A stretch of 64,000 nt of DNA, taken from the sequence record OQ555404.1, one strand, 5' to 3'. Numbering within the stretch: position 1 is the stretch's first letter; each line of letters begins with the position of its first letter. The notes under the pieces are model-generated. The model was given only the letters and a program-made list of their open reading frames with translations. It did not search any database and was not told where the DNA came from. The translations under genes and the position numbers were made by a program. Of this stretch, positions 1 to 64,000 are shown piece by piece. Source of the stretch: Escherichia phage vB_EcoP_HC-25922.

Positions 1-32
1 GTCGTCTTGGTAGTAGAAAATAAGGATACTGA

Positions 33-269
33 ATGAATACAAGACAGCAATTCAATAAAGAGCACGCCGCCGCTTTGGCGGCTCTCAATCACAACGGCAT
101 TCTTGACGCAGCATTAGAGGCATTAAAAGAAACCCTCATGAGAGATATTGTATTAACCGAGGCTCATGAGAATAAGAAACGCGAAGAGTGTTATCAAAAG
201 TATAAAATGGTTGGTAGCTTAAAAGAGGTCATAAAAGCTGCTATCAATAATGCAGGAGATATTTCCTAA
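33..269 (+). CDS. hypothetical protein (78 aa)
   Basis: ORF ending 1 nt before the scaffold-like gene; no recognisable motif. Confidence 0.4.
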   Translation: MNTRQQFNKEHAAALAALNHNGILDAALEALKETLMRDIVLTEAHENKKREECYQKYKMVGSLKEVIKAAINNAGDIS

Positions 270-1351
270 TGGCAAATGATTATATTGACCCGAACGATTT
301 TAAATCTTTCCTCCAACTAGACGACTTAAAAGGCTCCTTCAAAGAAGAGCTTAGTCAATTAGAATCAGAACGTGAACCAGAAGTGAACATTGATGATGAA
401 TTCCCAGAACAGTCTGAGACTTTTGATCTTGATGCTTCCGACCTTCTCGGTGATGACGATACGTTAGCGTTCGAAGATGAAGATGGTTGGGAAGATCGTG
501 AAGAGGAAGGCGAAGAAGAAGAGGAAGAGTCTGAGTTCTCTGATGAAGACGATGAAGAAGATGATTCCGGTGAAGCAGATCACGATGAAGCTGCTAACAG
601 TGATGAAGATGGCGAAGAAGGTGAAGTCTTTGACGTAGATTATGAAACTGTTATCACCCTTCCTGATGGTCGTGAGATGACTATTGAAGAGTTGTCTAAT
701 GGCTATTTGACTGGTGCAGAAATGTCCGAACGTGAGACTACTTTGCAGCGTCATGTTGAAGCTTTTGAAGAACGTGTTTCTGGCTTGGGTGATGTATTAG
801 AACTAGCTGCCCTAGAAGCAGACCGAGTAATTGAAGATTACAACGGTTTTGATTGGGACAAACTCGCACAAGAAGATCCTCAAGCTTATGTAGAAAATAA
901 ACGTTTCTTAGAAAAATATACAGCTCGTCGCCAACAGCTTGAACAAGCTCAGCTTAAAATCAAGCAAGAAGCACTAGCAAAAGAACAACAGCTCTTCCAA
1001 GCTAAATGTACTGAGTGTGTAAGCGTACTTAAACGTGAGATTCCTAATTGGGATGACAACTTGTATCAGAACCTGATGCAGTATGCAATCGACTTAGGTG
1101 CTACAGAAGAAGAAGTGCTGAAAGAGAACCGTCCGTCAATCTTCCTAGCTCTACACAAAGCATACCAGTTTGATAAAGGTAAGCAGCAGGTGATGGCTAA
1201 GATTAAACGTCCCGGCTCTCCACGCAAGGTTGTGAAGTCCGATGCTTCTAAGTCTCGTTCTTCCAATACGCCAGACAACGCTAAGGTTGCCAAGGCATTC
1301 TCAGAGGGTCGTATTCGTCACGAAGACGCATTTAAGTATCTCGTAGATTAA
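269..1351 (+). CDS. putative capsid scaffolding protein
   Basis: 360 aa with a long D/E-rich acidic tract and helical C-terminal half; lies immediately upstream of the capsid gene as in T7-like head modules. Confidence 0.5.
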   Translation: MANDYIDPNDFKSFLQLDDLKGSFKEELSQLESEREPEVNIDDEFPEQSETFDLDASDLLGDDDTLAFEDEDGWEDREEEGEEEEEESEFSDEDDEEDDSGEADHDEAANSDEDGEEGEVFDVDYETVITLPDGREMTIEELSNGYLTGAEMSERETTLQRHVEAFEERVSGLGDVLELAALEADRVIEDYNGFDWDKLAQEDPQAYVENKRFLEKYTARRQQLEQAQLKIKQEALAKEQQLFQAKCTECVSVLKREIPNWDDNLYQNLMQYAIDLGATEEEVLKENRPSIFLALHKAYQFDKGKQQVMAKIKRPGSPRKVVKSDASKSRSSNTPDNAKVAKAFSEGRIRHEDAFKYLVD

Positions 1352-1391
1352 TCGACAAATTTATTTTTAATAGTATAGGAGCTAATATAAC

Positions 1392-2450
1392 ATGGCAAAT
1401 CCAACTTTATTTGTATCTTACGACCAGAATGGTAAAAAACTTTCTTTTGCTAACTGGATTTCTGTCCTGTCTCCGCAAGACACTCCGTTTGTGTCTATGA
1501 CTGGTAAAGAGTCTATCAATCAGACTATTTTCAGCTGGCAGACCGATGCTCTGGCGAGCGTAGATGCTAACAACGCCCACGTCGAAGGCTCTCGTGCTGA
1601 AGACGGCGAAATGAAACCGACTGTAATTAAGTCCAACGTTACTCAGATCCTGCGTAAAGTTGTTCGTGTTTCTGATACTGCTAACACCACCGCTAACTAC
1701 GGTCGTGGTCGTGAACTGATGTATCAGCTGGAGAAGAAAGGTAAAGAGATTAAACGTGACCTCGAGAAAATCTTGCTGTCCGGTCAGGCTCGTACCGATA
1801 TTCTGGCAGACCAGTATCTGACCAACTCTGCAACTGATCCTGCTGTTGTAGGTCAGAATGATACCTCAGCTGCTCGTAAGACTGGTGCTTTCCAGTTCCT
1901 GTGTGCACACAATGGTGTTGCTGGTGGTGTTGTTAAGAAAGAAGATGGTCCTGCTGACCCGGATACTGGTGCAGTAACTGTTAAAGTTGCACAGAATGCT
2001 TCTAACCCGACTACTAACATCGGTTTTGATGAAGCTGATATCTTTGATATGACTCTGCAATTGTATACCGCTGGTTCTGAAGCAGACATCATCATGATTA
2101 ACCCTGCTCACGCTAGTATTTTTGCTAAGCTTCAGGAAAACTCTGTTGGTTCTCGTCAGCGTATCTTTGAGAACACCAAACAGTTCATCTATGAAGTTAA
2201 CAGCATCACTGACCCGCTGGGCCAGAGCTATAAAATCATCGTTAACCGTTGGATGCCTGCTGATGCAGTTTACTTCTTCCGCAGCTCTGACTGGACTCAG
2301 ATGGTTCTTCGTGCTCCGAAACGTACTGAACTGGCGAAAGATGGTTCTTACGAGAAATGGATGATCGAAATGGAAGTTGGTCTGCGTCACCGCAACCCGT
2401 ATGCTTCTGGTGTACTGTTCACTGCTGCGGGAAAGGTGGGAGCGGCGTAA
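1392..2450 (+). CDS. major capsid protein (short isoform)
   Basis: 352 aa, AGGAG RBS upstream, follows scaffold gene, carries a -1 frame overlapping extension analogous to T7 gp10A/10B; size matches T7-like capsid proteins. Confidence 0.6.
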   Translation: MANPTLFVSYDQNGKKLSFANWISVLSPQDTPFVSMTGKESINQTIFSWQTDALASVDANNAHVEGSRAEDGEMKPTVIKSNVTQILRKVVRVSDTANTTANYGRGRELMYQLEKKGKEIKRDLEKILLSGQARTDILADQYLTNSATDPAVVGQNDTSAARKTGAFQFLCAHNGVAGGVVKKEDGPADPDTGAVTVKVAQNASNPTTNIGFDEADIFDMTLQLYTAGSEADIIMINPAHASIFAKLQENSVGSRQRIFENTKQFIYEVNSITDPLGQSYKIIVNRWMPADAVYFFRSSDWTQMVLRAPKRTELAKDGSYEKWMIEMEVGLRHRNPYASGVLFTAAGKVGAA

Positions 2451-3229
2451 CAGTAGATTCCGTAACTGTTAGTCCTTCGTCGGTTGCAAGCCTTCCGACG
2501 GGGGCTACTCAGCAGTTTACAGCTACAGCAGAAATGAGCGACGGCTCCACAAGCACAACCGGATTTAATTGGTCCGTTGAGGGCGGTGGGGCTGTTTCTG
2601 TTTCTGGGCTATATACTGCACCGAGTACGTCGCAAGAAACCCCAGCAACTATTACGGCTACTAAAGGTGGTAAGTCAGGTACTGCTACAGTTCTATCTGT
2701 TTTTGAACCTGCTACTATTGAAGCCAAAGCTAACATCTCGGGTAAAGTAGGTGGAAGCACCACAGCTTTTACTACAATGTTTACAGCAACTAACTCTTCA
2801 GCAGAAGATTATTCTTTTGTTGTATCTCCAACGTCAGCAGGAACCGTTAGTGCCGCAGGAGTTTTAACTTTAAGTAATGATGCAACTGGCACAGTTACTG
2901 TTAAAGCAACTCATAAAACTCAGTCAGGTGTTGAAGCCACTATAACCTTTACAGGTGTTGTTGCTAAAGCAGCTATTACTGGAAAAACCGTCACTGGTAA
3001 GGTTGGTAGTGATACTGTTACGTTTGCTGAGTTATTTACAGCAACTAACTCTTCAGCAGAAGATTACAACTTCGTATCAAGTCCTCCTGAAATGACTTCA
3101 TCTATCGATGAGAGCACTGGTCTTGTTACCTTGGCTGCTGGCGCTACAGGTGATATCACAATTACTGCTACTCACAAAACACAAACGTCTGTGACAGCAA
3201 CTGCTACGATTACGGTGGTATCAGAGTAA
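1392..3229 (+). CDS. capsid protein long isoform by programmed -1 frameshift (capsid fused to two Ig-like repeats)
   Basis: zero-frame slippery heptamer G_GGA_AAG at 2429-2435, 16 nt before the stop; the -1 frame (ORF 2357-3229) is open and encodes a duplicated module (FTATNSSAEDY...ATHKTQ...). Confidence 0.5.
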
Positions 3230-3336
3230 CTGTTATTCTACTAGCACTTATTGTCAGTGCAGGTGTGAAAATTACATTTAGAAAGAGTTCTGGTGTTTTC
3301 TGTAATCACTATGTTAAATCTAGTACATAAGAATAA

Positions 3337-3365
3337 AGCTGCCTTCGGGCGGCTTTTCTTGTTTT
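3337..3365 (+). terminator. rho-independent terminator
   Basis: hairpin AGCTGCC-TTCG-GGCGGCT followed by TTTTCTTGTTTT. Confidence 0.6.
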
Positions 3366-3387
3366 AAGACCTATACACGACCGAATG

Positions 3388-3396
3388 TAATGTATA
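3388..3396 (+). promoter_or_regulatory. TAATGTATA promoter-like motif (candidate phage-sigma promoter)
   Basis: exact 9-mer 33 nt upstream of the ATG at 3430; same motif and spacing recur at 20077 and 35772. Confidence 0.45.
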
Positions 3397-3429
3397 TTCT
3401 TTGTCTACATACAACTAGGAGGACAATCT

Positions 3430-4182
3430 ATGGCTATGCCAGACGTTCAGAACCCAATTAATACCTACGGATGGCTTAAGAAGGCTGTGTCCCTCTGGGC
3501 CGACCGTGATGACCCTGAATTTGTTAATCAGATTCCGAACTTTATTAACTTTGCAGAAAAGGAAATCTATCGTAATTTACGTATTCCTCCTTTGGAAAAA
3601 GAAGTATACTTAGATATTAAAGATGGTGTGGCTTTTATTCCACCAGACTATTTAGAAGCTCAGTGGATGATGAGAGCCAAAGATGGCACAATCTTCCAAG
3701 TAACCTCTCCTGAAGAGATTAGCTATCGTAGACAGCATGGAACAATTAACCCATCTCACTGGAATAACCAACCTGTCAACTTTGCTCGTTTCGGTAGTCG
3801 TTTCATTTTCTACCCTAGCATCGAAGCAGATACCCCGTACTACCCTGATGATGGAAGCCCTTTGATTCCAGCAGAAAACTCAGTGATTCTTAGCTATTAT
3901 GCAGACCCACCGGAATTCCATGAAGATACAGATACTAGTACTATTCTTACTATAGCACCGGAACTTCTTCTGTACTTCACCCTACGTCATGCTTGTCTCT
4001 TTGTTCAAGATGATAATGGTGTTCAGAAATGGTCAGCATTAGGAAAAGCTATCCTTGATGAAATGGTAGAACAGAATAAGAAACAAGAGTACTCAGGTTC
4101 ACCTATCGCAATTCCGAATAACATGACTCGACTTCAGAGCAGCTTGCCTGATATTTATGGTATTCGTACTTCTCGTGTATAA
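3430..4182 (+). CDS. virion structural protein (putative adaptor or tail tubular protein)
   Basis: 250 aa ORF with AGGAGG RBS, first gene after the capsid terminator/promoter; function inferred from position only. Confidence 0.35.
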   Translation: MAMPDVQNPINTYGWLKKAVSLWADRDDPEFVNQIPNFINFAEKEIYRNLRIPPLEKEVYLDIKDGVAFIPPDYLEAQWMMRAKDGTIFQVTSPEEISYRRQHGTINPSHWNNQPVNFARFGSRFIFYPSIEADTPYYPDDGSPLIPAENSVILSYYADPPEFHEDTDTSTILTIAPELLLYFTLRHACLFVQDDNGVQKWSALGKAILDEMVEQNKKQEYSGSPIAIPNNMTRLQSSLPDIYGIRTSRV

Positions 4183-4191
4183 GGAGATAAT

Positions 4192-6552
4192 ATGATCGTT
4201 TATAATAACCAAGCACCTGATGCAGTGAATAACGTTGGGCAGTTTGGTGCTACTGAAGGCTCTATTGGAGCTTATAAGCAAGCCGCAGAATATGCAGCTG
4301 ACTCCAAATATTGGGCACTGTTAGCAGAGTCTAAGTTTGGTACAATTGATGACCTGATCGCTGAAGTAGAACGTTTGTATCAGCAAGGTGTTCTGATGAA
4401 GCAGGATATCGAAGATCTTAAGCAGGACTTTAAAGATCAAGATGCTCGTCTGATGAGTTTGATTGCTCAAACTAACGCAGCGGTATCAGATGCGAATAAT
4501 GCTGTAGCTCTAATTAATCAGAAACTTATTGAAGTCCAGAACCAGCTTGACGTTCTGTTAGGAATGTCCGTTGATGTAACCACACTTCCTCCGGGAACTC
4601 CGGCTACTGGTTCTTTTAATCCTAACACTGGTGTAATTTCTTTAGGTATCCCAGAAGGCGAACCCGGAAAGGATGGTTCTGTTAAGGATTTAGACACAGC
4701 TCCTACTGGTGTTCCAGAGCTAGGTGACTTGGGTTTCTATGTTGATAAAGATGACAATACCGTCCATAAAACTACTCTAGAGAATATTGCTAACTTAATC
4801 CCATCTGTTCGTTCTGTTTCTGTTAATGGGGGACCAGCTCTTGATGGAGAGGTTGCTCTAACAATCAACAAAGAGACAGTAGGTTTAGGAAATGTTCTGA
4901 ATGTTGCTCAGTACAGTCGTCAAGAGATTAATGACAAATTTGACAAAACTACCAAGACATACCAATCAAAAGCAGAAGCTGATGCTGACGCTCAGTATCG
5001 TCAAGTTGGTGAGAAAGTCTTAGTCTGGGAAGCTACTAAGTATGAGTTCTACACTGTTGCTGCTAACAAAACATTAACTCCAGTTAAAACTGAAGGTAGA
5101 ATTCTTACCGTTAACTCCCGTTCTCCAGATTCCAGTGGTAACATTGACATTACCATTCCAACAGGAAACCCTTCTCTGTATCTTGGTGAGATGGTGATGT
5201 TCCCTTACGACCCATCTAAGAATATCTCCTACCCAGGAGTTCTTCCTGCTGATGGTCGTCTGGTATCAAAAGAATCTGCTTCAGATTTAGGCCCATCCCT
5301 TGTCAGCGGACAGCTCCCTGTTGTTTCAGAAACTGAATGGCAATCGGGGGCTAAACAGTACTTCTCTTGGGGCAAGTTAGCAGACGGTATTACCGATGCG
5401 GATTCTACTAATTTTATCAACATTCGACTCCCTGATTGGACTGGAGGGGAGGCAATAAGAGCACCAGATTCTGATAAAGACTCTCAGTACAATGGGTCTG
5501 TACAGGCTCAGAAACCTTATGTTGTTACTGTAAATAACCAAGCTCCTGATGAGATTACTGGTAATGTGAACATCTCCAGATCAATTTTAGGTGCTGCTTC
5601 TTCTGGAGCAAACTCTGACATTACATCTTTATCTGGACTCACAACACCGCTATCCATCTCTCAAGGTGGTACTGGAGCTAAAAATGCTGCTAGTGCCCGA
5701 TCTAACTTGGGGTTGGGGAGTGTTTCCACTCTAGATAACGTCCCTATCGCTAGTGGTGGGACAGGGGCTGGAGATGCTGCTGGTGCAAGGTTTAATCTTG
5801 GGTTAGGTAACTCAGCCACAATGAATACCGGAACTAACAGTGATAATGTTCTTAAGGTTGGTGATTTTGGAATTGGAAGACCTGACGGCGCTCTTGTTTT
5901 TGATACTACTTCACAAGACCAACTTCTTGCTGGACTTGACACTTATGGGTTGTGTGTGTTTAGGAATAACCAACAAATAGCAGCACCTTGGGACATATGG
6001 AACTACTCCTCAAACCTTTTCTTTAGGGCGGGTGACACATACAGTATGATAAGTATTCCGTTTGAGTCTGCTGGTAAGATAAAAGTTTTTGGTGGTGCAT
6101 CGGGCAGTGGGTGGAAAACCTCAAGGACGATATACGATACTATAAATACAACTGTTGACGTCAATGGCTTTATTAAAGCAGCGTCACCAATAGTTAAGGT
6201 ATTTCATGACGGAAGTTTTGAAACAAATGAACAATCTGATGGAGTTAGTGTTAAGAAAATCTCCACCGGGGTTTATTTAATTTCAGGGTGTCTTGGTCTT
6301 AATTCTGATGCAGGATGGGGTGGGGTAGATGGAGGTTTTGAAATCCCAATAGACCGAAACAAACAACCTAGAGTCTGGCTGGATTATGAGATTAAAGAAG
6401 ATGGTTCTATTTTAGTTAAAACTTATCACAGAATCCATCCAACCTCTCCGGTTTTTGCTAGAAATGAGATAGAAGGTTTCTCTGACGGCGATCCTATTGA
6501 TATCCCGAGTGATGCTTTTATCTCAGTTCGTGTTGAAATGCCATCCAAATAA
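4192..6552 (+). CDS. tail fiber protein
   Basis: 786 aa; C-terminal part has repeated GGTGA...AR.NLGLG tail-fiber-type repeats. Confidence 0.5.
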   Translation: MIVYNNQAPDAVNNVGQFGATEGSIGAYKQAAEYAADSKYWALLAESKFGTIDDLIAEVERLYQQGVLMKQDIEDLKQDFKDQDARLMSLIAQTNAAVSDANNAVALINQKLIEVQNQLDVLLGMSVDVTTLPPGTPATGSFNPNTGVISLGIPEGEPGKDGSVKDLDTAPTGVPELGDLGFYVDKDDNTVHKTTLENIANLIPSVRSVSVNGGPALDGEVALTINKETVGLGNVLNVAQYSRQEINDKFDKTTKTYQSKAEADADAQYRQVGEKVLVWEATKYEFYTVAANKTLTPVKTEGRILTVNSRSPDSSGNIDITIPTGNPSLYLGEMVMFPYDPSKNISYPGVLPADGRLVSKESASDLGPSLVSGQLPVVSETEWQSGAKQYFSWGKLADGITDADSTNFINIRLPDWTGGEAIRAPDSDKDSQYNGSVQAQKPYVVTVNNQAPDEITGNVNISRSILGAASSGANSDITSLSGLTTPLSISQGGTGAKNAASARSNLGLGSVSTLDNVPIASGGTGAGDAAGARFNLGLGNSATMNTGTNSDNVLKVGDFGIGRPDGALVFDTTSQDQLLAGLDTYGLCVFRNNQQIAAPWDIWNYSSNLFFRAGDTYSMISIPFESAGKIKVFGGASGSGWKTSRTIYDTINTTVDVNGFIKAASPIVKVFHDGSFETNEQSDGVSVKKISTGVYLISGCLGLNSDAGWGGVDGGFEIPIDRNKQPRVWLDYEIKEDGSILVKTYHRIHPTSPVFARNEIEGFSDGDPIDIPSDAFISVRVEMPSK

Positions 6553-6562
6553 ATTTAAGGAT

Positions 6563-6582
6563 GCCCTCTTCGGAGGGCTTTA
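6563..6582 (+). terminator. possible weak terminator
   Basis: hairpin GCCCTC-TTCG-GAGGGC followed by TTTA. Confidence 0.3.
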
Positions 6583-6595
6583 TGGAGGATTATAA

Positions 6596-8791
6596 ATGTC
6601 TAGAGAATTAATGCCCAAATCTGGGATAATGATGCCTCACGTGGTAGTTACTAGAGATGCCGCAGTTGTGGGTGTGTCTACAGTTGATGGCGTGGCAGGT
6701 GCTGTTAATTTAACAGATAAATATCTACAAAAGTCTGATGCTGAAGCAACATATCAAACGAAAGCAGAAGGGGCTACTAAGCAATATGTAACCGATGCTA
6801 TTAACCCTATTATGACAAATGCTCTGTTTAAAGATGACCCTTTTGTCAATAATGATACACCTATCCGCTCTGGTGGTGGTAACGGTGTTGAATCGGTAGA
6901 CATGATTAAAGTCACTCCTGAGAATAATATCAAACTGGGGAGCTATGCTTCTTCTGTTCAGGGGGTTGAGATTCATTCTGCTGGTCGTCTTCAGGTTGTT
7001 GATCAGAACGATTCTGGAGTCGAAACTAAATACCCGATATACTCCAAAAGGTATCGCCCGGAAGTTGAGGATTTACCTTTCGCTTCAATCGGTTCCTACG
7101 TCAAAGATTCCAAAGGACGCACTATTGGTGTAACTCGTACTGGTATCAACTCTGATATCAAACAACTTACCCAGAAGGTAACTTTCACTCAACCCGTTAC
7201 TGTTCCTGATGCAGTTGGTGATTATGATGCGGTTACTTTGAGACAGCTTCGAAACAGCGGTGGTGGTTCTGGTGGTCCTACAATGAGTGGAATTTCTAAC
7301 TTTGGGATTGGGGATTTTCATTTACGTGACAGCCGTGCTTTCATCCCAGCTTTTGAGGTAGTGTCTGATGGGCAGCTTTTGAATCGTGCTGACTACCCAG
7401 ATCTGTGGGCTTATGCACAATTATTGTCGCCTATAGAGGATTCAGAGTGGCTTTCTGACAAGTTTAAGCGTGGTCGGTACAGTACGGGGGATGGTACTAC
7501 AACCTTCCGTGTACCTGACAGAAACGGCATTCAGGCTGGTTCTGTACGCGCTCTATACGGTCGTGGTGATGGTGGGTCCAGTTCTGCTAACGGAGACATA
7601 TTCGAATCCGCCGCACCAAACATCTGGGCGCGGACGGCAAGCTACTCCGGTTCCAGCTATGCACAGGTTTTTGGTGATATAGCGCAGGGTGCCTTCGTAG
7701 CGGATAACACGCTGTTCCCTGCTGCTGCTGGTGATGCTATCCCAGATACAGGCGCAATCGCTATCTCTGGGCGCTATAACACACTGACCTTTGACGCATC
7801 TCGTTCAAGCCCTATTTATGGCGGGTCCGTTGATGAGATTATGGGTCGTAACTTTGTAGGTGTTTGGACTATCCGTGCTCATGGTGGTTTTACTGCTGCT
7901 AACACCTCTTGGTCTGTTATTAACAGTGATGCAAACCGTCCTGCTGGTGGAACTAGGGTAACTAGCGGTTCAGTTGTTTCTGAATATAAAATAGGTTCAG
8001 AAGTAGAAGCCTCTACTACGCTCCAAACTGATGCTTATATCGACGGAGCTTATTATGGGATTATCAATGTTTATAATAAAACCAAAGGAGTTACCAAGCA
8101 ATTAGCTTTTGACGATTCTGGAACCCTGAACTCTGATAGATATGTTGCTCGGTCTAGAACATTGATGTCTTGGAATGAAACAGGAAGTCGCAGAGGGACG
8201 TTTTCTATAGACAACCAAGGGGTTGGTGCTAACTACTCTTTTAACTCTATACTGAGTGCTTCCCAAGCATCCCAAGGTGGATACAAAACTACTACCCATG
8301 TAGGGATGATTCACAATGATGCTGGATCTTTTGCTGATTCCTGTTGGCATGTTTCGGGAGATGAAGACAACAAATATGGTTGTCGTTTAACTCTCCGACC
8401 AAACAGGAACGAGATTTACTACTACACTTGGCAGCCAAGTTCAACCGGAACTTATACTCTTGCTATGAATCCTGTATCTGATGAAAAGTTGAAACATAAC
8501 ATCCAAGATATCTCTCCTGATGAAGCAATTCGTGCGATAAAAGGTTTGGATTTCAAATCGTTTGTGTACAACAATGATAATCAAGGAAGAACTCGTCGTG
8601 GTATCATTGCACAGCAGGCAGAGAAAGTTGAACCTCTTTATGTTAAAACTCGTAAATTCCATGACAACGATGGGGTAGAGCAGGAACAGAAAGAGTTGGA
8701 TGCAACTCCAATGCTTTTAGATACCATACAGGTTGTTCAAGATCTGCTGAAGCGTATTGAAGTTCTAGAAGCGAAGTTAGCAGAGAAGTGA
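6596..8791 (+). CDS. tail fiber/spike with tail-collar motif and C-terminal intramolecular chaperone (peptidase S74-like) domain
   Basis: YPDLWAYA...TFRVPDRNG collar-like motif; C-terminal SDEKLKHNI...GIIAQQ segment with Ser/Lys(+5) dyad typical of autocleaving fiber chaperones. Confidence 0.55.
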   Translation: MSRELMPKSGIMMPHVVVTRDAAVVGVSTVDGVAGAVNLTDKYLQKSDAEATYQTKAEGATKQYVTDAINPIMTNALFKDDPFVNNDTPIRSGGGNGVESVDMIKVTPENNIKLGSYASSVQGVEIHSAGRLQVVDQNDSGVETKYPIYSKRYRPEVEDLPFASIGSYVKDSKGRTIGVTRTGINSDIKQLTQKVTFTQPVTVPDAVGDYDAVTLRQLRNSGGGSGGPTMSGISNFGIGDFHLRDSRAFIPAFEVVSDGQLLNRADYPDLWAYAQLLSPIEDSEWLSDKFKRGRYSTGDGTTTFRVPDRNGIQAGSVRALYGRGDGGSSSANGDIFESAAPNIWARTASYSGSSYAQVFGDIAQGAFVADNTLFPAAAGDAIPDTGAIAISGRYNTLTFDASRSSPIYGGSVDEIMGRNFVGVWTIRAHGGFTAANTSWSVINSDANRPAGGTRVTSGSVVSEYKIGSEVEASTTLQTDAYIDGAYYGIINVYNKTKGVTKQLAFDDSGTLNSDRYVARSRTLMSWNETGSRRGTFSIDNQGVGANYSFNSILSASQASQGGYKTTTHVGMIHNDAGSFADSCWHVSGDEDNKYGCRLTLRPNRNEIYYYTWQPSSTGTYTLAMNPVSDEKLKHNIQDISPDEAIRAIKGLDFKSFVYNNDNQGRTRRGIIAQQAEKVEPLYVKTRKFHDNDGVEQEQKELDATPMLLDTIQVVQDLLKRIEVLEAKLAEK

Positions 8792-8795
8792 GATA

Positions 8796-8817
8796 AGCCC
8801 CTTCGGGGGCTTTTAGG
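8796..8817 (+). terminator. rho-independent terminator
   Basis: AGCCCC-TTCG-GGGGCT followed by TTTTAGG. Confidence 0.5.
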
Positions 8818-8880
8818 AGTGAAACTGGTGAATAAGTAATGAAACTACTATATCCAAAAGGAAAATGAAAGGAGAAGAAA

Positions 8881-9099
8881 ATGAAAATGATGAAACAGGT
8901 AACTTATGGTCTAGCTTGCTTAGGGACAGGTTTTGTGATTTCCACAGCAGTACCTGTAAATGCAGTAGGCTCTCATTCTATTATAGAAGCTCCTGTAGAG
9001 AAGCTTAGTTCTCAATGTAAACAAAGGACCATTCAAAATAATTTGGTTGTTATTTGCCCAGACGCTCAATCTTCAGCTCTGAGAAAAATTCTTCCTTAA
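8881..9099 (+). CDS. small protein with N-terminal hydrophobic segment (secreted protein or holin candidate)
   Basis: 72 aa, hydrophobic stretch YGLACLGTGFVISTAVPV, directly upstream of the lysozyme gene. Confidence 0.35.
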   Translation: MKMMKQVTYGLACLGTGFVISTAVPVNAVGSHSIIEAPVEKLSSQCKQRTIQNNLVVICPDAQSSALRKILP

Positions 9100-9132
9100 T
9101 TGACCTAAAATAACAACAAAAGGAGGTCAAAG

Positions 9133-9624
9133 ATGGACGCTATCGCATTGCCGCCTGTACAGATGAGCCTAAGTCCGGCTGGTATGGAGTTTATTATGAA
9201 ACATGAAGGCATGAGAACTAAAGCCTATAAAGACTCCGCTGGAATCTGGACTATATGTGTAGGGGCTACGCGCGATATGAATGGGTATCCAGTAAGACAA
9301 GGATTAACGTATTCTATAGAGGATTGTCTAGCTCTGCTAGATAGAGACACACAAGACTCTGTTCGTGCTACTCAGAAAAACATAAGAGTTCCTATGCTAG
9401 CTCATGAATTTGATGCTGTCACTTCTTTCAACTTTAATGTTGGTGGTGGTGCTTTGTCAGCTTCAAAACTTAGGAAAGTGATCAACGGAGATGTGAAGGG
9501 TGATGTTTACTCAGAGTTCTTACGTTGGGATAAGATAACTGTTAAAGGTGTAAAGCAGCGGAGTCCGGGACTTCACAATCGCAGGGTTGCAGAAGCAAAT
9601 CTATACACTACAGGAAAATATTAA
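9133..9624 (+). CDS. lysozyme (T4 e-type, GH24)
   Basis: HEGMRTKAYKDSAGIWTICVGAT reproduces the Glu-x8-Asp-x5-Thr catalytic spacing of T4 lysozyme. Confidence 0.8.
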   Translation: MDAIALPPVQMSLSPAGMEFIMKHEGMRTKAYKDSAGIWTICVGATRDMNGYPVRQGLTYSIEDCLALLDRDTQDSVRATQKNIRVPMLAHEFDAVTSFNFNVGGGALSASKLRKVINGDVKGDVYSEFLRWDKITVKGVKQRSPGLHNRRVAEANLYTTGKY

Positions 9625-9636
9625 TGGAGGTGCCTT

Positions 9637-10440
9637 TTGGCTATCGAAACAACTGCGGTAGTTACTACCGATTTAAACCCCCTATACCCACGGGACAGGG
9701 ATTATCTTTATGAAGGGGCTGCCCAGATACGACTGGTCAAACAAGTATTAATTAACACCTTTCCTAACATCACAGAGCCAGTTCAACTTGACTCAGATTC
9801 TTTCAACATCTTAGCAAACAAGGTTTCCTTTACTGGAGATTCTATGGATGTTGGAGGTTTGATGATCAAAAACTTAACTCCGGGAACTGGTGATAAAGAT
9901 GCTGTAACCAAAGGTCAGATGGAAGCTTTCATGTTAAACTGGATGCAGAATAAACTCTATCGTATTGGGGCTTACTATATCACTGAAGAAGATATCAACC
10001 CCGGAGATTCTAGCTCTCTTGGTTTTGGTTCTTGGGCTAAAGTAACTGGTGTTGTTATGGGTACTGGTGTTGTTAACCCTGATGGCTCTGTTCCTAATGC
10101 TCAGCGTGTAGAGTTCCAAGCAGGTGGTACTGGTGGTCGTGTATTTAACACAATTCGTGCTGACAACATGCCTCTGACTACAATCAATGGTTCTAGTTTT
10201 CAAGTTAGTTCTTATTCTCACTCACATAATATCACAATGGGTCGTGGAGATGCTAGTGGTCACAACAGCAGTCCTAATTGGTATAGTCCGGGTGGTGGTT
10301 ATACTCAGGTAACTGACACTAACACCCACTCTCACTCAATTACAGGTTCTGTTAGTTTTGGACGTGATGATGTATCAAGACAACCTATTAACACTTTGCC
10401 GCCTTTCAGAGCAGCGCATATCTGGAGACGTATTAGCTAA
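9637..10440 (+). CDS. virion protein, possible receptor-binding fiber tip
   Basis: 267 aa with Gly-rich and HxH (SHSHNIT, HSHSITG) motifs; assignment by composition and position. Confidence 0.35.
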   Translation: MAIETTAVVTTDLNPLYPRDRDYLYEGAAQIRLVKQVLINTFPNITEPVQLDSDSFNILANKVSFTGDSMDVGGLMIKNLTPGTGDKDAVTKGQMEAFMLNWMQNKLYRIGAYYITEEDINPGDSSSLGFGSWAKVTGVVMGTGVVNPDGSVPNAQRVEFQAGGTGGRVFNTIRADNMPLTTINGSSFQVSSYSHSHNITMGRGDASGHNSSPNWYSPGGGYTQVTDTNTHSHSITGSVSFGRDDVSRQPINTLPPFRAAHIWRRIS

Positions 10441-10449
10441 GGAGGAATT

Positions 10450-13400
10450 ATGGCGCTTTATCCAATAAAATCTTTAGGGGCTGTAGGGGTTATTGCTGAC
10501 CAAGCTCCGACTGATTTAGCACCTAATGCTTTCACTAATGCTATCAATGCCCGCTTTGTAGAGCAAAGAGTTTTTAAGACGGGGGGCAATGCCCCTCTTT
10601 CTTATGTAGAAGAAGATAAAGAGATTACACCACTTTCTTTTATATCAATGCCTTTTGACTACTACAGTGCAGGTAATAGCTTTCTGATTGTTGGTACAGA
10701 CAAAAAGCTATACAAGCTAACAGATGAAAGTTTGACAGATATTAGCCGAAAGGTTGCTACTGTCACAAAAAGAGCTTCCGCTTCTATTAAGATATATCCA
10801 GTTGTTTCTCAGATTGTTCCTAAAGAAACTTCTATTTCAATGAATTTCAATCAAACTAAAACCTTGGAAGTTTCTATTCTTCCTGAAGATGCTAACAACA
10901 CAGCTTTAGTTTGGGAGGTTAGTAATTCTTCTTATGGTAAAGTAGAAGCTGACACCGAGAACCCTAAAACTGCAACCTTGACGTCTTATGAAAAAGAAGG
11001 GAATTTAGTAGTTACTGTATCAACAGCTGATAAATCTATTAGTGCTCAGATTGCAGTAAACATCATAGACGGTGATTCTGGTATCTTCTTAAGTCAGGAT
11101 ACAATAACTGTCCGTAAAGGTGGTAACACAACGCTAACTGCTGTTACTGGAAAAACTCCTGTAACTTGGGTCTCTAGTAATGCTTCTGTTGTGTCTGTAA
11201 CACCTAATGCTAATACACTGACAGCTACTTTGTCTGCTAATGGTGAGGGTACTGTAACAATAACTGCTGATAACGGAACTAAGAGTGCTTCTTGTCAAAT
11301 TACTGTTATATCTCAGATAGACAGTATCACTCTGAGTCAGACAAGCGTTCAAATGAGCAGGGGTACTCAGTATGTTTTAACTGCTACGGTTAATCCTTCA
11401 GATGCTCCCAATAAAAACATAACTTGGACTTCCTCTAATCCTGCCATTGCCACAGTTTCTGGAAATAGTACAGAAGCGGTAATAACAGGGTTACTAGCTG
11501 GGTTTACTGAAATCACAGCTGTTACTCAAGAGGGTGATAGATCAGCAACCTGTACAGTGAGAGTTGATTTAGCTGGGAGAATGATGCGAACTTCTGCAAT
11601 GGCTTTATCAGAACCTGTTGTAGATTCTATACAAGAAGAAGAAACCAATAATACTCCTATCGAATCAGAAGAGGTTTTGTATTTTGTTAATGAGCCATCT
11701 GGAGTTGATACCTCAGGGATGTATGAAGGTAACAACTTCTATGATTACTCAAACGTCAATGATATGGAAGGTTTTGCACGAGCTGCACTTATGTCCAGCG
11801 ATACTCCGTTGCAATCTTTATCACTAGATATCATCGATGCCTCTCTTGATGTTGGGGAAGATATTGTAATTACAGCCAATGCTTTGCCTGAGGGAGAGTA
11901 TTTATATCAGTGGACAGTGGACAAAGCAGGATATGTTTCAACCACATCTACTACCGGGAAATCTCTAAAACTGACAGCTATTCGTAAAGGTGAGATCAAA
12001 GTTACTTGTACTGCTAGTCAAATGACTCAGAAAGATTATGATGCTTTTGACGACTATCCTTGGTATCACACCATAATCTCTAACTGTGCAGTGGCTACCA
12101 CTCACTATGAAACACCACAGGTCAAAGAATTTGAATCTGAGTATTTCGTAGATCTTCCGGGATGGGGTGAGCAAACAGTCGTTGATAATGATGGCAACCC
12201 TTCTGTTAAGAAATTTAACTGGAAGTGTGAGCGTATTCGTGCATTCAACAACAGACTTTTTGCTCTGAATATGAGGGAATCTAATGCATCTGGTGTAACT
12301 ACTCACTACCCTCTAAGACTTCGGTGGTCGAATTTCGCTAACGAAAACAAAGCTCCATCTCTTTGGGATGATTATGCTTATGATCGTTTAACAACTTCAG
12401 ACCTATCAGCAAACATTGTTGGTCAAACTGAGGCTTTGGAAAATGGGTACGCTGGGTATATAGATTTAGCAGATTCTAACGGAAGCTTGATTGATGTACT
12501 TCCTCTGAAAGATTACCTTTTTGTTTACACGGAGTTCGAAACCTACATTGGTTCTCCAACCAATAACACATATCAGCCTCTTATGTTTAAGAAGCTGTTT
12601 AATGACTCTGGCATACTTGCTCCTGAGTGTGCAGTTGAAGTCGAAGGTGGACACTTCGTAGTAACTCAAAATGATGTGATCTTACACAATGGTGCATCTA
12701 AAAAATCTATAGCATCTAACCGAGTCAAGAATCTTCTCATTAATGAGATCTGTCTAGTAAACCCTCTAGCTACTAGAGTTCACCTACACCAAGACAAGAA
12801 AGAGGTTTGGGTTTTATATGTAGGTCCGGGAGAGCCTAAAGAGAGTTTTGCTTGTAATAAAGCCGCTGTTTGGAATTATGAGTTTGACACTTGGTCTTTC
12901 CGTACAATACCATATGCTCAGTGTATTGGGTTAGTCGATCCACCAGTTCTTGAGAGAGGTCCAATCTGGGCAGATTTTCAAGAGATCACTTGGGATAATC
13001 CCTCTATTAACCAATTAGTCTGGAGAAAGGATGCTAATAACTTCCGTCAAAGGATTACAATAGTTGGCTCTTTCCTGAAGGGATTCTATCAAGTGGATGT
13101 TGGTGCTCTGGACTACATCTATGACAGAACCAATGATAGGATTATAGAAAAACCTTTAGAAATGAGGCTAGAAAGAACTGGTATTGATTTTGATAGTGTC
13201 ACTAACGAGTGGAATCAAAAACATATTAATAGATTTAGACCTCAAGTCACTGGTACGGGTACTTATACTTTTGAAGTCGGTGGAAGTCAATTCTCAAACG
13301 AGTATGGACACAATCACTCAACTAAAGAGTTTAGGGTAGGCTCAGATCGTCATGTATCCGTGAGACTGAACCATCCATACCTATTCTATAATGTTATAGA

Positions 13401-13470
13401 TAATGATGTTAACAGTAATGCTTCTATGAATGGTTTAACCATAGAGTTTAGTGTTGGCGGTCGAAGATAA
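10450..13470 (+). CDS. large virion protein with bacterial Ig-like (Big_2-type) domains
   Basis: 1006 aa; several about 80-aa repeats resembling Ig-like group 2 domains (e.g. VTPNANTLTATLSANGEGTVTITADNG). Confidence 0.45.
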   Translation: MALYPIKSLGAVGVIADQAPTDLAPNAFTNAINARFVEQRVFKTGGNAPLSYVEEDKEITPLSFISMPFDYYSAGNSFLIVGTDKKLYKLTDESLTDISRKVATVTKRASASIKIYPVVSQIVPKETSISMNFNQTKTLEVSILPEDANNTALVWEVSNSSYGKVEADTENPKTATLTSYEKEGNLVVTVSTADKSISAQIAVNIIDGDSGIFLSQDTITVRKGGNTTLTAVTGKTPVTWVSSNASVVSVTPNANTLTATLSANGEGTVTITADNGTKSASCQITVISQIDSITLSQTSVQMSRGTQYVLTATVNPSDAPNKNITWTSSNPAIATVSGNSTEAVITGLLAGFTEITAVTQEGDRSATCTVRVDLAGRMMRTSAMALSEPVVDSIQEEETNNTPIESEEVLYFVNEPSGVDTSGMYEGNNFYDYSNVNDMEGFARAALMSSDTPLQSLSLDIIDASLDVGEDIVITANALPEGEYLYQWTVDKAGYVSTTSTTGKSLKLTAIRKGEIKVTCTASQMTQKDYDAFDDYPWYHTIISNCAVATTHYETPQVKEFESEYFVDLPGWGEQTVVDNDGNPSVKKFNWKCERIRAFNNRLFALNMRESNASGVTTHYPLRLRWSNFANENKAPSLWDDYAYDRLTTSDLSANIVGQTEALENGYAGYIDLADSNGSLIDVLPLKDYLFVYTEFETYIGSPTNNTYQPLMFKKLFNDSGILAPECAVEVEGGHFVVTQNDVILHNGASKKSIASNRVKNLLINEICLVNPLATRVHLHQDKKEVWVLYVGPGEPKESFACNKAAVWNYEFDTWSFRTIPYAQCIGLVDPPVLERGPIWADFQEITWDNPSINQLVWRKDANNFRQRITIVGSFLKGFYQVDVGALDYIYDRTNDRIIEKPLEMRLERTGIDFDSVTNEWNQKHINRFRPQVTGTGTYTFEVGGSQFSNEYGHNHSTKEFRVGSDRHVSVRLNHPYLFYNVIDNDVNSNASMNGLTIEFSVGGRR

Positions 13471-13476
13471 CAAATA

Positions 13477-13504
13477 GGGGCTTCGGCCCCTTTTATTGTT
13501 TTTA
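13477..13504 (+). terminator. rho-independent terminator
   Basis: GGGGC-TTCG-GCCCC followed by TTTTATTGTTTTT. Confidence 0.6.
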
Positions 13505-13505
13505 A

Positions 13506-14486
13506 TTGGAGGTACTTATGGGTGCTGGAGGTTTTCGAAAGAATACTGGTAGAAACAACACCACACTTCCGTACAATGTTGGTTTTCTAAACAATGTGCA
13601 GGATACAGAAACTTACAACGTTGCCGTCTATGATGAACTACAAAAAGTTAGTACAGCAACTAATCAGATGTTTCAAGCTATTGATGAAATACATGAAGAA
13701 ATTGATGTTAGGATTAAAGCTCTTAATGCAATGAATCTTCAATTTGATGAACTTGAAAACAGAATTACTACAGAGATCGAAACAGCTATTGCTGATATTC
13801 AAACACAGATGGGCAATCTGTCCACTGAAGATATTTGGGATAATTCAGTACAACCGCCAGTTAAGCTAGAAAGTTCTATGGCAGGGTTTAAAACTTCTAT
13901 AGAAGGTAATGAGGTTAAGATACAATCTGTTGAGGGAATCGTAAACCAGCAGGGAGAGGAAATTGGCTTAGTTCAAACAGAGATCTCCAACATTAACAGC
14001 AGTCTATCTTCTTATATGAAGCTATCTGACTACGAGGCTACGTGGGGGGTTAACTCAAATGTCAACGGTAGGTATGCTGGTGTCAAGTTAACTAACAACG
14101 GAACAAACAGTCAATTCCAAGTAACAGCTAACAAATTTATTGTTGGTGATGGCAGCTCTGGTAACACACCTTTTGTGTTTGAGGGTGGTAGGGCTAGAAT
14201 GGAGTTCGCTGACATAAAGAACGTCAACATCACAACTGCTCAGATTGCCAACGCTAGGATCCAATGGGCACAGATTGATAACGTATCTATCTCCAATGCT
14301 CAGATTCAGAATTTATCAGCGGATAAAATCACTGCTGGTTCTATGTGGGGTTCTAACTGGAGACTTACTGTTGGTGGTGATTTTGTTATGGGTGGTACAG
14401 GTGGTTCTCAGTTGTGGATGAATGGTAATAGAATAGATTTTTATGATGGGAGTGGAACTCTTCGCATAAGAATAGGGAGTTGGTAA
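13506..14486 (+). CDS. virion protein (coiled-coil N-terminus, beta-rich C-terminus)
   Basis: 326 aa ORF within structural module. Confidence 0.4.
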   Translation: MEVLMGAGGFRKNTGRNNTTLPYNVGFLNNVQDTETYNVAVYDELQKVSTATNQMFQAIDEIHEEIDVRIKALNAMNLQFDELENRITTEIETAIADIQTQMGNLSTEDIWDNSVQPPVKLESSMAGFKTSIEGNEVKIQSVEGIVNQQGEEIGLVQTEISNINSSLSSYMKLSDYEATWGVNSNVNGRYAGVKLTNNGTNSQFQVTANKFIVGDGSSGNTPFVFEGGRARMEFADIKNVNITTAQIANARIQWAQIDNVSISNAQIQNLSADKITAGSMWGSNWRLTVGGDFVMGGTGGSQLWMNGNRIDFYDGSGTLRIRIGSW

Positions 14487-14487
14487 C

Positions 14488-15522
14488 ATGGCATATGGAA
14501 TATGGACACGCCCGGTTGGTCCGGGTCCAGCGGCCCCTGCTGATATTTATATTGATAGTGGTAGCACATTCCCTCAACTCAGAAATAGGGTCAGTGGGAA
14601 TTTCTCTTTTAGTGGAAATACCTGTGACTTGCCTATAAGTGGTTGGGATGGTAGTGGTCAGATAGTTATAGTTCCAACAGGGTCTGTTGTTTGGGAGAGA
14701 TACATACCTCCCAATTTAACATCTGATGTATATTGGATAACTGACATATCTGTTATTAATAACTCAACCTTCAGAGTTACTATGGACTATAATGTAAACG
14801 GTTGGATATTTGATATGGCTTTTAATGTGTATCAAATATGGCCTAGAGCTAATAGGAACTATGGAATCACATTCTCCAACTCTGCTGACTATTTCTCAAT
14901 CTCTGATTCTGGAGTTGTTGGTCAATGTATTTGGGCTTGGGAAGGTGACATAAATGGTTCTCTTCAAATACCAGATATTGGTGGTTTTGATATGAGCCGA
15001 GCAACTGTCTACGCAAATTGGAGTAACGGAGGAGCAGGGCTTCTATACAATCCATCCAATAGGGTTGTTTATGTGTACCAGAACAGGTCTCATGATAATG
15101 GTAACACAAACCAAACAGGATCCATTGGCGGTGTTAGAATTGCCGTCTTCTGTGATGGTTCTGGAGTACCGACTCATAATGGAGGTTTAAATATCTTTTC
15201 TCCAAATGGGTCTCAGTGTGTATTTTCTACATATAGAACCCCTTTTAGTGTTGAGGGATTTATGCCTATGAGTGGTGGTAACACATCTCTGGCCTATCCA
15301 ATGATACCACTATCTTACGGAGCCGGAGCAATAAGAGGCAGGACTAGTGGTTGGTATTTTCAACACACAAGATCTCACATGATGAATGGCTCTTCTTTCA
15401 GCACAGGTTTCGGTAGGATGATTTACTCTTGGAGTGACCAATACGATTTAGGAGGAGGTGGTGCTCTCGGATTAAGCATTCCGATATTAGATGCTAGGAA
15501 AATATTCAGGAGTATACAATAA
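14488..15522 (+). CDS. virion protein
   Basis: 344 aa ORF starting 2 nt after the upstream stop. Confidence 0.4.
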   Translation: MAYGIWTRPVGPGPAAPADIYIDSGSTFPQLRNRVSGNFSFSGNTCDLPISGWDGSGQIVIVPTGSVVWERYIPPNLTSDVYWITDISVINNSTFRVTMDYNVNGWIFDMAFNVYQIWPRANRNYGITFSNSADYFSISDSGVVGQCIWAWEGDINGSLQIPDIGGFDMSRATVYANWSNGGAGLLYNPSNRVVYVYQNRSHDNGNTNQTGSIGGVRIAVFCDGSGVPTHNGGLNIFSPNGSQCVFSTYRTPFSVEGFMPMSGGNTSLAYPMIPLSYGAGAIRGRTSGWYFQHTRSHMMNGSSFSTGFGRMIYSWSDQYDLGGGGALGLSIPILDARKIFRSIQ

Positions 15523-15531
15523 GGAGTTATT

Positions 15532-16329
15532 ATGTCAATTAGAATGGGTATTGAAGAACTAGACCCAATGGTTCAACAGGCTTCAAAGAAGTATGGGATT
15601 CCTGCTGCTTTGATTCATGCTGTAATCCAAAGAGAGTCTAGTGGTCGTCCTACAGTGGCTTCTGGAACTGGTCCTGTAGGTTTAATGCAGATTAGTAAAG
15701 GGTTGGCTAAAGATTACGGTTACAAACTTGAAGATAGGTTAGACCCTGCAAAGAATATTGACATGGGTGCTAGATATTTAAGAGATAACCTGAAAGCTTT
15801 TGACGGTGATGTGAGGAAGGCTTTGGTGGGGTATTCAGAAGGGACTGGTGGTGCTAAGCAAATGTTTGCTGGTAAGAAAGGGTTTACACCTCAAGCTTTA
15901 GATTCAATGAATAATAAGCTGTTCCTACCATTCTTTGATAAGAATACAGCAGCGGCACAAGTGGCTAATCCTGTAGGTGCTTTGAAAGCAGTACAGCCTG
16001 TGGACCAGTTTGATTCTAATACGCTGACTAGAGAAGGTGCTGCAAACGCTCCTACTCAAGCAGAGATAGCTGCAAGCAAGGCTGGAGCTTTAGGTGGTCG
16101 TCCTGTAGAGTTTTACTCTGATGAACAATCTACTGGGGAAAATCAAAAACCTCAACAGAACTTTGGAAATGCTGTATTGGCAGCTGCTTCTATGCTTGCA
16201 GGAAAACAGCCTAACTCTCAAACCGTACAGAGAGCACATGCCCCTACTCAAGCAGGTTCTCGATATAGTCCACAAACACAAGCCGTGCTGAGACGTTTGT
16301 CTAGCATAGGTACTGATATTTACAGATAA
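15532..16329 (+). CDS. internal virion protein with lytic transglycosylase (SLT) domain
   Basis: AVIQRESSGRP...SGTGPVGLMQI matches the SLT catalytic ES and GLMQ motifs. Confidence 0.7.
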   Translation: MSIRMGIEELDPMVQQASKKYGIPAALIHAVIQRESSGRPTVASGTGPVGLMQISKGLAKDYGYKLEDRLDPAKNIDMGARYLRDNLKAFDGDVRKALVGYSEGTGGAKQMFAGKKGFTPQALDSMNNKLFLPFFDKNTAAAQVANPVGALKAVQPVDQFDSNTLTREGAANAPTQAEIAASKAGALGGRPVEFYSDEQSTGENQKPQQNFGNAVLAAASMLAGKQPNSQTVQRAHAPTQAGSRYSPQTQAVLRRLSSIGTDIYR

Positions 16330-16338
16330 GGAGGACGT

Positions 16339-17391
16339 ATGTCTCTTTTCGGTTCTGCTCCTAAATCTAAGACTACGGTAGCTCCGTCTTCTCAGGTTGA
16401 TGCTCTTCTGAAACAGATTGTAGCAAATGCTCAGGCTATGAATCAAAACGATCAAGGTTTTATTAATCGTAACATAGCAGGTTTTAATGAAAATCAAACA
16501 GCAGCTCTTTCTAATTTAGCAAATTCTAACACACTCAACCAACTCAGTCAGATGTACACCCCTAGAACTCAACAAGGGTTGGACCAGATGAATGAGTTGG
16601 CTCAGAAATATCAAAACCTAGTTAATAAGGGTGGTATCTCCGCTCAAGATGTTAATAATTTTAGCTCTGGACTGAATAACTCTGCATTAGCTAAATCCAC
16701 AGGTAAAGCTGCTGCTAATGTGTCTCTTGGTAATGGCTCTGATTCAGGTTCTCTGAGACGTGCTGCTGCTCAAGGTGCTGCTCTTTCTTCAGCGAATACA
16801 AATCTTTCTCGTTCTATTCAAGGTAAGAATATGGGTGTTAACACTCTTCTGAATAACAACTCCTATCAGCAAGGTTTGCTCAATGCTCAGTCTGGTTTAG
16901 CAAATCAGAACCTGAATCTAGGAGCTGCTGGGGTACAAGCTGGTCAACAGGCAATACATAATCAGCTCACTGCTGGAAACCTTCAACAGCAGCAAGATCA
17001 ACTCCAAGCTAACAACAATTGGGAGAATGCTATTGGCAGTCAGCAGTATGGTTGGAATCAGCTTAACAATCAGCTTAATGTATTAAACTCAGTAAGTCCA
17101 ATGGCTGGGTACACTATTACTAATAGAGGTGCTGCCCCTAATGCTTCACAACAAATCCTTGGTGCTGGGGTTACTGGTCTTGGTATTGCTGGTCGTCTAG
17201 GTGCTTTTACCCCTAATCAGCAAACTACTAATGCTTGGAACTCATACAATGCTTCTGGAGGTCAAGCTGGGATGGCTGGTCCTATGATTGGCGGCTCAAA
17301 CCTGTCTCAACAGAATGGTCAGAGCAACTGGTTATCTACCGCAGGAAGTAATATCTTAGGTGGTGTTCTAGGAGCCTTTGGAGCAAATTAA
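16339..17391 (+). CDS. Q/N/G/S-rich low-complexity internal virion protein
   Basis: 350 aa; paralogous to the next gene. Confidence 0.45.
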   Translation: MSLFGSAPKSKTTVAPSSQVDALLKQIVANAQAMNQNDQGFINRNIAGFNENQTAALSNLANSNTLNQLSQMYTPRTQQGLDQMNELAQKYQNLVNKGGISAQDVNNFSSGLNNSALAKSTGKAAANVSLGNGSDSGSLRRAAAQGAALSSANTNLSRSIQGKNMGVNTLLNNNSYQQGLLNAQSGLANQNLNLGAAGVQAGQQAIHNQLTAGNLQQQQDQLQANNNWENAIGSQQYGWNQLNNQLNVLNSVSPMAGYTITNRGAAPNASQQILGAGVTGLGIAGRLGAFTPNQQTTNAWNSYNASGGQAGMAGPMIGGSNLSQQNGQSNWLSTAGSNILGGVLGAFGAN

Positions 17392-17400
17392 GGAGGAGCT

Positions 17401-18369
17401 ATGGCTTTATTCGGTGGTGGGAGTAGCAAGACTACTTCTAAAATGACAAGACCTGACTACATTCAGTCCTATATTGATCAGTTGGTCAATCAGGTTAATA
17501 ACACTAGTTCAGGCGATTATGTGTATCGAGAAAATGTTGGACTTAATCAAAACCAGCAAGAAGCTCTGAATAATCTATCACAATCTGGTGCATTAGGTGC
17601 ACTTTCTTCTCAGTATATGGATGCTGCTCAATCTGGCTTAGGTTATCTAGATAATGCATACTCTGGATATAACAACCTGTCTAACTCTGGTCAAATCACT
17701 GGGGAACAGATTGGTGCTCTTGCAGGCCAGCTCTATGACGATGAGGCTGTGCAAGCAGCTATTGCAGCGAATAATGAACAAACCCAACAGAGTTTGGCTA
17801 GGAATGCACTTCCTCAAATCTCTCAGCAGTTTGCTGGTCAGCAAGGTTCTGGTGCACGTATGGCTAAATCTTTTGCTCAGGGTGATGCTCTGAACCAGAT
17901 GCAGAACACAGCAACCAATATTACTAATAGTGCTTATGACTCCGCTCTAACTCAAGCACAGAACATTCTTTCTGGTAATAGACAAACACAAGCATCTGCT
18001 TTAGGTGGTTTATCTAACATTGGCTCCAATCTTGCTAATCTAGGAAACCAAGCTGGTCAGTTATCACAACAGCAAATGATGAATCAGTGGAATGCAGGAC
18101 TGCAACAGCAGCAACAACAGCAGTCTGATTTGAACAATGCTTATGAGAATGCTCAGAATGCCGCTAATTGGGGTTGGCAGGATATTAACAATCAACTAGG
18201 TGCTGCCGGGGTTCTTAATGGAGCTTTAGGGACAACCACAACTACTAAAACATCTGGTGGTAGTGGAGGCTTCCTAGGTGGTGCTGCTAGCGGTGCTGCT
18301 GCTGGTTCAGCTTTTGGCCCTTGGGGTGCTTTAGCTGGCGGTGTTATCGGTGGATTAGCTAGCTCTTAA
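17401..18369 (+). CDS. Q/N/G/S-rich low-complexity internal virion protein (paralog)
   Basis: 322 aa; shares M.LFG...KTT and GLNQNQQEALNNLSQS-type N-terminal motifs with 16339-17391. Confidence 0.45.
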   Translation: MALFGGGSSKTTSKMTRPDYIQSYIDQLVNQVNNTSSGDYVYRENVGLNQNQQEALNNLSQSGALGALSSQYMDAAQSGLGYLDNAYSGYNNLSNSGQITGEQIGALAGQLYDDEAVQAAIAANNEQTQQSLARNALPQISQQFAGQQGSGARMAKSFAQGDALNQMQNTATNITNSAYDSALTQAQNILSGNRQTQASALGGLSNIGSNLANLGNQAGQLSQQQMMNQWNAGLQQQQQQQSDLNNAYENAQNAANWGWQDINNQLGAAGVLNGALGTTTTTKTSGGSGGFLGGAASGAAAGSAFGPWGALAGGVIGGLASS

Positions 18370-18383
18370 TTAGGAGAATAATT

Positions 18384-20051
18384 ATGCAACAAACTTCTTA
18401 TGCGTATCTTCGCAGTCAAGACCCAAGAAATCAGATTTATGGTGTTAAACAAGGGGCCGCTTCGGCCTCTCCATACATGGCAAGACCTGCTTATCCAGCT
18501 GCTGATGTTTCTATGTATAACCGGAGACCTCCTGCTTCTCCTGTAGGTTTGTCTTCTCTTGTTGCCAATGCTCAAGAAGACCAAGAAGCTATGTTAAATC
18601 CGGGATTTAGACAGCGCCTTATGGAAGCAGAGAATCAAGGAACTCCTACAAGCCTTCAGGGTATTGATATTGGTGAACCAGCTCCTGCTATGAATAACCC
18701 AGATCTATCCTCTGATGAGGGTCTACAAGCTGCTGGGTTGATGCCTAGTGACCCACTTCCTGTTACTCCTCCTCGTAAACCTCTGGAAGAAACAGATAAA
18801 GAGTTCTCTCCAGTTCAGGTGGAACAGGCTCAGAATGTTATTAACACTTTAGCTAATAGTAATCCAGCTCCTGAAGGTATGGCTGGTGCAACTCGTGCTA
18901 AAGACCAAGAACGTATTAATAATGATATTATGGAAGTAGCTAAAGCTAAAGACCCAGCACAAGCTTGGAATGAGCTTCAGAAGCAACCGTTCTATCAGAA
19001 GTCTAGTTTCTACACTGGCTTAATGGGTGTTGGTCTTTCTATCATGTCAGGTAAATCCCCTATTGAAGCTTTCCAGATTGGTTCTGGCTTAGCTGCTCAG
19101 GATGAAACTAAACAACAACTAGAAGCCAATCGCGATGCTCTGTTAGAACAAGGCTATTCTCAAGATTCAGTTGCTGCTGCAATTGCTTCGGGAGATCCTT
19201 CCCTTCTCAAAATGCGTCAGATTAGTCCTCAGGAGAAGATGGCTCTTGCTGCTCAGGATGAAGAACGTGCTAATCGTGAGTGGGATAGACGTCAACAGAT
19301 TCAGGATCAATCAGTTCGTGAACGTGCTGCTGAGACTCGTCGTGCTGCTGAAGAACGTGCTGATGCACAATTTGCTAAACAGAAAGAGCTTATTGAATAT
19401 CGTGATAAGGTTAAAGCAGACCGCGCTGAACAAGCTGCTCAGAGCTTCAACTTCAGTACGAAAGAGCTTCGTAACGTTCAGAATACTGCTGAAGGTTCTG
19501 TTGCTAAGCAGTGGGCAGAAAAAGCTGCTCTGTTTAAACAGTCTCATAAGGACTTGGATTTGGCAGATCAGGCTATTAAAGATAAAGACTACCAATCCGC
19601 TCGTACCGCTTACATGCAGGCTATTATGAACTCCGCAAGGGCAGAAATTGGTGCTAACCGCTCTCTCCAAGCTGATGACTTGGCCCACTTTGCAGAAGAT
19701 CCATCAATCTTTGTTAAGGTTGGTAATACTTGGTCACTTAAAGCAGGCTATCGTCCTTCTGATGCTGCTCTGTCATACGCTCGTAAGCAGGCAACTGTTG
19801 GTGCTTCTTCGGCTGACAAAGGTGTTCTGGAGTCTAAGAAATCAACTATTGATGCTTATGTGGGTTCTGGCATGAACAAGAAACGTGCAACAGCTTTGGT
19901 TAACCGTGGTATACCTTCTGGCGGTTTCTATGACCCATACAAGACTTTTGATGCAGAAGCTGAAGAATCTGTTGGTGGAGATGCTACAAATCCTCGATTA
20001 GCAGGTGCTCTTTCTTCTTCAGCGGCAGATACGAGTTGGATGTTCCAGTAA
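18384..20051 (+). CDS. internal virion protein
   Basis: 555 aa ORF with RBS, in structural module. Confidence 0.45.
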   Translation: MQQTSYAYLRSQDPRNQIYGVKQGAASASPYMARPAYPAADVSMYNRRPPASPVGLSSLVANAQEDQEAMLNPGFRQRLMEAENQGTPTSLQGIDIGEPAPAMNNPDLSSDEGLQAAGLMPSDPLPVTPPRKPLEETDKEFSPVQVEQAQNVINTLANSNPAPEGMAGATRAKDQERINNDIMEVAKAKDPAQAWNELQKQPFYQKSSFYTGLMGVGLSIMSGKSPIEAFQIGSGLAAQDETKQQLEANRDALLEQGYSQDSVAAAIASGDPSLLKMRQISPQEKMALAAQDEERANREWDRRQQIQDQSVRERAAETRRAAEERADAQFAKQKELIEYRDKVKADRAEQAAQSFNFSTKELRNVQNTAEGSVAKQWAEKAALFKQSHKDLDLADQAIKDKDYQSARTAYMQAIMNSARAEIGANRSLQADDLAHFAEDPSIFVKVGNTWSLKAGYRPSDAALSYARKQATVGASSADKGVLESKKSTIDAYVGSGMNKKRATALVNRGIPSGGFYDPYKTFDAEAEESVGGDATNPRLAGALSSSAADTSWMFQ

Positions 20052-20076
20052 TCTAAGACCTAAGTCCTATCTCTTA

Positions 20077-20085
20077 TAATGTATA
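20077..20085 (+). promoter_or_regulatory. TAATGTATA promoter-like motif
   Basis: exact 9-mer 36 nt upstream of the ATG at 20122. Confidence 0.45.
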
Positions 20086-20121
20086 TAGGAGGTAGGACAT
20101 TTTTATTTATAAGGAGACGTT

Positions 20122-23100
20122 ATGGCTAATTTAAAATCGTGGGAAGAAGCTTCCAAAGCTCCTGCGTATCTGAACGCCTCTCCAGAGCAACAGGCTCAAA
20201 TGAGAGAACAATACAAGGCAGCAGGGGGCACTATTCCTGAGACTCAACCACAAGAGCAACCACAACAAGAAGAACGAGGTGCTATTGGGGAGTTTGCTCA
20301 AGGTGTGTCTAACGCTCTTCAATCAGGTGGTGCTAACATTGCAGCTAGTGCTGCTAAAGGTTTAGGTGGGCTGGTAGAGATTGGTGAAAACCTAACTGGT
20401 TCGGAAACAAGCTATGGTAAGCGCATTCAAGAGAACTCTAAGCAATTGCTGGAAGAACGCTTATCCAAGATAGAAGATGGTTTTGGTAAAACAGCTGGTC
20501 AGTATGCTGGTGTTGCTGCTGATATCGGTTTGACAGTTGCAAACCCTGCTGTTGCTGCTGCTGTGATTGCAGCTCGTGAAACAGGTCGTGCTTATGCTGA
20601 TCAAACTCCTAAAGAAGATGAAGATAAATCAGTTTTAGATGCCGCTCTTGTTGGTGGCGCTAACTACGCTGCTCAGAAGATCCTTCCGGGCATGACTGGT
20701 ACAGCTTCTACTACTCTTGGTCGTGTAGGACAAAGCGTAGCCTCTAACGCAGTTGCTGGTGCTAAGGGTGGTGCTATTGTAGGTGCTGCTGAAGCTCAGA
20801 ACAAATATGGGGATGATACTACTCTCGCTAACGTCTTAGAAGGGGCTATTGAAGAGGGTGCACTTGGTGCTGCTTATGGTGGGGCGATTGGTGGAGTTCA
20901 TGGGTTAATAAGCCGTCCTAGCCCTCAAGTGTTTGATCGTACTCCTGAGCATGTTAAGACTGACATTGCTGCTGAAGATGAGGCTATTCGTAAAGCTACT
21001 AACGCTGATGAACTTCGTGAAGCCTATGCTAAAGCTGAGAATGCTAATGCTGCCTCTGCTTTAAACCTTCTGGATGAAAATGGTTTCCGAATCACAGATG
21101 CAGTTGCTATGGACTCTCCTGCTGTTCAGCGTATTTTAAATACAGACCAAAGCCGCGCTGAGAAGGCTGCTACGGTTCAGAAAGATAGCTCTAATGTTCC
21201 CGGTCTCAATCCTCTCGCTTCTCCTAAGAAGACTCAAGGTAAAGCTTTTGCTGACAATGAGTACAACCAGAAACAAGCTGTGGCAATGAAAGATGCAATG
21301 GCTGACTACACTAAAGATAACACCAAAGCCCTTACTGATGTTCTAGACAACCTAGACCGAGAGTTAGTAGCTCTGAGAGCAAGTGGTGATTTTACTGGTA
21401 GTGCTATTGACATTAAAAACCGTACTCAAGCTGATCGTGATTTTATTGATGCTTATAAAACTTTTTACAGTGAAGCTAATCGTTTCAAAGCTCGTGATGG
21501 TGAAGACCTAAACAACTTCATTGATAAAGCTACTCAGTTGCAGAAGCTCTCTGAAAATGTTTCTCCAGAAATGAAGAAGGCCATTGGTGGATTAAAGAAA
21601 CTAAAAGGTATGCCTGAAGGTTTTAACCCTATCCAAGATGCTTTCACTCTGAATAATACAGCTAAGTTCATGAGTAACCAAGACCGTGGTTGGACCTCTC
21701 TGACTGATGACGGTTTTCGTGAAGCTCCGGCTCCTGTGTTAGTTAAGAATCCTCTCGGTGCAGCCAAGTATGTACTTAACCGCTTTACTTCCGATCGTGC
21801 TCGTGCTCAACGTGAGAAGCAACAGTCAGCTAATAGTGAAGCTATCCGCTCTTTGGCTAGGGCTGATTTAGAAGTACAACGAGCTAGGACTCAGGCTGAA
21901 GAAGCAAGAGCAAAAATGGAAGAAGAACCAACCACAGAAGACATCAAATTCCGTACTCAAAATGATGCACCTTCCGAACCGGTTCGTGAGGAGCCTTCTG
22001 CTACTACTGTGACGGAAGAAATTCCTTCCTCTCCAGCTCCAACTGAAACACCTCTTACTGCGAGGGATTTGGTTGCTCAAAGACGTGCTCTCCAACAAGC
22101 AGAGCTTAGACGTCAAGAAGCTGAAGCTGCTCAGGCTCAAGAAAGTGCTACACCAGAACCTGAACCACAGCAAGAAGCTCTTACAGCTAGAGAATTAGTA
22201 GCTCAGCGTAGGGCTGTAGCAGAGGCTAAGAAACGTCAAGAGGCAGAAGAAGCAGAACGTGCTAAAGAAGCTCCTAAGGAAGCCGTAGAAGAACCTAAAG
22301 AGAAACCTGAGCCATTACCTGCTCGTGCTCCTAAAGCTCCTGAGAAGGCTCCTGAGCCTGTTAAACCGTCACTTGGTGTAGAGCGTCTAGCTTCTATGTC
22401 AACTGCTGCTCGTCAAGCAACGAAAGACCGTGCTGATCGATTTGCTCGTTCTTTGTATTCGGCTGCTGCTAAAGCTAAAGCCACTGCGGAAAATTTCCTT
22501 TCTTACAAGGGAGATCCTAAAGAGCTTATGCGTCGTATCCGTCAGGAAGACCAAGCAAACAACACACAGCGTCATGAAGAGATGGCTAGAAACCAACTAG
22601 CTTCACAGCAAGGCATTGCTTCTGCTAAATCTCAACATGTTCGTGCTTCTTTTGCTGATTGGGTGAAAGAACGTGGGTTGCCTTCTGATATTGCTACTAA
22701 GGCTTTACGGGCTGAAGAGAAAGGTTTAGGTGGGAACGTCACAAGTCTAGATTCACTGAAGCGAAGAGCTGAGCGTTTATATCAGAAACAAAGAGATGAT
22801 GAGTTTGACCGTCTCTATCGAGAGGCTCTGGAAGAGAATAAAGCTTTTGATAAGAGAGATGCTCCTAAACTGGTAGACCAGAAGAAAGAGCTTCAGGATG
22901 AAATTGGTGCGTTGCTTGATGCTGAACCATTACGTCCTGCTCAGAAAGATGCTATGCGTAGGATTATGGAAGACTTCGTGGAGAGTAAGTTTAAATCTTC
23001 AGAGAGAGCTGGAAGGGTTGAGGCTTTGGAAGTTGGTCAGATGAAGGATGTGTGGGATGGGTTTATTAATACCTATAACCGAGAAGTTAACATGTTCAAC

Positions 23101-24567
23101 AAGGCTAACAAGAATTCTCAATACGAAGCAGCAGCTAAACACTTGCAAGCACGTCAAGAACGTCTTGAGACGCTCCGTAACAGAGCTAAGGCTCGCAGTG
23201 ATGCTAAGGCAGCCATGGAGGCTGAGAAGCAGTCCTTGGAGGCTATAGCGGCTCAGAAATCAGAGATAGAGAAGATGTTCAAAGAATTGCCTGAAAGTGT
23301 CAGAGAGGCTCAGGAAGGGCGTACTTTGAAACAGCTTGCTGCTCACCATGATAAGAACTCTCCAGTACCACCAGAGCGTTTCCGTAGTATCATTGAACGT
23401 ATTCACAACGCTGAGAGTGATTACCTCGATCGCAAACGTCGTTTGACCGAAGCAGAGGAAGATGCTCGTGAAGCTAAGTGGAATAGGATGTATGAACAGG
23501 CTGAGGAAATGAACCGTAAGTTTGATATCGATGCTAGAGTGAAGAGAGATAAGGCTCTGAAGGAAGCTCAAGAACGAGAGAATGACTTAATGGCAGTTCA
23601 ACGTCAGCGTGACGACATTCATAAGCGTTTGGTCAATACTCTGGAAGAGAAGGGAGTTTCTAGAGAAGATGCTGAAGCATATGCTGGGTCTTACATGGAT
23701 AATCGGTATGCTTTGTTAGAGAAACCAATGACTCCAGTGGAACATCAGAATGCTCGTGCTCGTATCGAATCTGACGTAGAGAAGTTTGTTAAGAAATACG
23801 AAACAGCTACTCCAATCGAAAGAGAGATTGCTAAAGCAACTGGTGATGCAGATGGGAAACCTTCTGACTTAGATGCAGAAACATTAAAAGCTATCGAAGA
23901 TGCTCGTAAAGTTGATTCCGATTTTAAGAAACTCTTAGATGAAGAGAAGGAAATGGAGAAGATTCGTTCAGCTCTACCTGAAGATGAAAGATCTCAGGCG
24001 AACTCTGATATTCTGGAAAGTATTAAGAAACAGGAAGATGATTTTGCTAGCAAAGCAGAGAAAGCTTTTATTGAAGGGAAGGACTTGCAGGAGTTAGCGA
24101 GTGTTGCAGAAGTTCTAGATAGGGTTCATGGTGCAGACAAGGCTGGTAACAACCGTCGATTTGTACGTGCTCTACAGACTGCTGCCGAGAACAAGAAACG
24201 TTATGGGGATAATCCAGTGGCTTGGTTTAGTGCTGATGATTATTCTGCTATTGCGAAACTTGGTGCTGCTTCGGCAGGTGGTAACAAATCTCGAGCACTT
24301 GAGAAGATCTTTGGTTCTACAGCAGAACAAGCTAAAGGGAAACTTTTAGGGCGGGATGATGTAGCTAAGATTAGACGTGTGATTGAAGCGAATCCCAATG
24401 TTAAGATTCCTTCTTACAAGACAACTACTCGACAAGAGTACATGCAGTTCTTGGAGAAGTATAATGACGAGGGAGAGTTGAAAGTCAAACGTGGTTCTCT
24501 GTCTGACAAGTTGGAGAGAGGTAAGCGTCAAGCTAAACTCCGTGTTAGAGTTCGAGCTAAGGAGTAA
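20122..24567 (+). CDS. large internal virion/ejection protein (1481 aa)
   Basis: A/E/K/R-rich helical protein with an internal tandem repeat (LTAR[DE]LVAQRRA...); last gene of the plus-strand module. Confidence 0.5.
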   Translation: MANLKSWEEASKAPAYLNASPEQQAQMREQYKAAGGTIPETQPQEQPQQEERGAIGEFAQGVSNALQSGGANIAASAAKGLGGLVEIGENLTGSETSYGKRIQENSKQLLEERLSKIEDGFGKTAGQYAGVAADIGLTVANPAVAAAVIAARETGRAYADQTPKEDEDKSVLDAALVGGANYAAQKILPGMTGTASTTLGRVGQSVASNAVAGAKGGAIVGAAEAQNKYGDDTTLANVLEGAIEEGALGAAYGGAIGGVHGLISRPSPQVFDRTPEHVKTDIAAEDEAIRKATNADELREAYAKAENANAASALNLLDENGFRITDAVAMDSPAVQRILNTDQSRAEKAATVQKDSSNVPGLNPLASPKKTQGKAFADNEYNQKQAVAMKDAMADYTKDNTKALTDVLDNLDRELVALRASGDFTGSAIDIKNRTQADRDFIDAYKTFYSEANRFKARDGEDLNNFIDKATQLQKLSENVSPEMKKAIGGLKKLKGMPEGFNPIQDAFTLNNTAKFMSNQDRGWTSLTDDGFREAPAPVLVKNPLGAAKYVLNRFTSDRARAQREKQQSANSEAIRSLARADLEVQRARTQAEEARAKMEEEPTTEDIKFRTQNDAPSEPVREEPSATTVTEEIPSSPAPTETPLTARDLVAQRRALQQAELRRQEAEAAQAQESATPEPEPQQEALTARELVAQRRAVAEAKKRQEAEEAERAKEAPKEAVEEPKEKPEPLPARAPKAPEKAPEPVKPSLGVERLASMSTAARQATKDRADRFARSLYSAAAKAKATAENFLSYKGDPKELMRRIRQEDQANNTQRHEEMARNQLASQQGIASAKSQHVRASFADWVKERGLPSDIATKALRAEEKGLGGNVTSLDSLKRRAERLYQKQRDDEFDRLYREALEENKAFDKRDAPKLVDQKKELQDEIGALLDAEPLRPAQKDAMRRIMEDFVESKFKSSERAGRVEALEVGQMKDVWDGFINTYNREVNMFNKANKNSQYEAAAKHLQARQERLETLRNRAKARSDAKAAMEAEKQSLEAIAAQKSEIEKMFKELPESVREAQEGRTLKQLAAHHDKNSPVPPERFRSIIERIHNAESDYLDRKRRLTEAEEDAREAKWNRMYEQAEEMNRKFDIDARVKRDKALKEAQERENDLMAVQRQRDDIHKRLVNTLEEKGVSREDAEAYAGSYMDNRYALLEKPMTPVEHQNARARIESDVEKFVKKYETATPIEREIAKATGDADGKPSDLDAETLKAIEDARKVDSDFKKLLDEEKEMEKIRSALPEDERSQANSDILESIKKQEDDFASKAEKAFIEGKDLQELASVAEVLDRVHGADKAGNNRRFVRALQTAAENKKRYGDNPVAWFSADDYSAIAKLGAASAGGNKSRALEKIFGSTAEQAKGKLLGRDDVAKIRRVIEANPNVKIPSYKTTTRQEYMQFLEKYNDEGELKVKRGSLSDKLERGKRQAKLRVRVRAKE

Positions 24568-24574
24568 ACAAGAA

Positions 24575-24615
24575 AAGCCCCCAACCTGTAAAAAGGAAGG
24601 GGGCTTCTTTATTTC
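24575..24615. terminator. terminator hairpin at the convergence point of the two blocks
   Basis: AAGCCCCC...GGGGGCTT stem with T-run after it on plus and A-run before it (T-run for minus). Confidence 0.45.
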
Positions 24616-24684
24616 TAGATGTTAGAATCCATCAAATTCATCATACATCCCAATTTTCTTCTTCAAAGTCAATCATAAAACCTC

Positions 24685-24927
24685 CTAGATTAAATCGTAA
24701 TACTTAATAATATCAGAGAGCTTAAACTCTCTAATGTCATTCTTGTCATTATCCCAAGCAGTCATTATCCAACAAGGTTTGCCCCCATTATGATAAGGGG
24801 AAGAAGCAACTGAGGTTCGTATAGGAATAACGGAGCGGTCTGCAATCTCGCCTCTCCAATTACGATAGCTAAAGCGAAGAATTTGTTTCGTAGATACTTG
24901 ATCATTTGTGCTTTCCTTGTTCATTGA
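24685..24927 (-). CDS. hypothetical protein (about 80 aa)
   Basis: C-terminal part of ORF 24685-25107 taken from the internal ATG after the HNH stop; start uncertain. Confidence 0.3.
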   Translation of the reverse strand, partial: SMNKESTNDQVSTKQILRFSYRNWRGEIADRSVIPIRTSVASSPYHNGGKPCWIMTAWDNDKNDIREFKLSDIIKYYDLI

Positions 24928-24946
24928 TTCAAAGACTTCTTTTTCT

Positions 24947-25351
24947 TCAGGAGTCTCTAGATTTTTTAAATTCACGTCTTGCATCGTTTTCCTCTTTAGT
25001 TTTAATCTTATGGCACGGTTCTTTACATAAGACCTGAAAGCCATCTTTCTCAACCAAAGCTCTCTCAATAATCTCATCCCAAGTAGCTTCACGGTCCACT
25101 GGAACAATAGGCTCGATGTGGTCGACAGCCACCTCTTTCAGAGGAGAGTCATTACCGCACATGGCACACTTGTAGTGCATTGCCAGCTTGCCAGTCTTAG
25201 GATTGATTTTACGTTCTGTCTGAGCTTCTTTGAGAGCATCAAACATAGGCTTCCACTTTCTAGTCAGAGAACGAATCCCTGACTTAATGAAGGAGTTGTA
25301 ACGTGCTTCAGTCCACTGATTTGAACATCTTGTCTTCTCAGCCTTCGCCAT
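24947..25351 (-). CDS. HNH endonuclease
   Basis: CAMCG...VDHIEP...LCKEPCHKIK matches the HNH pattern. Confidence 0.65.
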   Translation of the reverse strand: MAKAEKTRCSNQWTEARYNSFIKSGIRSLTRKWKPMFDALKEAQTERKINPKTGKLAMHYKCAMCGNDSPLKEVAVDHIEPIVPVDREATWDEIIERALVEKDGFQVLCKEPCHKIKTKEENDARREFKKSRDS

Positions 25352-25529
25352 AACCTACATCCATATCAGCGTCTTCCCAAATGCGTTTATTGACTCGGTG
25401 TGATTCTTTATCAGCACGAGGGATACGACCTGTGCGACGATCAAATGCTTGGTGCTTAATCTTTTGATCTTTACGAGATTCACGAGTAGAGAAGTTTTCA
25501 TCATACGAACGATAGTCAAATTTACCCAT
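25338..25529 (-). CDS. hypothetical small protein
   Basis: 63 aa ORF overlapping the HNH start by 14 nt. Confidence 0.25.
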   Translation of the reverse strand: MGKFDYRSYDENFSTRESRKDQKIKHQAFDRRTGRIPRADKESHRVNKRIWEDADMDVGYGEG

Positions 25530-25539
25530 TATAATATCC

Positions 25540-26361
25540 TTATTCCCAAGTTTTATCTAACCATGACCAATCAAAGAGGTCACCTTCAGCTTGTCCAACG
25601 AAGAGCAATCGAGCGTTTTCTAACATCTTATCTTCTGCTTCTTCCTCGAACCTCTTATAGTATTCCATTCGTATAATATGATAAAGAGTCCACTTATCGA
25701 ATACCTTCTCAATAAGTTTGATTGCAGCCTTGCTACCAATGCCTTTACGGCGCATAACCAAGTTGCCACCCCACATCATTTCAACCTTCTCACCACAACC
25801 GGGAATATTATCTGTATTATCCCCAATCAACATTTGGTAGAAGAAATTCTGCCATGCTACTTCTTCTGATACATAATGAGGAGGTACTTCTTTCTGTCTT
25901 TCTCCACAAGCCCAACGATAATGCCATCCGGGAGTGATTAACAAATCTTTATCACGAGTACAGATAATCGTATTCTTATCTCGTCTCTGTCTTTCAGCTA
26001 GGGCATCATCTGCCTCTCTCCCAAAGACTTCTACATACTCGTAATTTTCTTTAATATAATCACTAACGTTCTGCCAGTGGTGGGGTCTTTCTCCCGGTGG
26101 GCGATTAGCTTTGTAGCCTTGCTGTTTAGCAATGTTAAATCGAAAATTACCACCTTCGCTGAAGTAAAAGATTGTTTTCTCGCAACCAGACCTTGCAATG
26201 ATTACATCTATTTTATGCTGAAGTCGTTCAATCAAGAATCCATAATCAACTGGAACACGACCTGTGTCTAGAAAAGGATGCTCTTGTGTAAGAGCACCGA
26301 CTTCATATCGCAGAACATCTGCATCCACAATTGCTACTTCAGGATAGATTACATCAGACAT
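25540..26361 (-). CDS. 5'-3' exonuclease / flap endonuclease
   Basis: GREADDALAE (EADD) and GIG motifs typical of FEN-family nucleases; start set at the ATG overlapping the upstream stop (ATGTCTGA). Confidence 0.6.
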   Translation of the reverse strand: MSDVIYPEVAIVDADVLRYEVGALTQEHPFLDTGRVPVDYGFLIERLQHKIDVIIARSGCEKTIFYFSEGGNFRFNIAKQQGYKANRPPGERPHHWQNVSDYIKENYEYVEVFGREADDALAERQRRDKNTIICTRDKDLLITPGWHYRWACGERQKEVPPHYVSEEVAWQNFFYQMLIGDNTDNIPGCGEKVEMMWGGNLVMRRKGIGSKAAIKLIEKVFDKWTLYHIIRMEYYKRFEEEAEDKMLENARLLFVGQAEGDLFDWSWLDKTWE

Positions 26362-26950
26362 AGAGTTCTCTCCGTGTCCGTACAACAATCCAGTTTAAAT
26401 AATCTACTGCATCTTCTACAGTAGAATTATTCGCTAGGTAGTATGTATTTCTCTGACTGCCTTCAATGTAGGAACGAGAATCTCCTTTAAAATCACAACC
26501 TTCACGAATCACCTGAATTACCTGAACATGGAAATGTTTCTCTAGTTCTTCAACTTCGGCTTTGAACCCACCATCAGAGAAGACGATAACATCATTCTGT
26601 GATGGGATACGTTGTTGAATACTGCTAACAGCAAGTTTACCCATGCAGGTCTCACCAAACATAGGTTTCAGGTAATCCTCACTAGTTGCAATCATCAAGT
26701 CTCGAACTGACTTACCGTCCCATTCAGGACGGCTATGTTCTTTCCACTCACGGTCGTTGTACAGCTCCATGAACTCATAAAGAGGTAGACCTAATGCAGC
26801 AGCAGCCACTCGATATATAGGCTCCTTAAAAGCCTTTACATGCGGCCTAAACTCGGTGTTACCAAGTGTTTTCTCTAACCAAGAATTAGCGATTGTATCT
26901 TTACCACAACCCGGTGGTCCATTCAGAATTACTACTAATGGTTTACTCAT
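26354..26950 (-). CDS. P-loop kinase, dNMP kinase-like
   Basis: GPPGCGKDT P-loop resembling the T4 gp1 SGKDT signature. Confidence 0.45.
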   Translation of the reverse strand: MSKPLVVILNGPPGCGKDTIANSWLEKTLGNTEFRPHVKAFKEPIYRVAAAALGLPLYEFMELYNDREWKEHSRPEWDGKSVRDLMIATSEDYLKPMFGETCMGKLAVSSIQQRIPSQNDVIVFSDGGFKAEVEELEKHFHVQVIQVIREGCDFKGDSRSYIEGSQRNTYYLANNSTVEDAVDYLNWIVVRTRRELYV

Positions 26951-27600
26951 TATTGAATCATCCCTTGAAGATCTTCTTTATCAAAGTGCTTCTCTACTAC
27001 CGCTTCATACAGATCACGATTCTCTGAATAACGACGATAGAAGGTTCCGTGTGAAATTCCCAACTCTTGCTGGATGTGATCATGTGGGATGCCGAGAAAG
27101 AGCATTGAGAACATGCTTGCCATCTTACGGTTTTCCATAATGTCACTCAGGTCTTGGAAGAAGAAAAAGATTCTAGATTCCAAGAACGGGTCTCCAGTAG
27201 AATCATGCTTATCCATCGCAATCTCTAAAGGACTTTCCCATGAATTCATCTCAGGAGGTCTAAACATATCAGCCTCTGGAATAGAGTAGATACGTCGGTC
27301 TCCAACTGTCTGGCGATTAGAACGAATCGACCAGATGATATTCTTGACACGATAAGTCATGTGCTCAATATCTTTTTCATCAGTGAGCAGAAGTTCTTCT
27401 TGCTTTGCAAACACAAAACGCCAAGCGTTCAGTAATACTTCCTGAGCAACATCCTCTGCCTCGTGATAGTCTTTAATGTCATACATAAAATACTTATGCA
27501 CAACTTTCCAGTTCTCTCGATAAAATTCATCGAAGGTTGGATAATATTTAATAGGAATGCCATGAATACGATAGCGTGTGGGTGTTGTCTTCTTCTTCAT
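26950..27600 (-). CDS. ECF-like sigma factor
   Basis: [14 protein letters not shown] resembles sigma region 2; C-terminal [22 protein letters not shown] resembles a region 4 helix-turn-helix. Confidence 0.5.
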
Positions 27601-27624
27601 AAGTCGTCCTTAACTTACTTTATG

Positions 27625-27849
27625 TTAGGCTACACAGAATAGATACATTGCTGTGTCAGGACAAGGAATGGCTGTCTGAATACCACTTACCTTAATCCAC
27701 ATATCTTCTTCAGAGTCATAATAGGCCCAATAGGATTGGTCTCCATCTACAAAGAACTTAAAAGTTCGTCCCCAAACTTGATTGTTGTATTCCCATACTG
27801 CATGAAGTTGAGTAACGCCTTCTGGTATTGTAAGTTCTGCTCTTATCAT
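27625..27849 (-). CDS. hypothetical protein
   Basis: 74 aa ORF. Confidence 0.35.
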   Translation of the reverse strand: MIRAELTIPEGVTQLHAVWEYNNQVWGRTFKFFVDGDQSYWAYYDSEEDMWIKVSGIQTAIPCPDTAMYLFCVA

Positions 27850-28106
27850 TGTATCCCTCTCTCTTTGAGAGCTTTAAGTAAACCATTGTGATTAGCAGCA
27901 CAGGTTGTATAATTATCCTGATACCACTCAAGTGTTGTTGCAAGTGCTACTCCCTGTCCACTCTGAAGTAAAGGGAGGTCTATATCACACTCAGTTTTTA
28001 GGTTTGTTGGTAAGGGCACTAACTGCCTGCTGTTGTCTCTCGTTGAACAAGCTGACATACTCATCGCTAGCACACACATTGTAAAAAACTGGCTTAGTCT
28101 TTTCAT
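27846..28106 (-). CDS. o-spanin (Rz1-like lipoprotein)
   Basis: signal peptide ending in lipobox-like MSAC; starts inside the 3' end of the i-spanin gene in another frame. Confidence 0.5.
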   Translation of the reverse strand: MKRLSQFFTMCVLAMSMSACSTRDNSRQLVPLPTNLKTECDIDLPLLQSGQGVALATTLEWYQDNYTTCAANHNGLLKALKERGIQ

Positions 28107-28338
28107 AATGCATCTCTTTGTAAATAGTTTCTGTGTTCTTCTTCCAGTTTGATAAACTAGTTAGAACTTTCTGAGCCACTTCATCAGCAGCCTTAGCTCT
28201 CTCAATCTCGATCTCTTGTTGTTTCTTCTCTTGGTCAAGAGTGTTACTATCATTTCTATATTGCTCAAACTTCATGCCACCAAAGAAAATAATAGCTGTG
28301 AAAATAAGAAAGCCTATATTGTTTTGAAGCTTTTCCAT
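27991..28338 (-). CDS. i-spanin (Rz-like)
   Basis: N-terminal transmembrane segment IGFLIFTAIIFFGG then coiled coil; start moved to the ATG with a GGAG RBS just after the terminator. Confidence 0.5.
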   Translation of the reverse strand: MEKLQNNIGFLIFTAIIFFGGMKFEQYRNDSNTLDQEKKQQEIEIERAKAADEVAQKVLTSLSNWKKNTETIYKEMHYEKTKPVFYNVCASDEYVSLFNERQQQAVSALTNKPKN

Positions 28339-28350
28339 TTTAACTCCAAC

Positions 28351-28374
28351 GAAAAAAGCCACCCGAAGGTGGCT
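28351..28374 (-). terminator. rho-independent terminator (minus strand)
   Basis: minus-strand AGCCACC-TTCG-GGTGGCT followed by TTTTTT. Confidence 0.6.
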
Positions 28375-28397
28375 AAGCTATTACAAGGAGAGATTCA

Positions 28398-29138
28398 TTA
28401 GAAAGGGCTGTCATCTTCTTCAAAGGTAGACTGCGGCTCTTCGTTAATAGTAGGGATACTTGGAGTAGCATCTTTCTGTTCAGTATCAGAAGCTTTAGTA
28501 ACTTCACGACCAGCCAGAGGGATGTTCTTAGCATCATTAGCTTGGGTCAGAAGATTACGTTGGAATGGGAAGATTGCTTGATAAGCAGCCAAGTTAGCAT
28601 CAGTCTCAGCATACGGTTCGAAGAAGATCAACTCACTACGAGGGGCACCTACAGCATCACGATATTTGGTAGGGATTGGAGTGATACTCTTAATGGAGTT
28701 TTTCTTCTCACCAGCTTTGTTTACATAGGAATTAACCAGAATGTTAACAGGCTGACCTAGCAGCATATCTTTAAACCAACCCAAATCACCTTTCAGTGCT
28801 TGAACACTTGGGTCGATCATTTTGATCAGATTCAGAATACCAGAGTTCTTAGCTCGTGGGTTTACGTCGAAAGTTTTAAACTGGCAAGCAGGACGAGGGT
28901 CCAGAGGTTTGCCTTCATTATCAGTCCCTGTTGCATCCACGCCAATCAGTTCAAAAGCCAAGTCCATACGGAAAGCTGGGTTCTTAGGAGTAACTGCTTT
29001 AGTCTTAGGGTCAATCCAAGGGTCACGATTGTGAACACCTAAACCTACAACACGAACAATACGTGCTTCGTACTCACCATCAGGGATTACATCGTAGTTG
29101 GATTTACGGGATACAGACAGTTCAGGGATCATAGACAT
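28398..29138 (-). CDS. single-stranded DNA-binding protein (T7 gp2.5-like)
   Basis: 246 aa with acidic C-terminal tail ending in Phe (EEDDSPF). Confidence 0.45.
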   Translation of the reverse strand: MSMIPELSVSRKSNYDVIPDGEYEARIVRVVGLGVHNRDPWIDPKTKAVTPKNPAFRMDLAFELIGVDATGTDNEGKPLDPRPACQFKTFDVNPRAKNSGILNLIKMIDPSVQALKGDLGWFKDMLLGQPVNILVNSYVNKAGEKKNSIKSITPIPTKYRDAVGAPRSELIFFEPYAETDANLAAYQAIFPFQRNLLTQANDAKNIPLAGREVTKASDTEQKDATPSIPTINEEPQSTFEEDDSPF

Positions 29139-29556
29139 ATTAATATTTCCTTATATAAATTTAAGATTGTTGCTCTCTTTGAGCGGTTTGTATACTATAT
29201 ACATTACACTTATACAGATAAGGTTCTATTATACTATAACCTTTTTGGTAGTAGATAATAACAAATAGTAATGTATATATATGGTATAGCTAGTAAAGCT
29301 ATTGCAGGCTTGTATATTGGGCAATTCATAGAATCCCTTGCAAGTACCGAAGGGCAGGAGCCACCTGCGAGATAAAAATAGAGAATTAAGGAAATCCTTG
29401 ATTTAGGTTGTAGGGACTCCTAGGGACTTTGATTCTCTATTTAAAAGAATATTAATTACTTACTACCTAAATAATTAACTAACTTACTTAAACCAAACTC
29501 AAGAATAATAGATAAAAAGATTATTCCTAAGAAAGCTAAAAAGTAAAGGATATAAG
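29139..29556. promoter_or_regulatory. 418-bp AT-rich noncoding region with divergent TAATGTATA motifs, palindromes and direct repeats
   Basis: no ORF of 60 aa or more; TAATGTATA on minus at 29198-29206 and on plus at 29269-29277; inverted repeat AAATAGAGAAT/ATTCTCTATTT; direct repeat TAGGGACT x2. Confidence 0.4.
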
Positions 29557-29686
29557 TTACCATTCAAGTAAACCTTTAAAGTTAGTTTGTTCTACTATCC
29601 TCTGATAATGAAGATTAGAATCAGCTTGTTTCTTTAACATCTCATTATATTTATCTCTGATAGAGTCTTTATAAACTACAGGTTCT

Positions 29687-30208
29687 TTAAATAATGAGAT
29701 CTTGTTCTTTTCTTCTTTCATCGAAAACCTTCCTAATCTCTTGCAGAGAAACAGCTTTATAATTAATTTGCTCCATTGATGTACAGAAATATCTCCAATC
29801 ATCAATTACATGATTATGGGTATGAGCATAAATATTAAACTTCCCTCTCATTTCATCAGTGTGAATAGGAATATGAGTTACCCAAAACTCTTTATATTTA
29901 TAATCACCAGAGATTCTACGGAAGACTTTCATCATATCAGGGAGAAGTTCTAACCTGTCATGGTTTCCTAAGACTAGATGCTTCTCTCCTTTTACTTCAG
30001 CGATGATATCAAGGGCATACTTTTCAAACACCCAATCACCGGTAAAGAAAGTTTTATCACGTTTAGTAACATGGTCAAACGCTGCTAAGATAGCGTTGTC
30101 GTGTTCTTCAATACTACTAAACCTCTTCCTAAAGCTACAGATGTTACGATGGCCTAGGTGACCATCACCTGCAAAATAAACTTCAGCCATTCTCGTATGT
30201 GTCCTCAT
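29687..30208 (-). CDS. metallophosphoesterase (calcineurin-like)
   Basis: GDGHLGH, GNHD and HTHNH motifs. Confidence 0.65.
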   Translation of the reverse strand: MRTHTRMAEVYFAGDGHLGHRNICSFRKRFSSIEEHDNAILAAFDHVTKRDKTFFTGDWVFEKYALDIIAEVKGEKHLVLGNHDRLELLPDMMKVFRRISGDYKYKEFWVTHIPIHTDEMRGKFNIYAHTHNHVIDDWRYFCTSMEQINYKAVSLQEIRKVFDERRKEQDLII

Positions 30209-30333
30209 AATATGAGTAGTTGAAGGATTCAGCTTTCGTTTCAGCCTCCTCCATATCGTCTGTTTCCAGAATCACTCTCCAGCCAGAACCGTTAGGATAT
30301 TCAGCTCCCTCATCTAGCCAGACTTTGTATCGT

Positions 30334-30537
30334 TTAGATTGTGCAACCATCGCAGATGTAATCTCCGCTTAGAGACTCTTGCAAGAGCCGGGATTGTTCA
30401 TCTGATACCAACTTGTCAACCTCTTCTTTCAGAGCCATAAGATCAACAAAGGTTAGTAGCTCGTGTCGGTCAGCAATCACTTGGTATTTGTAGTCATTAA
30501 TATGTGGTGCGCTTTGTACGACGTAAATATTAGACAT
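30334..30537 (-). CDS. hypothetical small protein
   Basis: 67 aa ORF. Confidence 0.35.
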   Translation of the reverse strand: MSNIYVVQSAPHINDYKYQVIADRHELLTFVDLMALKEEVDKLVSDEQSRLLQESLSGDYICDGCTI

Positions 30538-30761
30538 TATAAGATCTCCCTTTGTTTAGCGTTAATGACTGACATTGCTGTGATTGGGTTGTTTGTTCCA
30601 AGATATTCCAGAACAGGGACACCCTTAGTCGGTTTATCAGCCTCTGTGTAATTCTTAACCTTGCCACCAAGAACCTCTAGAGAAGCCTGAGCTTCCGCTT
30701 CATCATAGTGAATTCGGTCAACTGTTTTCTTTCCAATCCTATAAGTGTGAACGTAAATCAT
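30537..30761 (-). CDS. hypothetical small protein
   Basis: 74 aa ORF. Confidence 0.35.
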   Translation of the reverse strand: MIYVHTYRIGKKTVDRIHYDEAEAQASLEVLGGKVKNYTEADKPTKGVPVLEYLGTNNPITAMSVINAKQREIL

Positions 30762-30964
30762 TTAACTTCCTCAATATCAACTAATTCAAAACTTCCTATT
30801 TCTTCAAGCTTAATAATCTCTTTAACCTTCTCAACAGCTTTAATAGGGTTTTCTTCTTCTACAACTTTACACCCTGATACTTCAAGACTGCCTGTTCCAC
30901 GAAGGTATAAATTCAACTTATAAACTACTTTGTAGTATTTCATCGTGCTCCCAATTTCTTTCAT
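30758..30964 (-). CDS. hypothetical small protein
   Basis: 68 aa ORF. Confidence 0.35.
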   Translation of the reverse strand: MKEIGSTMKYYKVVYKLNLYLRGTGSLEVSGCKVVEEENPIKAVEKVKEIIKLEEIGSFELVDIEEVK

Positions 30965-31097
30965 AATATCCAGAGTTGTAGTTTAGGGCGCATTTCTCGG
31001 CCTCTTCTATGTCGTCTGTGTTTAGGATATTAACCCAACCACCAACTTCATCAAAACCCTCTTCTACCTCATTGAACCACACGCTGTATTTCTTCAT
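30918..31097 (-). CDS. hypothetical small protein
   Basis: start set at MKKYSVWF, whose ATG overlaps the upstream stop (ATGA). Confidence 0.3.
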   Translation of the reverse strand: MKKYSVWFNEVEEGFDEVGGWVNILNTDDIEEAEKCALNYNSGYYERNWEHDEILQSSL

Positions 31098-31272
31098 CTT
31101 GATAAGACCCTTCCCCAATCCTTGGTGTAACATCGACCATCAACCCACTTGGTCTCTGATTTAAACTCTTGAGAGATTCTTGTTTCACAGTCTTCTTTAC
31201 TGTAATCACCAAGAGCATCCATCACCCAAAGAAACAGAGCAATTACAATAGACCAGATTAGAAACTTCTTCA
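31094..31272 (-). CDS. small signal-peptide/membrane protein (59 aa, below ORF-track cutoff)
   Basis: MKKFLIWSIVIALFLWVMDA...; ATG overlaps the upstream stop and its own stop overlaps the next ATG. Confidence 0.3.
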
Positions 31273-31662
31273 TCGTATCACCAGAGGCTCTTCAGAGTAC
31301 ACAGGAGAGGTTATTTCTACCGGAGGTGCTGCTCTAAGGTCATTAAGTCTTACGCCCTTCAGCATACCATCTAGGTGGTCCATTTTAGGGATACCTACAG
31401 GGAAGTCATCAATCCAAACATCCACAAAGAAACCCAAGCTCTGAGTGACGGAATCCTTCTGAACACCATTGCAAAAGATAACAGGAATATCTAGACTTGC
31501 TGCATCTGCTAGAAGCTCCTCATTTGAATACCCATTAGGTTGAGCAAAACGATAGGTGACAATACGTACATCATGTCCACGAGATTTCATAAGACCTACA
31601 ATGTGGGTCCACATCTCTTTGTCCACTGTAAAAGTATCATCATAATCTAAACCAATATTCAT
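31270..31662 (-). CDS. hypothetical protein, possible HAD-like phosphatase
   Basis: N-terminal IGLDYDDTF resembles HAD motif I; weak. Confidence 0.3.
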   Translation of the reverse strand: MNIGLDYDDTFTVDKEMWTHIVGLMKSRGHDVRIVTYRFAQPNGYSNEELLADAASLDIPVIFCNGVQKDSVTQSLGFFVDVWIDDFPVGIPKMDHLDGMLKGVRLNDLRAAPPVEITSPVYSEEPLVIR

Positions 31663-31679
31663 ATTAGCCTCTTAGACAA

Positions 31680-31701
31680 GAAAAGCCACCCGAAGGTAGC
31701 T
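31680..31701 (-). terminator. rho-independent terminator (minus strand)
   Basis: minus-strand AGCTACC-TTCG-GGTGGCT followed by TTTTCTTGTC. Confidence 0.5.
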
Positions 31702-31946
31702 TATTTATTCTGTGTTTCCAGTTCGCTGATACGAACTTTCAAACCGTTAATCTCAGCCTGAGCAGCTTCTAGTTTAATTAGGGCTTCTTCAGCGTCAGCT
31801 TCTGTTTGAAGAACCGCAGTGGTTAGTTCGTATAAAGCTTGGCGGAGAGAGTCTTTGCCCATAGCATGAATCTGTGCAACAAAGAATTGCTTACCTTCCG
31901 TGGTTTCCAAAGTCTCTTTTAATTCTTTAGATGTTAAAGTCATCAT
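31701..31946 (-). CDS. coiled-coil protein
   Basis: 81 aa helical ORF. Confidence 0.35.
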   Translation of the reverse strand: MMTLTSKELKETLETTEGKQFFVAQIHAMGKDSLRQALYELTTAVLQTEADAEEALIKLEAAQAEINGLKVRISELETQNK

Positions 31947-32110
31947 TACTCCCTTTCATAAATTTTAAGAACTGTACCGCCATCTGCTTCAATCTGAGCA
32001 ACTACTTCATCGCGCTCTTTATCAGAATAAACCAGTTGGTTGTGAAATTTGCCTGTACTGTCTTGGAAATATACATTCCATTTTGGAGCAGGTTTACGAA
32101 TCAAATCCAT
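31944..32110 (-). CDS. small protein (55 aa, below ORF-track cutoff)
   Basis: MMDLIRKPAPKW... with GAGGAG RBS; stop overlaps the next start (TAATG). Confidence 0.3.
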
Positions 32111-32325
32111 CATTGATCTTTCTCCTCTCGTTCAACCCATGTACGGAAAAGCTCCCCATACACTTTGGCATCATCAAAACGTCCTTCTTCCTGTGCGAGT
32201 TTTTGTTGCTTCAAGCACCATTCAGAACTTTTTACTTCTTCCACTTCCTTGTCTCCTTAAAAAGAACTAATCAATAAGACTAGTTCATTTCGTAATACGA
32301 TTCAGCTCTTCCACTGAACTAATCA

Positions 32326-32637
32326 CTACTTCTCCACCACAAAGAGGTTAACTTCAATGAAAGTTTCGTATTGTGTTGACTCCTGCTTACGGGTGTAGTA
32401 GAAATGACGACCTTCTAATGCACCTCCGTACTGAGTGGCACATCTTTTAACCATCTCTTTTATCACATCTACAACTGATTCGCCTTTCCACGGACGTAAC
32501 CCCTGAGTTGGGACTTTTGCTGTACAGGTTACTTGTGTGTAACCTACATCTTGTAGAGATATCTCAAGAATCAGCTTTGCCCAAGCATCAAAATTAAGCT
32601 TGGGGTTATATTTAACTTCAGTTTTGATATCAATCAT
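32326..32637 (-). CDS. hypothetical protein
   Basis: 103 aa ORF directly downstream of the DNA polymerase gene. Confidence 0.4.
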   Translation of the reverse strand: MIDIKTEVKYNPKLNFDAWAKLILEISLQDVGYTQVTCTAKVPTQGLRPWKGESVVDVIKEMVKRCATQYGGALEGRHFYYTRKQESTQYETFIEVNLFVVEK

Positions 32638-34484
32638 TAGTGAGTATGATTCCAGTTTAATCCAATCTTACAATCTGATGCAAGAGGACATTCCATCTTG
32701 AGGTATTCCCCTGCTTTACGAACACATTCTTCAGTGAGGGTACGAAGTTTGTTAACATCATCACGATGTACAGTGAACTGTCCTTCATCATGCATGTCAA
32801 TAACCTTCGCACAACGAACACCATCCCGCTCAATCCATTTATTGAGGAATAGCATTGCATACTTCATAACAATCGCCCCAGCGCTCTGTAAGAGTGTATT
32901 TAAGGCTTTATGGACCATAACCTTTCCAGTTGCATCTCTTCTCATTGTAATACGACGTCCATCCACACCGTAGATATATCCACTTTGCGCTTTCTCTGTC
33001 ATACGTTCAATAAGGATTGCAATACAAGGGTTCTCTGCTAAGAATCTTGCTCTCATGATAGCCCCTTCGTCAGAGCCACCACCTACAATACTTCCTAACT
33101 TAGCGTCACCTGCCCCATAGTTAAAGGCATAGATAAACGTTTTAGCATTATCACGAGTAGGAAGGCCAGCAAGTTTTTGGTTATGTGAGTGAATATCTCC
33201 TTCTAAAAGAATATCTCTATACATAACAGCAGAAGCTAGACCACGTTCAGCTTCTCGTTTCTTAGCCGGGTTGTTTTCTCGCTCTGCTTCAGCGAGCATC
33301 TCACGACATTCTTTAATAAGGTAGTGAGCTAGCATCCTCAGCTCAAGACCAGAGCCATCGTAACCTAAGAAGATTTCACGACCAGCAGGAACATAGAACT
33401 TATAGGCACCTACGGGTTTGTCTTTCTTGCCCGGTTTTCCCACTTCGTAGATAATGTTAGTACCCTTTCGTACGTAACACCCATCAGGGATATGGTTGGT
33501 AATGATGAAAGGATGGTTATGACTATCGTCTGAGGAATAGTCAGATTGAAAAAGACTGCGGCACTCGTGACCAAACAAACCGCGAGAAGGAATATTAACA
33601 ACAATGCGATGTTTAAAACGAAATGTCGGAGTAGCGCAGCTATTAGCTTCGGCGGACAACTTACCATCTTTACGTTCCTTGTCGATAAGCCCGCTAATCA
33701 AACCTAGCCTGTGAGCCGCTACAACGCGTCTCTTAAGCAAACTTCCTACACCCCCTAGCTCACCCCCAAGCCCCTCTTCAAGAGTCTCCTCAAGGTTTGT
33801 AGGGGCTGTGGGCCACTTGTTTGATGTAGCCAAAGCTTTTTTGATTTCATCAAAGGTTACAGGTTTCTTCCTATTCGGATTAAGACCTAAACCACTGACG
33901 TAGGCTTTCATGTAGTTGACAGTGTGATAACGGAAATGTTTATCCAAAAATCTTCGGATATCAGCATCTATCATCTCCGCTGTCTGTTTCTCTTTAGCAT
34001 TACCTCGAATCCAAGCAGAATACCATGCAGAGTATGTACCATACTTCTTCATAGCTCTACGGATTTCAAATGTATTCCAAGGTTTCTTAGAATAATTCCA
34101 CTCTGGAGGTATGAAGCCCTCATCCATCAAGGCTTCTTTAATACGTGCATCTTTCGATGGGTCGAAGTCTACATACTCAACGCAAGTAAACGCCCCACCG
34201 ATATCTTCTCTTTTAAGACCAACCCTATCGCAATAGAGCTGAGGCCACTTCTGTAAAGCACCTGATTTCTTAAAAGGCTTAGCATAAGTTGAACCATCCA
34301 CCCGCATTTTAGGGAGGAGAGGAATCAGTTCTTTATCAATATTGACAATAATCTCTTTGAGAAGGTGAACAAACCACCGAGCGTTTCTTCTGTTGAAGTT
34401 GACTCCATGCTTCGCTTGTTTTGAGATTATATCAGCGACTGTCATCTCCGTTATGAAAGGTAACTTATCAGGGTTATCCATCAC
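32637..34484 (-). CDS. DNA polymerase, family A, polymerase domain only
   Basis: motif A GYDGSGLELR, motif B RDNAKTFIYAFNYG, motif C VIDMHDEG; no 3'-5' exonuclease motifs in this 615-aa ORF. Confidence 0.8.
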   Translation of the reverse strand: MMDNPDKLPFITEMTVADIISKQAKHGVNFNRRNARWFVHLLKEIIVNIDKELIPLLPKMRVDGSTYAKPFKKSGALQKWPQLYCDRVGLKREDIGGAFTCVEYVDFDPSKDARIKEALMDEGFIPPEWNYSKKPWNTFEIRRAMKKYGTYSAWYSAWIRGNAKEKQTAEMIDADIRRFLDKHFRYHTVNYMKAYVSGLGLNPNRKKPVTFDEIKKALATSNKWPTAPTNLEETLEEGLGGELGGVGSLLKRRVVAAHRLGLISGLIDKERKDGKLSAEANSCATPTFRFKHRIVVNIPSRGLFGHECRSLFQSDYSSDDSHNHPFIITNHIPDGCYVRKGTNIIYEVGKPGKKDKPVGAYKFYVPAGREIFLGYDGSGLELRMLAHYLIKECREMLAEAERENNPAKKREAERGLASAVMYRDILLEGDIHSHNQKLAGLPTRDNAKTFIYAFNYGAGDAKLGSIVGGGSDEGAIMRARFLAENPCIAILIERMTEKAQSGYIYGVDGRRITMRRDATGKVMVHKALNTLLQSAGAIVMKYAMLFLNKWIERDGVRCAKVIDMHDEGQFTVHRDDVNKLRTLTEECVRKAGEYLKMECPLASDCKIGLNWNHTH

Positions 34485-34497
34485 CCACTCCTTATAG

Positions 34498-34851
34498 TTA
34501 TTGGTATATTAAGTCTGTGAATGCTTGGTTGTCTTCAACAATATCTAAAGCTTCATATGAATCAGCCAATTCATCCACATAAAAGACTGCTGGAATATCT
34601 TCTGCTCGCTGTCTACGAGATTCCCTTTGTTCATTGATATTTCTTTGAACCTGTGCAAGTTTCATACCCCACACCTGCTCATACAACTCTGGATATTTGT
34701 CACTAACCACTACATAATTTCGAGCTGGTTGGTTTCTATTAATCTTCGCTGTCAACTCAATAAACTGGCGAAACTCTTGAATAGAGAGGTTGTCATGAAT
34801 ATTATCCCATTTGAGAACGCAGTGACGTTCTAGGCGTTGAGGTACTGGCAT
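34498..34851 (-). CDS. hypothetical protein
   Basis: 117 aa ORF. Confidence 0.4.
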   Translation of the reverse strand: MPVPQRLERHCVLKWDNIHDNLSIQEFRQFIELTAKINRNQPARNYVVVSDKYPELYEQVWGMKLAQVQRNINEQRESRRQRAEDIPAVFYVDELADSYEALDIVEDNQAFTDLIYQ

Positions 34852-34854
34852 AAC

Positions 34855-35112
34855 TTACTCCACTGTCGGGAATGGTTTTAGGTTGTTCATGGCTGTACGA
34901 ACATCAGCACAGATTTCAGGATCACGATAAGAGAGGAATTTACCATCCTTACCACGAATCATTACATTAGTCCGTGCTGTTTTATTAGGCAATAAAGAAA
35001 TCCCTCCAATAAGATGGTTGGTAGGGTGTTGTCCTTGATTAACCTTGTAGTCATGAGTCTGAGCGTCACCGTTAAAGAGATGATCACGAATTTGGATTAA
35101 GCTAATCTTCAT
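34855..35112 (-). CDS. small protein, paralog of 35114-35365
   Basis: shares TARTNV..RG.DGKF.S.RD....NLKPFP with its neighbour. Confidence 0.4.
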   Translation of the reverse strand: MKISLIQIRDHLFNGDAQTHDYKVNQGQHPTNHLIGGISLLPNKTARTNVMIRGKDGKFLSYRDPEICADVRTAMNNLKPFPTVE

Positions 35113-35113
35113 A

Positions 35114-35365
35114 TTATGCACCAAAGTTAGGGAAAGGTTTCAGATTTTCAATAGACTTAGCAATACGCTTAGGAACAGCCTTATCACGGAAGGAGATGAA
35201 CTTTCCATCAGGACCACGAAGGGCTACATTAGTACGAGCTGTTGTTTTGTTAAACTGAATCATCTCAACAGAGCTTGTAACATTTTCTACAGGAAAAGTA
35301 TAGCTCTCAGTTGTGTTCAGAGAAGGGAGGAAATCAGTTACAGTGATGTAAGTTACTTTAGACAT
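35114..35365 (-). CDS. small protein, paralog of 34855-35112
   Basis: same motif; start set at MSKV with AAGGT RBS. Confidence 0.4.
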   Translation of the reverse strand: MSKVTYITVTDFLPSLNTTESYTFPVENVTSSVEMIQFNKTTARTNVALRGPDGKFISFRDKAVPKRIAKSIENLKPFPNFGA

Positions 35366-35386
35366 ATTTATTACCTTAGGTTCTAT

Positions 35387-35416
35387 AAAAGAAAAGGCCA
35401 CCCGAAATGGGTAGCC
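35387..35416 (-). terminator. rho-independent terminator (minus strand)
   Basis: minus-strand GGCTACCCA-TTTC-GGGTGGCC followed by TTTTCTTTTAT. Confidence 0.55.
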
Positions 35417-35421
35417 TTATA

Positions 35422-35739
35422 TCAACTTGAGCTTAAAGCTCCTTTGCGACCGCCTGCTGATTTTCCAGCACGATCTCCACTTTTGCCGCCGTTCGAGCGA
35501 TTTCGAGAGACTGATTCAACACGTAAGTTACTTGACGCATTAGAACCTCCCGACTTGATTGATCGTTTGTGTCCAACATCTTTACCTCGGACAGCAGCTT
35601 TTCCATCGCGCTTTTCAACGATGCGACGTGCACGGTGGCGCTGAGCATCTCCGCTCTTGCTACCAACGCCGGTCTCACCCCTTGCGATTGCAGTTCTTCG
35701 TTCTTGTGCATAATCACGTTTCGCCTTATCGTTCATCAT
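35422..35739 (-). CDS. basic Gly/Lys/Arg-rich low-complexity protein (KGG-repeat-like)
   Basis: ATG with AAGGAG RBS 4-5 nt upstream; preferred over the overlapping GTG-initiated frame 35433-35717. Confidence 0.4.
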   Translation of the reverse strand: MMNDKAKRDYAQERRTAIARGETGVGSKSGDAQRHRARRIVEKRDGKAAVRGKDVGHKRSIKSGGSNASSNLRVESVSRNRSNGGKSGDRAGKSAGGRKGALSSS

Positions 35740-35771
35740 AACTCCTTAATATATCAGTGTACACTAAGGAG

Positions 35772-35780
35772 TATACATTA
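35772..35780 (-). promoter_or_regulatory. TAATGTATA promoter-like motif (minus strand)
   Basis: plus TATACATTA; 32 nt upstream of the start codon at 35739. Confidence 0.45.
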
Positions 35781-35783
35781 TGT

Positions 35784-36521
35784 TTATGATTTTTCAGATT
35801 CCATTGCTTTAACAATAGCTTTACAGAAACCTGAACGAACAATATCATCTGATTCGCCATCTACTAGAGCGGCAAATTCAAATAACTGGTGACGGTAGAT
35901 GAAATCAGTAGCCCAATCAAGACCGCTCTCACCACGCATGTCGTGCTGGTTAGTGTCCCCCATGCAGAACATCTGAGAGGTTTCACCAAGACGTGTCATG
36001 ATTGAATATGCTTCATCAGGAGTAGTGTTCTGGAACTCATCAACAATCACGATAGCATCGTTGAACGAGCGACCGCGTAGATATTCCAGAGGTACGAACT
36101 CAATATTACCATTACCTACTTGACATTCGTAGAAACCTTTACCGTAGCGCTGAGTAATAACATCAACGATTGGCATTAGGTATGGTTCAAACTTCTCACG
36201 AAGCCCACCGGGAAGTAATCCAAGACTATTACCCATACCAACAGCAGGTCGGCTTAGGATAATCTTCTCAATCTTCCCACTCTTCAGAGCATCAATCACT
36301 GTAGAAGTGATTACGAAGGTCTTACCACAACCAGCAGGAGCATCTGTGAATACAACCTGTTTGGTTTTAATTGCATCAAGCAGCTCACTCTGGAATTGGT
36401 TCTGAGGTACTACCGGCTTAGCAAGAACTACTTCTTCAAATTCCCGCTTTCCTTTCTTGGTGACGAGAGCTTCACGACGTAATTCTCTCCGTGATGCTTT
36501 CCGAGATTCTCTACGACTCAT
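35784..36521 (-). CDS. phoH: PhoH-like ATPase
   Basis: Walker A DAPAGCGKT and IVIVDEFQN Walker B-like segment in PhoH-like arrangement. Confidence 0.65.
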   Translation of the reverse strand: MSRRESRKASRRELRREALVTKKGKREFEEVVLAKPVVPQNQFQSELLDAIKTKQVVFTDAPAGCGKTFVITSTVIDALKSGKIEKIILSRPAVGMGNSLGLLPGGLREKFEPYLMPIVDVITQRYGKGFYECQVGNGNIEFVPLEYLRGRSFNDAIVIVDEFQNTTPDEAYSIMTRLGETSQMFCMGDTNQHDMRGESGLDWATDFIYRHQLFEFAALVDGESDDIVRSGFCKAIVKAMESEKS

Positions 36522-36699
36522 TTCCTACCTCCGTGTTCTTCATATAAGAAGCTACAGGATTTACACTCTGAGCAATGGATACCTATAACCTTAATTTCGA
36601 CAAACTTCTTATTCTTCCCTTTAGTCGGGGAGCCTTTGGCAAGCTCCCGTATTACTTTCGAGTCCAAATGGAGAAGAGTTGATTCACATTTAAAACATT

Positions 36700-37020
36700 T
36701 CAGATTGATTTGTCCTTATGTAAACGGTATACTTCAGTAGCCATACAAGCTATACGCTCGTCATGTGGGAGATGCATACCAGTAGAGCCGTTCCATCCTT
36801 CGAACTCTGAATCAAAGAATCCAATAGGCTCGGGATACATCTCTTGCAAGGTGGTTAAGTCATCAGCCACTTGTTGCCACTTATCGTCAGACCAGATTGG
36901 GTCATCCAACCAATAATACAAATAGGAGTGGATAAGCATCTGTGTTCTATGTCGTTTAATCACTTCAGCAGGACTGATTTCATTTCCGTTACCAGTCCTA
37001 AATGTATTATTGTTGATCAT
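36700..37020 (-). CDS. hypothetical protein
   Basis: 106 aa ORF. Confidence 0.4.
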   Translation of the reverse strand: MINNNTFRTGNGNEISPAEVIKRHRTQMLIHSYLYYWLDDPIWSDDKWQQVADDLTTLQEMYPEPIGFFDSEFEGWNGSTGMHLPHDERIACMATEVYRLHKDKSI

Positions 37021-37496
37021 TCCAAAACCCTTTCTTCTAAATCATAAAAGATTTGATTTGTCCCATTATTCTCAACAAGCACTGTTCCATTATCTAGCAG
37101 GGTAGCAACTTGGGAATAAGGAATGTTCTTTAACATCAGAGCATTAATGGTCGGCTTGTTTTTGAAGTAAGCGACAGGCTCAACATAGAAGGAAATCCCA
37201 CGACTTCCTTTAATTGGGGTGCTTGAAGATAGAACCCAAATTGTTTCTGGCTTGTCTATTTCCTTTTCAACACCAACCTCAACAAGAGAGTCAGCAGCGA
37301 AACCTACAGGACGCCTAGAAGAACCAAGCAACCGAACATATCCCGGTAATTTTGACATATTAGACCAACTACCAGTGTTTTCATTAAACACAGGTCTTAC
37401 ATCACCATATGCCCAAACCAGATTATCATAGTCACGGGCTATGTATTTAACCCAATCAGGAACATCATACTCCCTTCCTTCAAAAATAGCTTTCAT
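37017..37496 (-). CDS. hypothetical protein
   Basis: 159 aa ORF. Confidence 0.4.
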   Translation of the reverse strand: MKAIFEGREYDVPDWVKYIARDYDNLVWAYGDVRPVFNENTGSWSNMSKLPGYVRLLGSSRRPVGFAADSLVEVGVEKEIDKPETIWVLSSSTPIKGSRGISFYVEPVAYFKNKPTINALMLKNIPYSQVATLLDNGTVLVENNGTNQIFYDLEERVLE

Positions 37497-37805
37497 TTAG
37501 ATAACCTTGTGCTTATAGATGTTAGGGTTGTAGTAATGCAACCAGTTTATGTATTGCTTCTGTTCGAGGTAGTGCCTGCAATCATGACAAAAAGCATGAC
37601 CCAAACCTGTTTCCTCGTTCAGCTTGAAATTGATAAGAAGCTTCTGCTTTCGACAGAAGCTACATGCTTTAGTGGGCTTCACGTAATGCATCCCAAGAGA
37701 TTGGATATATTTTACGAAGCTCTTCATCAATGGTTGATGCGAACACTCGTACTTCGTACTGAGCATGGTCTGACAGTCGCTGACGACACAACTCTGACCA
37801 ACCAT
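37497..37805 (-). CDS. Cys/His-rich small protein (possible zinc-binding); start uncertain
   Basis: CSFCRK...CHDCRH; N-terminus overlaps the ThyX-like gene so the true start is probably internal. Confidence 0.3.
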   Translation of the reverse strand: MVGQSCVVSDCQTMLSTKYECSHQPLMKSFVKYIQSLGMHYVKPTKACSFCRKQKLLINFKLNEETGLGHAFCHDCRHYLEQKQYINWLHYYNPNIYKHKVI

Positions 37806-38319
37806 ATAGAGAACCGGTCCATACCCACTCAGTGATCATACCCTGAGGTAATACGAATCGAGCTTGTTCTGGAGCAATGAACTTAATCAATTCATCATAC
37901 GACTCAAGAGCTGTTTCATATGCTCGGTTAATCAGAACTAGTGCAGAGTTTTGTGCTCCTGTGGTGAGGAGATTCCCTGCACCTGCATGGAGGTCCGAAG
38001 GTCTTTCAAAAATCTCTTTAGGGATGAAGAGTTCAACTGCTCCATCTTTATACCGCCGGGACATTTCGTTCCACGAGAATCCAACTTGATGCTTGCCCAG
38101 CTGTCTCGCAATTGCGATTGGCGCTTTGCATCGGAAGCTAATTGTCGGATGGCGGAATGGTGTGACATGCTTTTCTCTGGCAAGGAACTTGATAAGGCGT
38201 TCATCTCGTTCATTTAACTCTCCTTCACGAGTAACCCCAAAGGAAACTCGAGCTGCATTAACAACAGATTTATCAGAACCCATTGCTTCAATTAGTGTTG
38301 CTTGTAATTGTTCGTTCAT
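37669..38319 (-). CDS. ThyX-family flavin-dependent thymidylate synthase homolog with non-canonical signature motif
   Basis: AARVSF, TPF.H...F..KAPI..ARQ, S.NE.S.RY, ARFVLP and DHAQ blocks align with ThyX; the RHR of the signature is KHQ here. Confidence 0.6.
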   Translation of the reverse strand: MNEQLQATLIEAMGSDKSVVNAARVSFGVTREGELNERDERLIKFLAREKHVTPFRHPTISFRCKAPIAIARQLGKHQVGFSWNEMSRRYKDGAVELFIPKEIFERPSDLHAGAGNLLTTGAQNSALVLINRAYETALESYDELIKFIAPEQARFVLPQGMITEWVWTGSLYGWSELCRQRLSDHAQYEVRVFASTIDEELRKIYPISWDALREAH

Positions 38320-38333
38320 CCTTGAATTCTTCC

Positions 38334-38549
38334 TTAGTAATGAATCTTTTTATAAATCAGGTTGCTTCCACTTTCTGTTTCAATCCCTTTCTGGATTGTA
38401 ATCTTAGAAGCACCGGTATTAGCAATTTTTAAAGCTCGTTTAAAGCGGCGAGCCTCTCTCCGTGTTGTGTATGAGGAGAAGCTAGGGATTGTACTATCAA
38501 AATTAAACCACTTAACTACCCAAAAAGTAATCCAAGGTTTCTTTTCCAT
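38334..38549 (-). CDS. small protein, TRQEAR...YY family paralog 1
   Basis: TRREARRFKR...IYKKIHY shared with 40415-40630 and 40630-40842. Confidence 0.4.
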   Translation of the reverse strand: MEKKPWITFWVVKWFNFDSTIPSFSSYTTRREARRFKRALKIANTGASKITIQKGIETESGSNLIYKKIHY

Positions 38550-38550
38550 A

Positions 38551-38826
38551 TTAAATACCTTTCAGAGCTGTATCTAAAAACGCACGGAGGTTTGATTCAG
38601 TTTGCATACCGGACAAGCTGTAGTGAGCACCACTGTTCATGTTAGGAACCACAAAGGCTGGGATACTGCGAACACCATATTCAATGGCTCGCTCTCGACC
38701 ATCACCTTCAGAGATATTTACTTCTTCAACTTCTACGTTGTAATCAGCTACAACTTTCTTAAACACAGGAGCCATAGCTGCACATGGAGCACAGGAATTA
38801 CTATAAAACTTAATTACTTTACTCAT
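38551..38826 (-). CDS. thioredoxin/glutaredoxin-like protein
   Basis: CAPC active-site motif in thioredoxin-fold context; start set at MSKVIKFY. Confidence 0.55.
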   Translation of the reverse strand: MSKVIKFYSNSCAPCAAMAPVFKKVVADYNVEVEEVNISEGDGRERAIEYGVRSIPAFVVPNMNSGAHYSLSGMQTESNLRAFLDTALKGI

Positions 38827-39016
38827 TTTATTCCTTGTTAATAAACAGATTGATATGACGCTGGGTAGCAGGAACAACAATAAAAGACTTATACTGCCCT
38901 TTTGCTAAATCATGAGCAATCTTCTTTGTCTGACCAAGACCCATCACACAGCCACTAACGATAATGGCATGTGCTTGTAATTCTTCAGGTAGGTTTAGTT
39001 TCACTCTTTGGGTTCC

Positions 39017-39202
39017 TTATAGCATACAAAGAATAATAACAAGAGGTAGTGTTATAGCAAAATGTACCAGAACAACACTACCCAGCTTGATAGCTTTAAC
39101 ATCCTCTTCTGCTGGGTTTTCTTTAATTGCTAAATTTCGAGCTTTATATATAACAGTACCAACTATTAACGACCACACGGCCCACACAATCAGTGAAATC
39201 AT
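39017..39202 (-). CDS. small membrane protein
   Basis: 61 aa with two hydrophobic segments. Confidence 0.3.
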   Translation of the reverse strand: MISLIVWAVWSLIVGTVIYKARNLAIKENPAEEDVKAIKLGSVVLVHFAITLPLVIILCML

Positions 39203-39455
39203 ATCAAACCCTCATGCAGTCAACAGGTGGAGAAGGAAAGGAATGACAACAGAGAAGACTACCAGAGCAATGCTGCCATGTTTAATGGGTTTAGCGTCAT
39301 TCGGGTTCTCTTTAAGCATCTGTTTCTGAGCTACATAAACGATACCGCCAACAAAAAATTGCCCATACAGACCATACGATTGCTGAAAACATACTCATAT
39401 CCTTATAAAGAAGTTCGCCCCACCTCTTGAACAAAGAGACAGGGCGGAGGTTTGA

Positions 39456-40031
39456 TTAGTAAGACACATCACCACTGGAGTGGGACATGTTGCTCTTGAC
39501 GAAGTAACAGAACTTGCCAAGACCTTCATTAATTTCTTGAAGCATACTCTGGTCCACTGGATAGGTGCACAAGTCTGAATCAAACTCATCCATCTTCTCA
39601 ATGATACACATAAGAGTCATGCACATGTCGGAAAGCATACCGTCCATGTCAAGATCAGCGTTACCTTCTCGGAACCAAGCATGACCTAAATAATTACTAG
39701 CAGTAGCATCCACTTTAACACAATGAAAGCGCATACGCTCTGCTATTCGGTCGCCTGCCTCACGAGCATAATCTTCTAGTTCATCGAACATACCATGAAC
39801 ACCTTGGAAACCAGCTCCAGAGACGTTCCAGTGGTAGTTCTTTGCTTTGATGTGTAGAAGTTCAAGGTTAGCTTGCACACCACACAAGATGTGTTCTAAA
39901 CTGTTACCGCTAATCAGTTTATTCATTCCCTCAAGACGAGAGATAGAAGAGTCAGTAGTAGAGAATGGGTTGCTAGAACCCACTCGTGTTAGTTCTGGTA
40001 AGTCGAAGACATTATTATGCATTAGGTGCAT
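39456..40031 (-). CDS. Dps/ferritin-like protein
   Basis: AKNYHWNVSGAGFQGVHGMFDELEDYAREAGDRIAERM parallels the Dps ferroxidase-site helices. Confidence 0.55.
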   Translation of the reverse strand: MHLMHNNVFDLPELTRVGSSNPFSTTDSSISRLEGMNKLISGNSLEHILCGVQANLELLHIKAKNYHWNVSGAGFQGVHGMFDELEDYAREAGDRIAERMRFHCVKVDATASNYLGHAWFREGNADLDMDGMLSDMCMTLMCIIEKMDEFDSDLCTYPVDQSMLQEINEGLGKFCYFVKSNMSHSSGDVSY

Positions 40032-40362
40032 CCCCTTCTAAGTTAGTTGAATTAGCTACATTACGAGCAATGTTATCCATGACCTGCTGTGTAATAACAA
40101 TACAATTCTGAGGGTCTACTGATTTAGAACGCCCCATCTCAGGGTCATAGACTTTGACTCGCTTGGCTGTTGAGCCAGTAACTTGCAACACTTTGAGAAG
40201 ATAGCCTTGGTTTCCAATAGACCATGCAACAACATCACGATTCTTGATATAACGACCAAGCATGTCACGATGATAGAACTGCTGCATAACTTTAGCTTTG
40301 CTAATCTCTTCAGATGGCGGGGCCACTTTACTCAAATCTAACATAACTCTCTCCTGTTTCAT
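40015..40362 (-). CDS. hypothetical protein
   Basis: 115 aa ORF. Confidence 0.4.
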   Translation of the reverse strand: MKQERVMLDLSKVAPPSEEISKAKVMQQFYHRDMLGRYIKNRDVVAWSIGNQGYLLKVLQVTGSTAKRVKVYDPEMGRSKSVDPQNCIVITQQVMDNIARNVANSTNLEGDAPNA

Positions 40363-40414
40363 ACAATATTCTTATACTGTATATACATTTGAGAGTTATC
40401 ATATCTACTACCAA

Positions 40415-40630
40415 CTAGTAATAAACCTTGCTGGATATGAATCCAGCACTGTTATGGATATTTTCAATCCAACGATGAATCTCCACCTTTTCAGCGATTC
40501 CTAAAGCTTTTGTAGCTTTTATAGTTTTCTTAGCAAGACGAGCCTCTTGTCTTGTGTTGAATAATTGAATACAATCACCACCAAGAGCTTTGTTAGCCCA
40601 TTTAGTACGAACTGCCCATAATTTATCCAT
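40415..40630 (-). CDS. small protein, TRQEAR family paralog 2
   Basis: NTRQEARLAKK...FISSKVYY. Confidence 0.4.
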   Translation of the reverse strand: MDKLWAVRTKWANKALGGDCIQLFNTRQEARLAKKTIKATKALGIAEKVEIHRWIENIHNSAGFISSKVYY

Positions 40631-40842
40631 TAGTAATGTACCTTTCCGCTGATATAGAAACGACCTGATTTAAAGTCTTGAGCTTTGTGGATAGTGATCT
40701 TATTAATTGTGCTTTCACAACTTAATAAGAACTTCTTATGAGCGCGAGCTTCTTGACGGGTATTCCTAATACCCATTGACTCTGTACCACTGCTCCAGTG
40801 AATACGAACTACCCAACGTCTTTTCATTGTTCCAAACTCCAT
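40630..40842 (-). CDS. small protein, TRQEAR family paralog 3
   Basis: NTRQEARAHKK...FYISGKVHY. Confidence 0.4.
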   Translation of the reverse strand: MEFGTMKRRWVVRIHWSSGTESMGIRNTRQEARAHKKFLLSCESTINKITIHKAQDFKSGRFYISGKVHY

Positions 40843-41033
40843 TATCTGTCAACCGATTTAGGGACAAACTGCATTACACAGACCTGACTACGAGGGAGAT
40901 TTATTTCACAAGCGGCTCTTCTCGTCTCAATCTTAACGCTAGAATCTGGACCAACGTTAGATATAAATACTCCCATAGCAAATGCCCCAACTACAAAACC
41001 TATAGCTAAGTAAGTAGCTTTTTCTTCTTTCAT
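40842..41033 (-). CDS. small membrane protein
   Basis: 63 aa with hydrophobic N-terminal segment. Confidence 0.3.
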   Translation of the reverse strand: MKEEKATYLAIGFVVGAFAMGVFISNVGPDSSVKIETRRAACEINLPRSQVCVMQFVPKSVDR

Positions 41034-41038
41034 CTTGG

Positions 41039-41572
41039 TTATACACCCTTAGATGCAACTACACCATTACTGCCGTTGTATCGACCCTTCACTGCATAAG
41101 AGTCATCACCAGCGTGAGAGTGTTCGAACATAACCATTTGACCAACACGCATCCCAGCACGAACTCGTAAGCTATGATTATGGGTAACGTTATGAAATTC
41201 AAAGGTTAGTTTACTGCTGTTAAACCCTGCATCAGCCCAACCAGCATGGAGGTGGTTTAAACCACAACGAGCCATTGAGGAGCGAAGTACAAACAGGCTT
41301 GAGATGTTATCTGGAAGGTTAAACTCTTCCATTGAGTGCGCTAAGAAGAATTGCCCCGGAGTGATAACAATACCATCTTCAGGGATTTTTACTTCTTTCC
41401 ACTTGAGGTTTTCTTTAGCATCAATGTCAACAATTCCGTCAGCCTGTTCTTCAACAAGGATAGTATCACCAATACGGATATCCACGCTAGCAGCGTTAAC
41501 ATATTTATGCTCCGCATCTAAAAAGCCATTATCAATAACGCTGTGTAATTCTTGAGAACCTAAAAGACTCAT
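41039..41572 (-). CDS. dcd: dCTP deaminase family protein
   Basis: ASVDIRIG and RSSMARCGL blocks and the C-terminal YNGSNGVVAS region parallel bacterial Dcd. Confidence 0.65.
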   Translation of the reverse strand: MSLLGSQELHSVIDNGFLDAEHKYVNAASVDIRIGDTILVEEQADGIVDIDAKENLKWKEVKIPEDGIVITPGQFFLAHSMEEFNLPDNISSLFVLRSSMARCGLNHLHAGWADAGFNSSKLTFEFHNVTHNHSLRVRAGMRVGQMVMFEHSHAGDDSYAVKGRYNGSNGVVASKGV

Positions 41573-43032
41573 GAGTTTCTGTTTCCTTGTACAGATGATG
41601 CCAAATTATTAATCATGTTACGAGCTGTTTCACGAGATAGTGTAACACCTGCTAAGTTGTTATGAAGCTCACCAGATAGCTCACGAGCAGCAGCTCGAAG
41701 TTCTGTACCAAGTGTAGTATCGGAGTGAGCCAAACCATTACGACGACTATAAGGTCGAGGAGCTTCGTTAGCGTCATTAGCCAATGATGCAAAACCAATA
41801 TGAGCAGCTTCACGAGCCGCTATAGTTGACACTCGATCTTCCGTAGGGGTTGGCAAATCACCAACTTCTACACGTTCTATATCACCAGCACGTAGACCCT
41901 GAACGACTGAGCTTACTGTTTCCCATGAACGACGAGAACGCTGTAAATCACCCATTGACGGAGAAGAAGCAGGTCGAACAGTTACTCCACCTGTATCATG
42001 AGTGACATGCCATGTACGAGTATCCATTCCAGAAGAGCGTGCACTACCAAAACTGCCAGTGAAAGTGTCACGAGGTGCCATTGTAGGAGGAACTGCGAAT
42101 CTTTCCTGTTGCCAAGAATCGCGTCTGTTAGTTCCCGGAGTCCAAGGCTGCGTGATTGCTTCAGCACCTATAGTGGTTAATCCGCTAGACCATTCTGTCT
42201 GTAGGTTAACTTCCTCGTCCAGATAACTACGACCCCTTTCCTGAGGAATGTTTAATATAGTTTCCATCATCTTCAGGGTATAATGACGACGCTGATTCTG
42301 ATATAAATTTACACCAGCCATAGGTCCAACTAAATCACTAATCAGGTGAACTTCTGGCTCACCGAAAGCTCCCATTGCAAGGTGCATATATTCGATAGAA
42401 CTGCTATAAACTGCAACAGTTGCTTCAGGCCACTTTTTGTGAACATACTTCATTTCACGACTAGATACCACAGGAATGTCACGAGTGTATGACATTGCAA
42501 ACAAACCTTCGTTTGACACATACATGTCATCAAGAGACATGAACCCCTGACAGATCATAGGAAAGCGACGGCTTAAAGTATCCATATCCAAAGGTAGATT
42601 AATCATCATCTGGATTTTAACTTGATCAATCTCAATTTCCAGAATCTCTTGGAAAGTGAAAAGTGATTCAGTATAGGTTGTTCCACTGATAGGCTGAACT
42701 AGTCGAGATGTAACTTGAAGCCCCTTACTCTCTGTCCAAGACAAGAAGTTGTCAAGGAATAGTGCAGCATTACTTACGTTAGCAGGGCTGTTTTCCTGAC
42801 GAGTGTTCCAACGGAACCCTCCTTGAACTAGGAAGATATCAACATCATTCGGAGTTCGATTTTGGAAGAACGTATCACGGATAGCACCACCTGCAATGAC
42901 AGGATAGATACCATCAGGGACTACGTTATCTCTGATCAGATTGCGAATCAGATCAAGCCCTACGCTGAGGGCTTCTCCTTCTTGAAGGTTTAATTCAGAC
43001 AATGGAATCTTAATCATTTCTACATTTTCCAA
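41569..43032 (-). CDS. Pol-beta superfamily nucleotidyltransferase, CCA-adding/poly(A) polymerase-like head
   Basis: AGGAIRD-x9-DVD matches the GGxVRD...DxD head motif of class II tRNA nucleotidyltransferases; overlaps the exonuclease gene by 13 nt. Confidence 0.5.
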
Positions 43033-43568
43033 TTTAGAGATGGGGGATTCTTATAATCAAATCCAGCCATTTGACAAAGACACATGTAAACTTTAACTGT
43101 CAAGTTAACGTCTTGCTCACAATAGGTGAACATGTCTTCAGTGAATGCGTCCCATGCCTCCTCCTGTTCTCCATAATCTCCTTTCAGCTCCCCAAGAAAC
43201 TCGCCCCATTGTTTGAGGCCGTGACCACGAGGGCCATGTCTAGGGTCGCCTTTGGGGTATTCTGGACTATCACCAATACGGTCAGGCTTGAGATATCTAC
43301 TCAGGCACAAAGTATCGAAGACGTTAAAGCGAAAAGGTATCACATGAGAATAAAACTTAAACAAAGCAGGAAGGTCAAAATCAATAATATTGTGACCTAT
43401 TACTACATCAGCTTCTTTCAGTTTGTGTAGTGCTTCTTCAATTTGGTGAGGGCGATACCCCCACCGCTCTCCAGATAATACATCAAATATCCAGATACAC
43501 CAGACATTCTGAATACCATCATAGAGATTATCCCCCTCGATATCAAACGCATACAGTTTCTTTACCAC
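43020..43568 (-). CDS. DEDDy 3'-5' exonuclease (DnaQ-like), likely proofreading partner of the polymerase
   Basis: Exo I YAFDIEGD, Exo II HNIIDFD, Exo III YCEQD. Confidence 0.6.
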
Positions 43569-45352
43569 GGACGTGCCTCCCCTTCTTGTGCAAGTAAGGA
43601 AGCTGCATCCTCTCCATTGGTAACGGTAAAAGGATGCTCTTCATCAACTTCATGATCTTCTCGTTCTACAAGACGACCTGTTTCATTGATGTATTTGGTA
43701 TAGCAAACCCCTGTCTGTCCATAGTTACGCTCTTTGAGCAGTCGTATGATTGACAAGTTTTTACCTAACCCATCCGCTTGTTTATTACGTTCAAAACCAA
43801 TAATACACTGACACCAGCGCATCAATGAACGTGAACCAGTAAACTGTACTTCTTTAACCTGACCACCTTCTTCGTGGGGTGCACCACCTGCCGGAGCGTT
43901 CAAGTGAGATAATACAAAAGCAGTGAAGTCTAATTCCTTACACATACCAGCAAGCTCTGAAGCAATCTTGCTGATTTCTGTGTTTACCTCAGATGGGGTT
44001 AAGTGAGATACCAATGCAGTGATGTTATCAAGAATGATAAATTTACACTGATTCTCAACTACCCAAAAGCGAATACACTGCTTAATGTCTTCCCACTCGT
44101 TCTGCCCAAAGTTGTCATACAAGAAAAACTTATCAGCGTATCGAAGTGCTTCATCTCGTAGCTGGCTTTCTTCGTACTCAACATCTGGTCGGTGGAATGG
44201 AATAGATGCAGATTTACCTGCAATGTTCTTAACAGACATGCCTACCTTCTCTTCCAAGAAGAAGCCACCACCATTAAAACCATGCTCAAGGCAAAGCCAT
44301 GCTACTAGTTCGTGTGCGATTAAGGTTTTACCTGAACCAACACCACCGCCGATTGCAACCATCTCTCCCCAACGAATACCAAAGGTCATGTCGTTAAGAG
44401 TTTTCCACGGATAAGGAATACCCCATTCCGCTTTCTTCAGAGCATCTTCGAGGCAATCAAAAACTGTAACAGCTCCAGCAGGGGATTCCCGCTTAGCTGA
44501 ATATTTCAGATTGTTGAAAAGCTCTTGACCTCTCCCTGCAAGTAACATGTCGTTTGCATCTTTGATTTCCTTTTCTTGTCCGTTATAAGTGAACGTACCT
44601 TTTGGAATCCTTGCAAACTTAACATGCGGGTACAGAGAACGACCCTTAGTTAAAGCAATCTCACCTGCATCATCATTGTCCATGCAGAGTACAATCTCCT
44701 CGAAACCATTAATAAAATCACGGTTTCTTGATAATACAGAAGAGATTGAACCTGCACCGAACGGAAGAGAGACGCAAGCAGGTTTGATGTTAGTTGCGTT
44801 TGTAAACGCGGTAAGTACGTGGAACCCAGACATACAAGAGAGAGGATCTTCAAAGATGAAGAGTTTCTTGTTGTATACGTCACCACGTTGTGCTTGAGCC
44901 ATACCAAACAAGTCGGCTTCTTTCACATTACCTACATAATAGAACTTCTTGCTGTCTAGAAGTTTTACTTCATATCCAACAATGTTCCCATCACGTTCAC
45001 GAGGGAAGAAGTAGCTGTCAGGAGTTTGACCATCTGTTTGGCTTAAACCGATACGGCATCCATAACGTTCAGATACAGCTTTAGGGATTAAGCGACGAGT
45101 CAACTCTCCCTGAGGAAGCTCTAAGCAATCGTCTAAGACTTCTCGGAGTTCTTCAGGGGACAGCTCTTTCTTTTCATTAGGAGTGGGCGTCGTTCCTTTC
45201 TCGAAGATTTCATACGCACCACATCTGTTACATGAACCCCACTCCTCACCGGACTCTTCATTTCGGAAGAGAATCATGTGATTGCGGGTCTTATCACGAC
45301 CATGAGAGATACACTCTTTACAGCCCGTGTCTCCCAAAATGATCTTTGACAT
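43562..45352 (-). CDS. primase-helicase (T7 gp4-like)
   Basis: N-terminal Cys4 zinc-binding region (CKEC...CNRC), Walker [10 protein letters not shown] in DnaB-like helicase context. Confidence 0.8.
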
Positions 45353-45387
45353 GCTCTATCCTCCTTGGAATTCCTTGAGCAATCTTC

Positions 45388-45594
45388 TTAGTAAAACGAT
45401 CGTATTTCTTCCCACACATCATCTTGCAAGTTTCTAAAACCCTGCAAGGTTTGCTTTGTTCTGTGAATAAATTCTTCAGAGTGCTTATCAGGTGTGAGCA
45501 TACTGACAAACTTTTCATAGCGATTAATCTTCCACCGCATCTTCAAGTAGTCAGATTCCAGCTTTCTTAACTTCTGCCTGTCAGTTACTGTCAT
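45388..45594 (-). CDS. hypothetical small protein
   Basis: start set at internal Met to reduce overlap with upstream gene. Confidence 0.3.
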   Translation of the reverse strand: MTVTDRQKLRKLESDYLKMRWKINRYEKFVSMLTPDKHSEEFIHRTKQTLQGFRNLQDDVWEEIRSFY

Positions 45595-46012
45595 CCTTCT
45601 CACCTGCCAGATATGCTGTCCAGTCACCAGATTCAACCAGAACATCTTGTTCTTCGTCGATGTGATAAATCCACGCTTCCACAGTTTCACCGCTGTCCAA
45701 TAATACTGGAATCAGTGTACGCTTGTAAAAGGTGTATGGGTTATCATTACCACGATGACCTTCCAGACCGTCATACGGACCTTCCAGACCAGCTTGGGTT
45801 GTTTCAAAGACTTCTACACGAACAGGCTTACCGTTGCTGTCATGCTCCAAAGATACACTTGGGAAGTATGCTGTGCAATACTGATACAGGTTACAGTTGT
45901 TTACTGTCCACCCTTCACCAATAGACACACCACCTGCACGAGCATTGATAGCGTGGTTGTGTTGACCTTTACGAAGAGAACCATACGTTGCAACTAATAC
46001 TTTATCAGACAT
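45581..46012 (-). CDS. gamma-glutamyl cyclotransferase-like (AIG2/GGCT fold) protein
   Basis: N-terminal VATYGSLRKGQHNH resembles the YGSL motif of the GGCT/AIG2 family. Confidence 0.45.
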   Translation of the reverse strand: MSDKVLVATYGSLRKGQHNHAINARAGGVSIGEGWTVNNCNLYQYCTAYFPSVSLEHDSNGKPVRVEVFETTQAGLEGPYDGLEGHRGNDNPYTFYKRTLIPVLLDSGETVEAWIYHIDEEQDVLVESGDWTAYLAGEKDDSN

Positions 46013-46016
46013 TACA

Positions 46017-46214
46017 TTACCTTTTGTTTAAAATTTCTTTTGTACAAGAAGTCCCGTTACACACGAGAACTGTTTGAGTTATAGAATCGACAACTGTTAC
46101 ATGGCTGCCGCATTGAGTTATGATTTGACCTCTCCCTGAATCTTTAGAGATGCATTCATCAGCGGCGATCGCTGACACACTGAATAAGGAGAGGAAAAAT
46201 AGAATCTTTTTCAT
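46017..46214 (-). CDS. small secreted Cys-rich protein
   Basis: signal-peptide-like MKKILFFLSLFSVSAIA followed by 6 Cys. Confidence 0.35.
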   Translation of the reverse strand: MKKILFFLSLFSVSAIAADECISKDSGRGQIITQCGSHVTVVDSITQTVLVCNGTSCTKEILNKR

Positions 46215-46220
46215 GGCTGC

Positions 46221-46637
46221 TTACCAATCATGTTGGAAACCAGAATATCCAGAGAAGATGATTGATCGGATTGGCTTTTCAGGGAATTCTTCAAAACATC
46301 CCTTAATGGCTTTCTTGGTTTCATCAGAAATTGACTCTTTTTCACCAAACCAATATTCTTCAAAAATATCAGAGAAGATATAAGTTCGGTATCTTTCCAA
46401 GTCATAAAAACCTTCCACTGCACTTGTAACAGCTCTACTAATTACACTTGAAGCTACAGGAAATAAGTCACCGTGTTCCAGAAACAAGCACCAACGATCA
46501 AAGAGAGGAATCTCTTCATCTTTCAGAAGACTTTCTAACTCTTCCTTTGCCTCTTTCTTGTGCTTCTCAAAGAGGTTTTTGGAATACTCTACATCTAAGA
46601 TACGACTTTTAAACATATCCAGTTTATTATTAACCAT
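46221..46637 (-). CDS. hypothetical protein
   Basis: 138 aa ORF. Confidence 0.4.
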   Translation of the reverse strand: MVNNKLDMFKSRILDVEYSKNLFEKHKKEAKEELESLLKDEEIPLFDRWCLFLEHGDLFPVASSVISRAVTSAVEGFYDLERYRTYIFSDIFEEYWFGEKESISDETKKAIKGCFEEFPEKPIRSIIFSGYSGFQHDW

Positions 46638-46694
46638 TTTACAACCTCTAGTTAAATTCGAACTAGCCTCCTCTTTCGAAGAGGCTAAAGCAAA

Positions 46695-46880
46695 TTATTC
46701 TACTTCGAAGTGTTTGATCACACCAGTCAGTACATCAGATTGGAATGTACCCACTAGCTCTGTACCTCGGAAGAAGTTAACACTTGTTCCAAGTGCTTCA
46801 AAGCGATCTGCTTGAATGTCCAGAGATTGAATATTTCCTTCTGCTGACATTGTACGAAACATGATTGTGTATTTATTCAC
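46695..46880 (-). CDS. hypothetical small protein
   Basis: 61 aa ORF. Confidence 0.3.
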   Translation of the reverse strand: MNKYTIMFRTMSAEGNIQSLDIQADRFEALGTSVNFFRGTELVGTFQSDVLTGVIKHFEVE

Positions 46881-47119
46881 AGACTTGTTACTCCCTTATC
46901 TGCTTGTGCAATTGCGATGATACGCTCAGCACATTCCATTGAATATTTATCACCTCGTTTGAGGAAGGTGATGATTGCAGAGAACTGATTACCAATCATT
47001 CTCTTATTTGTGATACCGAACTCTTCACAGAGTTGGTTGATAGCTTTACGAGAGCCTACAATCAGAGGCTCTTTTTCTTCGGTCATTCCACGGCTGATCA
47101 AATCTTCGATAGACAACAT
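46877..47119 (-). CDS. hypothetical protein
   Basis: 80 aa ORF. Confidence 0.35.
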   Translation of the reverse strand: MLSIEDLISRGMTEEKEPLIVGSRKAINQLCEEFGITNKRMIGNQFSAIITFLKRGDKYSMECAERIIAIAQADKGVTSL

Positions 47120-47145
47120 TACAAATTCCTTTTTGTTTAATTTAA

Positions 47146-48381
47146 TTACAGAGTTACTGCTACTTCGCTACCTTCAACATTTACAGACTCTAACTTGCGA
47201 GGGTTATGAATCTGGACTGGATTGACCGGAACGTTCCAACCACTGCGGTAGAAGTTACGACCATCACAGAACAGGATGACATTGGCAGACATTGCATTCG
47301 GTTGCAGGTTGTTGTGGACATGACGGATATTTGCAATCCAGTAGCCACGAGACAAAGTGTAGCCAGTAGGTGCATTACGAATAGTTTGAGTATTCATCTG
47401 ACCTTCCAGTTGCATTTCTTCAGGAACCACATCAACTGAATCAATCGGCTGTGCTACTTGTCCTTCCAGTGCAAAGTTTTCATCATCAGCACTTTCAATA
47501 TCATCCACTAACTCACCGTCTCCATCTTCAATCGGAGTCTGGTAAACCACTTTATACTGAGGAGTATAGAGAGGGTTCTGAGCTTTAACAAACTCAAGAA
47601 TGTTATGACGGTAGGTATCCAGAGTTGTACCAGTCAGGCCCGGTGCTGTATTAACTTCCAGTACCCACGCTTCTTGACCTTTGGTGATAATATCAACTGC
47701 ACCGAAATCCAGACCCATTGATTCAACAGCTTTCACTGCATTGATCAGAGAGGCGTCATTCGGAGCATCTGTGAAGGAGCTTGAGTAAACCCAGCCAGTG
47801 TGGTGATTACGAATATCTTCACGATAGTTAGGGTCTTCGCGATAACCATTGCGACGAATCTTCTTCTGAACATAGGTGATTACACCTTTGAACACATGGA
47901 CACGCCACTCACGACGTGGGCCTTGAATGCCTTTAGTGTACAGTTCAGCTCGACCAAGACCATCACCCGGTTCTACAACAACAATGCCCGAACCAGAGTG
48001 ACCAGTCAGCTCATGGCGCTCATACACAATATTACCAGTGTTTGACCACTCTTGAGCAGTCTCTTGAACATCTGTGTATTCCACAGTTTTAACACCTGCT
48101 TGGTCCATCACGCTGAAAGCACGACGTTTGTTCGCTGCCATATGTAAGGCTGCGGTACGGTTAAGGACGGTTGCAGAACCAAAGAATGATTCAGGATAGC
48201 GACGGTTCCCGTAGTTAACAACCACATCACCTTCACGAGAACGCCAGCGGCTATTCTCTGAAAGAAGACCCATCACGTTAGCATTGATGCGTTCATCACG
48301 GATAGTATCACTGATAGCAGATACTAGAGCGTTAACAGAATCAGACGGGCCATACGGAAGAACACGGATACGAGTAGTCAT
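47146..48381 (-). CDS. ATP-grasp ligase (RimK/glutathione synthetase-like)
   Basis: GHSGSGIVVV and FGAVDIITKGQEAWVLEVNTAPG match ATP-grasp nucleotide-binding motifs. Confidence 0.6.
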   Translation of the reverse strand: MTTRIRVLPYGPSDSVNALVSAISDTIRDERINANVMGLLSENSRWRSREGDVVVNYGNRRYPESFFGSATVLNRTAALHMAANKRRAFSVMDQAGVKTVEYTDVQETAQEWSNTGNIVYERHELTGHSGSGIVVVEPGDGLGRAELYTKGIQGPRREWRVHVFKGVITYVQKKIRRNGYREDPNYREDIRNHHTGWVYSSSFTDAPNDASLINAVKAVESMGLDFGAVDIITKGQEAWVLEVNTAPGLTGTTLDTYRHNILEFVKAQNPLYTPQYKVVYQTPIEDGDGELVDDIESADDENFALEGQVAQPIDSVDVVPEEMQLEGQMNTQTIRNAPTGYTLSRGYWIANIRHVHNNLQPNAMSANVILFCDGRNFYRSGWNVPVNPVQIHNPRKLESVNVEGSEVAVTL

Positions 48382-48383
48382 TT

Positions 48384-48614
48384 TTAGATACCTTTTAGTT
48401 TAAGAATTTCGTTACGACAGGATTGAATTTTAGCTTCGATTGCCCAATACTCAGCGAACATTTCGTCTTCTTGGGCATCACTTGGAGAGTCGATTAAGTT
48501 AAAAGCAAACGGATACAGCTTTCGCTGCTCCGTTACCAGTTGTTGAAGTCGGAGTTGTTGATACTCCAGCATTGTCAGGTGAGGCTTAGCTCCCTTGCTT
48601 GACATGAGGCTCAA
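48384..48614 (-). CDS. hypothetical small protein
   Basis: 76 aa ORF between ATP-grasp and GATase genes. Confidence 0.3.
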   Translation of the reverse strand: MSLMSSKGAKPHLTMLEYQQLRLQQLVTEQRKLYPFAFNLIDSPSDAQEDEMFAEYWAIEAKIQSCRNEILKLKGI

Positions 48615-48819
48615 CTTTAATCCCCTTCATTTTAACATAGTCAGCCAACACGTTATTGATAACGGTTGGAAAAGGGATTTCTACTGGAGAGTCAACCAGC
48701 TTCCCAATACCTTCTTGCATCCACTTCTGGATTGCTCGGAGGTTATCACATCCTGTGCTTGTCATCGGAATACGGCGGGTAGTTACCACGTTATCCAACA
48801 TCAGTTTACGAACTTCCAT
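48586..48819 (-). CDS. hypothetical small protein
   Basis: 77 aa ORF overlapping the previous one by 29 nt. Confidence 0.3.
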   Translation of the reverse strand: MEVRKLMLDNVVTTRRIPMTSTGCDNLRAIQKWMQEGIGKLVDSPVEIPFPTVINNVLADYVKMKGIKVEPHVKQGS

Positions 48820-48830
48820 AACTATACCTC

Positions 48831-50864
48831 TTAGTGTTTACCTTTACAGTAATCTGAATTACAGATCACCCTGTTTTCTTTGTTCAGTGAGCAAGTTTCT
48901 GCATCACGCCACGGAATTTGTTTATAACAGACTGCACAAAACCCAATTGAAGTCCAGAGGGCTTTTGTAAACTCAGCTGTTCGTTGTCCATCGTAACTGA
49001 CAACTGTTTTTCGGAGAGAGGTTGACTTTTCTGGAAATGTCTCCGCTTTCTCAGCGGGTACCTCCTTTGGGGCATTCTTTGGACCATAAACAGAGATGGC
49101 ATAAGTATCACCACCACGTTTTTCCAAATACGAATTAGGAACATCTGCAAGTGTGATGTCCCCTGAACGTTTTGCTGAGCTGACCATTACAATCATACGG
49201 CTAAGCATACGTTCATCAACACGAACAGCTACTTCAGGACGACGTGGGTTGGTTGTGTCTACTGCTTTAGTCCAAATATAACCTTCAGATAGAGTAACAT
49301 TCTTTACTTTATCTTTGATTTCTTTGGAGCAGATATAACAAACGTCTTCACCACGAAGTTTACTCATTTCGTTGTCAAACTCGAAATCAGTCTTGACTTC
49401 ACCACAGATAGCACATACACCCAAAGGCACATCTTCTTCCTCTTCAGAGGTTTTAGATAACGCTTCGAAGCATTCTGGATGCCAGTATGCCTGATAAGCA
49501 AACACAGCCTTACGAGCATCTTTCCAGTCAATGTGCTTATCACAACCACCACAGTCACCATGAGAGTGAGATTCCCAGAACTTACGAGTGACTTCTACAC
49601 CATTCTTAGTGATGAAGGAGTCCTCTGCATCAAAAGGGATATCATCATCAAAATCAGCAGTAGTGCTTTGAGGCTCCTTATCTGTAGCATCAACAAACAG
49701 CCCTGAAGTTAGTACGAGGCGAATCATACTGTCCACTTCGGAGATACAAGCAATCGTCCCGCGATATACTACCTTTGGGTTTTCAAGAGCCTTAAGATAT
49801 TCATCTTTGGCTACGTTGTGAACATCCCCTTCGACATACTCTTGAGCTTTATCATCGTAGATGTAACCAACCATCTTACCACGATCTGTGTTGTTATAAG
49901 CATGGAACTCGTGAGGAATAATATCCACACGACCATCACGACGATAAGGAAGACCACGATCGGCAGCCAGTTTGTTCTGGTCTTCAATCGCTTTACGACG
50001 ACGAATGTCTCCGCTTGTCACGCCGGGCTTGTCGTCTTTGTTTCCGTAAATGTCGCTTGTGCTGCTGCTTGATTTGTTTGTCTGTTGGTTCTGATAAAGA
50101 GAGGAGTTCGAGTAATAGCCGCCCCAGCGACTCGTTACCGTAAAAACCGGAAGCGTGTGCTCCACCTCTTGAACCAGAGTCATACGACTGTTAGACACAT
50201 CAAAGATATACTCAGTTCCCACTTTACATTCGAAGTGGTCATTGATACGGTTCTTATGGGACTTAGAACGCTCTAAAATCCACATAAGCATAGCTTCTTC
50301 AGAAGCTCCAAACCAATCCAAACCACAGCGGGCTAGGTGGAAAGGACGCTCATCATTACGGATAATGTGAAGTGTGTTGTCTTTAGCATCATGCCAAATC
50401 AAAGTGAATGCACCATCCAGTTTTTGGATAGTCTCTGCTGCTCCAATGGTGTTAATTGAGTGGCAGATGTTTTCACTATCAACTTCGAAACGCTTACTGT
50501 CAGGAAGGAGATCTTGATCTAACAGGGTTCCATTATGAACCAGAGTAATATCCCCGTGAGTAAATGGGTGAGCATTTCGAGCATTGACAGCCCCACGAGT
50601 GGCATGTCGGCTGTGACCAACAATCCACGAAGGAGGAACTACGTAGTTCGTAAGCCCTTTGGTAATATTTGTATATTCTGTCTGGAGCATAAAAGCATAA
50701 GAAGGAAGAGCTTCTTTATAAGAGAAGACTTGCTTTTCACCTTTACGCTGACCAAACACACCAGTTGAGTGCTGTCCACGGAAAACACCAGCATACAGAA
50801 GTTGGTTGAAAATGTCCAAATCTGCTGAGGTCATGTTGCCGCCAGCTAATACGATACCACAAAT
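48831..50864 (-). CDS. class II (Ntn) glutamine amidotransferase domain protein with C-terminal Cys-rich region; probable AUU start
   Basis: NAHPF...HNG GATase II motif; extending in frame to ATT at 50862-50864 gives MCGIVLAGG with AGGTGG SD 8 nt upstream; multiple CxxC pairs in the C-terminal third. Confidence 0.55.
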   Translation of the reverse strand: MCGIVLAGGNMTSADLDIFNQLLYAGVFRGQHSTGVFGQRKGEKQVFSYKEALPSYAFMLQTEYTNITKGLTNYVVPPSWIVGHSRHATRGAVNARNAHPFTHGDITLVHNGTLLDQDLLPDSKRFEVDSENICHSINTIGAAETIQKLDGAFTLIWHDAKDNTLHIIRNDERPFHLARCGLDWFGASEEAMLMWILERSKSHKNRINDHFECKVGTEYIFDVSNSRMTLVQEVEHTLPVFTVTSRWGGYYSNSSLYQNQQTNKSSSSTSDIYGNKDDKPGVTSGDIRRRKAIEDQNKLAADRGLPYRRDGRVDIIPHEFHAYNNTDRGKMVGYIYDDKAQEYVEGDVHNVAKDEYLKALENPKVVYRGTIACISEVDSMIRLVLTSGLFVDATDKEPQSTTADFDDDIPFDAEDSFITKNGVEVTRKFWESHSHGDCGGCDKHIDWKDARKAVFAYQAYWHPECFEALSKTSEEEEDVPLGVCAICGEVKTDFEFDNEMSKLRGEDVCYICSKEIKDKVKNVTLSEGYIWTKAVDTTNPRRPEVAVRVDERMLSRMIVMVSSAKRSGDITLADVPNSYLEKRGGDTYAISVYGPKNAPKEVPAEKAETFPEKSTSLRKTVVSYDGQRTAEFTKALWTSIGFCAVCYKQIPWRDAETCSLNKENRVICNSDYCKGKH

Positions 50865-50941
50865 TTTCTAATCCACCTGAAGGGTAAACCCTTTCATCTA
50901 ATTAACCTTTAAATGCGCCCTGTATAAGAGCGCCCGTTGTG

Positions 50942-52042
50942 TTACAGCAGTCGTTCTAATTGCATTTCCAGATGGTCTGGAATATAACCAGTGACGTTAT
51001 CATCACTGCTACCTGATTCACGCATCAATGCAAACATGTGACGAATTTCACGAACCGTTGCGATTCGAGTGCTTTCAATCTGAGGGGTGTAGTAGGTCAT
51101 GATCTCTTCGTAGACACTGTTGGCATTACCGCGCACATATCCCAAGAAACCATAGAAGTCATTCATATCACGTAAGTTGATAAGGACTTCACCATCAGGG
51201 CCAGTCTGTTGCACACGAACACGACCAACCAAAGTTACAGATTGCTCACGACAGAAGAGAATATCACGAGCAAGACGATACCCTTCAGTGAGATCACTGT
51301 CTCTTGGAGTATAGTCTAGGGGTAGATGTTGAATCATAGGAGCGAAGCGCAGCTCATTCAACTTCTCAACATAAGCTTCATTGTCTAAATCTGCATATTC
51401 AACAGCCAGTTTCTTGAGAACCAAGAAGCGGTTGACCAGATTCAGAAGTTGGCTCTTTTTCCACTTCGGCTCTGAGATACGGAACTCAACAGAACCAAAT
51501 TGAGATAGAGGCAAAAGATTAAGGGAGGTATATTTATCCCAGCTATTAACAAGAGAGTGGAAGAAAGCTTCCCCGTCTCGGTTGAACGCTGACGAAGCAT
51601 TCATAACTTGTGCTTGAACGACAGCAAAAGCTGGACAGAAGTTGCTACGATAGCGATGGTATCCAGAACATTTGAACATCATCTTTTCATAGAACGTCCA
51701 TCCAAGAATAACTTTCTTAAGGATATTACTATCAGCGTCACGCATATCCATATGAACGTGAGTGGAGCAGCGCCAAGTTCCCTCGGCTCCAGAATCCTGT
51801 ACTGCTTCACTCAGATTGTTAATAGCACGAAGTAATTCTTCACCGTTGTAAGGTCGTGCACATACTAATTCACAACCATCACGAAGAGAGCCATCTTCAG
51901 TACAAACCCACATATCAGCGTCAATGTCAGTTGTACCTTCGACTTCTAACTCAATACCAACACCACACTGAAAAGCAATACTTGGATGCGGTTCAGATAA
52001 GCGAGGGTTACGGTATCCAAAAACTTGTGCTACGGTTGTCAT
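50942..52042 (-). CDS. amidoligase-family protein
   Basis: GVGIELEVEG and STHVHMDM motifs resemble the phage amidoligase family. Confidence 0.5.
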   Translation of the reverse strand: MTTVAQVFGYRNPRLSEPHPSIAFQCGVGIELEVEGTTDIDADMWVCTEDGSLRDGCELVCARPYNGEELLRAINNLSEAVQDSGAEGTWRCSTHVHMDMRDADSNILKKVILGWTFYEKMMFKCSGYHRYRSNFCPAFAVVQAQVMNASSAFNRDGEAFFHSLVNSWDKYTSLNLLPLSQFGSVEFRISEPKWKKSQLLNLVNRFLVLKKLAVEYADLDNEAYVEKLNELRFAPMIQHLPLDYTPRDSDLTEGYRLARDILFCREQSVTLVGRVRVQQTGPDGEVLINLRDMNDFYGFLGYVRGNANSVYEEIMTYYTPQIESTRIATVREIRHMFALMRESGSSDDNVTGYIPDHLEMQLERLL

Positions 52043-52665
52043 AATGATTCCACCAACTCTACATTATATGATGACAGGTCTGAAGAAATATGCTTGAACT
52101 TCTCCAGAAGGTTTAAAGATTGACGACCATTGTCGCCATAACCAGCTTCAAGAAGCACGTTTCCAACGTAAGCCCCTTTGTAATAAACTTTTCCATCGAC
52201 AGGATTGATATAGATGAAACGAGTAACCAACCCTTCAAACTCTGGATTAAACAGGTTGTACACCAAATCACCCGGAATCGAACGTCCGAGAGAAGGTGGA
52301 GTACCACGAAGTTTATTCCCCATCAAGCCTTTAGCTCGCTGACGAACAGGGTTGATATGGGTCCAGCTCACCATGTTATTGCCATGCTGAAGGTATCCTA
52401 CATCTGGAGACTCCAGAATGAGGCTGTGATCAAACACTGGGATATTACTAACAATCTGACGTTCAAACTGACCTTCGGAGTTTTTAGTCCAGCGCTCCGC
52501 CTCAAACACTAAAGACATTTCAGCGTCGTGTGAGTAGTCGTCGATATCAAAGTTACCTTGCTGACGAACATCAAGCACATATAGAGGGAGGTTTTTACCA
52601 TCAGGTGATCGCTGAGCAATCCATGTTCCACAATAATAGTGTTGAAAATCTCTTAACAAGCTCAC
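52039..52665 (-). CDS. hypothetical protein
   Basis: 208 aa ORF overlapping the amidoligase start by 4 nt. Confidence 0.4.
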   Translation of the reverse strand: MSLLRDFQHYYCGTWIAQRSPDGKNLPLYVLDVRQQGNFDIDDYSHDAEMSLVFEAERWTKNSEGQFERQIVSNIPVFDHSLILESPDVGYLQHGNNMVSWTHINPVRQRAKGLMGNKLRGTPPSLGRSIPGDLVYNLFNPEFEGLVTRFIYINPVDGKVYYKGAYVGNVLLEAGYGDNGRQSLNLLEKFKHISSDLSSYNVELVESL

Positions 52666-52674
52666 AATATCACC

Positions 52675-53481
52675 TTATACAATCTGGAGTTTAGAGGAGA
52701 ATTTATCCGCTTCTTTAACATCGTTACTGTTGATGATGTTGTGAAGCTTTTCAATTGGAAGGCGAGAGTGAAGTGACATCAATACTTCCATATCACAGCC
52801 TTGAACAACCTTATCAACTTGCTCATAAACAAACTTGCGGGTTGACTTCTCGCCAATCCAGAAGTTAGAAAGAGAACGATATTCAATACCGTAATCTTTG
52901 TAGCGAATGGCAGAAGCCTTTCCGTATAACTCTTTACGACGAGTATCTTTATCCATGATCACAGCTGGCAAGGACAGGAAGTAATCACACAACACACCCA
53001 ACATCATTTGAGTCTGACGACTAATTTCCAGCGTACCAGTGACGCCAAGGTGAACATGACCACCAGCAGTACGCAGACCTTTGTCTGTCGCTACTGGAGA
53101 TGGGTTTTTCTGACCAGTGAAGGCGTTGAAATCAGGAGTACAACCAAATACAAAGGCTGACGGATGGAAAGATTCCATCTCTTCTGAAGTGAACACATGA
53201 GAGCTAATCCCAAGTGCTGCCTCCATGCCACGTTCATTGAGAACTTTGTTAGTCAGATCAATACCACGCTGAATGTTATCATTAAACGCTTCAAACCCTT
53301 TCTGTGGGTTAATATCGAACTCGGCCAGAACGTTGTCTTCTTGAAGACGAACATCAGGGGCCAGATCAATTTTGTTGTCTTTAGAGCAGCCCAGCTTACC
53401 AGCCACAGAGGTGATAATACCAGAAGCAGTACGAACAAACATTTCAGGGTCAGAACCAATAAGGAAAGCACGCTTAGTCAT
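52675..53481 (-). CDS. second amidoligase-like protein
   Basis: FLIGSDPEMFV and GGHVHLG parallel the motifs of 50942-52042; start set at MTKRAF. Confidence 0.35.
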   Translation of the reverse strand: MTKRAFLIGSDPEMFVRTASGIITSVAGKLGCSKDNKIDLAPDVRLQEDNVLAEFDINPQKGFEAFNDNIQRGIDLTNKVLNERGMEAALGISSHVFTSEEMESFHPSAFVFGCTPDFNAFTGQKNPSPVATDKGLRTAGGHVHLGVTGTLEISRQTQMMLGVLCDYFLSLPAVIMDKDTRRKELYGKASAIRYKDYGIEYRSLSNFWIGEKSTRKFVYEQVDKVVQGCDMEVLMSLHSRLPIEKLHNIINSNDVKEADKFSSKLQIV

Positions 53482-54424
53482 TGTAATACTCCACGAGTTC
53501 ATCAAAAAGGGAAACAACACGAGCACCAGCTTCTTCTGGTGTCATTGAGGAAGGTACTGCTTGCATCAGACGTTCGATAAAACTTCGAACAGTAATTCTG
53601 TCCATACGCTGATCTAATACTTCTCGCTTGTGACCTGCACAAGTTGACCAGAGACGTAACCACTCACTCATACTCTCATAATGGTCAGGGTCTTGGTCAC
53701 GACGACGTGCCATACGACGGAGAACTCCATCATTATGGTTTCGTACATAACCATCTCGGTTGTCATCAACACCGAATACATTCTGAACCCATACGTTTTC
53801 AGAAAATTCATCAGTGGTGCAAATTAATGGCAGAAATGCAATTGCACTCATGTCGCCATCAAAATAAGTCGCTGCTGACTCATCGGTTGAGCCTACGTCA
53901 TTACTATAACACCAGCGACCAAAGAAGTTACGACTTAAACCAGCTAAGCGTAGAGCTAAACCGATTCGTTGTCGCTTAAGCAACTCTTCCTTGTCTTGTA
54001 CGCCTTCCTGAAGGAACTCCATTCCATTAAAATCACCATCCAAATAGCTACGGATGGTCATTAGTCCAGTAAACACCTTGTCTGCTGGATGGTTTCGAAG
54101 GTTCACGGCAATGGAGTTCACCGAAGTGACAGAGAACATATCTTTATAGCAAGACATTGAGTTAAAAATATCTGTTGCTTCAACTAAAGCTCTTTCGATA
54201 TCTTTAGCTGGCACGCCATAAAAATTGTGAGGCCAGAAGTTAATAACTTCAATTTCTGAAGTTCTATCACGAAGGCTTGTTCGGTTACGACTTTCACCGT
54301 TAATGTCTGTAACAGAATACATGTGCATACAGTTAAAAGTACCAAAGCAAGCTCTTCCTTTGAACACTGACTCACCGAAATCCTCTGCCGATGTTACCGG
54401 AGCAATCGATGCGGAGATTGACAT
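53474..54424 (-). CDS. hypothetical protein
   Basis: 316 aa ORF in the amidoligase cluster. Confidence 0.4.
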   Translation of the reverse strand: MSISASIAPVTSAEDFGESVFKGRACFGTFNCMHMYSVTDINGESRNRTSLRDRTSEIEVINFWPHNFYGVPAKDIERALVEATDIFNSMSCYKDMFSVTSVNSIAVNLRNHPADKVFTGLMTIRSYLDGDFNGMEFLQEGVQDKEELLKRQRIGLALRLAGLSRNFFGRWCYSNDVGSTDESAATYFDGDMSAIAFLPLICTTDEFSENVWVQNVFGVDDNRDGYVRNHNDGVLRRMARRRDQDPDHYESMSEWLRLWSTCAGHKREVLDQRMDRITVRSFIERLMQAVPSSMTPEEAGARVVSLFDELVEYYND

Positions 54425-54432
54425 ATTCGCCT

Positions 54433-55650
54433 CTATTTATTAAAGAATAGTTTTTCCATAATGGTTTCCCACTCTTCTGAGGGGAGGGTTGAGAACCCGT
54501 TTCCGTGAAGCCTGTTTGTCATGCAACTAATAATATTGTACATGTTGTAGCTTCGGGTGGATTCTGTTCCATTGTTCCAGTTATAACCGAAAACAATTTT
54601 ATCGAAGGAGGTTTTATCCGTAGTTACTTCTCGGATAAACTCAACCAAGAGCGATTTCTCTGTGATGACCGCACGTTCACCATCTGGCAGATTGCAATAC
54701 TGAGGAAGAAGGATTGGTAAGAACATCGAATTGTTCACTCGACAATCACGAACACCTTCACTGCGATAGATTAGGCTTGAGAAGTCTTCATCACGCAGGT
54801 GTCCTTCACCTTCAGTGTATTCACACTGTCGCCACTTGGTCTGGCGAGGCTCAATCATTGTACTACCAACGCCTACTGTATACAGAGACGCTTGGAAAAT
54901 ACATGAATCGTAATCATTCCCTGTTAAAGCAACTTGCTCGTTGCCGAACACATCCACTGAAGAGTTAATCAGTCGGCTGAATGCAAGAGAGGCTAAAGGG
55001 GACCAGCCTTTCTTATACATCTTGTTCAGCATTTCATACACAGCAGATTTTTCATCATCTGTATAGAATGTACGATTCAGCATCAGATAGAACAGAGCGC
55101 GATCAGCAGGACAACCATCAGTACAAACACCCATGAATCCTACTTCATGCCATACCAGACATGAGTCAGAATCTTTATCCATGAATGCTTCAAAGGCTTC
55201 CATTACAGCCCTGTCAGTAACATCAGGACGGTTGTTTTCTTCTGCCCATGTTTCTACATGAGAAGGAGGACGAGGGTCTCCATTCTCCACCCCTTCGCGG
55301 AAATATTGAGTGGTAATAGGCTTTTTATCACCATAACGTTTTACACCATAAGCGGGAAGGTGTGTACCAGAGTTCCAGATGTACTTAATTTCGGACATAG
55401 GCATCATGTTTTCGAGAACGTTCTCTTCAGCAGTGCCTTGACGAACCATCATATTTTCACTCCACACCTTAATGCGGATATTCCAGCCGTAGTTGCTGTC
55501 ATACGTGTTATAATAATCAGGATCACCATCTTCATCTTCATCATAATCACCACCCTGATAGTAACCTGCTTTCAGGAAACCATAACAAGGAGGCCAAACA
55601 GTTACAACGTCTTCTGATTCTTTCCAGCTTTGAAGTGTTACAGGGAACAT
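54433..55650 (-). CDS. hypothetical protein
   Basis: start set at MFPVTLQ with AAAGAGG RBS, just after the upstream stop. Confidence 0.4.
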   Translation of the reverse strand: MFPVTLQSWKESEDVVTVWPPCYGFLKAGYYQGGDYDEDEDGDPDYYNTYDSNYGWNIRIKVWSENMMVRQGTAEENVLENMMPMSEIKYIWNSGTHLPAYGVKRYGDKKPITTQYFREGVENGDPRPPSHVETWAEENNRPDVTDRAVMEAFEAFMDKDSDSCLVWHEVGFMGVCTDGCPADRALFYLMLNRTFYTDDEKSAVYEMLNKMYKKGWSPLASLAFSRLINSSVDVFGNEQVALTGNDYDSCIFQASLYTVGVGSTMIEPRQTKWRQCEYTEGEGHLRDEDFSSLIYRSEGVRDCRVNNSMFLPILLPQYCNLPDGERAVITEKSLLVEFIREVTTDKTSFDKIVFGYNWNNGTESTRSYNMYNIISCMTNRLHGNGFSTLPSEEWETIMEKLFFNK

Positions 55651-55660
55651 TTTTACCTCT

Positions 55661-56023
55661 TTACTCTGATACCAGAAGGCCCAGAGATTTGCGAATGTAG
55701 TCAATACTACGGAAGTTTCGATAGTTCTCTTGGAAGCGCATCTTTTCAAATTCAGCTTCCTGAAGTTCTAACTCTGCCGCTTTATATCCCGATAAAGCTA
55801 AACTCACCACATCCTGAGGCAAGACATTACGACGGCGAATAAGATATTTATTCGCTTTTAGTTTACCTTGTGCACGAGCCATTTTGGCCTTTGCCGCCTT
55901 GATACCATGAGAAATCCAAAGCAGTTGCTGTTTCAGATCTTCCTCATCCATACCACCTAAGTCATTTGCTACTTTATGAAGCGTAGACAGGTTCACATGG
56001 CCTTTAATGGGGCGTAGGTTCAT
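55661..56023 (-). CDS. hypothetical protein (helical, basic)
   Basis: 120 aa ORF; its ATG overlaps the stop of the small gene 56020-56187. Confidence 0.4.
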   Translation of the reverse strand: MNLRPIKGHVNLSTLHKVANDLGGMDEEDLKQQLLWISHGIKAAKAKMARAQGKLKANKYLIRRRNVLPQDVVSLALSGYKAAELELQEAEFEKMRFQENYRNFRSIDYIRKSLGLLVSE

Positions 56024-56187
56024 AACTTCTCCTGTTTGTCACATTGATTGGTTAGCCAGTTGTAAGACCCTCTGTTATTCTTGCTTAACTCGCAAGATGC
56101 AAAAGAGTACATCCTGACAAACCCCACAGTGGCTAAGCAAATAAAGATTGCTGCCAATAAGAACTTAACTTTCAACTTATTATCCAT
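56020..56187 (-). CDS. small membrane protein (55 aa, below ORF-track cutoff)
   Basis: MDNKLKVKFLLAAIFICLATVGFV...; AAGAAGAGG RBS 5 nt upstream. Confidence 0.3.
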   Translation of the reverse strand: MDNKLKVKFLLAAIFICLATVGFVRMYSFASCELSKNNRGSYNWLTNQCDKQEKL

Positions 56188-56296
56188 ACAACCTCTTCTT
56201 TGAACTTAAAAAAGGACTCTCCTAAGAGAGCCAAGCTTTAAGGCCAATTAAATAGATATCACCCAATATCTGTGGATAACCTGCTCTTAAAATATT

Positions 56297-56433
56297 CTAT
56301 CCGACGGATGTTCGAGGATTATTCCTCTCCCTAGCATCGGCCCCATACGGGAAAGATTAAATTAAGTTTAGGTTAGTTGAGCCAGAATAGCTCACATAGC
56401 CCTCTGATACTCACAAGGGCTATAGATGTTACT
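56297..56433 (-). repeat. conserved noncoding element, copy A
   Basis: shares ordered blocks (ctatc, gatgtt, tctctccctagc, tcacatagccctctgata, gatgttact) and a hairpin with copy B. Confidence 0.5.
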
Positions 56434-56677
56434 CTGCGGCTCCGTCGAATCGGAGGATTGCTGCTGGAACAGGGTATACTTCCAGATCTTCATCCAGTCG
56501 GTACAGGTGCCCTGTGCTTAAATTTACAGCTGTTACTGGCTTAGAATGACCTCCAGCCTGTATGGAAGGGACTCTGATAAAGAACTCTTCCGGATATTCA
56601 ACAGAGTGGAACACACTCCCTGAATAGAGATTCTTTATTTTGGAAGTTTGTTTAGGAGTTTTATCGGCAATTTGCAT
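56429..56677 (-). CDS. small protein, GD.F-family paralog
   Basis: 82 aa; one of six small proteins sharing an L..L.PGD[VF]F-type N-terminal motif. Confidence 0.4.
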   Translation of the reverse strand: MQIADKTPKQTSKIKNLYSGSVFHSVEYPEEFFIRVPSIQAGGHSKPVTAVNLSTGHLYRLDEDLEVYPVPAAILRFDGAAE

Positions 56678-56910
56678 TACAGACCTTTCTTAGCACGATC
56701 TTTGGCAGTTTTGCCAGTGCGGATACGATGGGAAACATTAACCAGCTCGCCACCTTCGACGATGGTCACGCTTTTGTTTTTCGCAATATCAAACACAGTT
56801 TTCTCTGTACCGCCCAGACGAATCTGTTTAGGCTCGCTGTGGGTCTGAGTTGATTTAGACTGGAACTGGAACGGCTGACGGATGGCATCAATTGCACTAG
56901 CTTTAGACAT
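56677..56910 (-). CDS. hypothetical small protein
   Basis: 77 aa ORF. Confidence 0.35.
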   Translation of the reverse strand: MSKASAIDAIRQPFQFQSKSTQTHSEPKQIRLGGTEKTVFDIAKNKSVTIVEGGELVNVSHRIRTGKTAKDRAKKGL

Positions 56911-56937
56911 ATTTTATTACCTTAAATTAAAGAGATA

Positions 56938-57351
56938 TTAAACAACGAATTGGAACGCTTCGTATCCAAACTTGTATAAGAAATCGTGTTTGAACTTTAC
57001 TACACGACCACGATCGCGGAAAGCTTTCAGGCGACTGCTGAACCCAACCATTGGCTCAGGGTCAATAGGGCTACGAATCTTCATAGCTATAGAGTGCAGC
57101 TTGAAGCGTTTACCAGTGCTACAGGCCATCATCACATACTCCATACGAGTAGTCCAGATGTTGAGCACCATGCTTGTTTTCTCCGCTGACCAACCAGTCT
57201 TGCGGGCGATTTCTTTATGGACATTAAGCTCCAAAGGAAGAGGGAATTGCTTGTTGAATGAAGCCGGATATAGCTTGACCAGAAGGTCAATGTTTTCTTT
57301 ATACGTTAAGTAAGCCAATTTCTTGCTTACGTTAGGGAATTTCCCAGACAT
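56938..57351 (-). CDS. hypothetical protein
   Basis: 137 aa ORF. Confidence 0.4.
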   Translation of the reverse strand: MSGKFPNVSKKLAYLTYKENIDLLVKLYPASFNKQFPLPLELNVHKEIARKTGWSAEKTSMVLNIWTTRMEYVMMACSTGKRFKLHSIAMKIRSPIDPEPMVGFSSRLKAFRDRGRVVKFKHDFLYKFGYEAFQFVV

Positions 57352-57549
57352 TTTTGAAGCTCCAAAACAGCGCCGAAAAGAGAGGCGTCATAGTAGCTAA
57401 AAGGAGGAGAGAAGAGGGCTTATTTACTTGCTTTTTTCTGTCCGTTAATGTACCAGATAACTGAACCGTCAGGCTGTCGTTGACCGAAGCCTTTCAAGTT
57501 AACCATTTCTTCTTCAGAGTAGGCACGTTTTCTCACTGATTTTCTCCTG

Positions 57550-57807
57550 TCAGTAGAAGGTGTGTGTAGAGTCGTCGTTCATAGATAACCAAACGAAGAA
57601 GACAATCACACAGAAAGCAATAATACCGAGAGTTGCAAGGATTATAGTGTTAGCTAATGTGATATCTAACACGCTTTGCAGATACATAAAGAACTGTACG
57701 ACACCACATACCATCAGCACAACCCCAACGACAATGAGGAGCCAATATGTGCAGAGAAGGACTGCATCTAATAGTGATACATACTTTGGATGATCTTTAT
57801 GTCTCAC
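57550..57807 (-). CDS. small membrane protein (2-3 predicted transmembrane segments)
   Basis: 85 aa, strongly hydrophobic. Confidence 0.35.
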   Translation of the reverse strand: MRHKDHPKYVSLLDAVLLCTYWLLIVVGVVLMVCGVVQFFMYLQSVLDITLANTIILATLGIIAFCVIVFFVWLSMNDDSTHTFY

Positions 57808-58063
57808 TGATCTTTTCCACTAAATCCAGAGTTGCTGATTCAAATACAACACCAACTACCATATTAGGTGCCATATTACGAACGTATCCGCTCTGCATAG
57901 ACACGGCCCGAGAGTATTCAGAACCGTTAGAACTTTTGTTTACCTTCATGTAAAGGGTTTGCTCTTTATCTTCTTTCAGAGTAAAGAAAGAGCCGGGAAG
58001 AAGCCTCTGAACAGTCAGAGGGATATCTGCAACATGAGTCTTATTGATAGTAAGAACTGTCAT
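57797..58063 (-). CDS. small protein, GD.F-family paralog
   Basis: QRLLPGSFFTL...TLYMKVN. Confidence 0.35.
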   Translation of the reverse strand: MTVLTINKTHVADIPLTVQRLLPGSFFTLKEDKEQTLYMKVNKSSNGSEYSRAVSMQSGYVRNMAPNMVVGVVFESATLDLVEKISET

Positions 58064-58066
58064 TGC

Positions 58067-58321
58067 TTATTCCTTAATAGTTGCTTCAGCTTTAATAGGA
58101 ATAACAGCAACATCTTTACGAGGTGCTGTCGCTCGACCTGTGTTAAGGCAGGCTACAAGTCTATGCTCGTCCGCACCCTTGATGCAGAGTCGAGTTGAGA
58201 ACTCAGTAGACAGCAAGATGTACAAATCATCATCTTCACTGTTAGGGTACATGAAGCAATCCCCAAGTCGTAAAGCACTGAGAGGTATTGCACTCTTACC
58301 TGCTGGTTTATTAACTTTCAT
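58067..58321 (-). CDS. small protein, GD.F-family paralog
   Basis: LSALRLGDCFMY...DLYILLS; start set at internal MKVNKP. Confidence 0.35.
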   Translation of the reverse strand: MKVNKPAGKSAIPLSALRLGDCFMYPNSEDDDLYILLSTEFSTRLCIKGADEHRLVACLNTGRATAPRKDVAVIPIKAEATIKE

Positions 58322-58661
58322 TTTACCACCTTTAATTATGGACCAAATAAAAACTATCGGGGAGTGCACTAGCTCTGGGCCACGTTGTGAACATCGGCCT
58401 ACCTTTCACAACTAATTAGCTAATACACTCTCCGATAGTTTATAAATAGGGGGAGGGGACGAATCCTCCCATATCCTATTAATTAATATTGCATGTAAGA
58501 CCTAACAATCCGATGCTGTAGTGGATAGCGTAAAACGCTTACCGGCATTAAACCCAGCCCATGAGGGGCTTATGTGATTAAAATGCTCAACATTGAGCGG
58601 TTAGTTGATAGGAGATCTGAAGTCCTATCTCAAAGGACTCTCGTAAGAATCCTTCACGATA

Positions 58662-58928
58662 TTACTTAGTAATAAAGACTGTCATCTTATTCATTACCCA
58701 GCCTATTAACATAAGTAGAGGTAAGAGGAAGATAAAGATCAGCATAAAAGGCCAAAAGAATATTACCGTCCAAATAGAATATTCATCAGGCTTACCACTC
58801 CATGAGGAATGGAAGAAGTTGTAGAGTGTATTGGTTTTGAAGCACCACTTAACTACAATGGCAGCTAACCACCAACCAATAACATAAATCAGGAGGACAT
58901 ACGCTGCTGTAACCATTGACCGTTCCAT
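58662..58928 (-). CDS. small membrane protein
   Basis: 88 aa with 3 hydrophobic segments. Confidence 0.35.
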   Translation of the reverse strand: MERSMVTAAYVLLIYVIGWWLAAIVVKWCFKTNTLYNFFHSSWSGKPDEYSIWTVIFFWPFMLIFIFLLPLLMLIGWVMNKMTVFITK

Positions 58929-59143
58929 TGATAGTTGCGAGTGACCACGTTTCCGTGGATAAGGAAGTGCTGGCGGCGAAGGATATCTTTAACGTTGTAA
59001 TAGGCAGCGTTTCCTAGATGACCTTCTTTAATAAGCCAACGAAGATTACGGATATCAACCAACAGCATTTTTACTTGCTGTTGGCATGAAGTTTGAGCCG
59101 CTGTTTCAAGTAGAGCTTTCGTATCAGAATAATGACCAGACAT
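58889..59143 (-). CDS. hypothetical small protein
   Basis: 84 aa ORF. Confidence 0.3.
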   Translation of the reverse strand: MSGHYSDTKALLETAAQTSCQQQVKMLLVDIRNLRWLIKEGHLGNAAYYNVKDILRRQHFLIHGNVVTRNYQWNGQWLQQRMSS

Positions 59144-59144
59144 A

Positions 59145-59471
59145 TCACCACTCCTTACCTGTTGTTGTCACAGAACCACCACACAGCTCACCACGGGAGA
59201 TGAAGTCATAACGTGACCAATCACCTTGGGTAGCCATATCACGATCTGCATAAGCTTTCTCGTCAACAGCACCGCCATTGGAACAAGAAGCACCAGCATA
59301 ACGCATATCAATTTCACCACTAGGAATCTTCTCCCCGCTATGCCAACGGGAAACGCATACACCCTCTACAGCTACTGCACACCACCCATCAGGACGATGC
59401 TGTACACAGCCTGTAAGAGCTACACAGGCGATAAAGATACAGGTTAAGGTAATTACACCACCCCAGCTCAT
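59145..59471 (-). CDS. putative lipoprotein, Cys-rich
   Basis: signal peptide with lipobox LTGC, then a Cys-rich soluble part. Confidence 0.4.
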   Translation of the reverse strand: MSWGGVITLTCIFIACVALTGCVQHRPDGWCAVAVEGVCVSRWHSGEKIPSGEIDMRYAGASCSNGGAVDEKAYADRDMATQGDWSRYDFISRGELCGGSVTTTGKEW

Positions 59472-59626
59472 GATCCCTCCTGAAGCGCCTTACGGCGGCT
59501 ATCTCGCCAAGCCATCCATAGGTAGGTTTTAAGTTCTTCTCTTTCTTCTTCGCTGAACAAAGGAGAAGTAAAGATATCATCGAACCACTCATTAAACTCA
59601 GGGGTCATAAACCCTCCTATTTGATT

Positions 59627-59653
59627 TGGTGGACTATCTGGAATCGAACCAGA
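59627..59653 (-). other. tRNA 3'-half-like fragment (T-arm plus acceptor 3' strand)
   Basis: minus-strand TCTGG-TTCGATT-CCAGA T-arm followed by TAGTCCACCA; no complementary 5' acceptor strand found. Confidence 0.3.
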
Positions 59654-59752
59654 AGCTCACTAAGAAAGCAATTCCCACTGTTATAAAAGCACTTGCCTCA
59701 ACAGGGATACACTAACTCTGGTGCCGTACCCATACTAGCCCTTGTTTAAAAT

Positions 59753-59780
59753 TGGTCGGGACGGAAGGATTCGAACCCTC
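59753..59780 (-). other. tRNA 3'-half-like fragment ending in CCA
   Basis: minus-strand GAGGG-TTCGAAT-CCTTC T-arm followed by CGTCCCG-A-CCA; no room for a full tRNA. Confidence 0.3.
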
Positions 59781-59804
59781 CTACGTTGATTTAAAAGCTC
59801 TTAG

Positions 59805-59883
<79 letters not shown>

Positions 59884-59906
59884 ATTAAGAGCTTTCAATA
59901 TTTTGT

Positions 59907-60116
59907 TTAACTGAAAATACGCAAGGCCACATCATGACCGATATGACCGGGAACTTTGTGCTGCTCTATTTTCAAACAGAGTTTACAAACACGAGACACA
60001 CGAGACTCTTTCGCTTCGACTGGAGTGTCTTTAGCGTGAGTGATGTGTAGGTTTTCAGTGATCACCCACTCGTGTTTACATCCAGAATCTTCGGGCTTTT
60101 TCTTACGAAAGAACAT
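59907..60116 (-). CDS. small Cys/His protein, tandem paralog 1
   Basis: CKHEW...RVCKLC; start set at internal MFFRKKK. Confidence 0.35.
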   Translation of the reverse strand: MFFRKKKPEDSGCKHEWVITENLHITHAKDTPVEAKESRVSRVCKLCLKIEQHKVPGHIGHDVALRIFS

Positions 60117-60124
60117 AACACCTC

Positions 60125-60289
60125 TTAGATCAGATCTGTTTTCTTGTGCAGACCACACACTTTACAGCGAGAGTAGATACGCAACCCTTGTCGCTCTCTG
60201 TCAGTAAGTTTATTTGTGATCGTCAGTTCATAAGTATGAAGATCTTCCCACTCATGGAAATGAAAGAAACGTTTGAACCATTTAATCAT
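60125..60289 (-). CDS. small Cys/His protein, tandem paralog 2 (54 aa, below ORF-track cutoff)
   Basis: MIKWFKRFFHFHEWEDL...RCKVCGLHKKTDLI read from the minus strand. Confidence 0.35.
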   Translation of the reverse strand: MIKWFKRFFHFHEWEDLHTYELTITNKLTDRERQGLRIYSRCKVCGLHKKTDLI

Positions 60290-60298
60290 AATGATTCC

Positions 60299-60460
60299 TT
60301 AGATTACATCACGATGACTAACATCACCACACACCTTACACTGAATAACGTAACGTGTGCCCTTGTCATTGTTCCCATCTGAATCTGTATAGACCAGAGG
60401 ACGGGTGTTAATAATCTTCCAATCATGACAATGGAAGACACGCTTTAGCCATTTAATCAT
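60299..60460 (-). CDS. small Cys/His protein, tandem paralog 3
   Basis: MIKWLKRVFHCHDWKII...QCKVCGDVSHRDVI; start set at internal MIKW. Confidence 0.35.
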   Translation of the reverse strand: MIKWLKRVFHCHDWKIINTRPLVYTDSDGNNDKGTRYVIQCKVCGDVSHRDVI

Positions 60461-60461
60461 A

Positions 60462-60719
60462 CTAAGCACACGCCGGTAATTCAATTAACTGAGGAGTACG
60501 ACAAGGGCCATCCTCATACACACCTACTAGTGTTGGCATGTAAGGCCCAGCGCACTGGTATTCATCGAACAGTTCATTGTAAGTAGGCTTCCACTTCCAA
60601 GCCCACACATAACCCATTCGATCAATGGCAATGTAACGAGTGTTCAGAGGAACCTGCATCATCACATCACCAACTGCTATTACTTTCGTAATAACTACTG
60701 CTCGGAAGTTTGTCTTCAT
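60462..60719 (-). CDS. hypothetical small protein
   Basis: 85 aa ORF. Confidence 0.35.
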   Translation of the reverse strand: MKTNFRAVVITKVIAVGDVMMQVPLNTRYIAIDRMGYVWAWKWKPTYNELFDEYQCAGPYMPTLVGVYEDGPCRTPQLIELPACA

Positions 60720-61024
60720 GACTTTGCAGCCTCCATCATTTTATTCATTTTAGCCACACCTTTACGGATAAGAGGCATAAATTCATCAGCCAGTTCAGTG
60801 GATAAAAGTTTAAGCCCGCCTGATTTAATACCGTTCACCGCCTTCTCAACTTCATCCGACAGCAATGTCATTGTTAACCACGGGGATTTTATTACCACAG
60901 TAAAGCCCGGTTCATACCGCGAGTGACTGTAGGTGAACTCTAAATGAGTAACACCGGGCATCTTAGACATTTGAGCACGGATATCTACATTAGGGTTGCA
61001 GCGAGTTGAAGATGAAATTGTCAT
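60716..61024 (-). CDS. hypothetical protein
   Basis: 102 aa ORF. Confidence 0.4.
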   Translation of the reverse strand: MTISSSTRCNPNVDIRAQMSKMPGVTHLEFTYSHSRYEPGFTVVIKSPWLTMTLLSDEVEKAVNGIKSGGLKLLSTELADEFMPLIRKGVAKMNKMMEAAKS

Positions 61025-61272
61025 GGCGCTTTAATCTCAATCTGAACGTTGACGACGAATACAGTATGGTTTGCACTGTACACTGAAGTGCCTATGATTG
61101 GCTTATCATCACTGAGGATTTCAACAGCGTGCTCAAGGTTAATCTTCAGATGAAGACGCCCTGATTCCATGAAGAAATCACCAGCACGTATCTCACCGAA
61201 CTTAGCTGGCACACCGATAGAGGGTATCAGTATGTCAGTGCGACCTTTACGGTCAAATAAACGATTGAACAT
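61021..61272 (-). CDS. small protein, GD.F-family paralog
   Basis: FGEIRAGDFFME...RLHLKIN. Confidence 0.35.
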   Translation of the reverse strand: MFNRLFDRKGRTDILIPSIGVPAKFGEIRAGDFFMESGRLHLKINLEHAVEILSDDKPIIGTSVYSANHTVFVVNVQIEIKAP

Positions 61273-61281
61273 ATCAACCCC

Positions 61282-61491
61282 TTATGTAATATCAACCTCA
61301 AACCAACAGGTAAGAGCTTTTTCATTGTTGCGTTTTGGCTCAAAGGATTTAACAACCGATAATACTCGGCGCTGTTCTCCATCAAACCAGATAGTTTCAT
61401 CTTTTTCAGGGAGTAGGTTGTGTGCAGCACAAACGATTTCACCTAGCACAACCTGTCTGCCATCTTGCTTACGAACTAAACGAATGTTCAT
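61282..61491 (-). CDS. hypothetical small protein
   Basis: start set at MNIRLVRK with AGAGAGG RBS after the terminator. Confidence 0.35.
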   Translation of the reverse strand: MNIRLVRKQDGRQVVLGEIVCAAHNLLPEKDETIWFDGEQRRVLSVVKSFEPKRNNEKALTCWFEVDIT

Positions 61492-61534
61492 AACAACCTC
61501 TCTTGTTAGTTTAAGTAAGAGTTGTCCCTTAATT

Positions 61535-61567
61535 AAAACAACAAAGGCCACCCCTAAGGGCAGCCTC
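61535..61567 (-). terminator. rho-independent terminator (minus strand)
   Basis: minus-strand GGCTGCCC-TTAG-GGGTGGCC followed by TTTGTTGTTTT. Confidence 0.5.
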
Positions 61568-61571
61568 TTAT

Positions 61572-61775
61572 TTAAGCGCAAGCACTACGCAGTTTGTTAT
61601 TCAAGAAGCGATCTTCTGCATTATACAGGAATGCATAGAACAACTCTTTTGCTACATCCCGATCGCAATTGAGACATTTAGAGATCTGTAACAACAAACC
61701 ATCACGACTATTAGGATGGTCAATTATCGCAAGACGAATAATCTCACGAATACCAATGTCATGCTCAGCCGCCAT
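61572..61775 (-). CDS. hypothetical small protein
   Basis: ORF 61572-61787 taken from its internal ATG (MAAEHD). Confidence 0.3.
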   Translation of the reverse strand: MAAEHDIGIREIIRLAIIDHPNSRDGLLLQISKCLNCDRDVAKELFYAFLYNAEDRFLNNKLRSACA

Positions 61776-61905
61776 AGAACCAATCACCCTGACGTTTACG
61801 AATGTTAGTTGTCAGACGAAGCATGGCAGACTCAATCTTCAGAGCACCATTTGCTACTGCATCCATACGTTCAGGACGGTTCATACGTTTGGTTGTCTTT
61901 TTCAT
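61765..61905 (-). CDS. small basic protein (46 aa, below ORF-track cutoff)
   Basis: MKKTTKRMNRPERMDAVANGALKIESAMLRLTTNIRKRQGDWFYGG. Confidence 0.3.
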   Translation of the reverse strand: MKKTTKRMNRPERMDAVANGALKIESAMLRLTTNIRKRQGDWFYGG

Positions 61906-62085
61906 AATGTTCTCTCTTTATTGATGGAGGCAGGATTGCCAGTTAATATAAAGGGAAGCCCTACACGTCAAGGCTTCCGCTTGTACAAACTGTCGAGAAC
62001 TCTCTACCCCTAGATTGTTCTCTATCCCAAACCGATACATACCCCTACATATCGGAATGCCATTCGAAAATTAACAGGTTTTAGT

Positions 62086-62212
62086 CTATCACCGGATGTT
62101 TGAGACAAGTCTCTCCCTAGCGGTGAGCCATATGGCGTTGAGATTATAGTTAATTGAGGAACATCCTCACATAGCCCTCTGATAAACACAAGAGCTATAA
62201 GTCGATGTTACT
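62086..62212 (-). repeat. conserved noncoding element, copy B
   Basis: second copy of the element at 56297-56433, same orientation, again abutting the stop of a GD.F-family gene. Confidence 0.5.
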
Positions 62213-62432
62213 TGTTGGTTAGTCGTGCGTTAGGTACAGGTCTGACTACAGTCGATTTACACTCAGAATCACGCTTACCTGTATAAAGGTTAACAAAATA
62301 ACTTTTGTTTTCACCATAACACGCAGTACGCATGTAGTATTGAGTTTCATTGTAGTTAAACTGGAAGACTTCACCCGGATTTAGGTCTCCGAGAGTTACA
62401 ACCTCTGGCGTACTATCAATGTCAATCTTCAT
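62208..62432 (-). CDS. small protein, GD.F-family paralog
   Basis: VTLGDLNPGEVFQF...QYYMRTA. Confidence 0.4.
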   Translation of the reverse strand: MKIDIDSTPEVVTLGDLNPGEVFQFNYNETQYYMRTACYGENKSYFVNLYTGKRDSECKSTVVRPVPNARLTNK

Positions 62433-62663
62433 TTAACCACCAATATTAGTCACTTGAACATCAAATACAGGGATAACTTCATGATGTTCCTGTAACTGGA
62501 ATAGTGTTCCCTGACGAAGACCAACCACACGATGCATATCATTCAGGCAGGTGTCTGTCTTTAGATAGAGGTGTTCAGAGTTAGTTGGTAGACGGAATAC
62601 GTCACCCGGACGTAGATCGCTGAGCTTTTTAGTAACAACTAAAGATGGGAGATTAATTTTCAT
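62433..62663 (-). CDS. small protein, GD.F-family paralog
   Basis: KLSDLRPGDVFRL...HLYLKTD. Confidence 0.4.
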   Translation of the reverse strand: MKINLPSLVVTKKLSDLRPGDVFRLPTNSEHLYLKTDTCLNDMHRVVGLRQGTLFQLQEHHEVIPVFDVQVTNIGG

Positions 62664-62854
62664 TTGATTAACACCAAATCAGTACGACGTTCGAAGGAAG
62701 GGGAGGATTCACCATTCCACTGAACAAGATAACAGAGAACACCATCAATCGTTGTTCTCCGACGAATAACACCTGTAACAGTTCCACCAACAAGGCGAAC
62801 GGTGTCGCCAACGGTAAATTTAACCTTTGAGCGCATCTCCCGTTTCCTCATTCT
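62660..62854 (-). CDS. hypothetical small protein
   Basis: C-terminal part of ORF 62660-62989 from an internal Met (KFTVGDTVRLVGG...). Confidence 0.3.
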   Translation of the reverse strand, partial: RMRKREMRSKVKFTVGDTVRLVGGTVTGVIRRRTTIDGVLCYLVQWNGESSPSFERRTDLVLIK

Positions 62855-63125
62855 GGCGTTTAATTTCTTCAGTGAGTTGCTTATTAAGATCTTGAATACG
62901 TTTAATCTCCCAACCCAAAGAAGCCAAACGATCGTTACGTGCTTCGATTTGTTCCTGCATTTTAAGTAATTTGGAACGAACATCAGCATTAAAAACTTCT
63001 TCTTGCTTAAGAAGGAACTCGTAACGACGCTTCCAGCTTGCTGATTTGTTTCTTAAAATAATAAATCCTAGAGTAGAAACAGTTACAGTGAGTACGAAAA
63101 GGAACTTATAAACCTCTAAAGACAT
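62820..63125 (-). CDS. membrane-anchored coiled-coil protein
   Basis: N-terminal transmembrane segment FLFVLTVTVSTLGFIIL then helical region. Confidence 0.4.
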   Translation of the reverse strand: MSLEVYKFLFVLTVTVSTLGFIILRNKSASWKRRYEFLLKQEEVFNADVRSKLLKMQEQIEARNDRLASLGWEIKRIQDLNKQLTEEIKRQNEETGDALKG

Positions 63126-63326
63126 ATCTTTATCCTCTTAAAGTAAGATATTATAAGAAATATTATTTAGAATTTATTATTTCTAAACTTAATTCCTATC
63201 AATAATTTTCAGAGGTCTATATACAGTCATTACCTCTGGTCCCAAATCACTTCCACTTTTTACAGAGAAAATCATAAGTGTGTGATTTATAAGGAAATTT
63301 AGTTTGTCAATATTGGCACTTATGAA

Positions 63327-63713
63327 TCAGTCACGGGAGCTATTATTGAACACTAAATCACCACAATACATCGGATTGGTATACCACTTTGGCACCCCTT
63401 CGCTCTTACTCTGAAAGTATGTACCGCTGTACAAAGGCACATAACCTTTCTTCAGTGCACGCCTTGCAAGCCGCTCGCTCTCTCTGATTGATTTCTTTAT
63501 CAGAGGGTTATCATCACGAATTAGCTTTACATAACGCTTAAAAGGTTTCTCCTTCTTTAATAGGACGGGTATCCACTCGAACTGGTTTCGTTGATTTATA
63601 ACCTGCTCGGCAGTCAGTTTTCGTTGTGACATTCTGTTTATTACGGTATCCGCTACTAATGCTTTGCAAGCGGTTGGCTGATTCCCTGCCTCATAATAAA
63701 TAGTCAATGTCAA
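63327..63713 (-). CDS. SleB-like cell wall hydrolase domain protein
   Basis: IYYEAG.QP..CKALVADTVINR...QFEW and C-terminal YF....P.WYTNP...GDLVF parallel SleB-type hydrolase motifs; start is non-ATG (TTG) and uncertain. Confidence 0.45.
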   Translation of the reverse strand: MTLTIYYEAGNQPTACKALVADTVINRMSQRKLTAEQVINQRNQFEWIPVLLKKEKPFKRYVKLIRDDNPLIKKSIRESERLARRALKKGYVPLYSGTYFQSKSEGVPKWYTNPMYCGDLVFNNSSRD

Positions 63714-63763
63714 AAGTAGCTGGGCTGTCGTTATCAGAACTTACTACCCCCTTGTTTTACGGG

Positions 63764-63791
63764 CATAAAAAAGCCCCATCCGAAGACGGGG
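63764..63791 (-). terminator. rho-independent terminator (minus strand)
   Basis: minus-strand CCCCGTC-TTCG-GATGGGG followed by CTTTTTTAT. Confidence 0.6.
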
Positions 63792-63845
63792 CGGCCTGAA
63801 AAGTGAACATGACTTCACTCATTTAAGAATCCTCGTAAAGACTCT

Positions 63846-63870
63846 TAAAAAAGAGGCCTCGTTAAAGGCC
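63846..63870 (-). terminator. rho-independent terminator (minus strand)
   Basis: minus-strand GGCCT-TTAACG-AGGCC followed by TCTTTTTT. Confidence 0.5.
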
Positions 63871-63950
63871 CGGTCAAATGACCATCCAATAGGGATTGAA
63901 CCATGCCAATGATTCACAAAGGGAGTTCCCTTTAGGCATCACTAGCTACG

Positions 63951-63972
63951 AAAAAAGCCGCACAAAGGCGGC
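63951..63972 (-). terminator. rho-independent terminator (minus strand)
   Basis: minus-strand GCCGC-CTTTGT-GCGGC followed by TTTTTT. Confidence 0.55.
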
Positions 63973-64000
63973 AGACAAAGACGCTCAAGAAGAGCGTCAT

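Follow-up and report, generated by a model that had tools for sequence, protein, structure and literature searches.

A predicted programmed −1 frameshift joining the major capsid protein of Escherichia phage vB_EcoP_HC-25922 to three Ig-like domains

Fusion of a capsid protein to Ig-like domains by −1 frameshifting has been published for the group of phages to which Escherichia phage vB_EcoP_HC-25922 belongs (PMC9965538, PMC4281155, PMC7881722), and the feature considered here is already known, the same heptamer and a long capsid isoform having been described for this group. In SU10 the heptamer is GGGAAAG and the long isoform was detected by mass spectrometry (38.5 and 55.4 kDa), while Proteus phage Privateer carries GGGAAAG and yielded two bands supported by mass spectrometry. 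Heptamer and long isoform are likewise attributed to phiEco32 where that phage is cited in the Privateer and SU10 papers. YF01 has the same heptamer and a GenBank record in the form of a joined CDS, and NC-B is listed in the group table of the YF01 comparative paper. Outside the group, the lambda G/G-T pair uses the same G_GGA_AAG heptamer with about 3.5% slip (as cited in PMC9965538), and capsid frameshifting in T3 and T7 is cited at about 10%. The extension of T3 gene 10 is Ig-like whereas that of T7 is not (Atkins et al. 2016, PMC5009743). As summarised in PMC5009743, Fraser et al. 2006 described Ig-like domains at the C-termini of virion proteins, which ribosomes reach either by reading straight on or after a +1 or −1 shift.

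The window, a 64,000-nucleotide stretch of vB_EcoP_HC-25922 (sequence record OQ555404.1), belongs to a coliphage of the phiEco32/SU7-like type (Gordonclarkvirinae) and includes its late-gene capsid module. Its ORFs at 269–1351, 1392–2450, 2435–3229, 3430–4182 and 4192–6552 correspond to scaffold, capsid, Ig, adaptor (virion structural protein) and tail fibre, an order that matches the records of phiEco32, SU7, Bas86 and YF01. The nearest relative is phage NC-B, 98.4% identical over the query. The zero-frame major capsid protein gene (1392–2450, plus strand, as are all features below unless stated) encodes 352 aa, a short isoform of 38.6 kDa, and ends at a TAA stop codon at 2448–2450. In Pfam the protein matches SU10_MCP PF17236 and no other family (E 2.6e-79), and in the PDB it matches the solved major head protein of SU10, 7z45_A (E 1.3e-221).

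A preliminary description of this DNA, made from the sequence alone, proposed that a programmed −1 frameshift fuses the capsid protein to Ig-like domains, and none of the alternatives accounts so well for the signal, the frames, the selection, the conservation and the literature. The slippery heptamer G_GGA_AAG lies where that description had placed it, at 2429–2435 in X_XXY_YYZ register and 12 nt 5′ of the capsid stop codon, with zero-frame codons GGA (2430) and AAG (2433). No other X_XXY_YYZ heptamer stands in register in the capsid gene, which uses GGA for glycine only twice (2430 and 2439) against GGT 19 times and GGC three times. Being both the sole in-register heptamer of the gene and built on a disfavoured GGA codon, the heptamer goes beyond chance. 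Three other GGGAAAG copies occur in the window (35130, 56349 and, on the minus strand, 27239), all of them out of register with long ORFs. The ends of the capsid ORF (2450) and of the −1 ORF (2357–3229) were likewise given correctly; position 2357 is the first ATG of the frame, whose last upstream stop is a TGA at 2327 and which is open between 2330 and 3229. Between 2357 and 3229 (290 codons) this frame has a single stop, whereas the two alternative frames have 10 and 26. Together, an in-register heptamer, an open and selected −1 frame, a downstream ORF lacking its own start and conservation of the heptamer mark this as a very probable programmed −1 site.

The −1 frame extension (2435–3229) comprises 264 codons and a TAA stop at 3227–3229. 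The predicted fusion has 612 aa and 64.3 kDa, close to the roughly 65 kDa first estimated, with a predicted frame junction of FTAAGK followed by GGSGVTVDSV or, as a junction peptide, ...NPYASGVLFTAAGK and then GGSGVTVDSVTVSPSSVASLPTGATQQFTATAEMSDGSTSTTGFNWSVEGGGAVSVSGLYTAPSTSQETPATITATK. Where two Ig-like repeats had been described, the duplicated modules are present but the extension holds three domains in all. Domain 1 (2453–2686, extension residues 7–84) begins right after the capsid stop codon and is a Big_2 domain; Pfam matches the extension to Big_2 (PF02368) in three stretches, at 39.7 bits against a cut-off of 22.8, the best stretch being 7–84. The strands of domain 1 occupy residues 6–86 in the AlphaFold model. 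Over the first 80 residues it is 74% identical in amino acids to phiEco32. That this domain sets in as early as extension residue 7, where the capsid stop codon lies, favours fusion to the capsid protein. Domain 2 (2714–2959, residues about 94–175) is the FTATNSSAEDY...ATHKTQ module, a beta domain modelled by AlphaFold with pLDDT of about 85–93, and domain 3 (2972–3220, residues about 180–262) is its duplicate. The two share 43 of 85 residues, a score reached by none of 300 shuffles, and a perfect 32-nt direct repeat (2780–2811 and 3035–3066) lies 255 nt, or 85 codons, apart, which bears out the internal duplication noted at the outset. The whole extension is modelled as three beta domains (pLDDT 78.6), and its Foldseek matches are tandem Ig arrays: LigA Big domains, titin I67–I69, invasin and FdeC. 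Values of dN/dS are 0.12–0.26 in the Ig frame and 0.98–6.55 in control frames, covering codons from the capsid stop onwards, and indicate that the extension is under purifying selection.

Compared with the Kuravirus-like phages (phiEco32 gp11 with gp12, SU10 gp9 with gp10, YF01 gp8, and Privateer), the locus has the same capsid family, heptamer, direction of shift, first Big_2 domain and gene order; only the make-up of the extension differs. Its three Ig-like modules amount to 264 aa here, whereas YF01 has 540 aa, Bas86 459 aa, and phiEco32 and SU7 about 178 aa each. Scans of viral contigs and metagenomes returned 11 and 18 loci respectively, sufficient to assess conservation but holding few independent events for covariation statistics. 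GGGAAAG is found 9–12 nt before the capsid stop in the Kuravirus-like relatives and does not change at all across 16 distinct junction sequences, whereas the three to four codons behind it differ and contain indels. Capsids only 59–66% identical still have a −1 extension that holds Big_2 domains. In distant relatives the slip site is a variant, G_GUA_AAG, closely followed by a G-C hairpin; others encode short and long capsids as tandem paralogues that are 71–74% identical, and in others again the capsid is fused in frame to Ig modules (for example P0017/L016 and L028). These in-frame fusions, which join the same capsid fold to Ig modules of the same kinds, show that a C-terminal Ig array on the capsid protein is viable. 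Both the in-frame and the shifted solutions thus occur within this capsid family, which adds one more instance to the rule of Fraser et al. In SU10 itself, the published cryo-EM map and gel reveal no long isoform, which is explained by a 1-nt difference in its sequence that gives a premature stop 13 codons after the slip site. SU10 also shows that the laboratory phage can do without the long form.

Classical stimulators of −1 frameshifting lie 5–9 nt 3′ of the heptamer; such structures, or a Shine-Dalgarno-like element 5′ of it, are common but not obligatory. The CGTCGG/CCGACG hairpin that was first suggested in this role is real: it was folded as 63 nt (2460–2522) and is placed at 2462–2520, with a core at 2474–2504 in which CGTCGG (2478–2483) pairs with CCGACG (2495–2500) and an extended outer stem, RNAalifold lengthening the stem. 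Its MFE is −25.8 kcal/mol (z = −4.5), a stability equalled by none of 200 shuffles, and one of its pairs, at alignment columns 84–98, appears as U-A, G-C and A-U, is never broken and has a covariation score above those of 500 of 500 shuffles. Its outer stem, however, lies 27 nt and its core 39 nt beyond the heptamer, and at such a distance it is unlikely to be a classical stimulator; we rejected it as the canonical one. A proximal candidate hairpin (2439–2478, 3–8 nt past the heptamer, core stem 2448–2454 with 2465–2471) may act as a stimulator. Its MFE is −13.1 kcal/mol (z −1.9) and 96.6% of cells are paired across 16 sequences with no compensatory change, a conserved pairing potential that is not statistically distinguishable from chance, and it was not accepted as an established stimulator. 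The stem-loop drawn in the SU10 paper (CTGCTGCGGGAAAGGCGGCGG) was also rejected, as it contains the slip site and its 5′ arm would be inside the ribosome during the slip; no compensatory support was seen for the RNAalifold pairs at that stem-loop.

The same region has been read as a separate gene with its own start, whose product would decorate the head or serve as an accessory protein without being joined to the capsid protein. The Bas86, SU7, NJ01, phiEco32 and SU10 records annotate a stand-alone 'Ig domain containing protein', and in the SU10 cryo-EM paper gp10 is regarded as perhaps a minor component of the capsid that is loosely bound. The annotated starts nevertheless disagree among records, being a mid-domain ATG in Bas86 and a GTG in SU7 and phiEco32 that is GTA in the window. 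From 2330 to 2760 the only start codons in the −1 frame are ATG 2357 and ATG 2534, and a Shine-Dalgarno sequence was found at neither. The former is within the capsid gene and in most relatives does not belong to the open stretch of the −1 frame, while a start at the latter would cut the first 33 residues off the Big_2 domain, and independent initiation was rejected on these grounds. Purifying selection that is already present from the capsid stop onwards and the invariance of the heptamer also speak against a separate gene, which we regard as improbable. Transcription points the same way as fusion. A well-formed intrinsic terminator with a 9-bp stem (5 G-C pairs) and a T-rich tail is located at 3335–3366, 3′ of the extension ORF, and a terminator is annotated at the corresponding site in SU10. 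From the capsid stop to the first Ig-like domain the plus strand has no comparable stem-plus-T-run terminator, and the sole other plus-strand match (2573–2590) fits the consensus less well and lies within Ig-like domain 1.

Two further explanations bear on the heptamer itself. The long isoform might arise by transcriptional slippage of RNA polymerase or by slippage of a single tRNA on A_AAG alone; distant relatives that keep only A_AAG behind a poor P-site codon, as in G_GUA_AAG, suggest that the lysine codon is the essential element. Tracts known to support transcriptional slippage are far longer than the runs of three G and three A present here, and all 16 Kuravirus-like sequences keep the heptamer whole, with its disfavoured GGA, which makes either route very improbable. 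Alternatively, the −1 ORF could be untranslated, left over from the acquisition of an Ig-domain cassette, next to a heptamer that arose by chance, as might be argued from the viability of SU10 with its long form lost and from the wide spread in extension length between close relatives (174 to 540 aa beyond the capsid stop). We find this hardly credible: low dN/dS is confined to the Ig frame, stops are depleted in that frame alone, an in-register X_XXA_AAG is expected by chance at about 0.01 within the 40-codon overlap (by our own arithmetic), the feature is kept across capsids 59–95% identical, and proteomic detection has been reported in relatives.

The reading that we hold with high confidence on the sequence evidence is that programmed −1 slippage at G_GGA_AAG produces a long capsid isoform carrying three Ig-like domains that would co-assemble into the head. 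In the proposed mechanism, for which we infer slip frequency, virion incorporation and function as well as the trans-frame protein itself, most ribosomes would stop at TAA 2448–2450 and release the 352-aa major capsid protein. A minority would slip back one base at 2429–2435, where tRNA-Gly would exchange GGA for GGG and tRNA-Lys AAG for AAA, and would read the 264 further −1 codons to give a 612-aa, 64.3-kDa capsid protein ending in the Ig-like array. This long form would join the prolate head as a minor subunit with its array on the capsid surface, where it would probably adhere weakly to cell-surface or mucosal glycans. If slip were a few percent, by analogy with the 3.5% to 10% known elsewhere, roughly 25–70 long subunits would be expected per 715-subunit SU10-type head.

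Comparison with better-known systems places this mechanism. The lambda G/G-T pair likewise depends on a −1 slip at this heptamer in a phage of E. coli, with a low and fixed ratio of products; it concerns a tail assembly chaperone, however, whose long product is not in the virion and whose extension is not Ig-like, whereas the gene here encodes a capsid protein. The initial comparison was with T7, and it holds for the mechanism, as T7 10A/10B and T3 gene 10 both yield a minor, longer subunit through a −1 shift close to where the major capsid gene ends. The capsid family is unrelated and the slippery sequences differ, so that the likeness is one of mechanism only, and the T7 extension is short and not Ig-like; T3 is the closer analogue. 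In phage T4, Hoc, one of several Ig-like head decoration proteins that have genes of their own, is a separate protein that binds assembled capsids and is dispensable in the laboratory. Both Hoc and the predicted array here would place Ig-like domains on the surface of a prolate capsid, but in vB_EcoP_HC-25922 they would be built covalently into some of the capsid subunits.

It is conceivable, if doubtful, that the ratio of short to long capsid protein is actively set and structurally meaningful in this capsid family, with the distal hairpin partly competing with the proximal helix as an RNA switch that tunes slip rate or mRNA fate, and with the long form at defined lattice positions. The idea stems from the differing genetic routes by which short and long forms are obtained and from the covarying hairpin at a non-canonical distance. 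As a lattice example, 55 penton subunits among 715 amount to 7.7%, a figure within known slip rates.

None of what the frameshift reading means is new in principle, and for vB_EcoP_HC-25922 it is mainly a matter of annotation. Most GenBank records of the phage group, including RefSeq phiEco32 and SU7, annotate the Ig ORF separately, and this separate-gene annotation is wrong. The capsid gene should instead be given a joined ribosomal-slippage CDS for a 612-aa minor capsid protein, in place of a separate Ig gene with an arbitrary start. For the family, the consequence would be a variable array of Ig modules on the head of phages that are under development against pathogenic E. coli, one that spans the 174 to 540 aa range among capsids at least 92% identical. 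Such an array may affect adhesion to cells or mucus, and it constitutes a natural site for capsid display.

A programmed −1 frameshift fusing the capsid protein to Ig-like domains is supported, with minor corrections to the preliminary description that proposed it, by evidence observed in this analysis: the slippery signal, the reading frames, an extension that is under selection and has no start of its own, and conservation across the family. GGGAAAG lies at 2429–2435, within the capsid gene, where the zero-frame codons GGA (2430) and AAG (2433) place it in the register G_GGA_AAG, an X_XXY_YYZ pattern. Following a TGA at 2327, the −1 frame stays open from 2330 until the stop at 3227–3229; its first ATG is at 2357. 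The coordinates first described are correct (capsid end 2450, −1 ORF 2357–3229, in-register heptamer 2429–2435), and over 2357–3229 the −1 frame holds one stop, against 10 and 26 in the other two frames. No other in-register X_XXY_YYZ motif occurs in the 352-codon capsid gene, and by our own arithmetic the chance of an in-register X_XXA_AAG within the 40-codon overlap is about 1 in a hundred. GGGAAAG occurs three more times in the 64-kb window, in no case in register with a long ORF. Glycine is encoded in the capsid gene by GGT (19), GGC (3) and GGA (2), never by GGG, one GGA lying inside the heptamer at 2430 and the other at 2439. The predicted fusion of 612 aa has a mass of 64.3 kDa, compared with 38.6 kDa for the short form, the capsid protein alone.

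The Ig-like ORF lacks a start codon suited to independent translation. Its −1 frame contains just two candidates from 2330 to 2760, ATG 2357 and ATG 2534, and neither has a Shine-Dalgarno sequence. The former lies 26 codons upstream within the capsid gene and is unavailable in most relatives, where the open −1 frame reaches back no more than about 60 nt from the heptamer; the latter lies 33 residues inside the first Ig-like domain. The Big_2 domain occupies extension residues 7–84 (Pfam) and thus begins at the capsid stop codon, and upstream of it the capsid gene itself is the sole possible translation start. For the 'Ig domain containing protein' the annotated start differs by record, being a mid-domain ATG in Bas86 and a GTG in SU7 and phiEco32 that reads GTA in the window. 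As a matter of annotation, the Bas86, SU7, NJ01, phiEco32 and SU10 records give the Ig ORF as a separate CDS with differing, non-homologous starts, the major capsid gene is left without any CDS in the NJ01 record (JX867715), and among the records examined a joined slippage CDS is found only in the GenBank record of YF01.

The extension is a protein under selection. Over the first 80 codons past the capsid stop, in the window and four relatives, dN/dS is 0.12–0.26 in the Ig frame versus 0.98–6.55 in two control frames. AlphaFold, given a 16-sequence alignment, models the extension as an all-beta protein of three distinct domains (mean pLDDT 78.6): a recognisable Big_2 domain at residues ~6–86, an FTATNSSAEDY...ATHKTQ module at ~94–175 and its duplicate at ~180–262. 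Foldseek matches this model to tandem Ig-like arrays, namely LigA Big domains, titin I67–I69, the SU10 nozzle Ig domains, invasin and FdeC, and the two results together indicate three Ig-like domains. The duplication first described is real, as a perfect 32-nt repeat (2780–2811 and 3035–3066, 85 codons apart) and module identity at 43 of 85 positions attest (none of 300 shuffles scored as high). The count of two repeats, however, becomes three Ig-like domains with the Big_2 domain ahead of the duplicated modules.

The CGTCGG/CCGACG stem proposed downstream (2478–2483 with 2495–2500) is the core of a stable 63-nt hairpin at 2460–2522 (MFE −25.8 kcal/mol, z = −4.5, none of 200 shuffles as stable). 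Across 16 sequences a core pair is U-A in nine, G-C in five and A-U in two, broken in none, and the covariation score exceeds 500 of 500 shuffles, with few independent events among these related sequences; RNAalifold lengthens the helix outward. Frameshift stimulators work about 5–9 nt downstream of the slip site, whereas this hairpin stands 27 nt from the heptamer at its outer stem and 39 nt at its core, and it is therefore rejected as a classical stimulator. A candidate proximal helix (2439–2478; core 2448–2454 with 2465–2471) starts 3–8 nt past the heptamer, and 96.6% of its cells are pairable, through invariance and one-sided changes only (z −1.9). The lambda tail-chaperone frameshift uses the same heptamer with ~3.5% slippage (as cited in PMC9965538), so no stimulatory structure need be assumed in the window. 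Past the extension ORF, a well-formed intrinsic terminator lies on the + strand at 3335–3356 with its T-run; the only other + strand match (2573–2590) is a weaker consensus fit within the first Ig-like domain.

The region comes from a phiEco32/SU7-like coliphage (Gordonclarkvirinae) and constitutes its late structural module. Scaffold (269–1351), major capsid gene (1392–2450, TAA stop 2448–2450), Ig-like ORF, adaptor/virion protein (3430–4182) and tail fibre (4192–6552) follow in an order identical to that of Bas86, SU7, YF01 and phiEco32. The capsid protein belongs to Pfam SU10_MCP (E 2.6e-79); among solved structures it matches that of the SU10 major head protein, 7z45_A (E 1.3e-221). A database search with 1300–3400 matched 125 phage records in all, chiefly Escherichia phages of the Kuravirus/Suseptimavirus group, including Phage NC-B (MK310183; 98.4% match, 100% query coverage), which is listed in the group table of the YF01 paper (PMC9965538). 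That paper's table also gives one tRNA for most group members (PMC9965538). In the window, Rfam places a tRNA on the − strand at 59805–59883 (36.4 bits against a gathering score of 29), with 4 nt in the D-arm region versus 15 expected, a variable region carrying a 20-nt insertion and an anticodon loop CUUCUAA, the anticodon probably being UCU (Arg) as read from the sequence; ARAGORN reported no tRNA over the entire window.

The heptamer and preceding codons do not vary among 16 distinct Kuravirus-like junction sequences, in which the next three or four codons are variable with indels. The shell is conserved, with capsids at least 92% identical (92–95%), and the −1 extension is its modular, rapidly changing appendage, reaching 174–540 aa beyond the capsid stop. 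Compared with Bas86, SU7, L015 and L021–L023 (further relatives' loci), window 2435–3229 stands out as a hotspot where modules are gained and lost, and an HNH endonuclease gene directly after the Bas86 Ig ORF (4116–4628) is absent from the window. The SU10 record (KM044272; locus L036) has one extra base relative to phiEco32 within 1391–1440 of that locus, just past the capsid stop. This puts its Ig ORF into the frame of the capsid gene, with two stops in front of it, and a −1 shift ends after 13 codons. This 1-nt difference accounts for the long isoform missing from the SU10 cryo-EM map and gel, and shows that growth in culture does not depend on the long form. SU10 has been described as the sole loss of the two-form capsid in the group (PMC9965538); our reading of its sequence agrees with that account and conflicts with a 2014 report of a 55.4-kDa SU10 form.

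The window feature is the published capsid frameshift of this phage group and is already known. The SU10 genome paper found GGGAAAG and, by MS, 38.5- and 55.4-kDa forms 'as in phage phiEco32' (PMC4281155), Privateer has the same heptamer, with two bands on a gel and detection by MS (PMC7881722), and the capsid protein of 'YF01 and other group phages' takes two forms through GGGAAAG (PMC9965538). The window matches this Kuravirus-like system on every feature tested. The analogy with T7 holds for mechanism only, as the capsid family is unrelated to the T7/T3 gene 10 family and the T7 extension is not Ig-like while that of T3 is (PMC5009743); that phage structural proteins acquire Ig-like domains, either in frame or through a frameshift, is a general rule reviewed in the same source. 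A few percent of ribosomes would slip at the heptamer, the long form may co-assemble into the head, and its Ig array could provide weak adhesion. With the ~3.5% of lambda or the ~10% of T3/T7 (as cited in PMC9965538) applied to the 715 subunits of an SU10-type head, roughly 25–70 long subunits per virion would be expected.

More distant SU10_MCP relatives reach short and long capsids by other routes. In four loci with capsids 59–66% identical (L009–L012) the −1 frame continues through the capsid stop and encodes 88–169 aa past it, with Big_2-type domains in L009–L011 and another Ig-like module in L012. Their site (~4412–4460; also in L026, L027 and L030) is G_GUA_AAG, which gives poor P-site re-pairing, and in L009–L011 it is succeeded within 1–6 nt by a compact G-C tetraloop hairpin (−10.8 to −12.7 kcal/mol). 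L014 has A_AAA_AAG, yet an extension of only 42 aa. Tandem capsid genes occur in L014 (capsid motifs at 3266 and 4371), in P0017 (L016; 996–1943 and 2001–3506) and in L028 (1922–2923 and 3001–4758), the latter two each having one short gene and one fused in frame to Ig-like modules, and the capsid parts of these pairs being 71–74% identical; in L013/L029 a second capsid gene immediately follows the first. P0017 carries the module type of window domains 2 and 3 fused directly after '...NPFASGVLELTPP', and such natural in-frame fusions show a C-terminal Ig array to be compatible with the SU10_MCP capsid fold. The points of mild interest left are the covarying distal hairpin and these alternative genetic routes across the SU10_MCP family, for which a regulatory or position-specific reading is improbable. 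Tandem capsid genes are a gene-duplication route to the short-plus-long outcome, for which Kuravirus-like phages use frameshifting instead.

Follow-up and report, generated by a model that had tools for sequence, protein, structure and literature searches.

The 9-nt motif TAATGTATA, which recurs in the genome of the phiEco32-like Escherichia phage vB_EcoP_HC-25922 (sequence record OQ555404.1), is very probably the -10-like core of that phage's middle and late promoters, predicted to be read by the phage-encoded sigma factor homologous to gp36 together with the host core RNA polymerase. This promoter interpretation is right but already known from the phiEco32 literature: since tAATGTAtA is already the phiEco32 promoter element and four of the sites are orthologous, it is correct yet not new. 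The underlying biochemistry has been established in the literature for phiEco32 only and would carry over to the present phage by homology, and the start sites, timing and gp36 dependence given for this phage are likewise taken over from phiEco32. One further site, at 29269-29277 on the plus strand and hereafter called Pplus, lies outside the published lists compared and may be new. With somewhat less than even confidence, and from the sequence, we propose that it is an undescribed gp36/gp79-dependent promoter, conserved in phiEco32-like phages, and that a structured non-coding RNA would be transcribed from it in the direction leading away from the middle genes; it would be the sixth promoter in the window (the whole 64,000-nt stretch analysed) and, counting P6, which falls outside that stretch, the seventh of the family.

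An exhaustive search of the window identified five exact copies of TAATGTATA, at 3388-3396 (+), 20077-20085 (+), 29198-29206 (-), 29269-29277 (+) and 35772-35780 (-), which bore out the coordinates previously read by eye. Shuffled sequence was expected to contain 0.61 exact copies, and none of 100 shuffles reached five. All five sites were intergenic, while intergenic DNA accounts for only about 9% of the window (chance about 6e-6). One-mismatch matches as a whole set were not enriched (24 found, 18.7 expected), the signal being confined to the exact motif and one specific variant. A position weight matrix (PWM) built from the six published phiEco32 promoters only ranked the five TAATGTATA sites and one AAATGTATA site as its top six matches in the window, all of them intergenic, and a single -10-like element matching tAATGTAtA was present at each. 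The AAATGTATA site, at 40382-40390 (-) and outside the range covered earlier, is the orthologue of P68 and had been overlooked in the by-eye list, which was accordingly incomplete.

In phiEco32, six gp36-dependent promoters, P6, P13, P26, P40, P58 and P68, have been mapped experimentally (Pavlova et al., 2012; summaries in PMC8948821 and PMC4281155), with the consensus tAATGTAtA (PMC8948821 text and Table S3; PMC4281155) and with transcription starts 6-8 bp downstream of the motif (PMC8948821; PMC4281155). Corresponding gp36-type sites have been predicted in NJ01, ECBP2, KBNP1711, SU10 and 172-1 (PMC8948821; PMC4281155). The similar motif of phiEco32-type phages that the original prediction had mentioned is real and published. 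The open complex of gp36 and gp79 on P68, the promoter used for cryo-EM, has moreover been characterized structurally and by mutagenesis (PMC12276001; PDB 9m7y). Four of the five exact sites in the window were positional orthologues of phiEco32 P13, P26, P40 and P58 with conserved flanks, and P68 also had an orthologue there, in the form of AAATGTATA, again with conserved flanks. Together with the conserved contact residues of the sigma described below, this orthology supported the original reading of the motif as the promoter element of the phage sigma encoded at 26950-27600. The orthologous -10-like elements are as follows.

3388..3396 (+), P13 orthologue, late; exact motif, top PWM score (17.2), 33 nt before the gene-13 homologue (3430-4182)
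20077..20085 (+), P26 orthologue, late; exact motif, PWM, 36 nt before a 1481-aa gene (20122-24567)
29198..29206 (-), P40 orthologue, middle; exact motif, PWM, PMC8948821 Table S3, 59 nt before the gene-40 homologue (28398-29138)
35772..35780 (-), P58 orthologue, middle; exact motif, PWM, PMC8948821 Table S3, 32 nt before the gene-58 homologue (35422-35739)
40382..40390 (-), P68 orthologue AAATGTATA, middle; PWM, orthology, 37 nt before the gene-68 homologue (40015-40344)

The position and flanks of the P13 orthologue matched phiEco32 9101, and P13 is likewise listed in PMC8948821 Table S3. The P26 site was kept even in relatives with only 47% sigma identity; phiEco32 P26 serves as a template for the gp36 holoenzyme, and gp79 raises its transcription 4-fold (PMC12276001). 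The distances to the start codons given earlier (33, 36 and 32 nt) were correct, and a roughly fixed distance indeed holds for four sites (32-37 nt), but not for the P40 orthologue, 59 nt from its ATG, or for the 29269 site, which has no downstream gene. Two plus-strand sites (3388, 20077) stand at the head of late structural operons, and three minus-strand sites (29198, 35772, 40382) at the head of middle operons for replication and nucleotide metabolism.

Several of these promoters adjoin further elements.

3335..3356 (+), intrinsic terminator directly upstream of the P13 orthologue; 9-bp stem with TCTTGTTTTA after it in the terminator scan, fold z = -3.1
3365..3373 (+), TAAGACCTA, upstream element (-38 to -30) of the P13 orthologue; 9-mer common to both late promoters
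20054..20062 (+), TAAGACCTA, upstream element of the P26 orthologue; same 9-mer as at P13
20064..20098 (+), 15-bp terminator-like hairpin followed by ATTTTTATTT, with the P26 -10 element inside; terminator scan, fold z = -4.4
35742..35771 (-), leader hairpin CUCCUUAGUGUA...UAUAUUAAGGAG pairing the gene 58 Shine-Dalgarno; fold z = -4.0
40402..40412 (-), GGTAGTAGATA, -35-region element of the P68 orthologue; 11-mer match to the 29269 site, -37G and -34A contacts (PMC12276001)

The hairpin at 20064-20098 retained all 15 pairs in six lineages, with several pair types and with G.U pairs workable on the plus strand only, and the gene 58 leader hairpin was the same in phiEco32 and other relatives. 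The upstream DNA falls into different kinds. In the P68 structure, the C-terminal domain (CTD) of gp36 contacts -37G and -34A (PMC12276001), and a G at -37 with an A at -34 was found at the P68 orthologue and the 29269 site, supplied at both by GGTAGTAGATA. P13 and P26 have an A at -37 and share the other motif, TAAGACCTA, which is identical and in the same register at both and is kept in close relatives; P40 and P58 showed no conserved upstream element. Structural evidence for a -35 contact exists for P68 only, and the upstream DNA differs among the other promoters.

The proteins presumed to act at these sites are both encoded in the window.

26950..27600 (-), phage sigma factor, homologue of phiEco32 gp36; 80% identity, PDB 9m7y chain F, E = 1e-117
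46877..47122 (-), gp79 homologue; 76% identity (tblastn), PDB 9m7y chain G, E = 4e-37, start codon GTG at 47122 or ATG at 47119

By reference to the contact residues of gp36 given in PMC12276001, the promoter-reading residues E79, H80, Y83, R84, W90, S91, S94, N95 and Y186/R187 were all kept in the sigma, and the clamp-contact residues were likewise conserved. With regard to the ECF (group 4) class, to which the original prediction likened the sigma, Pfam returned a weak Sigma70_r2 match (E = 0.0011, with 19.1 bits against a cut-off of 24 bits) and no region 4 match; gp36 itself has sigma2-like and sigma4-like folds, with deviations (PMC12276001), and the depositors of PDB 9m7y named its chain 'ECF sigma factor'. 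phiEco32 gp79 is an inhibitor of the sigma-70 holoenzyme and a co-activator of the gp36 holoenzyme. In the mechanism we propose, TAATGTATA-type sites would be bound by host core RNA polymerase in complex with the phage sigma, whose sigma2-like N-terminal domain would read A-14, A-13 and T-12 in the duplex and capture G-11 as the first unpaired base, opening the DNA from -11 to +2, so that transcription would start 6-8 nt after the motif; the sigma4-like CTD would additionally touch the -35 region at some promoters. The gp79 homologue would displace region 4 of the host sigma-70, switching off host and early transcription, and would brace the CTD of the phage sigma, stimulating the middle and late promoters. 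The 29269 (+) site would most likely work like the other gp36-type promoters, giving a non-coding RNA, at least about 165 nt in length, with a protective hairpin at its start.

The elements of this plus-strand site and of the DNA downstream of it are listed below.

29247..29257 (+), GGTAGTAGATA, -35-region element of Pplus; 11-mer equal to the P68 element, supplying -37G and -34A
29269..29277 (+), Pplus, -10-like element of a putative gp36-type promoter; exact motif, divergent from P40, no gene downstream
29286..29302 (+), hairpin (ATAGCT-AGTAA-AGCTAT) where the Pplus transcript is predicted to begin; covariation
29349..29446 (+), invariant 98-nt non-coding core; conservation, two hairpins

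At Pplus, TAATGTATATA was unchanged in 13 of 14 distinct relatives, and the metagenomic variant L026 carried an A in place of G-11, giving TAATATATA. An orthologue is present in phiEco32 at 36704, outside its mapped promoters, and Pplus is missing from SU10 Table S2 and PMC8948821 Table S3, the two lists compared. The exact 11-mer GGTAGTAGATA occurs twice in the window, at Pplus and P68, each time 22 nt upstream of the -10 T. Across relatives, a conserved GGTAGTAGATA block was followed by a variable spacer and a conserved -10 element, an arrangement kept in the distant relatives L015, L017 and L013.

The hairpin at 29286-29302 occurred in six variants in which 100% of the cells were paired, with the pair types UA/GC, GC/GU and CG/UA/AU; its covariation score was matched by one of 500 shuffles and collapsed in slid controls, and its G.U pair is valid on the plus strand only. 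The 98-nt core, which comprises two hairpins, the small GCAGG/CCTGC (29354-29368) and a long one of 26 pairs (29376-29442), was found in all 98 phage records having the sigma, with a mean column identity of 96% among its eight distinct versions; even in L015, where the sigma protein has only 70% identity, the core was 91% identical. A search of both strands of 29100-29800 against Rfam 15 gave nothing better than E = 2, all hits lying far below gathering scores; no tRNA or tmRNA was detected around the element, and no match to this phage-specific element was found in E. coli or other bacterial genomes. No convincing plus-strand terminator was found after it. The tract just downstream, 81% AT and the second most AT-rich 100 nt in the window, encodes a conserved 35-aa hydrophobic protein on the opposite strand. 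Jointly with the promoter reading of Pplus, and just as tentatively, we regard the region as a candidate non-coding RNA that starts with a hairpin at its 5' end, carries either of two middle modules and then the invariant core, and converges on the small hydrophobic gene 41. If so, it could be a stable regulatory RNA, could control the middle operon through antisense action or convergent transcription, or could prime replication.

That the motif is a functionless chance product of AT-rich intergenic composition would accord with the AT-richness of the intergenic DNA in the window and with the unenriched one-mismatch family, but has practically no chance of being correct: the surplus of exact copies, their exclusively intergenic location, their invariance at orthologous positions across phages with diverged flanks and the experimental validation of the promoters in phiEco32 (PMC8948821) all oppose it, and conservation and literature already refute it. 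The original prediction had further listed a one-base-insertion variant, TAATAGTATA, at 1368-1377 before the capsid gene; the sequence is present, but it is not credible as a member of the promoter family, and its service as an extra gp36 promoter for the capsid gene is very improbable. Although it is conserved in phiEco32 and SU7 and the validated P6 lies similarly near its ATG, the conservation is uninformative because the entire 40-nt spacer including the Shine-Dalgarno is conserved, and the upstream late P6 can serve the capsid gene with no terminator between. This variant was rejected on its disrupted contact bases, since the added base breaks A-14, A-13, T-12 and G-11 under any alignment and mutation of these bases crippled P68 (PMC12276001), on its low PWM rank (outside the top 20 matches) and on its absence from the published lists (SU10 Table S2 and PMC8948821 Table S3). 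Pplus, for its part, might be only a mirror image of the P40 -10 element, kept at the DNA level as a symmetric protein site or a duplication by-product and not firing; the two elements, which lie 60 nt apart, are perfect inverted copies of each other over 12 nt, and Pplus is neither among the six published promoters nor followed by a gene. We consider this quite improbable, since Pplus has a -35 element of its own, with the sequence and spacing found at P68, for which a mirror copy would have no use; since both of its blocks are fixed while the spacer changes, and are kept even in ev_rybdy3 and the L006 type, where the P40-side DNA is replaced; and since a hairpin with compensatory changes and plus-strand-only G.U pairs begins at the predicted start.

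A different reading would have the core at 29349-29446 exert its effect chiefly in the minus strand or at the DNA level, perhaps as a terminator of the P58 middle operon before P40 or as a protein-binding or origin site, with Pplus secondary, for example in T7-like priming. UAUUUUUAU comes after the long hairpin when this is read on the minus strand, as against UUU only on the plus strand; P13 and P26 also show a terminator-then-promoter order; the core is invariant in sequence beyond mere pairing, which suggests a binding site; and the adjoining AT-rich tract and the T7-like replication proteins of the phage would suit an origin. We nevertheless judge this reading rather unlikely, because the hairpin, thanks to six G.U pairs, reaches 26 bp on the plus strand versus about 11 bp on the minus strand, the plus-strand fold is more stable (-46.8 versus -37.4 kcal/mol), a simple terminator scan was empty on both strands, the AT-rich tract codes for the 35-aa protein and is not free non-coding DNA, and 98 invariant bases are more than a terminator needs.

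Compared with the gp36 promoters of phiEco32, those of the present phage share the motif (TAATGTATA, and AAATGTATA at P68), five genomic positions relative to orthologous genes, the placing of late promoters on one strand and middle ones on the other, a cognate sigma that is 80% identical with identical DNA-contact residues, and an encoded gp79 homologue. They differ in that the present phage belongs to the SU7/MLP3 lineage (Suseptimavirus), about 78% identical over alignable DNA, and that the position of the P6 orthologue lies outside the present window. Phage 7-11 has a related genome architecture, in which the phage-encoded sigma SaPh711_gp47 steers the host core polymerase to similarly placed promoters; however, its late promoters have the bipartite consensus GTAAtg-N16-aCTA (PMC8948821), its sigma is only about 15% identical to gp36, and it lacks a gp79 homologue and a middle gene class. 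The promoters in the window belong with those of phiEco32 and not with those of 7-11. In the sigma appropriation of T4 by AsiA/MotA, a comparison made by the authors of PMC12276001, a small phage protein similarly takes sigma-70 region 4 off the flap, turning host-type promoters off and phage promoters on. T4, however, remodels the host sigma, whereas phiEco32-type phages substitute their own, braced by gp79. The primary replication origin of T7 consists of the phage promoters phi1.1A/B followed by an AT-rich tract. In sequence, Pplus resembles it as a putative phage promoter facing an AT-rich region in a phage with a T7-like DNA polymerase and primase-helicase, but here a small conserved gene on the other strand occupies the tract, and a structured, invariant 98-nt element stands between promoter and tract.

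Our analysis supported the assignment of the recurrent motif TAATGTATA to the already described gp36 promoter set of phiEco32-type phages, here in an SU7/MLP3-type phage. The window was found to belong to a phiEco32-like podovirus with 97.8% identity to Escherichia phage MLP3 and ~97% to SU7, which is classified in the genus Suseptimavirus, subfamily Gordonclarkvirinae, and was collinear with phiEco32 at a mean identity of ~78% across the aligning 75% of the window. Homologues of the phiEco32 sigma gp36 and of its co-activator gp79 were located as follows:

26950-27600, minus strand: phage sigma, 80% identical to phiEco32 gp36 (gp36 chain of the open-complex cryo-EM structure 9m7y, E = 1e-117)
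~46877-47122, minus strand: gp79 homologue, 76% identity (9m7y chain G, E = 4e-37)

Identity to phiEco32 reached 92% in the block 3339-5683, which covers the gene-13 homologue and the part of the tail-fibre gene encoding the N-terminus, against 77-84% in its neighbours, suggesting a recent recombinational exchange. ARAGORN detected no tRNA gene in the window; phiEco32 possesses tRNA-Arg at 66354-66427, adjoining a block collinear with window ~59292-59481.

In phiEco32, six phi32_gp36 promoters have been mapped ahead of middle and late genes; they share the single consensus tAATGTAtA and direct transcription starting 6-8 bp downstream, and all phages of the phiEco32 subgroup have matching sites at the expected positions (Lavysh et al., 2022, PMC8948821). 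P6 (TAATGTAgA), P13, and P26 are late and P40, P58, and P68 (aAATGTATA) are middle promoters (Table S3, PMC8948821), and the identical six were given in the SU10 genome paper (PMC4281155). In the structure of RNA polymerase with gp36, gp79, and P68 (Xu et al., 2025, PMC12276001), the sigma2-like N-terminal domain of gp36 forms hydrogen bonds with A-14, A-13, G-11, and the base paired with T-12; at the fork junction, W90 and Y83 make stacking interactions, the DNA bubble extends from -11 to +2, and -37G and -34A are contacted by the sigma4-like C-terminal domain. In the same study, gp79 displaced sigma-70 region 4, stabilised the gp36 C-terminal domain, and stimulated P26 four-fold and P68 three-fold. 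The gp36 contact residues seen by cryo-EM were all identical in the window sigma. Given this identity and the published promoters, the original prediction was right that a similar motif has been reported for phiEco32-type phages, and its interpretation as a promoter for the phage sigma was supported. We found no transcriptome studies of phiEco32-like phages in the literature, and the features annotated as 'promoter' in SU7, being generic sigma-70-type predictions, were set aside as uninformative on TAATGTATA.

An exhaustive search of the window located exact TAATGTATA at the five predicted coordinates, and the predicted distances to the start codons were likewise reproduced. The resulting promoter map, including the candidate seventh promoter, hereafter Pplus, was as follows:

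3388, plus strand: P13 orthologue, 33 nt before the start codon
20077, plus strand: P26 orthologue, 36 nt before the start codon
29198, minus strand: P40 orthologue
29269-29277, plus strand: Pplus, divergent from P40
35772, minus strand: P58 orthologue, 32 nt before the start codon
40382-40390, minus strand: P68 orthologue, 37 nt ahead of the gene-68 homologue

The last site, beyond the range scanned, had been overlooked in the original prediction, and P6 would lie to the left of the window. The expected count of TAATGTATA was 0.61, none of 100 dinucleotide-preserving shuffles attained five, and all five sites were intergenic (P ~6e-6, with 9% of the window intergenic according to a crude gene map). 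The one-mismatch family showed no overall enrichment (24 observed vs 18.7 expected), and the signal thus comes from exact copies of the motif and from a single specific variant. In phiEco32, exact TAATGTATA occurs at five loci whose flanks match those of the window's five, namely upstream of genes 13, 26, 40, and 58 and at 36704 (+), and gene 68 is preceded by AAATGTATA. A PWM trained solely on the six published phiEco32 promoters ranked 20077, 29206, 35780, and 3388 (17.2-17.3), 40390 (13.8), and 29269 (13.3) highest in the window; all six were intergenic, and 12 of the 14 next-ranked matches were intragenic. The main outcome is that the middle and late transcription units are correctly annotated in an SU7/MLP3-type phage. 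This is useful for genome annotation and for synthetic biology based on the orthogonal gp36/gp79 system, but brings no new knowledge of phage biology.

The proposal that TAATAGTATA at 1368-1377 serves as a capsid promoter was not borne out, since its additional base destroys the A-14/A-13/T-12/G-11 register and thereby breaks the bases read by gp36. It fell outside the PWM top 20 and is absent from the published promoter lists. TAATAGTATA is kept in phiEco32 and SU7, as is the entire surrounding spacer including the ribosome-binding site, and its conservation is thus uninformative. We rejected it as a promoter, leaving this role a low probability.

Comparison of the upstream regions revealed TAAGACCTA at -38 to -30 in both late promoters (the P13 and P26 orthologues) and GGTAGTAGATA at -37 to -27 in the P68 orthologue and Pplus; P40 and P58 had no conserved upstream element. 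The only two exact copies of GGTAGTAGATA in the 64 kb are those of the P68 orthologue and Pplus, both 22 nt upstream of the -10 T and providing the -37G and -34A of the published structure, and no -10 element was found downstream of its one-mismatch copies. TAAGACCTA occurred at 3365, 20054, 31590, 33881, and 58496, in all five cases on the plus strand (expected 0.75), and the three copies outside the late promoters had no downstream -10 element. Such class-specific upstream elements, TAAGACCTA for late promoters and GGTAGTAGATA for P68/Pplus, might help explain how a single sigma times middle and late transcription separately. The literature examined does not take up this question.

Pplus points away from gene 40 into ~280 nt without a credible ORF, and is absent from both published lists (the SU10 paper and PMC8948821 Table S3), which are later summaries of Pavlova 2012. 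It has a P68-type -35 element with spacing identical to that of P68. The -35 block and TAATGTATATA were fixed among 14 distinct relatives, with a single exception having TAATATATA, and the 11-nt spacer between them varied freely. Both Pplus blocks are retained in ev_rybdy3 and the L006 type although the P40-side DNA has been replaced there, and the arrangement recurs in the distant relatives L015 (GGTAGTG...TAATGaATA) and L017 (GGTGGTAGTG...TAATGTATt) and, more degenerate, in L013. Together with the -35 element, this pattern of conservation suggests that Pplus is a real promoter. In the exception, the metagenomic contig ERZ1034915 NODE-75, TAATATATA changes G-11 to A, and mutation of G-11 in P68 cripples transcription (PMC12276001); either a sequencing error or natural loss of the promoter could account for the change. 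The fuller reading, that Pplus is a seventh promoter, so far undescribed, from which a conserved structured non-coding RNA is transcribed, is offered tentatively, as somewhat short of an even chance. If real, this would be the first non-coding transcript attributed to the phage sigma in the phiEco32-like family.

The predicted Pplus RNA would comprise a 5-6 bp hairpin beginning at its predicted start, followed by:

29303-29348, plus strand: alternative module between the 5' hairpin and the core, in two unrelated versions
29349-29446, plus strand: 98-nt non-coding core

All six sequence variants of the 5' hairpin pair (UA/GC, GC/GU, CG/UA/AU); the observed covariation score was attained by 1 of 500 shuffles, slid controls collapsed, and the commonest variant contains a G.U pair that becomes an A.C mismatch on the opposite strand. 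The module comparison, which took in relatives L004, L006, L027, and L035, placed version A in the window and phiEco32 and version B in ECBP2, L006, and SDYTW1; substitutions in A lie in hairpin loops or re-register a small hairpin (SU7, TH43). The core is essentially invariant (96% mean column identity over eight distinct versions) and thus offers no covariation; this invariance suggests a function more strongly constrained than the surrounding genes. It was present in 98 of 98 GenBank phages with the sigma, had no counterpart in E. coli or other bacterial genomes, and was 91% identical in L015 vs just 70% for the sigma protein. A covariance model of the core matched only the phiEco32/SU7/L015 clade and nothing in L013, L017, L019, or L009-L011, and scans of the plus-strand element for Rfam families, tRNAs, and simple terminators gave no matches. 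On the plus strand, the long hairpin of the core comprises 26 pairs, 6 of them G.U, and the fold is more stable on the plus (-46.8 kcal/mol) than on the minus strand (-37.4 kcal/mol).

The locus admits other readings. No good plus-strand terminator was found after the core, and the same hairpin on the minus strand is followed by UAUUUUUAU, so that it may additionally terminate the middle operon ahead of P40. Identity of the Pplus locus to phiEco32 is in the top 1.5% of windows, which by itself does not settle the matter, as the block next to it is likewise highly similar and recombination could partly explain the identity of the locus. The locus is further bordered by a small gene:

29456-29563, minus strand: phiEco32 gp41 homologue (MVTYILYFLAFLGIIFLSIILEFGLSKLVNYLGSK), a conserved 35-aa hydrophobic ORF

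Only one other 100-nt stretch of the window is richer in A+T than the one holding this ORF. Since the AT-rich tract is thus a conserved small gene, a pure T7-style replication origin is weakened as a reading; the ORF runs towards the predicted plus-strand transcript, suggesting that transcription here is convergent or antisense. The gp41 homologue is replaced in ECBP2 and in the L006 type.

Co-variation of sigma and motif was not demonstrated across the relatives, the data from the most distant clade being too few to conclude. Exact TAATGTATA is still used at P26 where the sigma has H80N (L017). In the most distant clade (L009-L011; H80N + R84Q, ~54% sigma identity), each locus has just one intergenic TAATGgATA, and there is no P26-type site and no intergenic promoter ahead of the giant late gene. 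Before the gp40 homologue of this clade, TAATGTATA is replaced by TAATGGATA in L010 (7380-7523) and L011 (7976-8121) and by AAATGGATA in L009 (5122-5271); conserved non-coding DNA with many TAGCTTAGCTTAGCTTTG/GCTAGCTTTGCTAG repeats comes next.

A canonical terminator lies immediately 5' of the P13 orthologue, and hairpins accompany two further promoters:

20064-20098, plus strand: terminator-like hairpin of 15 bp enclosing the -10 element of P26, then ATTTTTATTT (z = -4.4)
35742-35771, minus strand: P58 leader hairpin, pairing the gene 58 Shine-Dalgarno (z = -4.0)

Six lineages, with sigma identities as low as 47%, retain all 15 pairs of the P26 hairpin, using several kinds of pair and including G.U pairs valid on the plus strand only. 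A P26 transcript starting 6-8 nt past the motif begins within the 3' arm and would thus escape the terminator, so that terminator and promoter would be compactly overlapped. RNA initiated at P58 would be missing part of the 5' arm of the leader hairpin, and translation might thus open only on such RNAs and stay closed on read-through transcripts. Comparable control of translation is known from some late genes of T4.

Follow-up and report, generated by a model that had tools for sequence, protein, structure and literature searches.

Two reading frames on the minus strand (27846..28106 and 27991..28338), which overlap out of frame, raise the question of whether they form a spanin pair, and how such a pair would serve lysis when the lysozyme gene (9133..9624, plus strand) is located far away from it. 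The window, i.e. the whole stretch of 64,000 nucleotides analysed here, is judged from its sequence to belong to a phiEco32-like podophage (Gordonclarkvirinae, Suseptimavirus-like) and is ~95-99% identical to phages IME267, SU7 and MLP3; no tRNAs were found within it. We consider it very probable that the locus is a conventional two-component spanin of such a podophage, acting after the holin/endolysin step.

The larger frame (27991..28338, minus strand) encodes the 115-aa i-spanin, the ortholog of phiEco32 phi32_39. Its start is an ATG at 28338 with GGAG just before it, and its stop is at 27991; the ORF lister placed an alternative GTG start at 28362, which is unlikely to be the real one because it falls within the stem of a terminator-like hairpin. 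The protein belongs to the PHROG 1152 family 'Rz-like spanin', which it matches over its full length (E 1e-35), and the orthologs in relatives, including phi32_39, are annotated as Rz-like spanin. Pfam gave no family above threshold for this protein. The hydrophobicity scales show a single N-terminal anchor, with the hydrophobic core IGFLIFTAIIFFGGM at residues ~8-22 (KD19 1.48, and +0.9 kcal/mol over 17 residues on the position-independent Hessa scale, which denotes a short anchor); in the Paul ortholog a TMpred transmembrane domain is annotated at 8-23. A charged helical region follows the core, charged residues making up 32% of the periplasmic part, and the AlphaFold model, of moderate confidence (pLDDT 67.7), predicts helices at 2-75 and 92-110 with short elements between them, as would suit a helical periplasmic domain. 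Cys89 is the single periplasmic cysteine and is invariant in the alignments.

The second frame (27846..28106, minus strand; ATG at 28106, stop at 27846) encodes the 86-aa o-spanin, an Rz1-like outer-membrane lipoprotein and the ortholog of phiEco32 phi32_38. Read in the +1 frame, the gene begins 232 nt inside that of the i-spanin, shares 116 nt with it and continues 145 nt past its end. Reading of the sequence and the alignment gives a lipoprotein signal, in which the signal peptide MKRLSQFFTMCVLAMSMSA ends before C20-S-T, the lipobox is MSA-C and the +2 position is Ser, with no Asp; for the Paul ortholog, the record gives a LipoP SpII site at 19/20. On aligning the homologs, Cys20 and Cys69 were invariant and Cys40 was conserved in 6 of the 7 sequences, so that both subunits hold the periplasmic cysteines for intermolecular disulfides that are described as the rule in spanin complexes (PMC6139136). 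The protein matches PHROG 2425 (E 1e-23), a family labelled 'unknown function', and weakly matches PHROG 456 'Rz-like spanin' (E 6e-4) and Pfam LysC/Rz1-like (E 0.045, below threshold). Homologs were found by tblastn in 174 phage records, and among the matches listed all those in annotated records (23 of 23) lie beneath or next to an annotated Rz-like/i-spanin gene or occupy the corresponding place overlapped with Rz. It may be asked whether this frame is open by chance and only the Rz-like protein is real, since the records of many relatives omit the o-spanin frame or truncate its start (e.g. Bas92 and phiEco32 phi32_38, the start of which is mis-called in its record). Under-annotation of overlapped o-spanins is, however, a documented artefact (260 of 528 cases, PMC6139136), and homologs at 33-40% identity occur in unrelated phage groups with the lipobox Cys and Cys69 invariant. 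Also, the dual-coding 116 nt are more conserved at the DNA level against three relatives (0.90/0.84/0.72) than the single-coding flanks against the same three (0.75/0.78/0.49 and 0.71/0.72/0.61), and relatives bearing an HNH gene at this place rebuild a signal peptide and lipobox for the o-spanin. For practical purposes this refutes the chance frame, the probability of which we regard as negligible. The overlapping Rz/Rz1-type pair proposed in the initial annotation is therefore real, with both frames at the coordinates given there, PHROG matches, invariant cysteines and raised conservation in the overlap.

As read from the records compared, the HNH insertion in SU7, PAS59, Bas86 and Bas87 is a natural experiment that supports the pair. 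The cassette splits the spanin overlap and brings with it a replacement C-terminus for the i-spanin as well as a new signal peptide and lipobox for the o-spanin, so that both frames should stay functional. Its endonuclease has HNH_3+AP2 domains, and two BASEL records annotate the i-spanin as a join of two pieces on either side of the HNH gene. A group I intron was considered for this insert and rejected, as Rfam, even with a permissive threshold, recognised no intron on the SU7 locus; the insert opens with a copy of the i-spanin C-terminus, recoded but in frame, that ends in a stop codon, and on both grounds an intron is less likely than a free-standing homing-endonuclease cassette. A similar split is on record for Shivani/phiR201 as compared to T5, where a GIY-YIG homing endonuclease gene separates the spanins (PMC6139136), and in the SU7 group, as in Shivani, the i-spanin is changed at its extreme C-terminus only and the o-spanin in its signal sequence only (PMC6139136). 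The endonuclease type differs between the two (HNH_3+AP2 versus GIY-YIG), and the window has the uninterrupted overlapped form.

On comparing the pair with known systems, the closest likeness is to the orthologs in Kuravirus, phi32_39/phi32_38 of phiEco32 and gp036/gp035 of Paul (~76-77% protein identity), which likewise overlap in the +1 frame, agree in lipobox and Cys pattern, and lie between a 246/248-aa gene (with terminator) and the sigma-factor gene. Besides sequence divergence, they differ only in one neighbour, which is a 74-aa ORF in the window and a macro-domain (Appr-1-p processing) gene in Kuravirus. The Paul record already annotates the pair as i-/o-spanin, and phiEco32, NJ01, ECBP2 and KBNP1711 have been listed among the overlapped i-spanins of the JH2 family, with an o-spanin group of four (Kongari 2018, PMC6139136). 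The prototype of an overlapped two-component spanin is LysB/LysC of P2, in which the o-spanin gene again begins in the +1 frame within the i-spanin gene and runs on past its end, the i-spanin has an N-terminal TMD and the o-spanin is a lipoprotein; the weak Pfam match of the window o-spanin is to this LysC, and P2-like ESSI2 phages have recognisable homologs of the pair. In P2 the pair is contiguous with the holin and endolysin genes in one lysis cassette, whereas the window pair is 18 kb off and on the other strand. Distant homologs of the pair also lie within canonical holin-endolysin-Rz-Rz1 cassettes, in Salmonella phage Sasha and in the P2-like phage ESSI2_ev129. With lambda Rz/Rz1 the likeness is in plan (an inner-membrane helical subunit, an outer-membrane lipoprotein, periplasmic Cys, and the proposed action after wall degradation), and no sequence homology to the lambda proteins was detectable. 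The lambda Rz1 gene is fully embedded and its protein is proline-rich, whereas the window o-spanin is overlapped and has 3 Pro in its 67 mature residues.

The spanin genes lie in the minus-strand middle-gene block, 18.2 kb from the lysozyme gene, which is part of the structural (late) operon on the plus strand. This bears out the earlier view that the lysis functions are dispersed. This split is conserved across the subfamily and was reported previously; in vAPECPW12, for example, the holin is at 2191-2409, the endolysin at 2439-2930 and the o-spanin at complement 21764-21937 (PMC12733307), and 87-88 kb metagenomic relatives show the same layout. Just downstream of the spanin pair and the 74-aa ORF, and in the same direction, is the gene of a phage sigma factor (26950..27600, minus strand), a homolog of phiEco32 gp36 for which the records of relatives give RNA polymerase sigma factor. 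The terminator scan identified an intrinsic-terminator-like hairpin (28357..28374, minus strand; GCCACC-UUCG-GGUGGC followed by U6) after the upstream 246-aa gene and before the start of the i-spanin; its fold energy is -16.6 kcal/mol (z -2.6), and its counterpart is annotated as a terminator in phage Paul. It probably attenuates transcription into the spanin pair and the sigma-factor gene. Going upstream from the pair, the first promoter-type signal, found by motif search, matches exactly the phiEco32 gp36-sigma middle/late promoter element TAATGTATATA (29196..29206, minus strand; motif as defined in PMC8948821 and PMC4281155); it lies upstream of the 246-aa gene and is thus separated from the spanin genes by the strong-looking terminator. 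A scan for sigma-70 promoters near the spanins gave weak matches that were not clearly above shuffles. From the place of the pair in the middle block, downstream of the gp36-sigma element and the terminator-like hairpin, and from the direction of the sigma-gene operon, we infer that read-through probably yields small amounts of the spanins from mid-infection onwards. Such synthesis would be harmless, since spanins would be inert until the wall is gone. In T4 too the spanin genes (pseT.3/pseT.2) are unlinked from t (holin) and e (endolysin) and stand among non-late genes (PMC6139136), and the same logic would apply there. The T4 spanin genes, however, are separated and non-homologous to the overlapped pair, and holin and endolysin of T4 are also unlinked from each other, whereas the putative holin and the endolysin of the window are adjacent.

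The lysozyme gene (9133..9624, plus strand) encodes a soluble GH24 endolysin of the T4/P22 type (163 aa), which was assigned by Pfam PF00959 (E 1e-30), PHROG 7 and structure alignment; the catalytic triad read from the sequence, E25-x8-D34-x5-T40, follows the Glu-8-Asp/Cys-5-Thr spacing of GH24. Residues 11-163 align to the globular endolysin structures 2anv and 7m5i from their residues 2-7, which leaves a mere 10 residues (MDAIALPPVQ) ahead of the globular part, and no SAR or signal segment was found. The best 19-residue stretch has a KD value of 1.0 and a Hessa value of +10 kcal/mol, and hydrophobicity and structure alignment thus agree with the earlier reading that such a segment is lacking. 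An endolysin of the SAR type, using the pinholin/SAR pathway without need of a large-hole holin, would be in line with the GenBank record of MN03, where a 92%-identical ortholog is labelled 'SAR-endolysin', and with the ZCEC16 paper, which claims an N-terminal signal peptide on its endolysin. Yet the match to the true SAR enzyme R21 (3hde) begins at chain residue 28 as opposed to residues 2-7 in the soluble lysozymes, ten residues are too few for a membrane segment, and the hydrophobicity maxima also speak against it; we hold this pathway to be very unlikely indeed. It was also suggested in the initial annotation that the lysozyme may be virion-associated, in which case it would be an entry enzyme rather than the endolysin, and a conventional holin-endolysin pair would be missing. 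The gene is indeed embedded in the structural operon between the long-fibre and short-fibre genes, and the holin annotation of the neighbouring 8881-9099 is unverified. Against this, mass spectrometry of SU10 identified 34 proteins, among them the flanking gp12, gp13, gp16, gp17 and gp18 with 40-75% coverage, and the detected proteins include neither gp14 nor gp15, so that the lysozyme ortholog was not detected (PMC4281155). The SU10 virion composition obtained by cryo-EM and mass spectrometry, too, has gp6, 9, 11, 12, 13, 16, 17, 18 and 20-24 only (PMC9509320). Degradation of peptidoglycan at SU10 entry is assigned to the ejection protein gp20, a transglycosylase (PMC9509320), which was detected in virions (PMC4281155, PMC9509320). 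Its homolog in the window is a dedicated SLT-domain internal virion/ejection protein (15532..16329, plus strand; Pfam PF01464 SLT, E 6e-25), and by this homology it is the SLT protein and not the GH24 lysozyme that is predicted to be the virion-borne peptidoglycan-degrading enzyme. Also, the ~12 kb of the closest relative that lie beyond the window have no other endolysin annotated, which makes 9133-9624 the sole candidate for lysis from within. A role of the lysozyme in virion entry is therefore largely contradicted, and we consider it very unlikely.

The three small hydrophobic ORFs to which the initial annotation pointed while finding no obvious holin (8881-9099, 57550-57807 and 58662-58928) are present as described, and the first of them does not agree with that finding. 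This gp14-like protein (8881..9099, plus strand, 72 aa) is encoded 34 nt upstream of the lysozyme gene, matches PHROG 11161 'holin' (E 1e-40) and bears the name holin in the records of SU10, SU7, Paul and phiEco32. The adjacency is kept even in divergent relatives and contigs, and the protein occurs in 98 phage records, which in number and host breakdown equal the records matching the holin-lysozyme DNA; the gene is hence both adjacent to and co-inherited with the endolysin gene. According to the SU10 authors, both genes are missing from 7-11 and GAP52. Still, the caution of the initial annotation has some merit, since the 'holin' label appears to be based on position and copied names and the hydrophobic segment looks like a signal peptide or SAR domain. 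For this segment (residues 7-26) KD19 is 1.66 and the Hessa values are +2.75 to +4.6, as compared to +3.0/+4.4 for the o-spanin signal peptide, so that it is closer to a signal peptide or SAR domain than to a stable TM helix. The conserved positions in it are Y9-G10-x2-C13-x3-G17; a P-V-x-A motif at 25-28 is invariant and is followed by a variable linker, and the C-terminal Cys46...Cys59 motif is again invariant, with a beta-hairpin predicted at low confidence (the AlphaFold model as a whole is also of low confidence, pLDDT 53). The hydrophilic, highly charged C-terminal tail of holins was not found, the last 44 residues being mildly charged. A role in the membrane is suggested by the conserved YGxxCxxxG and by a distant homolog of higher hydrophobicity. 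The family is confined to this phage clade: a search of 5.8 billion proteins for remote homologs gave 24 close clusters only, a profile search of 1.84 billion representatives added two further short relatives and some noise, and PHROG, Pfam and NCBIfam linked the protein to no characterised holin family. Two other features were examined and rejected, viz. an MKMM dual-start motif, which resembles that of lambda S and is unconserved among relatives, and a lipobox, as GLAC/GLIC misfits the pattern on reading the sequence and is too near the N-terminus. We conclude that the gp14-like protein is the best positional candidate for the holin, and put the chance that it is the holin at about even.

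If it is not the holin, it could be a Sec-exported, cleaved 44-residue disulfide-bonded periplasmic peptide, or a SAR-tethered protein like T4 RI, itself a SAR-tethered periplasmic protein, and would serve as a lysis regulator or in an unrelated periplasmic function. The true holin would then be sought among the small membrane proteins of the middle or early block, at 39017-39202, 40842-41033, 57550-57807 or 58662-58928, for example, or in something unrecognised. This is somewhat doubtful to us. In its favour, the segment is of signal-peptide grade on the Hessa scale, and across 24 close relatives P25-V26-x-A28 is invariant ahead of the variable linker and the C-terminal Cys...Cys. For the ortholog in ZCEC16 (Kuravirus) the published DeepTMHMM/SignalP run gives a signal peptide and no TMD, and the MN03 annotators kept their ortholog as hypothetical. 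The lack of conservation of MKMM and the absence of relatives among known holins, with a name that seems positional, fit as well, and several bona fide two-TMD small proteins are encoded elsewhere in the window. The location of the gene speaks for a holin instead: it is always directly upstream of the endolysin gene, within the late operon and with a strong ribosome-binding site, and in a divergent SU10-adaptor phage the adjacency is kept where the gp14-like protein is distant (E 1e-10 against the family profile) and other fibre genes stand upstream. Y9, G10, C13 and G17 are conserved even in the members found by profile only, which is unusual for a mere signal peptide, and one of these members lacks a basic n-region and has a segment of higher hydrophobicity. 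The alternative holin candidates, moreover, are located in the early/middle blocks, and 57550-57807 and 58662-58928, the two that were scanned, matched no PHROG family. More tentatively, with some doubt on our part, the protein called holin throughout Gordonclarkvirinae may instead be a disulfide-stapled mini-protein that is exported to the periplasm, either cleaved or SAR-tethered, and the gene of which is locked to that of a soluble endolysin. In that event, the cytoplasmic lysozyme would be released by an unrecognised holin, possibly a small middle/early membrane protein, and the gp14-like protein would represent a novel type of regulator or partner in lysis, acting in the periplasm.

Returning to the two-component spanin as the preferred reading of the locus, the course of lysis may be proposed as follows. 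The N-terminal helix of the 115-aa i-spanin would anchor it in the inner membrane with its helical domain extending into the periplasm, and the 86-aa o-spanin would be processed at the lipobox Cys20 and sorted to the outer membrane, as its +2 residue is Ser and not Asp. If lambda Rz/Rz1 and P2 LysB/LysC are taken as models, the C-terminal regions of the two may bind to form a disulfide-linked bridge spanning the periplasm, which the peptidoglycan mesh would keep in check. Lysis would start from the late structural operon, where a membrane trigger, most likely the putative holin 8881-9099 encoded just upstream, would let the soluble endolysin (9133-9624) reach the periplasm. Once the wall is degraded, the freed spanin complexes would fuse or disrupt the inner and outer membranes. 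In the literature searched we found no functional test of any spanin or holin of Gordonclarkvirinae, this phage included.

Both the spanin pair and the split layout of the lysis genes are already known for phiEco32-like phages. The value of the present analysis is mainly as a check on the labels that circulate in databases, with little significance beyond correct annotation: the o-spanin is often absent or truncated in records, and 'SAR-endolysin' on some orthologs is unsupported. The fields concerned by the holin label are phage therapy with Kuravirus/Suseptimavirus and endolysin engineering. As a minor observation, a further hairpin (8796..8815, plus strand; GCCCC-UUCG-GGGGC), which was read from the sequence and is absent from the terminator-scan output because its T run is short, lies between the long-tail-fibre gene and the gp14-like gene and so parallels the hairpin that precedes the spanin pair.

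The Rz-like ORF and the out-of-frame lipoprotein ORF were both found where the initial annotation had placed them. The i-spanin (Rz-like) gene runs from 28338 to 27991 on the minus strand (ATG start with GGAG eight bases 5′, 115 aa) and the o-spanin gene from 28106 to 27846 on the same strand (86 aa), the latter in the +1 frame relative to the former, with 116 nt common to both genes. At the i-spanin N-terminus is a hydrophobic core, IGFLIFTAIIFFGGM, after which comes a charged region that AlphaFold, given 21 homologs, models with moderate confidence as two helices, a long one at 2-75 and another at 92-110, joined by a short linker. The o-spanin has a signal peptide, MKRLSQFFTMCVLAMSMSA, followed by Cys-Ser-Thr. 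PHROG 1152 'Rz-like spanin' is matched by the i-spanin (1e-35) and the unnamed PHROG 2425 by the o-spanin (1e-23), which also gives weak matches to PHROG 456 'Rz-like spanin' and Pfam LysC. On searching with tblastn, o-spanin homologs were found in 174 phage records, among them those of Erwinia Ounavirinae, Salmonella Sashavirus and P2-like ESSI2 phages, in which the identity is 33-40%; among the matches listed in annotated records, all are under or beside an annotated Rz-like/i-spanin gene or at the same Rz-overlapped position. Invariant cysteines in the alignments are, in the o-spanin, Cys20 (lipobox) and Cys69 and, in the i-spanin, Cys89, consistent with the disulfide rule for two-component spanins (PMC6139136). 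At the DNA level, the 116 nt read in two frames are better conserved than the single-coding sequence on either side, whether the comparison is with Paul, Bas92 or an 88-kb metagenomic relative. Such homologs, the invariant cysteines and the raised conservation of the overlap indicate, on sequence evidence, that the o-spanin ORF is a real gene and not a chance frame. Together the two genes make up an ordinary two-component spanin of the overlapped type.

In SU7, PAS59, Bas86 and Bas87, an insert of ~545 bp carrying an HNH_3+AP2 homing-endonuclease gene lies exactly within the Rz/Rz1 overlap (2561-3042 in the SU7 locus, also in the Bas87 locus; the empty site is at ~28055/28054 of the window). 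The start of the insert encodes a synonymously recoded i-spanin C-terminus (GLFNERQQQAAEALKLKN-stop in these relatives vs SLFNERQQQAVSALTNKPKN-stop in the window), and its 3′ end carries, in another frame and within the 3′ end of the HNH gene, the sequence for a new signal peptide of the o-spanin, with its lipobox (MLTKKKQKSCLVIFLASSLMA followed by C). From the original o-spanin start, a stop codon is reached after 17 codons in the HNH-bearing relatives, and the HNH frame, in its conserved N-terminal part, is without a canonical start codon. That both spanins are kept despite the invasion argues strongly, if indirectly, for a need for both. Rfam gave no group I intron signature at the insertion, and because of this the two-piece 'join' annotation of two BASEL records is doubtful. 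An endonuclease between the spanins has a published precedent in T5 vs Shivani/phiR201, except that theirs is GIY-YIG (PMC6139136).

Each of two queries, 3 kb around the spanins and 1 kb around the lysozyme, matched 98 phage records, all of them from Escherichia or Shigella phages that belong to the phiEco32 group (Gordonclarkvirinae). The closest relatives are IME267, SU7, MLP3 and related Suseptimavirus genomes (95-99.7% identity). The gene order is that of SU10 and phiEco32, with the late structural operon on the plus strand up to ~24.6 kb and the remainder forming a minus-strand middle/early block. The dispersal of the lysis genes noted initially is real, is conserved in relatives and has already been reported: a Kuravirus genome paper places holin and endolysin at ~2.2-2.9 kb and the o-spanin at ~21.8 kb on the complement strand (PMC12733307). 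The split layout is also present in 87-88-kb metagenomic relatives, and T4 sets a precedent for spanin genes lying apart from those of holin and endolysin (PMC6139136). In Sasha and ESSI2_ev129, the homologous spanin pair ends a textbook holin-endolysin-spanin cassette. The pair itself is likewise known in phiEco32-like phages. The 2018 spanin survey lists PhiEco32, NJ01, ECBP2 and KBNP1711 among the overlapped i-spanins of the JH2 family, and their o-spanins as a group of four (PMC6139136); phi32_39 is annotated 'Rz-like spanin' in the phiEco32 record, and the phage Paul record annotates both subunits with topology notes, plus an upstream terminator.

The ORF at 9133-9624 on the plus strand encodes a GH24 phage lysozyme (PF00959, 1e-30) with the catalytic triad E25-x8-D34-x5-T40. 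As initially stated, it has no signal or SAR segment: in alignments to globular enzymes (P22 lysozyme 2anv; 7m5i), its residues 11-163 pair with a stretch that begins at residues 2-7 of those structures, whereas the alignment with the phage 21 SAR enzyme (3hde) begins only at residue 28 of the latter. Just ten residues stand before the fold, and there is no hydrophobic window anywhere in the protein. It may be noted that the 92% identical ortholog of phage MN03 is labelled 'SAR-endolysin' in its record and that the Kuravirus enzyme is described as a SAR endolysin in the 2026 ZCEC16 paper; these labels are unsupported, as the globular fold starts after 10 residues. The proposal that the lysozyme may be virion-associated is contradicted by data on SU10. 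Mass spectrometry of SU10 detected 34 proteins, including gp12, gp13, gp16, gp17 and gp18 at 40-75% coverage, and not gp14 and gp15, the holin and lysozyme orthologs by position (PMC4281155). Cryo-EM with mass spectrometry gave gp6, 9, 11-13, 16-18 and 20-24 as virion proteins and ascribed the breakdown of the wall at entry to the ejection protein gp20, a transglycosylase (PMC9509320), whose window homolog (15532-16329, plus strand) has an SLT domain (6e-25). The evidence thus says that the lysozyme is not packaged. No second lysin or holin is present in the ~12 kb outside the window, as seen in the closest complete relative.

The initial annotation saw no obvious holin, yet a conserved positional candidate exists in the gp14-like ORF (8881-9099, plus strand), 34 nt upstream of the lysozyme with a strong ribosome-binding site; the remark holds in that this is a putative holin of atypical sequence. 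It matches PHROG 11161 'holin' (1e-40) and is so labelled in many records, and no functional study of this 'holin' was found in the literature. We regard it as the best holin candidate, with the chances evenly balanced. A rival reading to be taken seriously, though somewhat less likely, is that the protein is exported to the periplasm or tethered there by a SAR segment and acts as a partner or regulator, the true holin lying elsewhere. The family is restricted to this phage clade, with 98 records and 24 clusters at 90% identity, to which an exhaustive profile search added two short distant relatives. The protein's sole hydrophobic segment scores about the same as the cleaved signal peptide of the o-spanin, unlike those segments of the window that are plainly transmembrane helices; for the ortholog in the ZCEC16 paper, SignalP/DeepTMHMM likewise gave nothing but a signal peptide. 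The segment is followed by an invariant P-V-x-A, a variable linker and an invariant Cys46...Cys59 motif, and the MKMM 'dual start' is not conserved, all of which speak against a holin. What favours a holin is that Y9, G10, C13 and G17 within the segment are kept even in distant members, and that one such member, without the basic n-region and with a more hydrophobic segment, is directly upstream of a 59%-identical lysozyme on a contig with different fibre genes. Given these residues and this adjacency, the gp14-like protein is therefore treated as functionally tied to the endolysin.

The promoter element of the gp36 sigma factor is tAATGTAtA (PMC8948821, PMC4281155), with exact matches at 3388(+), 20077(+), 29198(-), 29269(+) and 35772(-). 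The minus-strand copy at 29206-29196, upstream of the 246-aa gene that precedes the i-spanin, reads TAATGTATATA. GC-rich hairpins with a UUCG tetraloop and a U tract directly precede both lysis loci, namely GCCACC-UUCG-GGUGGC-U6 at 28357-28374 (-), between the 246-aa gene and the i-spanin and annotated as a terminator in Paul, and a similar one at 8796-8815 (+), after the long-fibre gene and before the gp14-like/endolysin pair. This suggests that the lysis genes are expressed by attenuated read-through. In the simplest reading, both loci would be expressed at a reduced level by read-through from phage-sigma promoters, and the spanins would be made from mid-infection onward, an early synthesis that, going by the established lambda model, should do no harm. 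The element TAATGTATA is present as two exact copies in opposite orientation, at 29198(-) and 29269(+) (29196-29277), within the 320 bp of intergenic sequence that lie 5′ of the 246-aa gene; transcription from the plus-strand copy would run antisense to the middle genes.

Other small membrane and lipoprotein genes lie on the minus strand. The 108-aa early-block protein at 59145-59471 has a lipoprotein-type N-terminus (ALTG followed by C) and matches Pfam PF24052 'Phage lipoprotein family' (E 3e-36); it could be a superinfection-exclusion or receptor-masking lipoprotein. The 101-aa early protein at 62820-63125 has an N-terminal transmembrane segment and then a highly charged coiled-coil-like region, an i-spanin-like architecture, but a lipoprotein ORF to partner it is absent, and it matches no family. 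The middle and early blocks also encode small proteins (35-65 aa), membrane-bound or secreted, at 39017-39202 (61 aa, two TMDs), 39212-39319, 40842-41033, 29456-29563, 31094-31273, 46017-46214 (65 aa, Cys-rich, with a signal peptide) and 56020-56187; a Pfam scan of those at 39017-39202, 40842-41033 and 46017-46214 gave no match. The divergent 88-kb metagenomic relative has extra ORFs, absent from the window, between its 250-aa gene and the i-spanin (4588-4815), one product being of 75 aa with a long Ser/Asp-rich tail.
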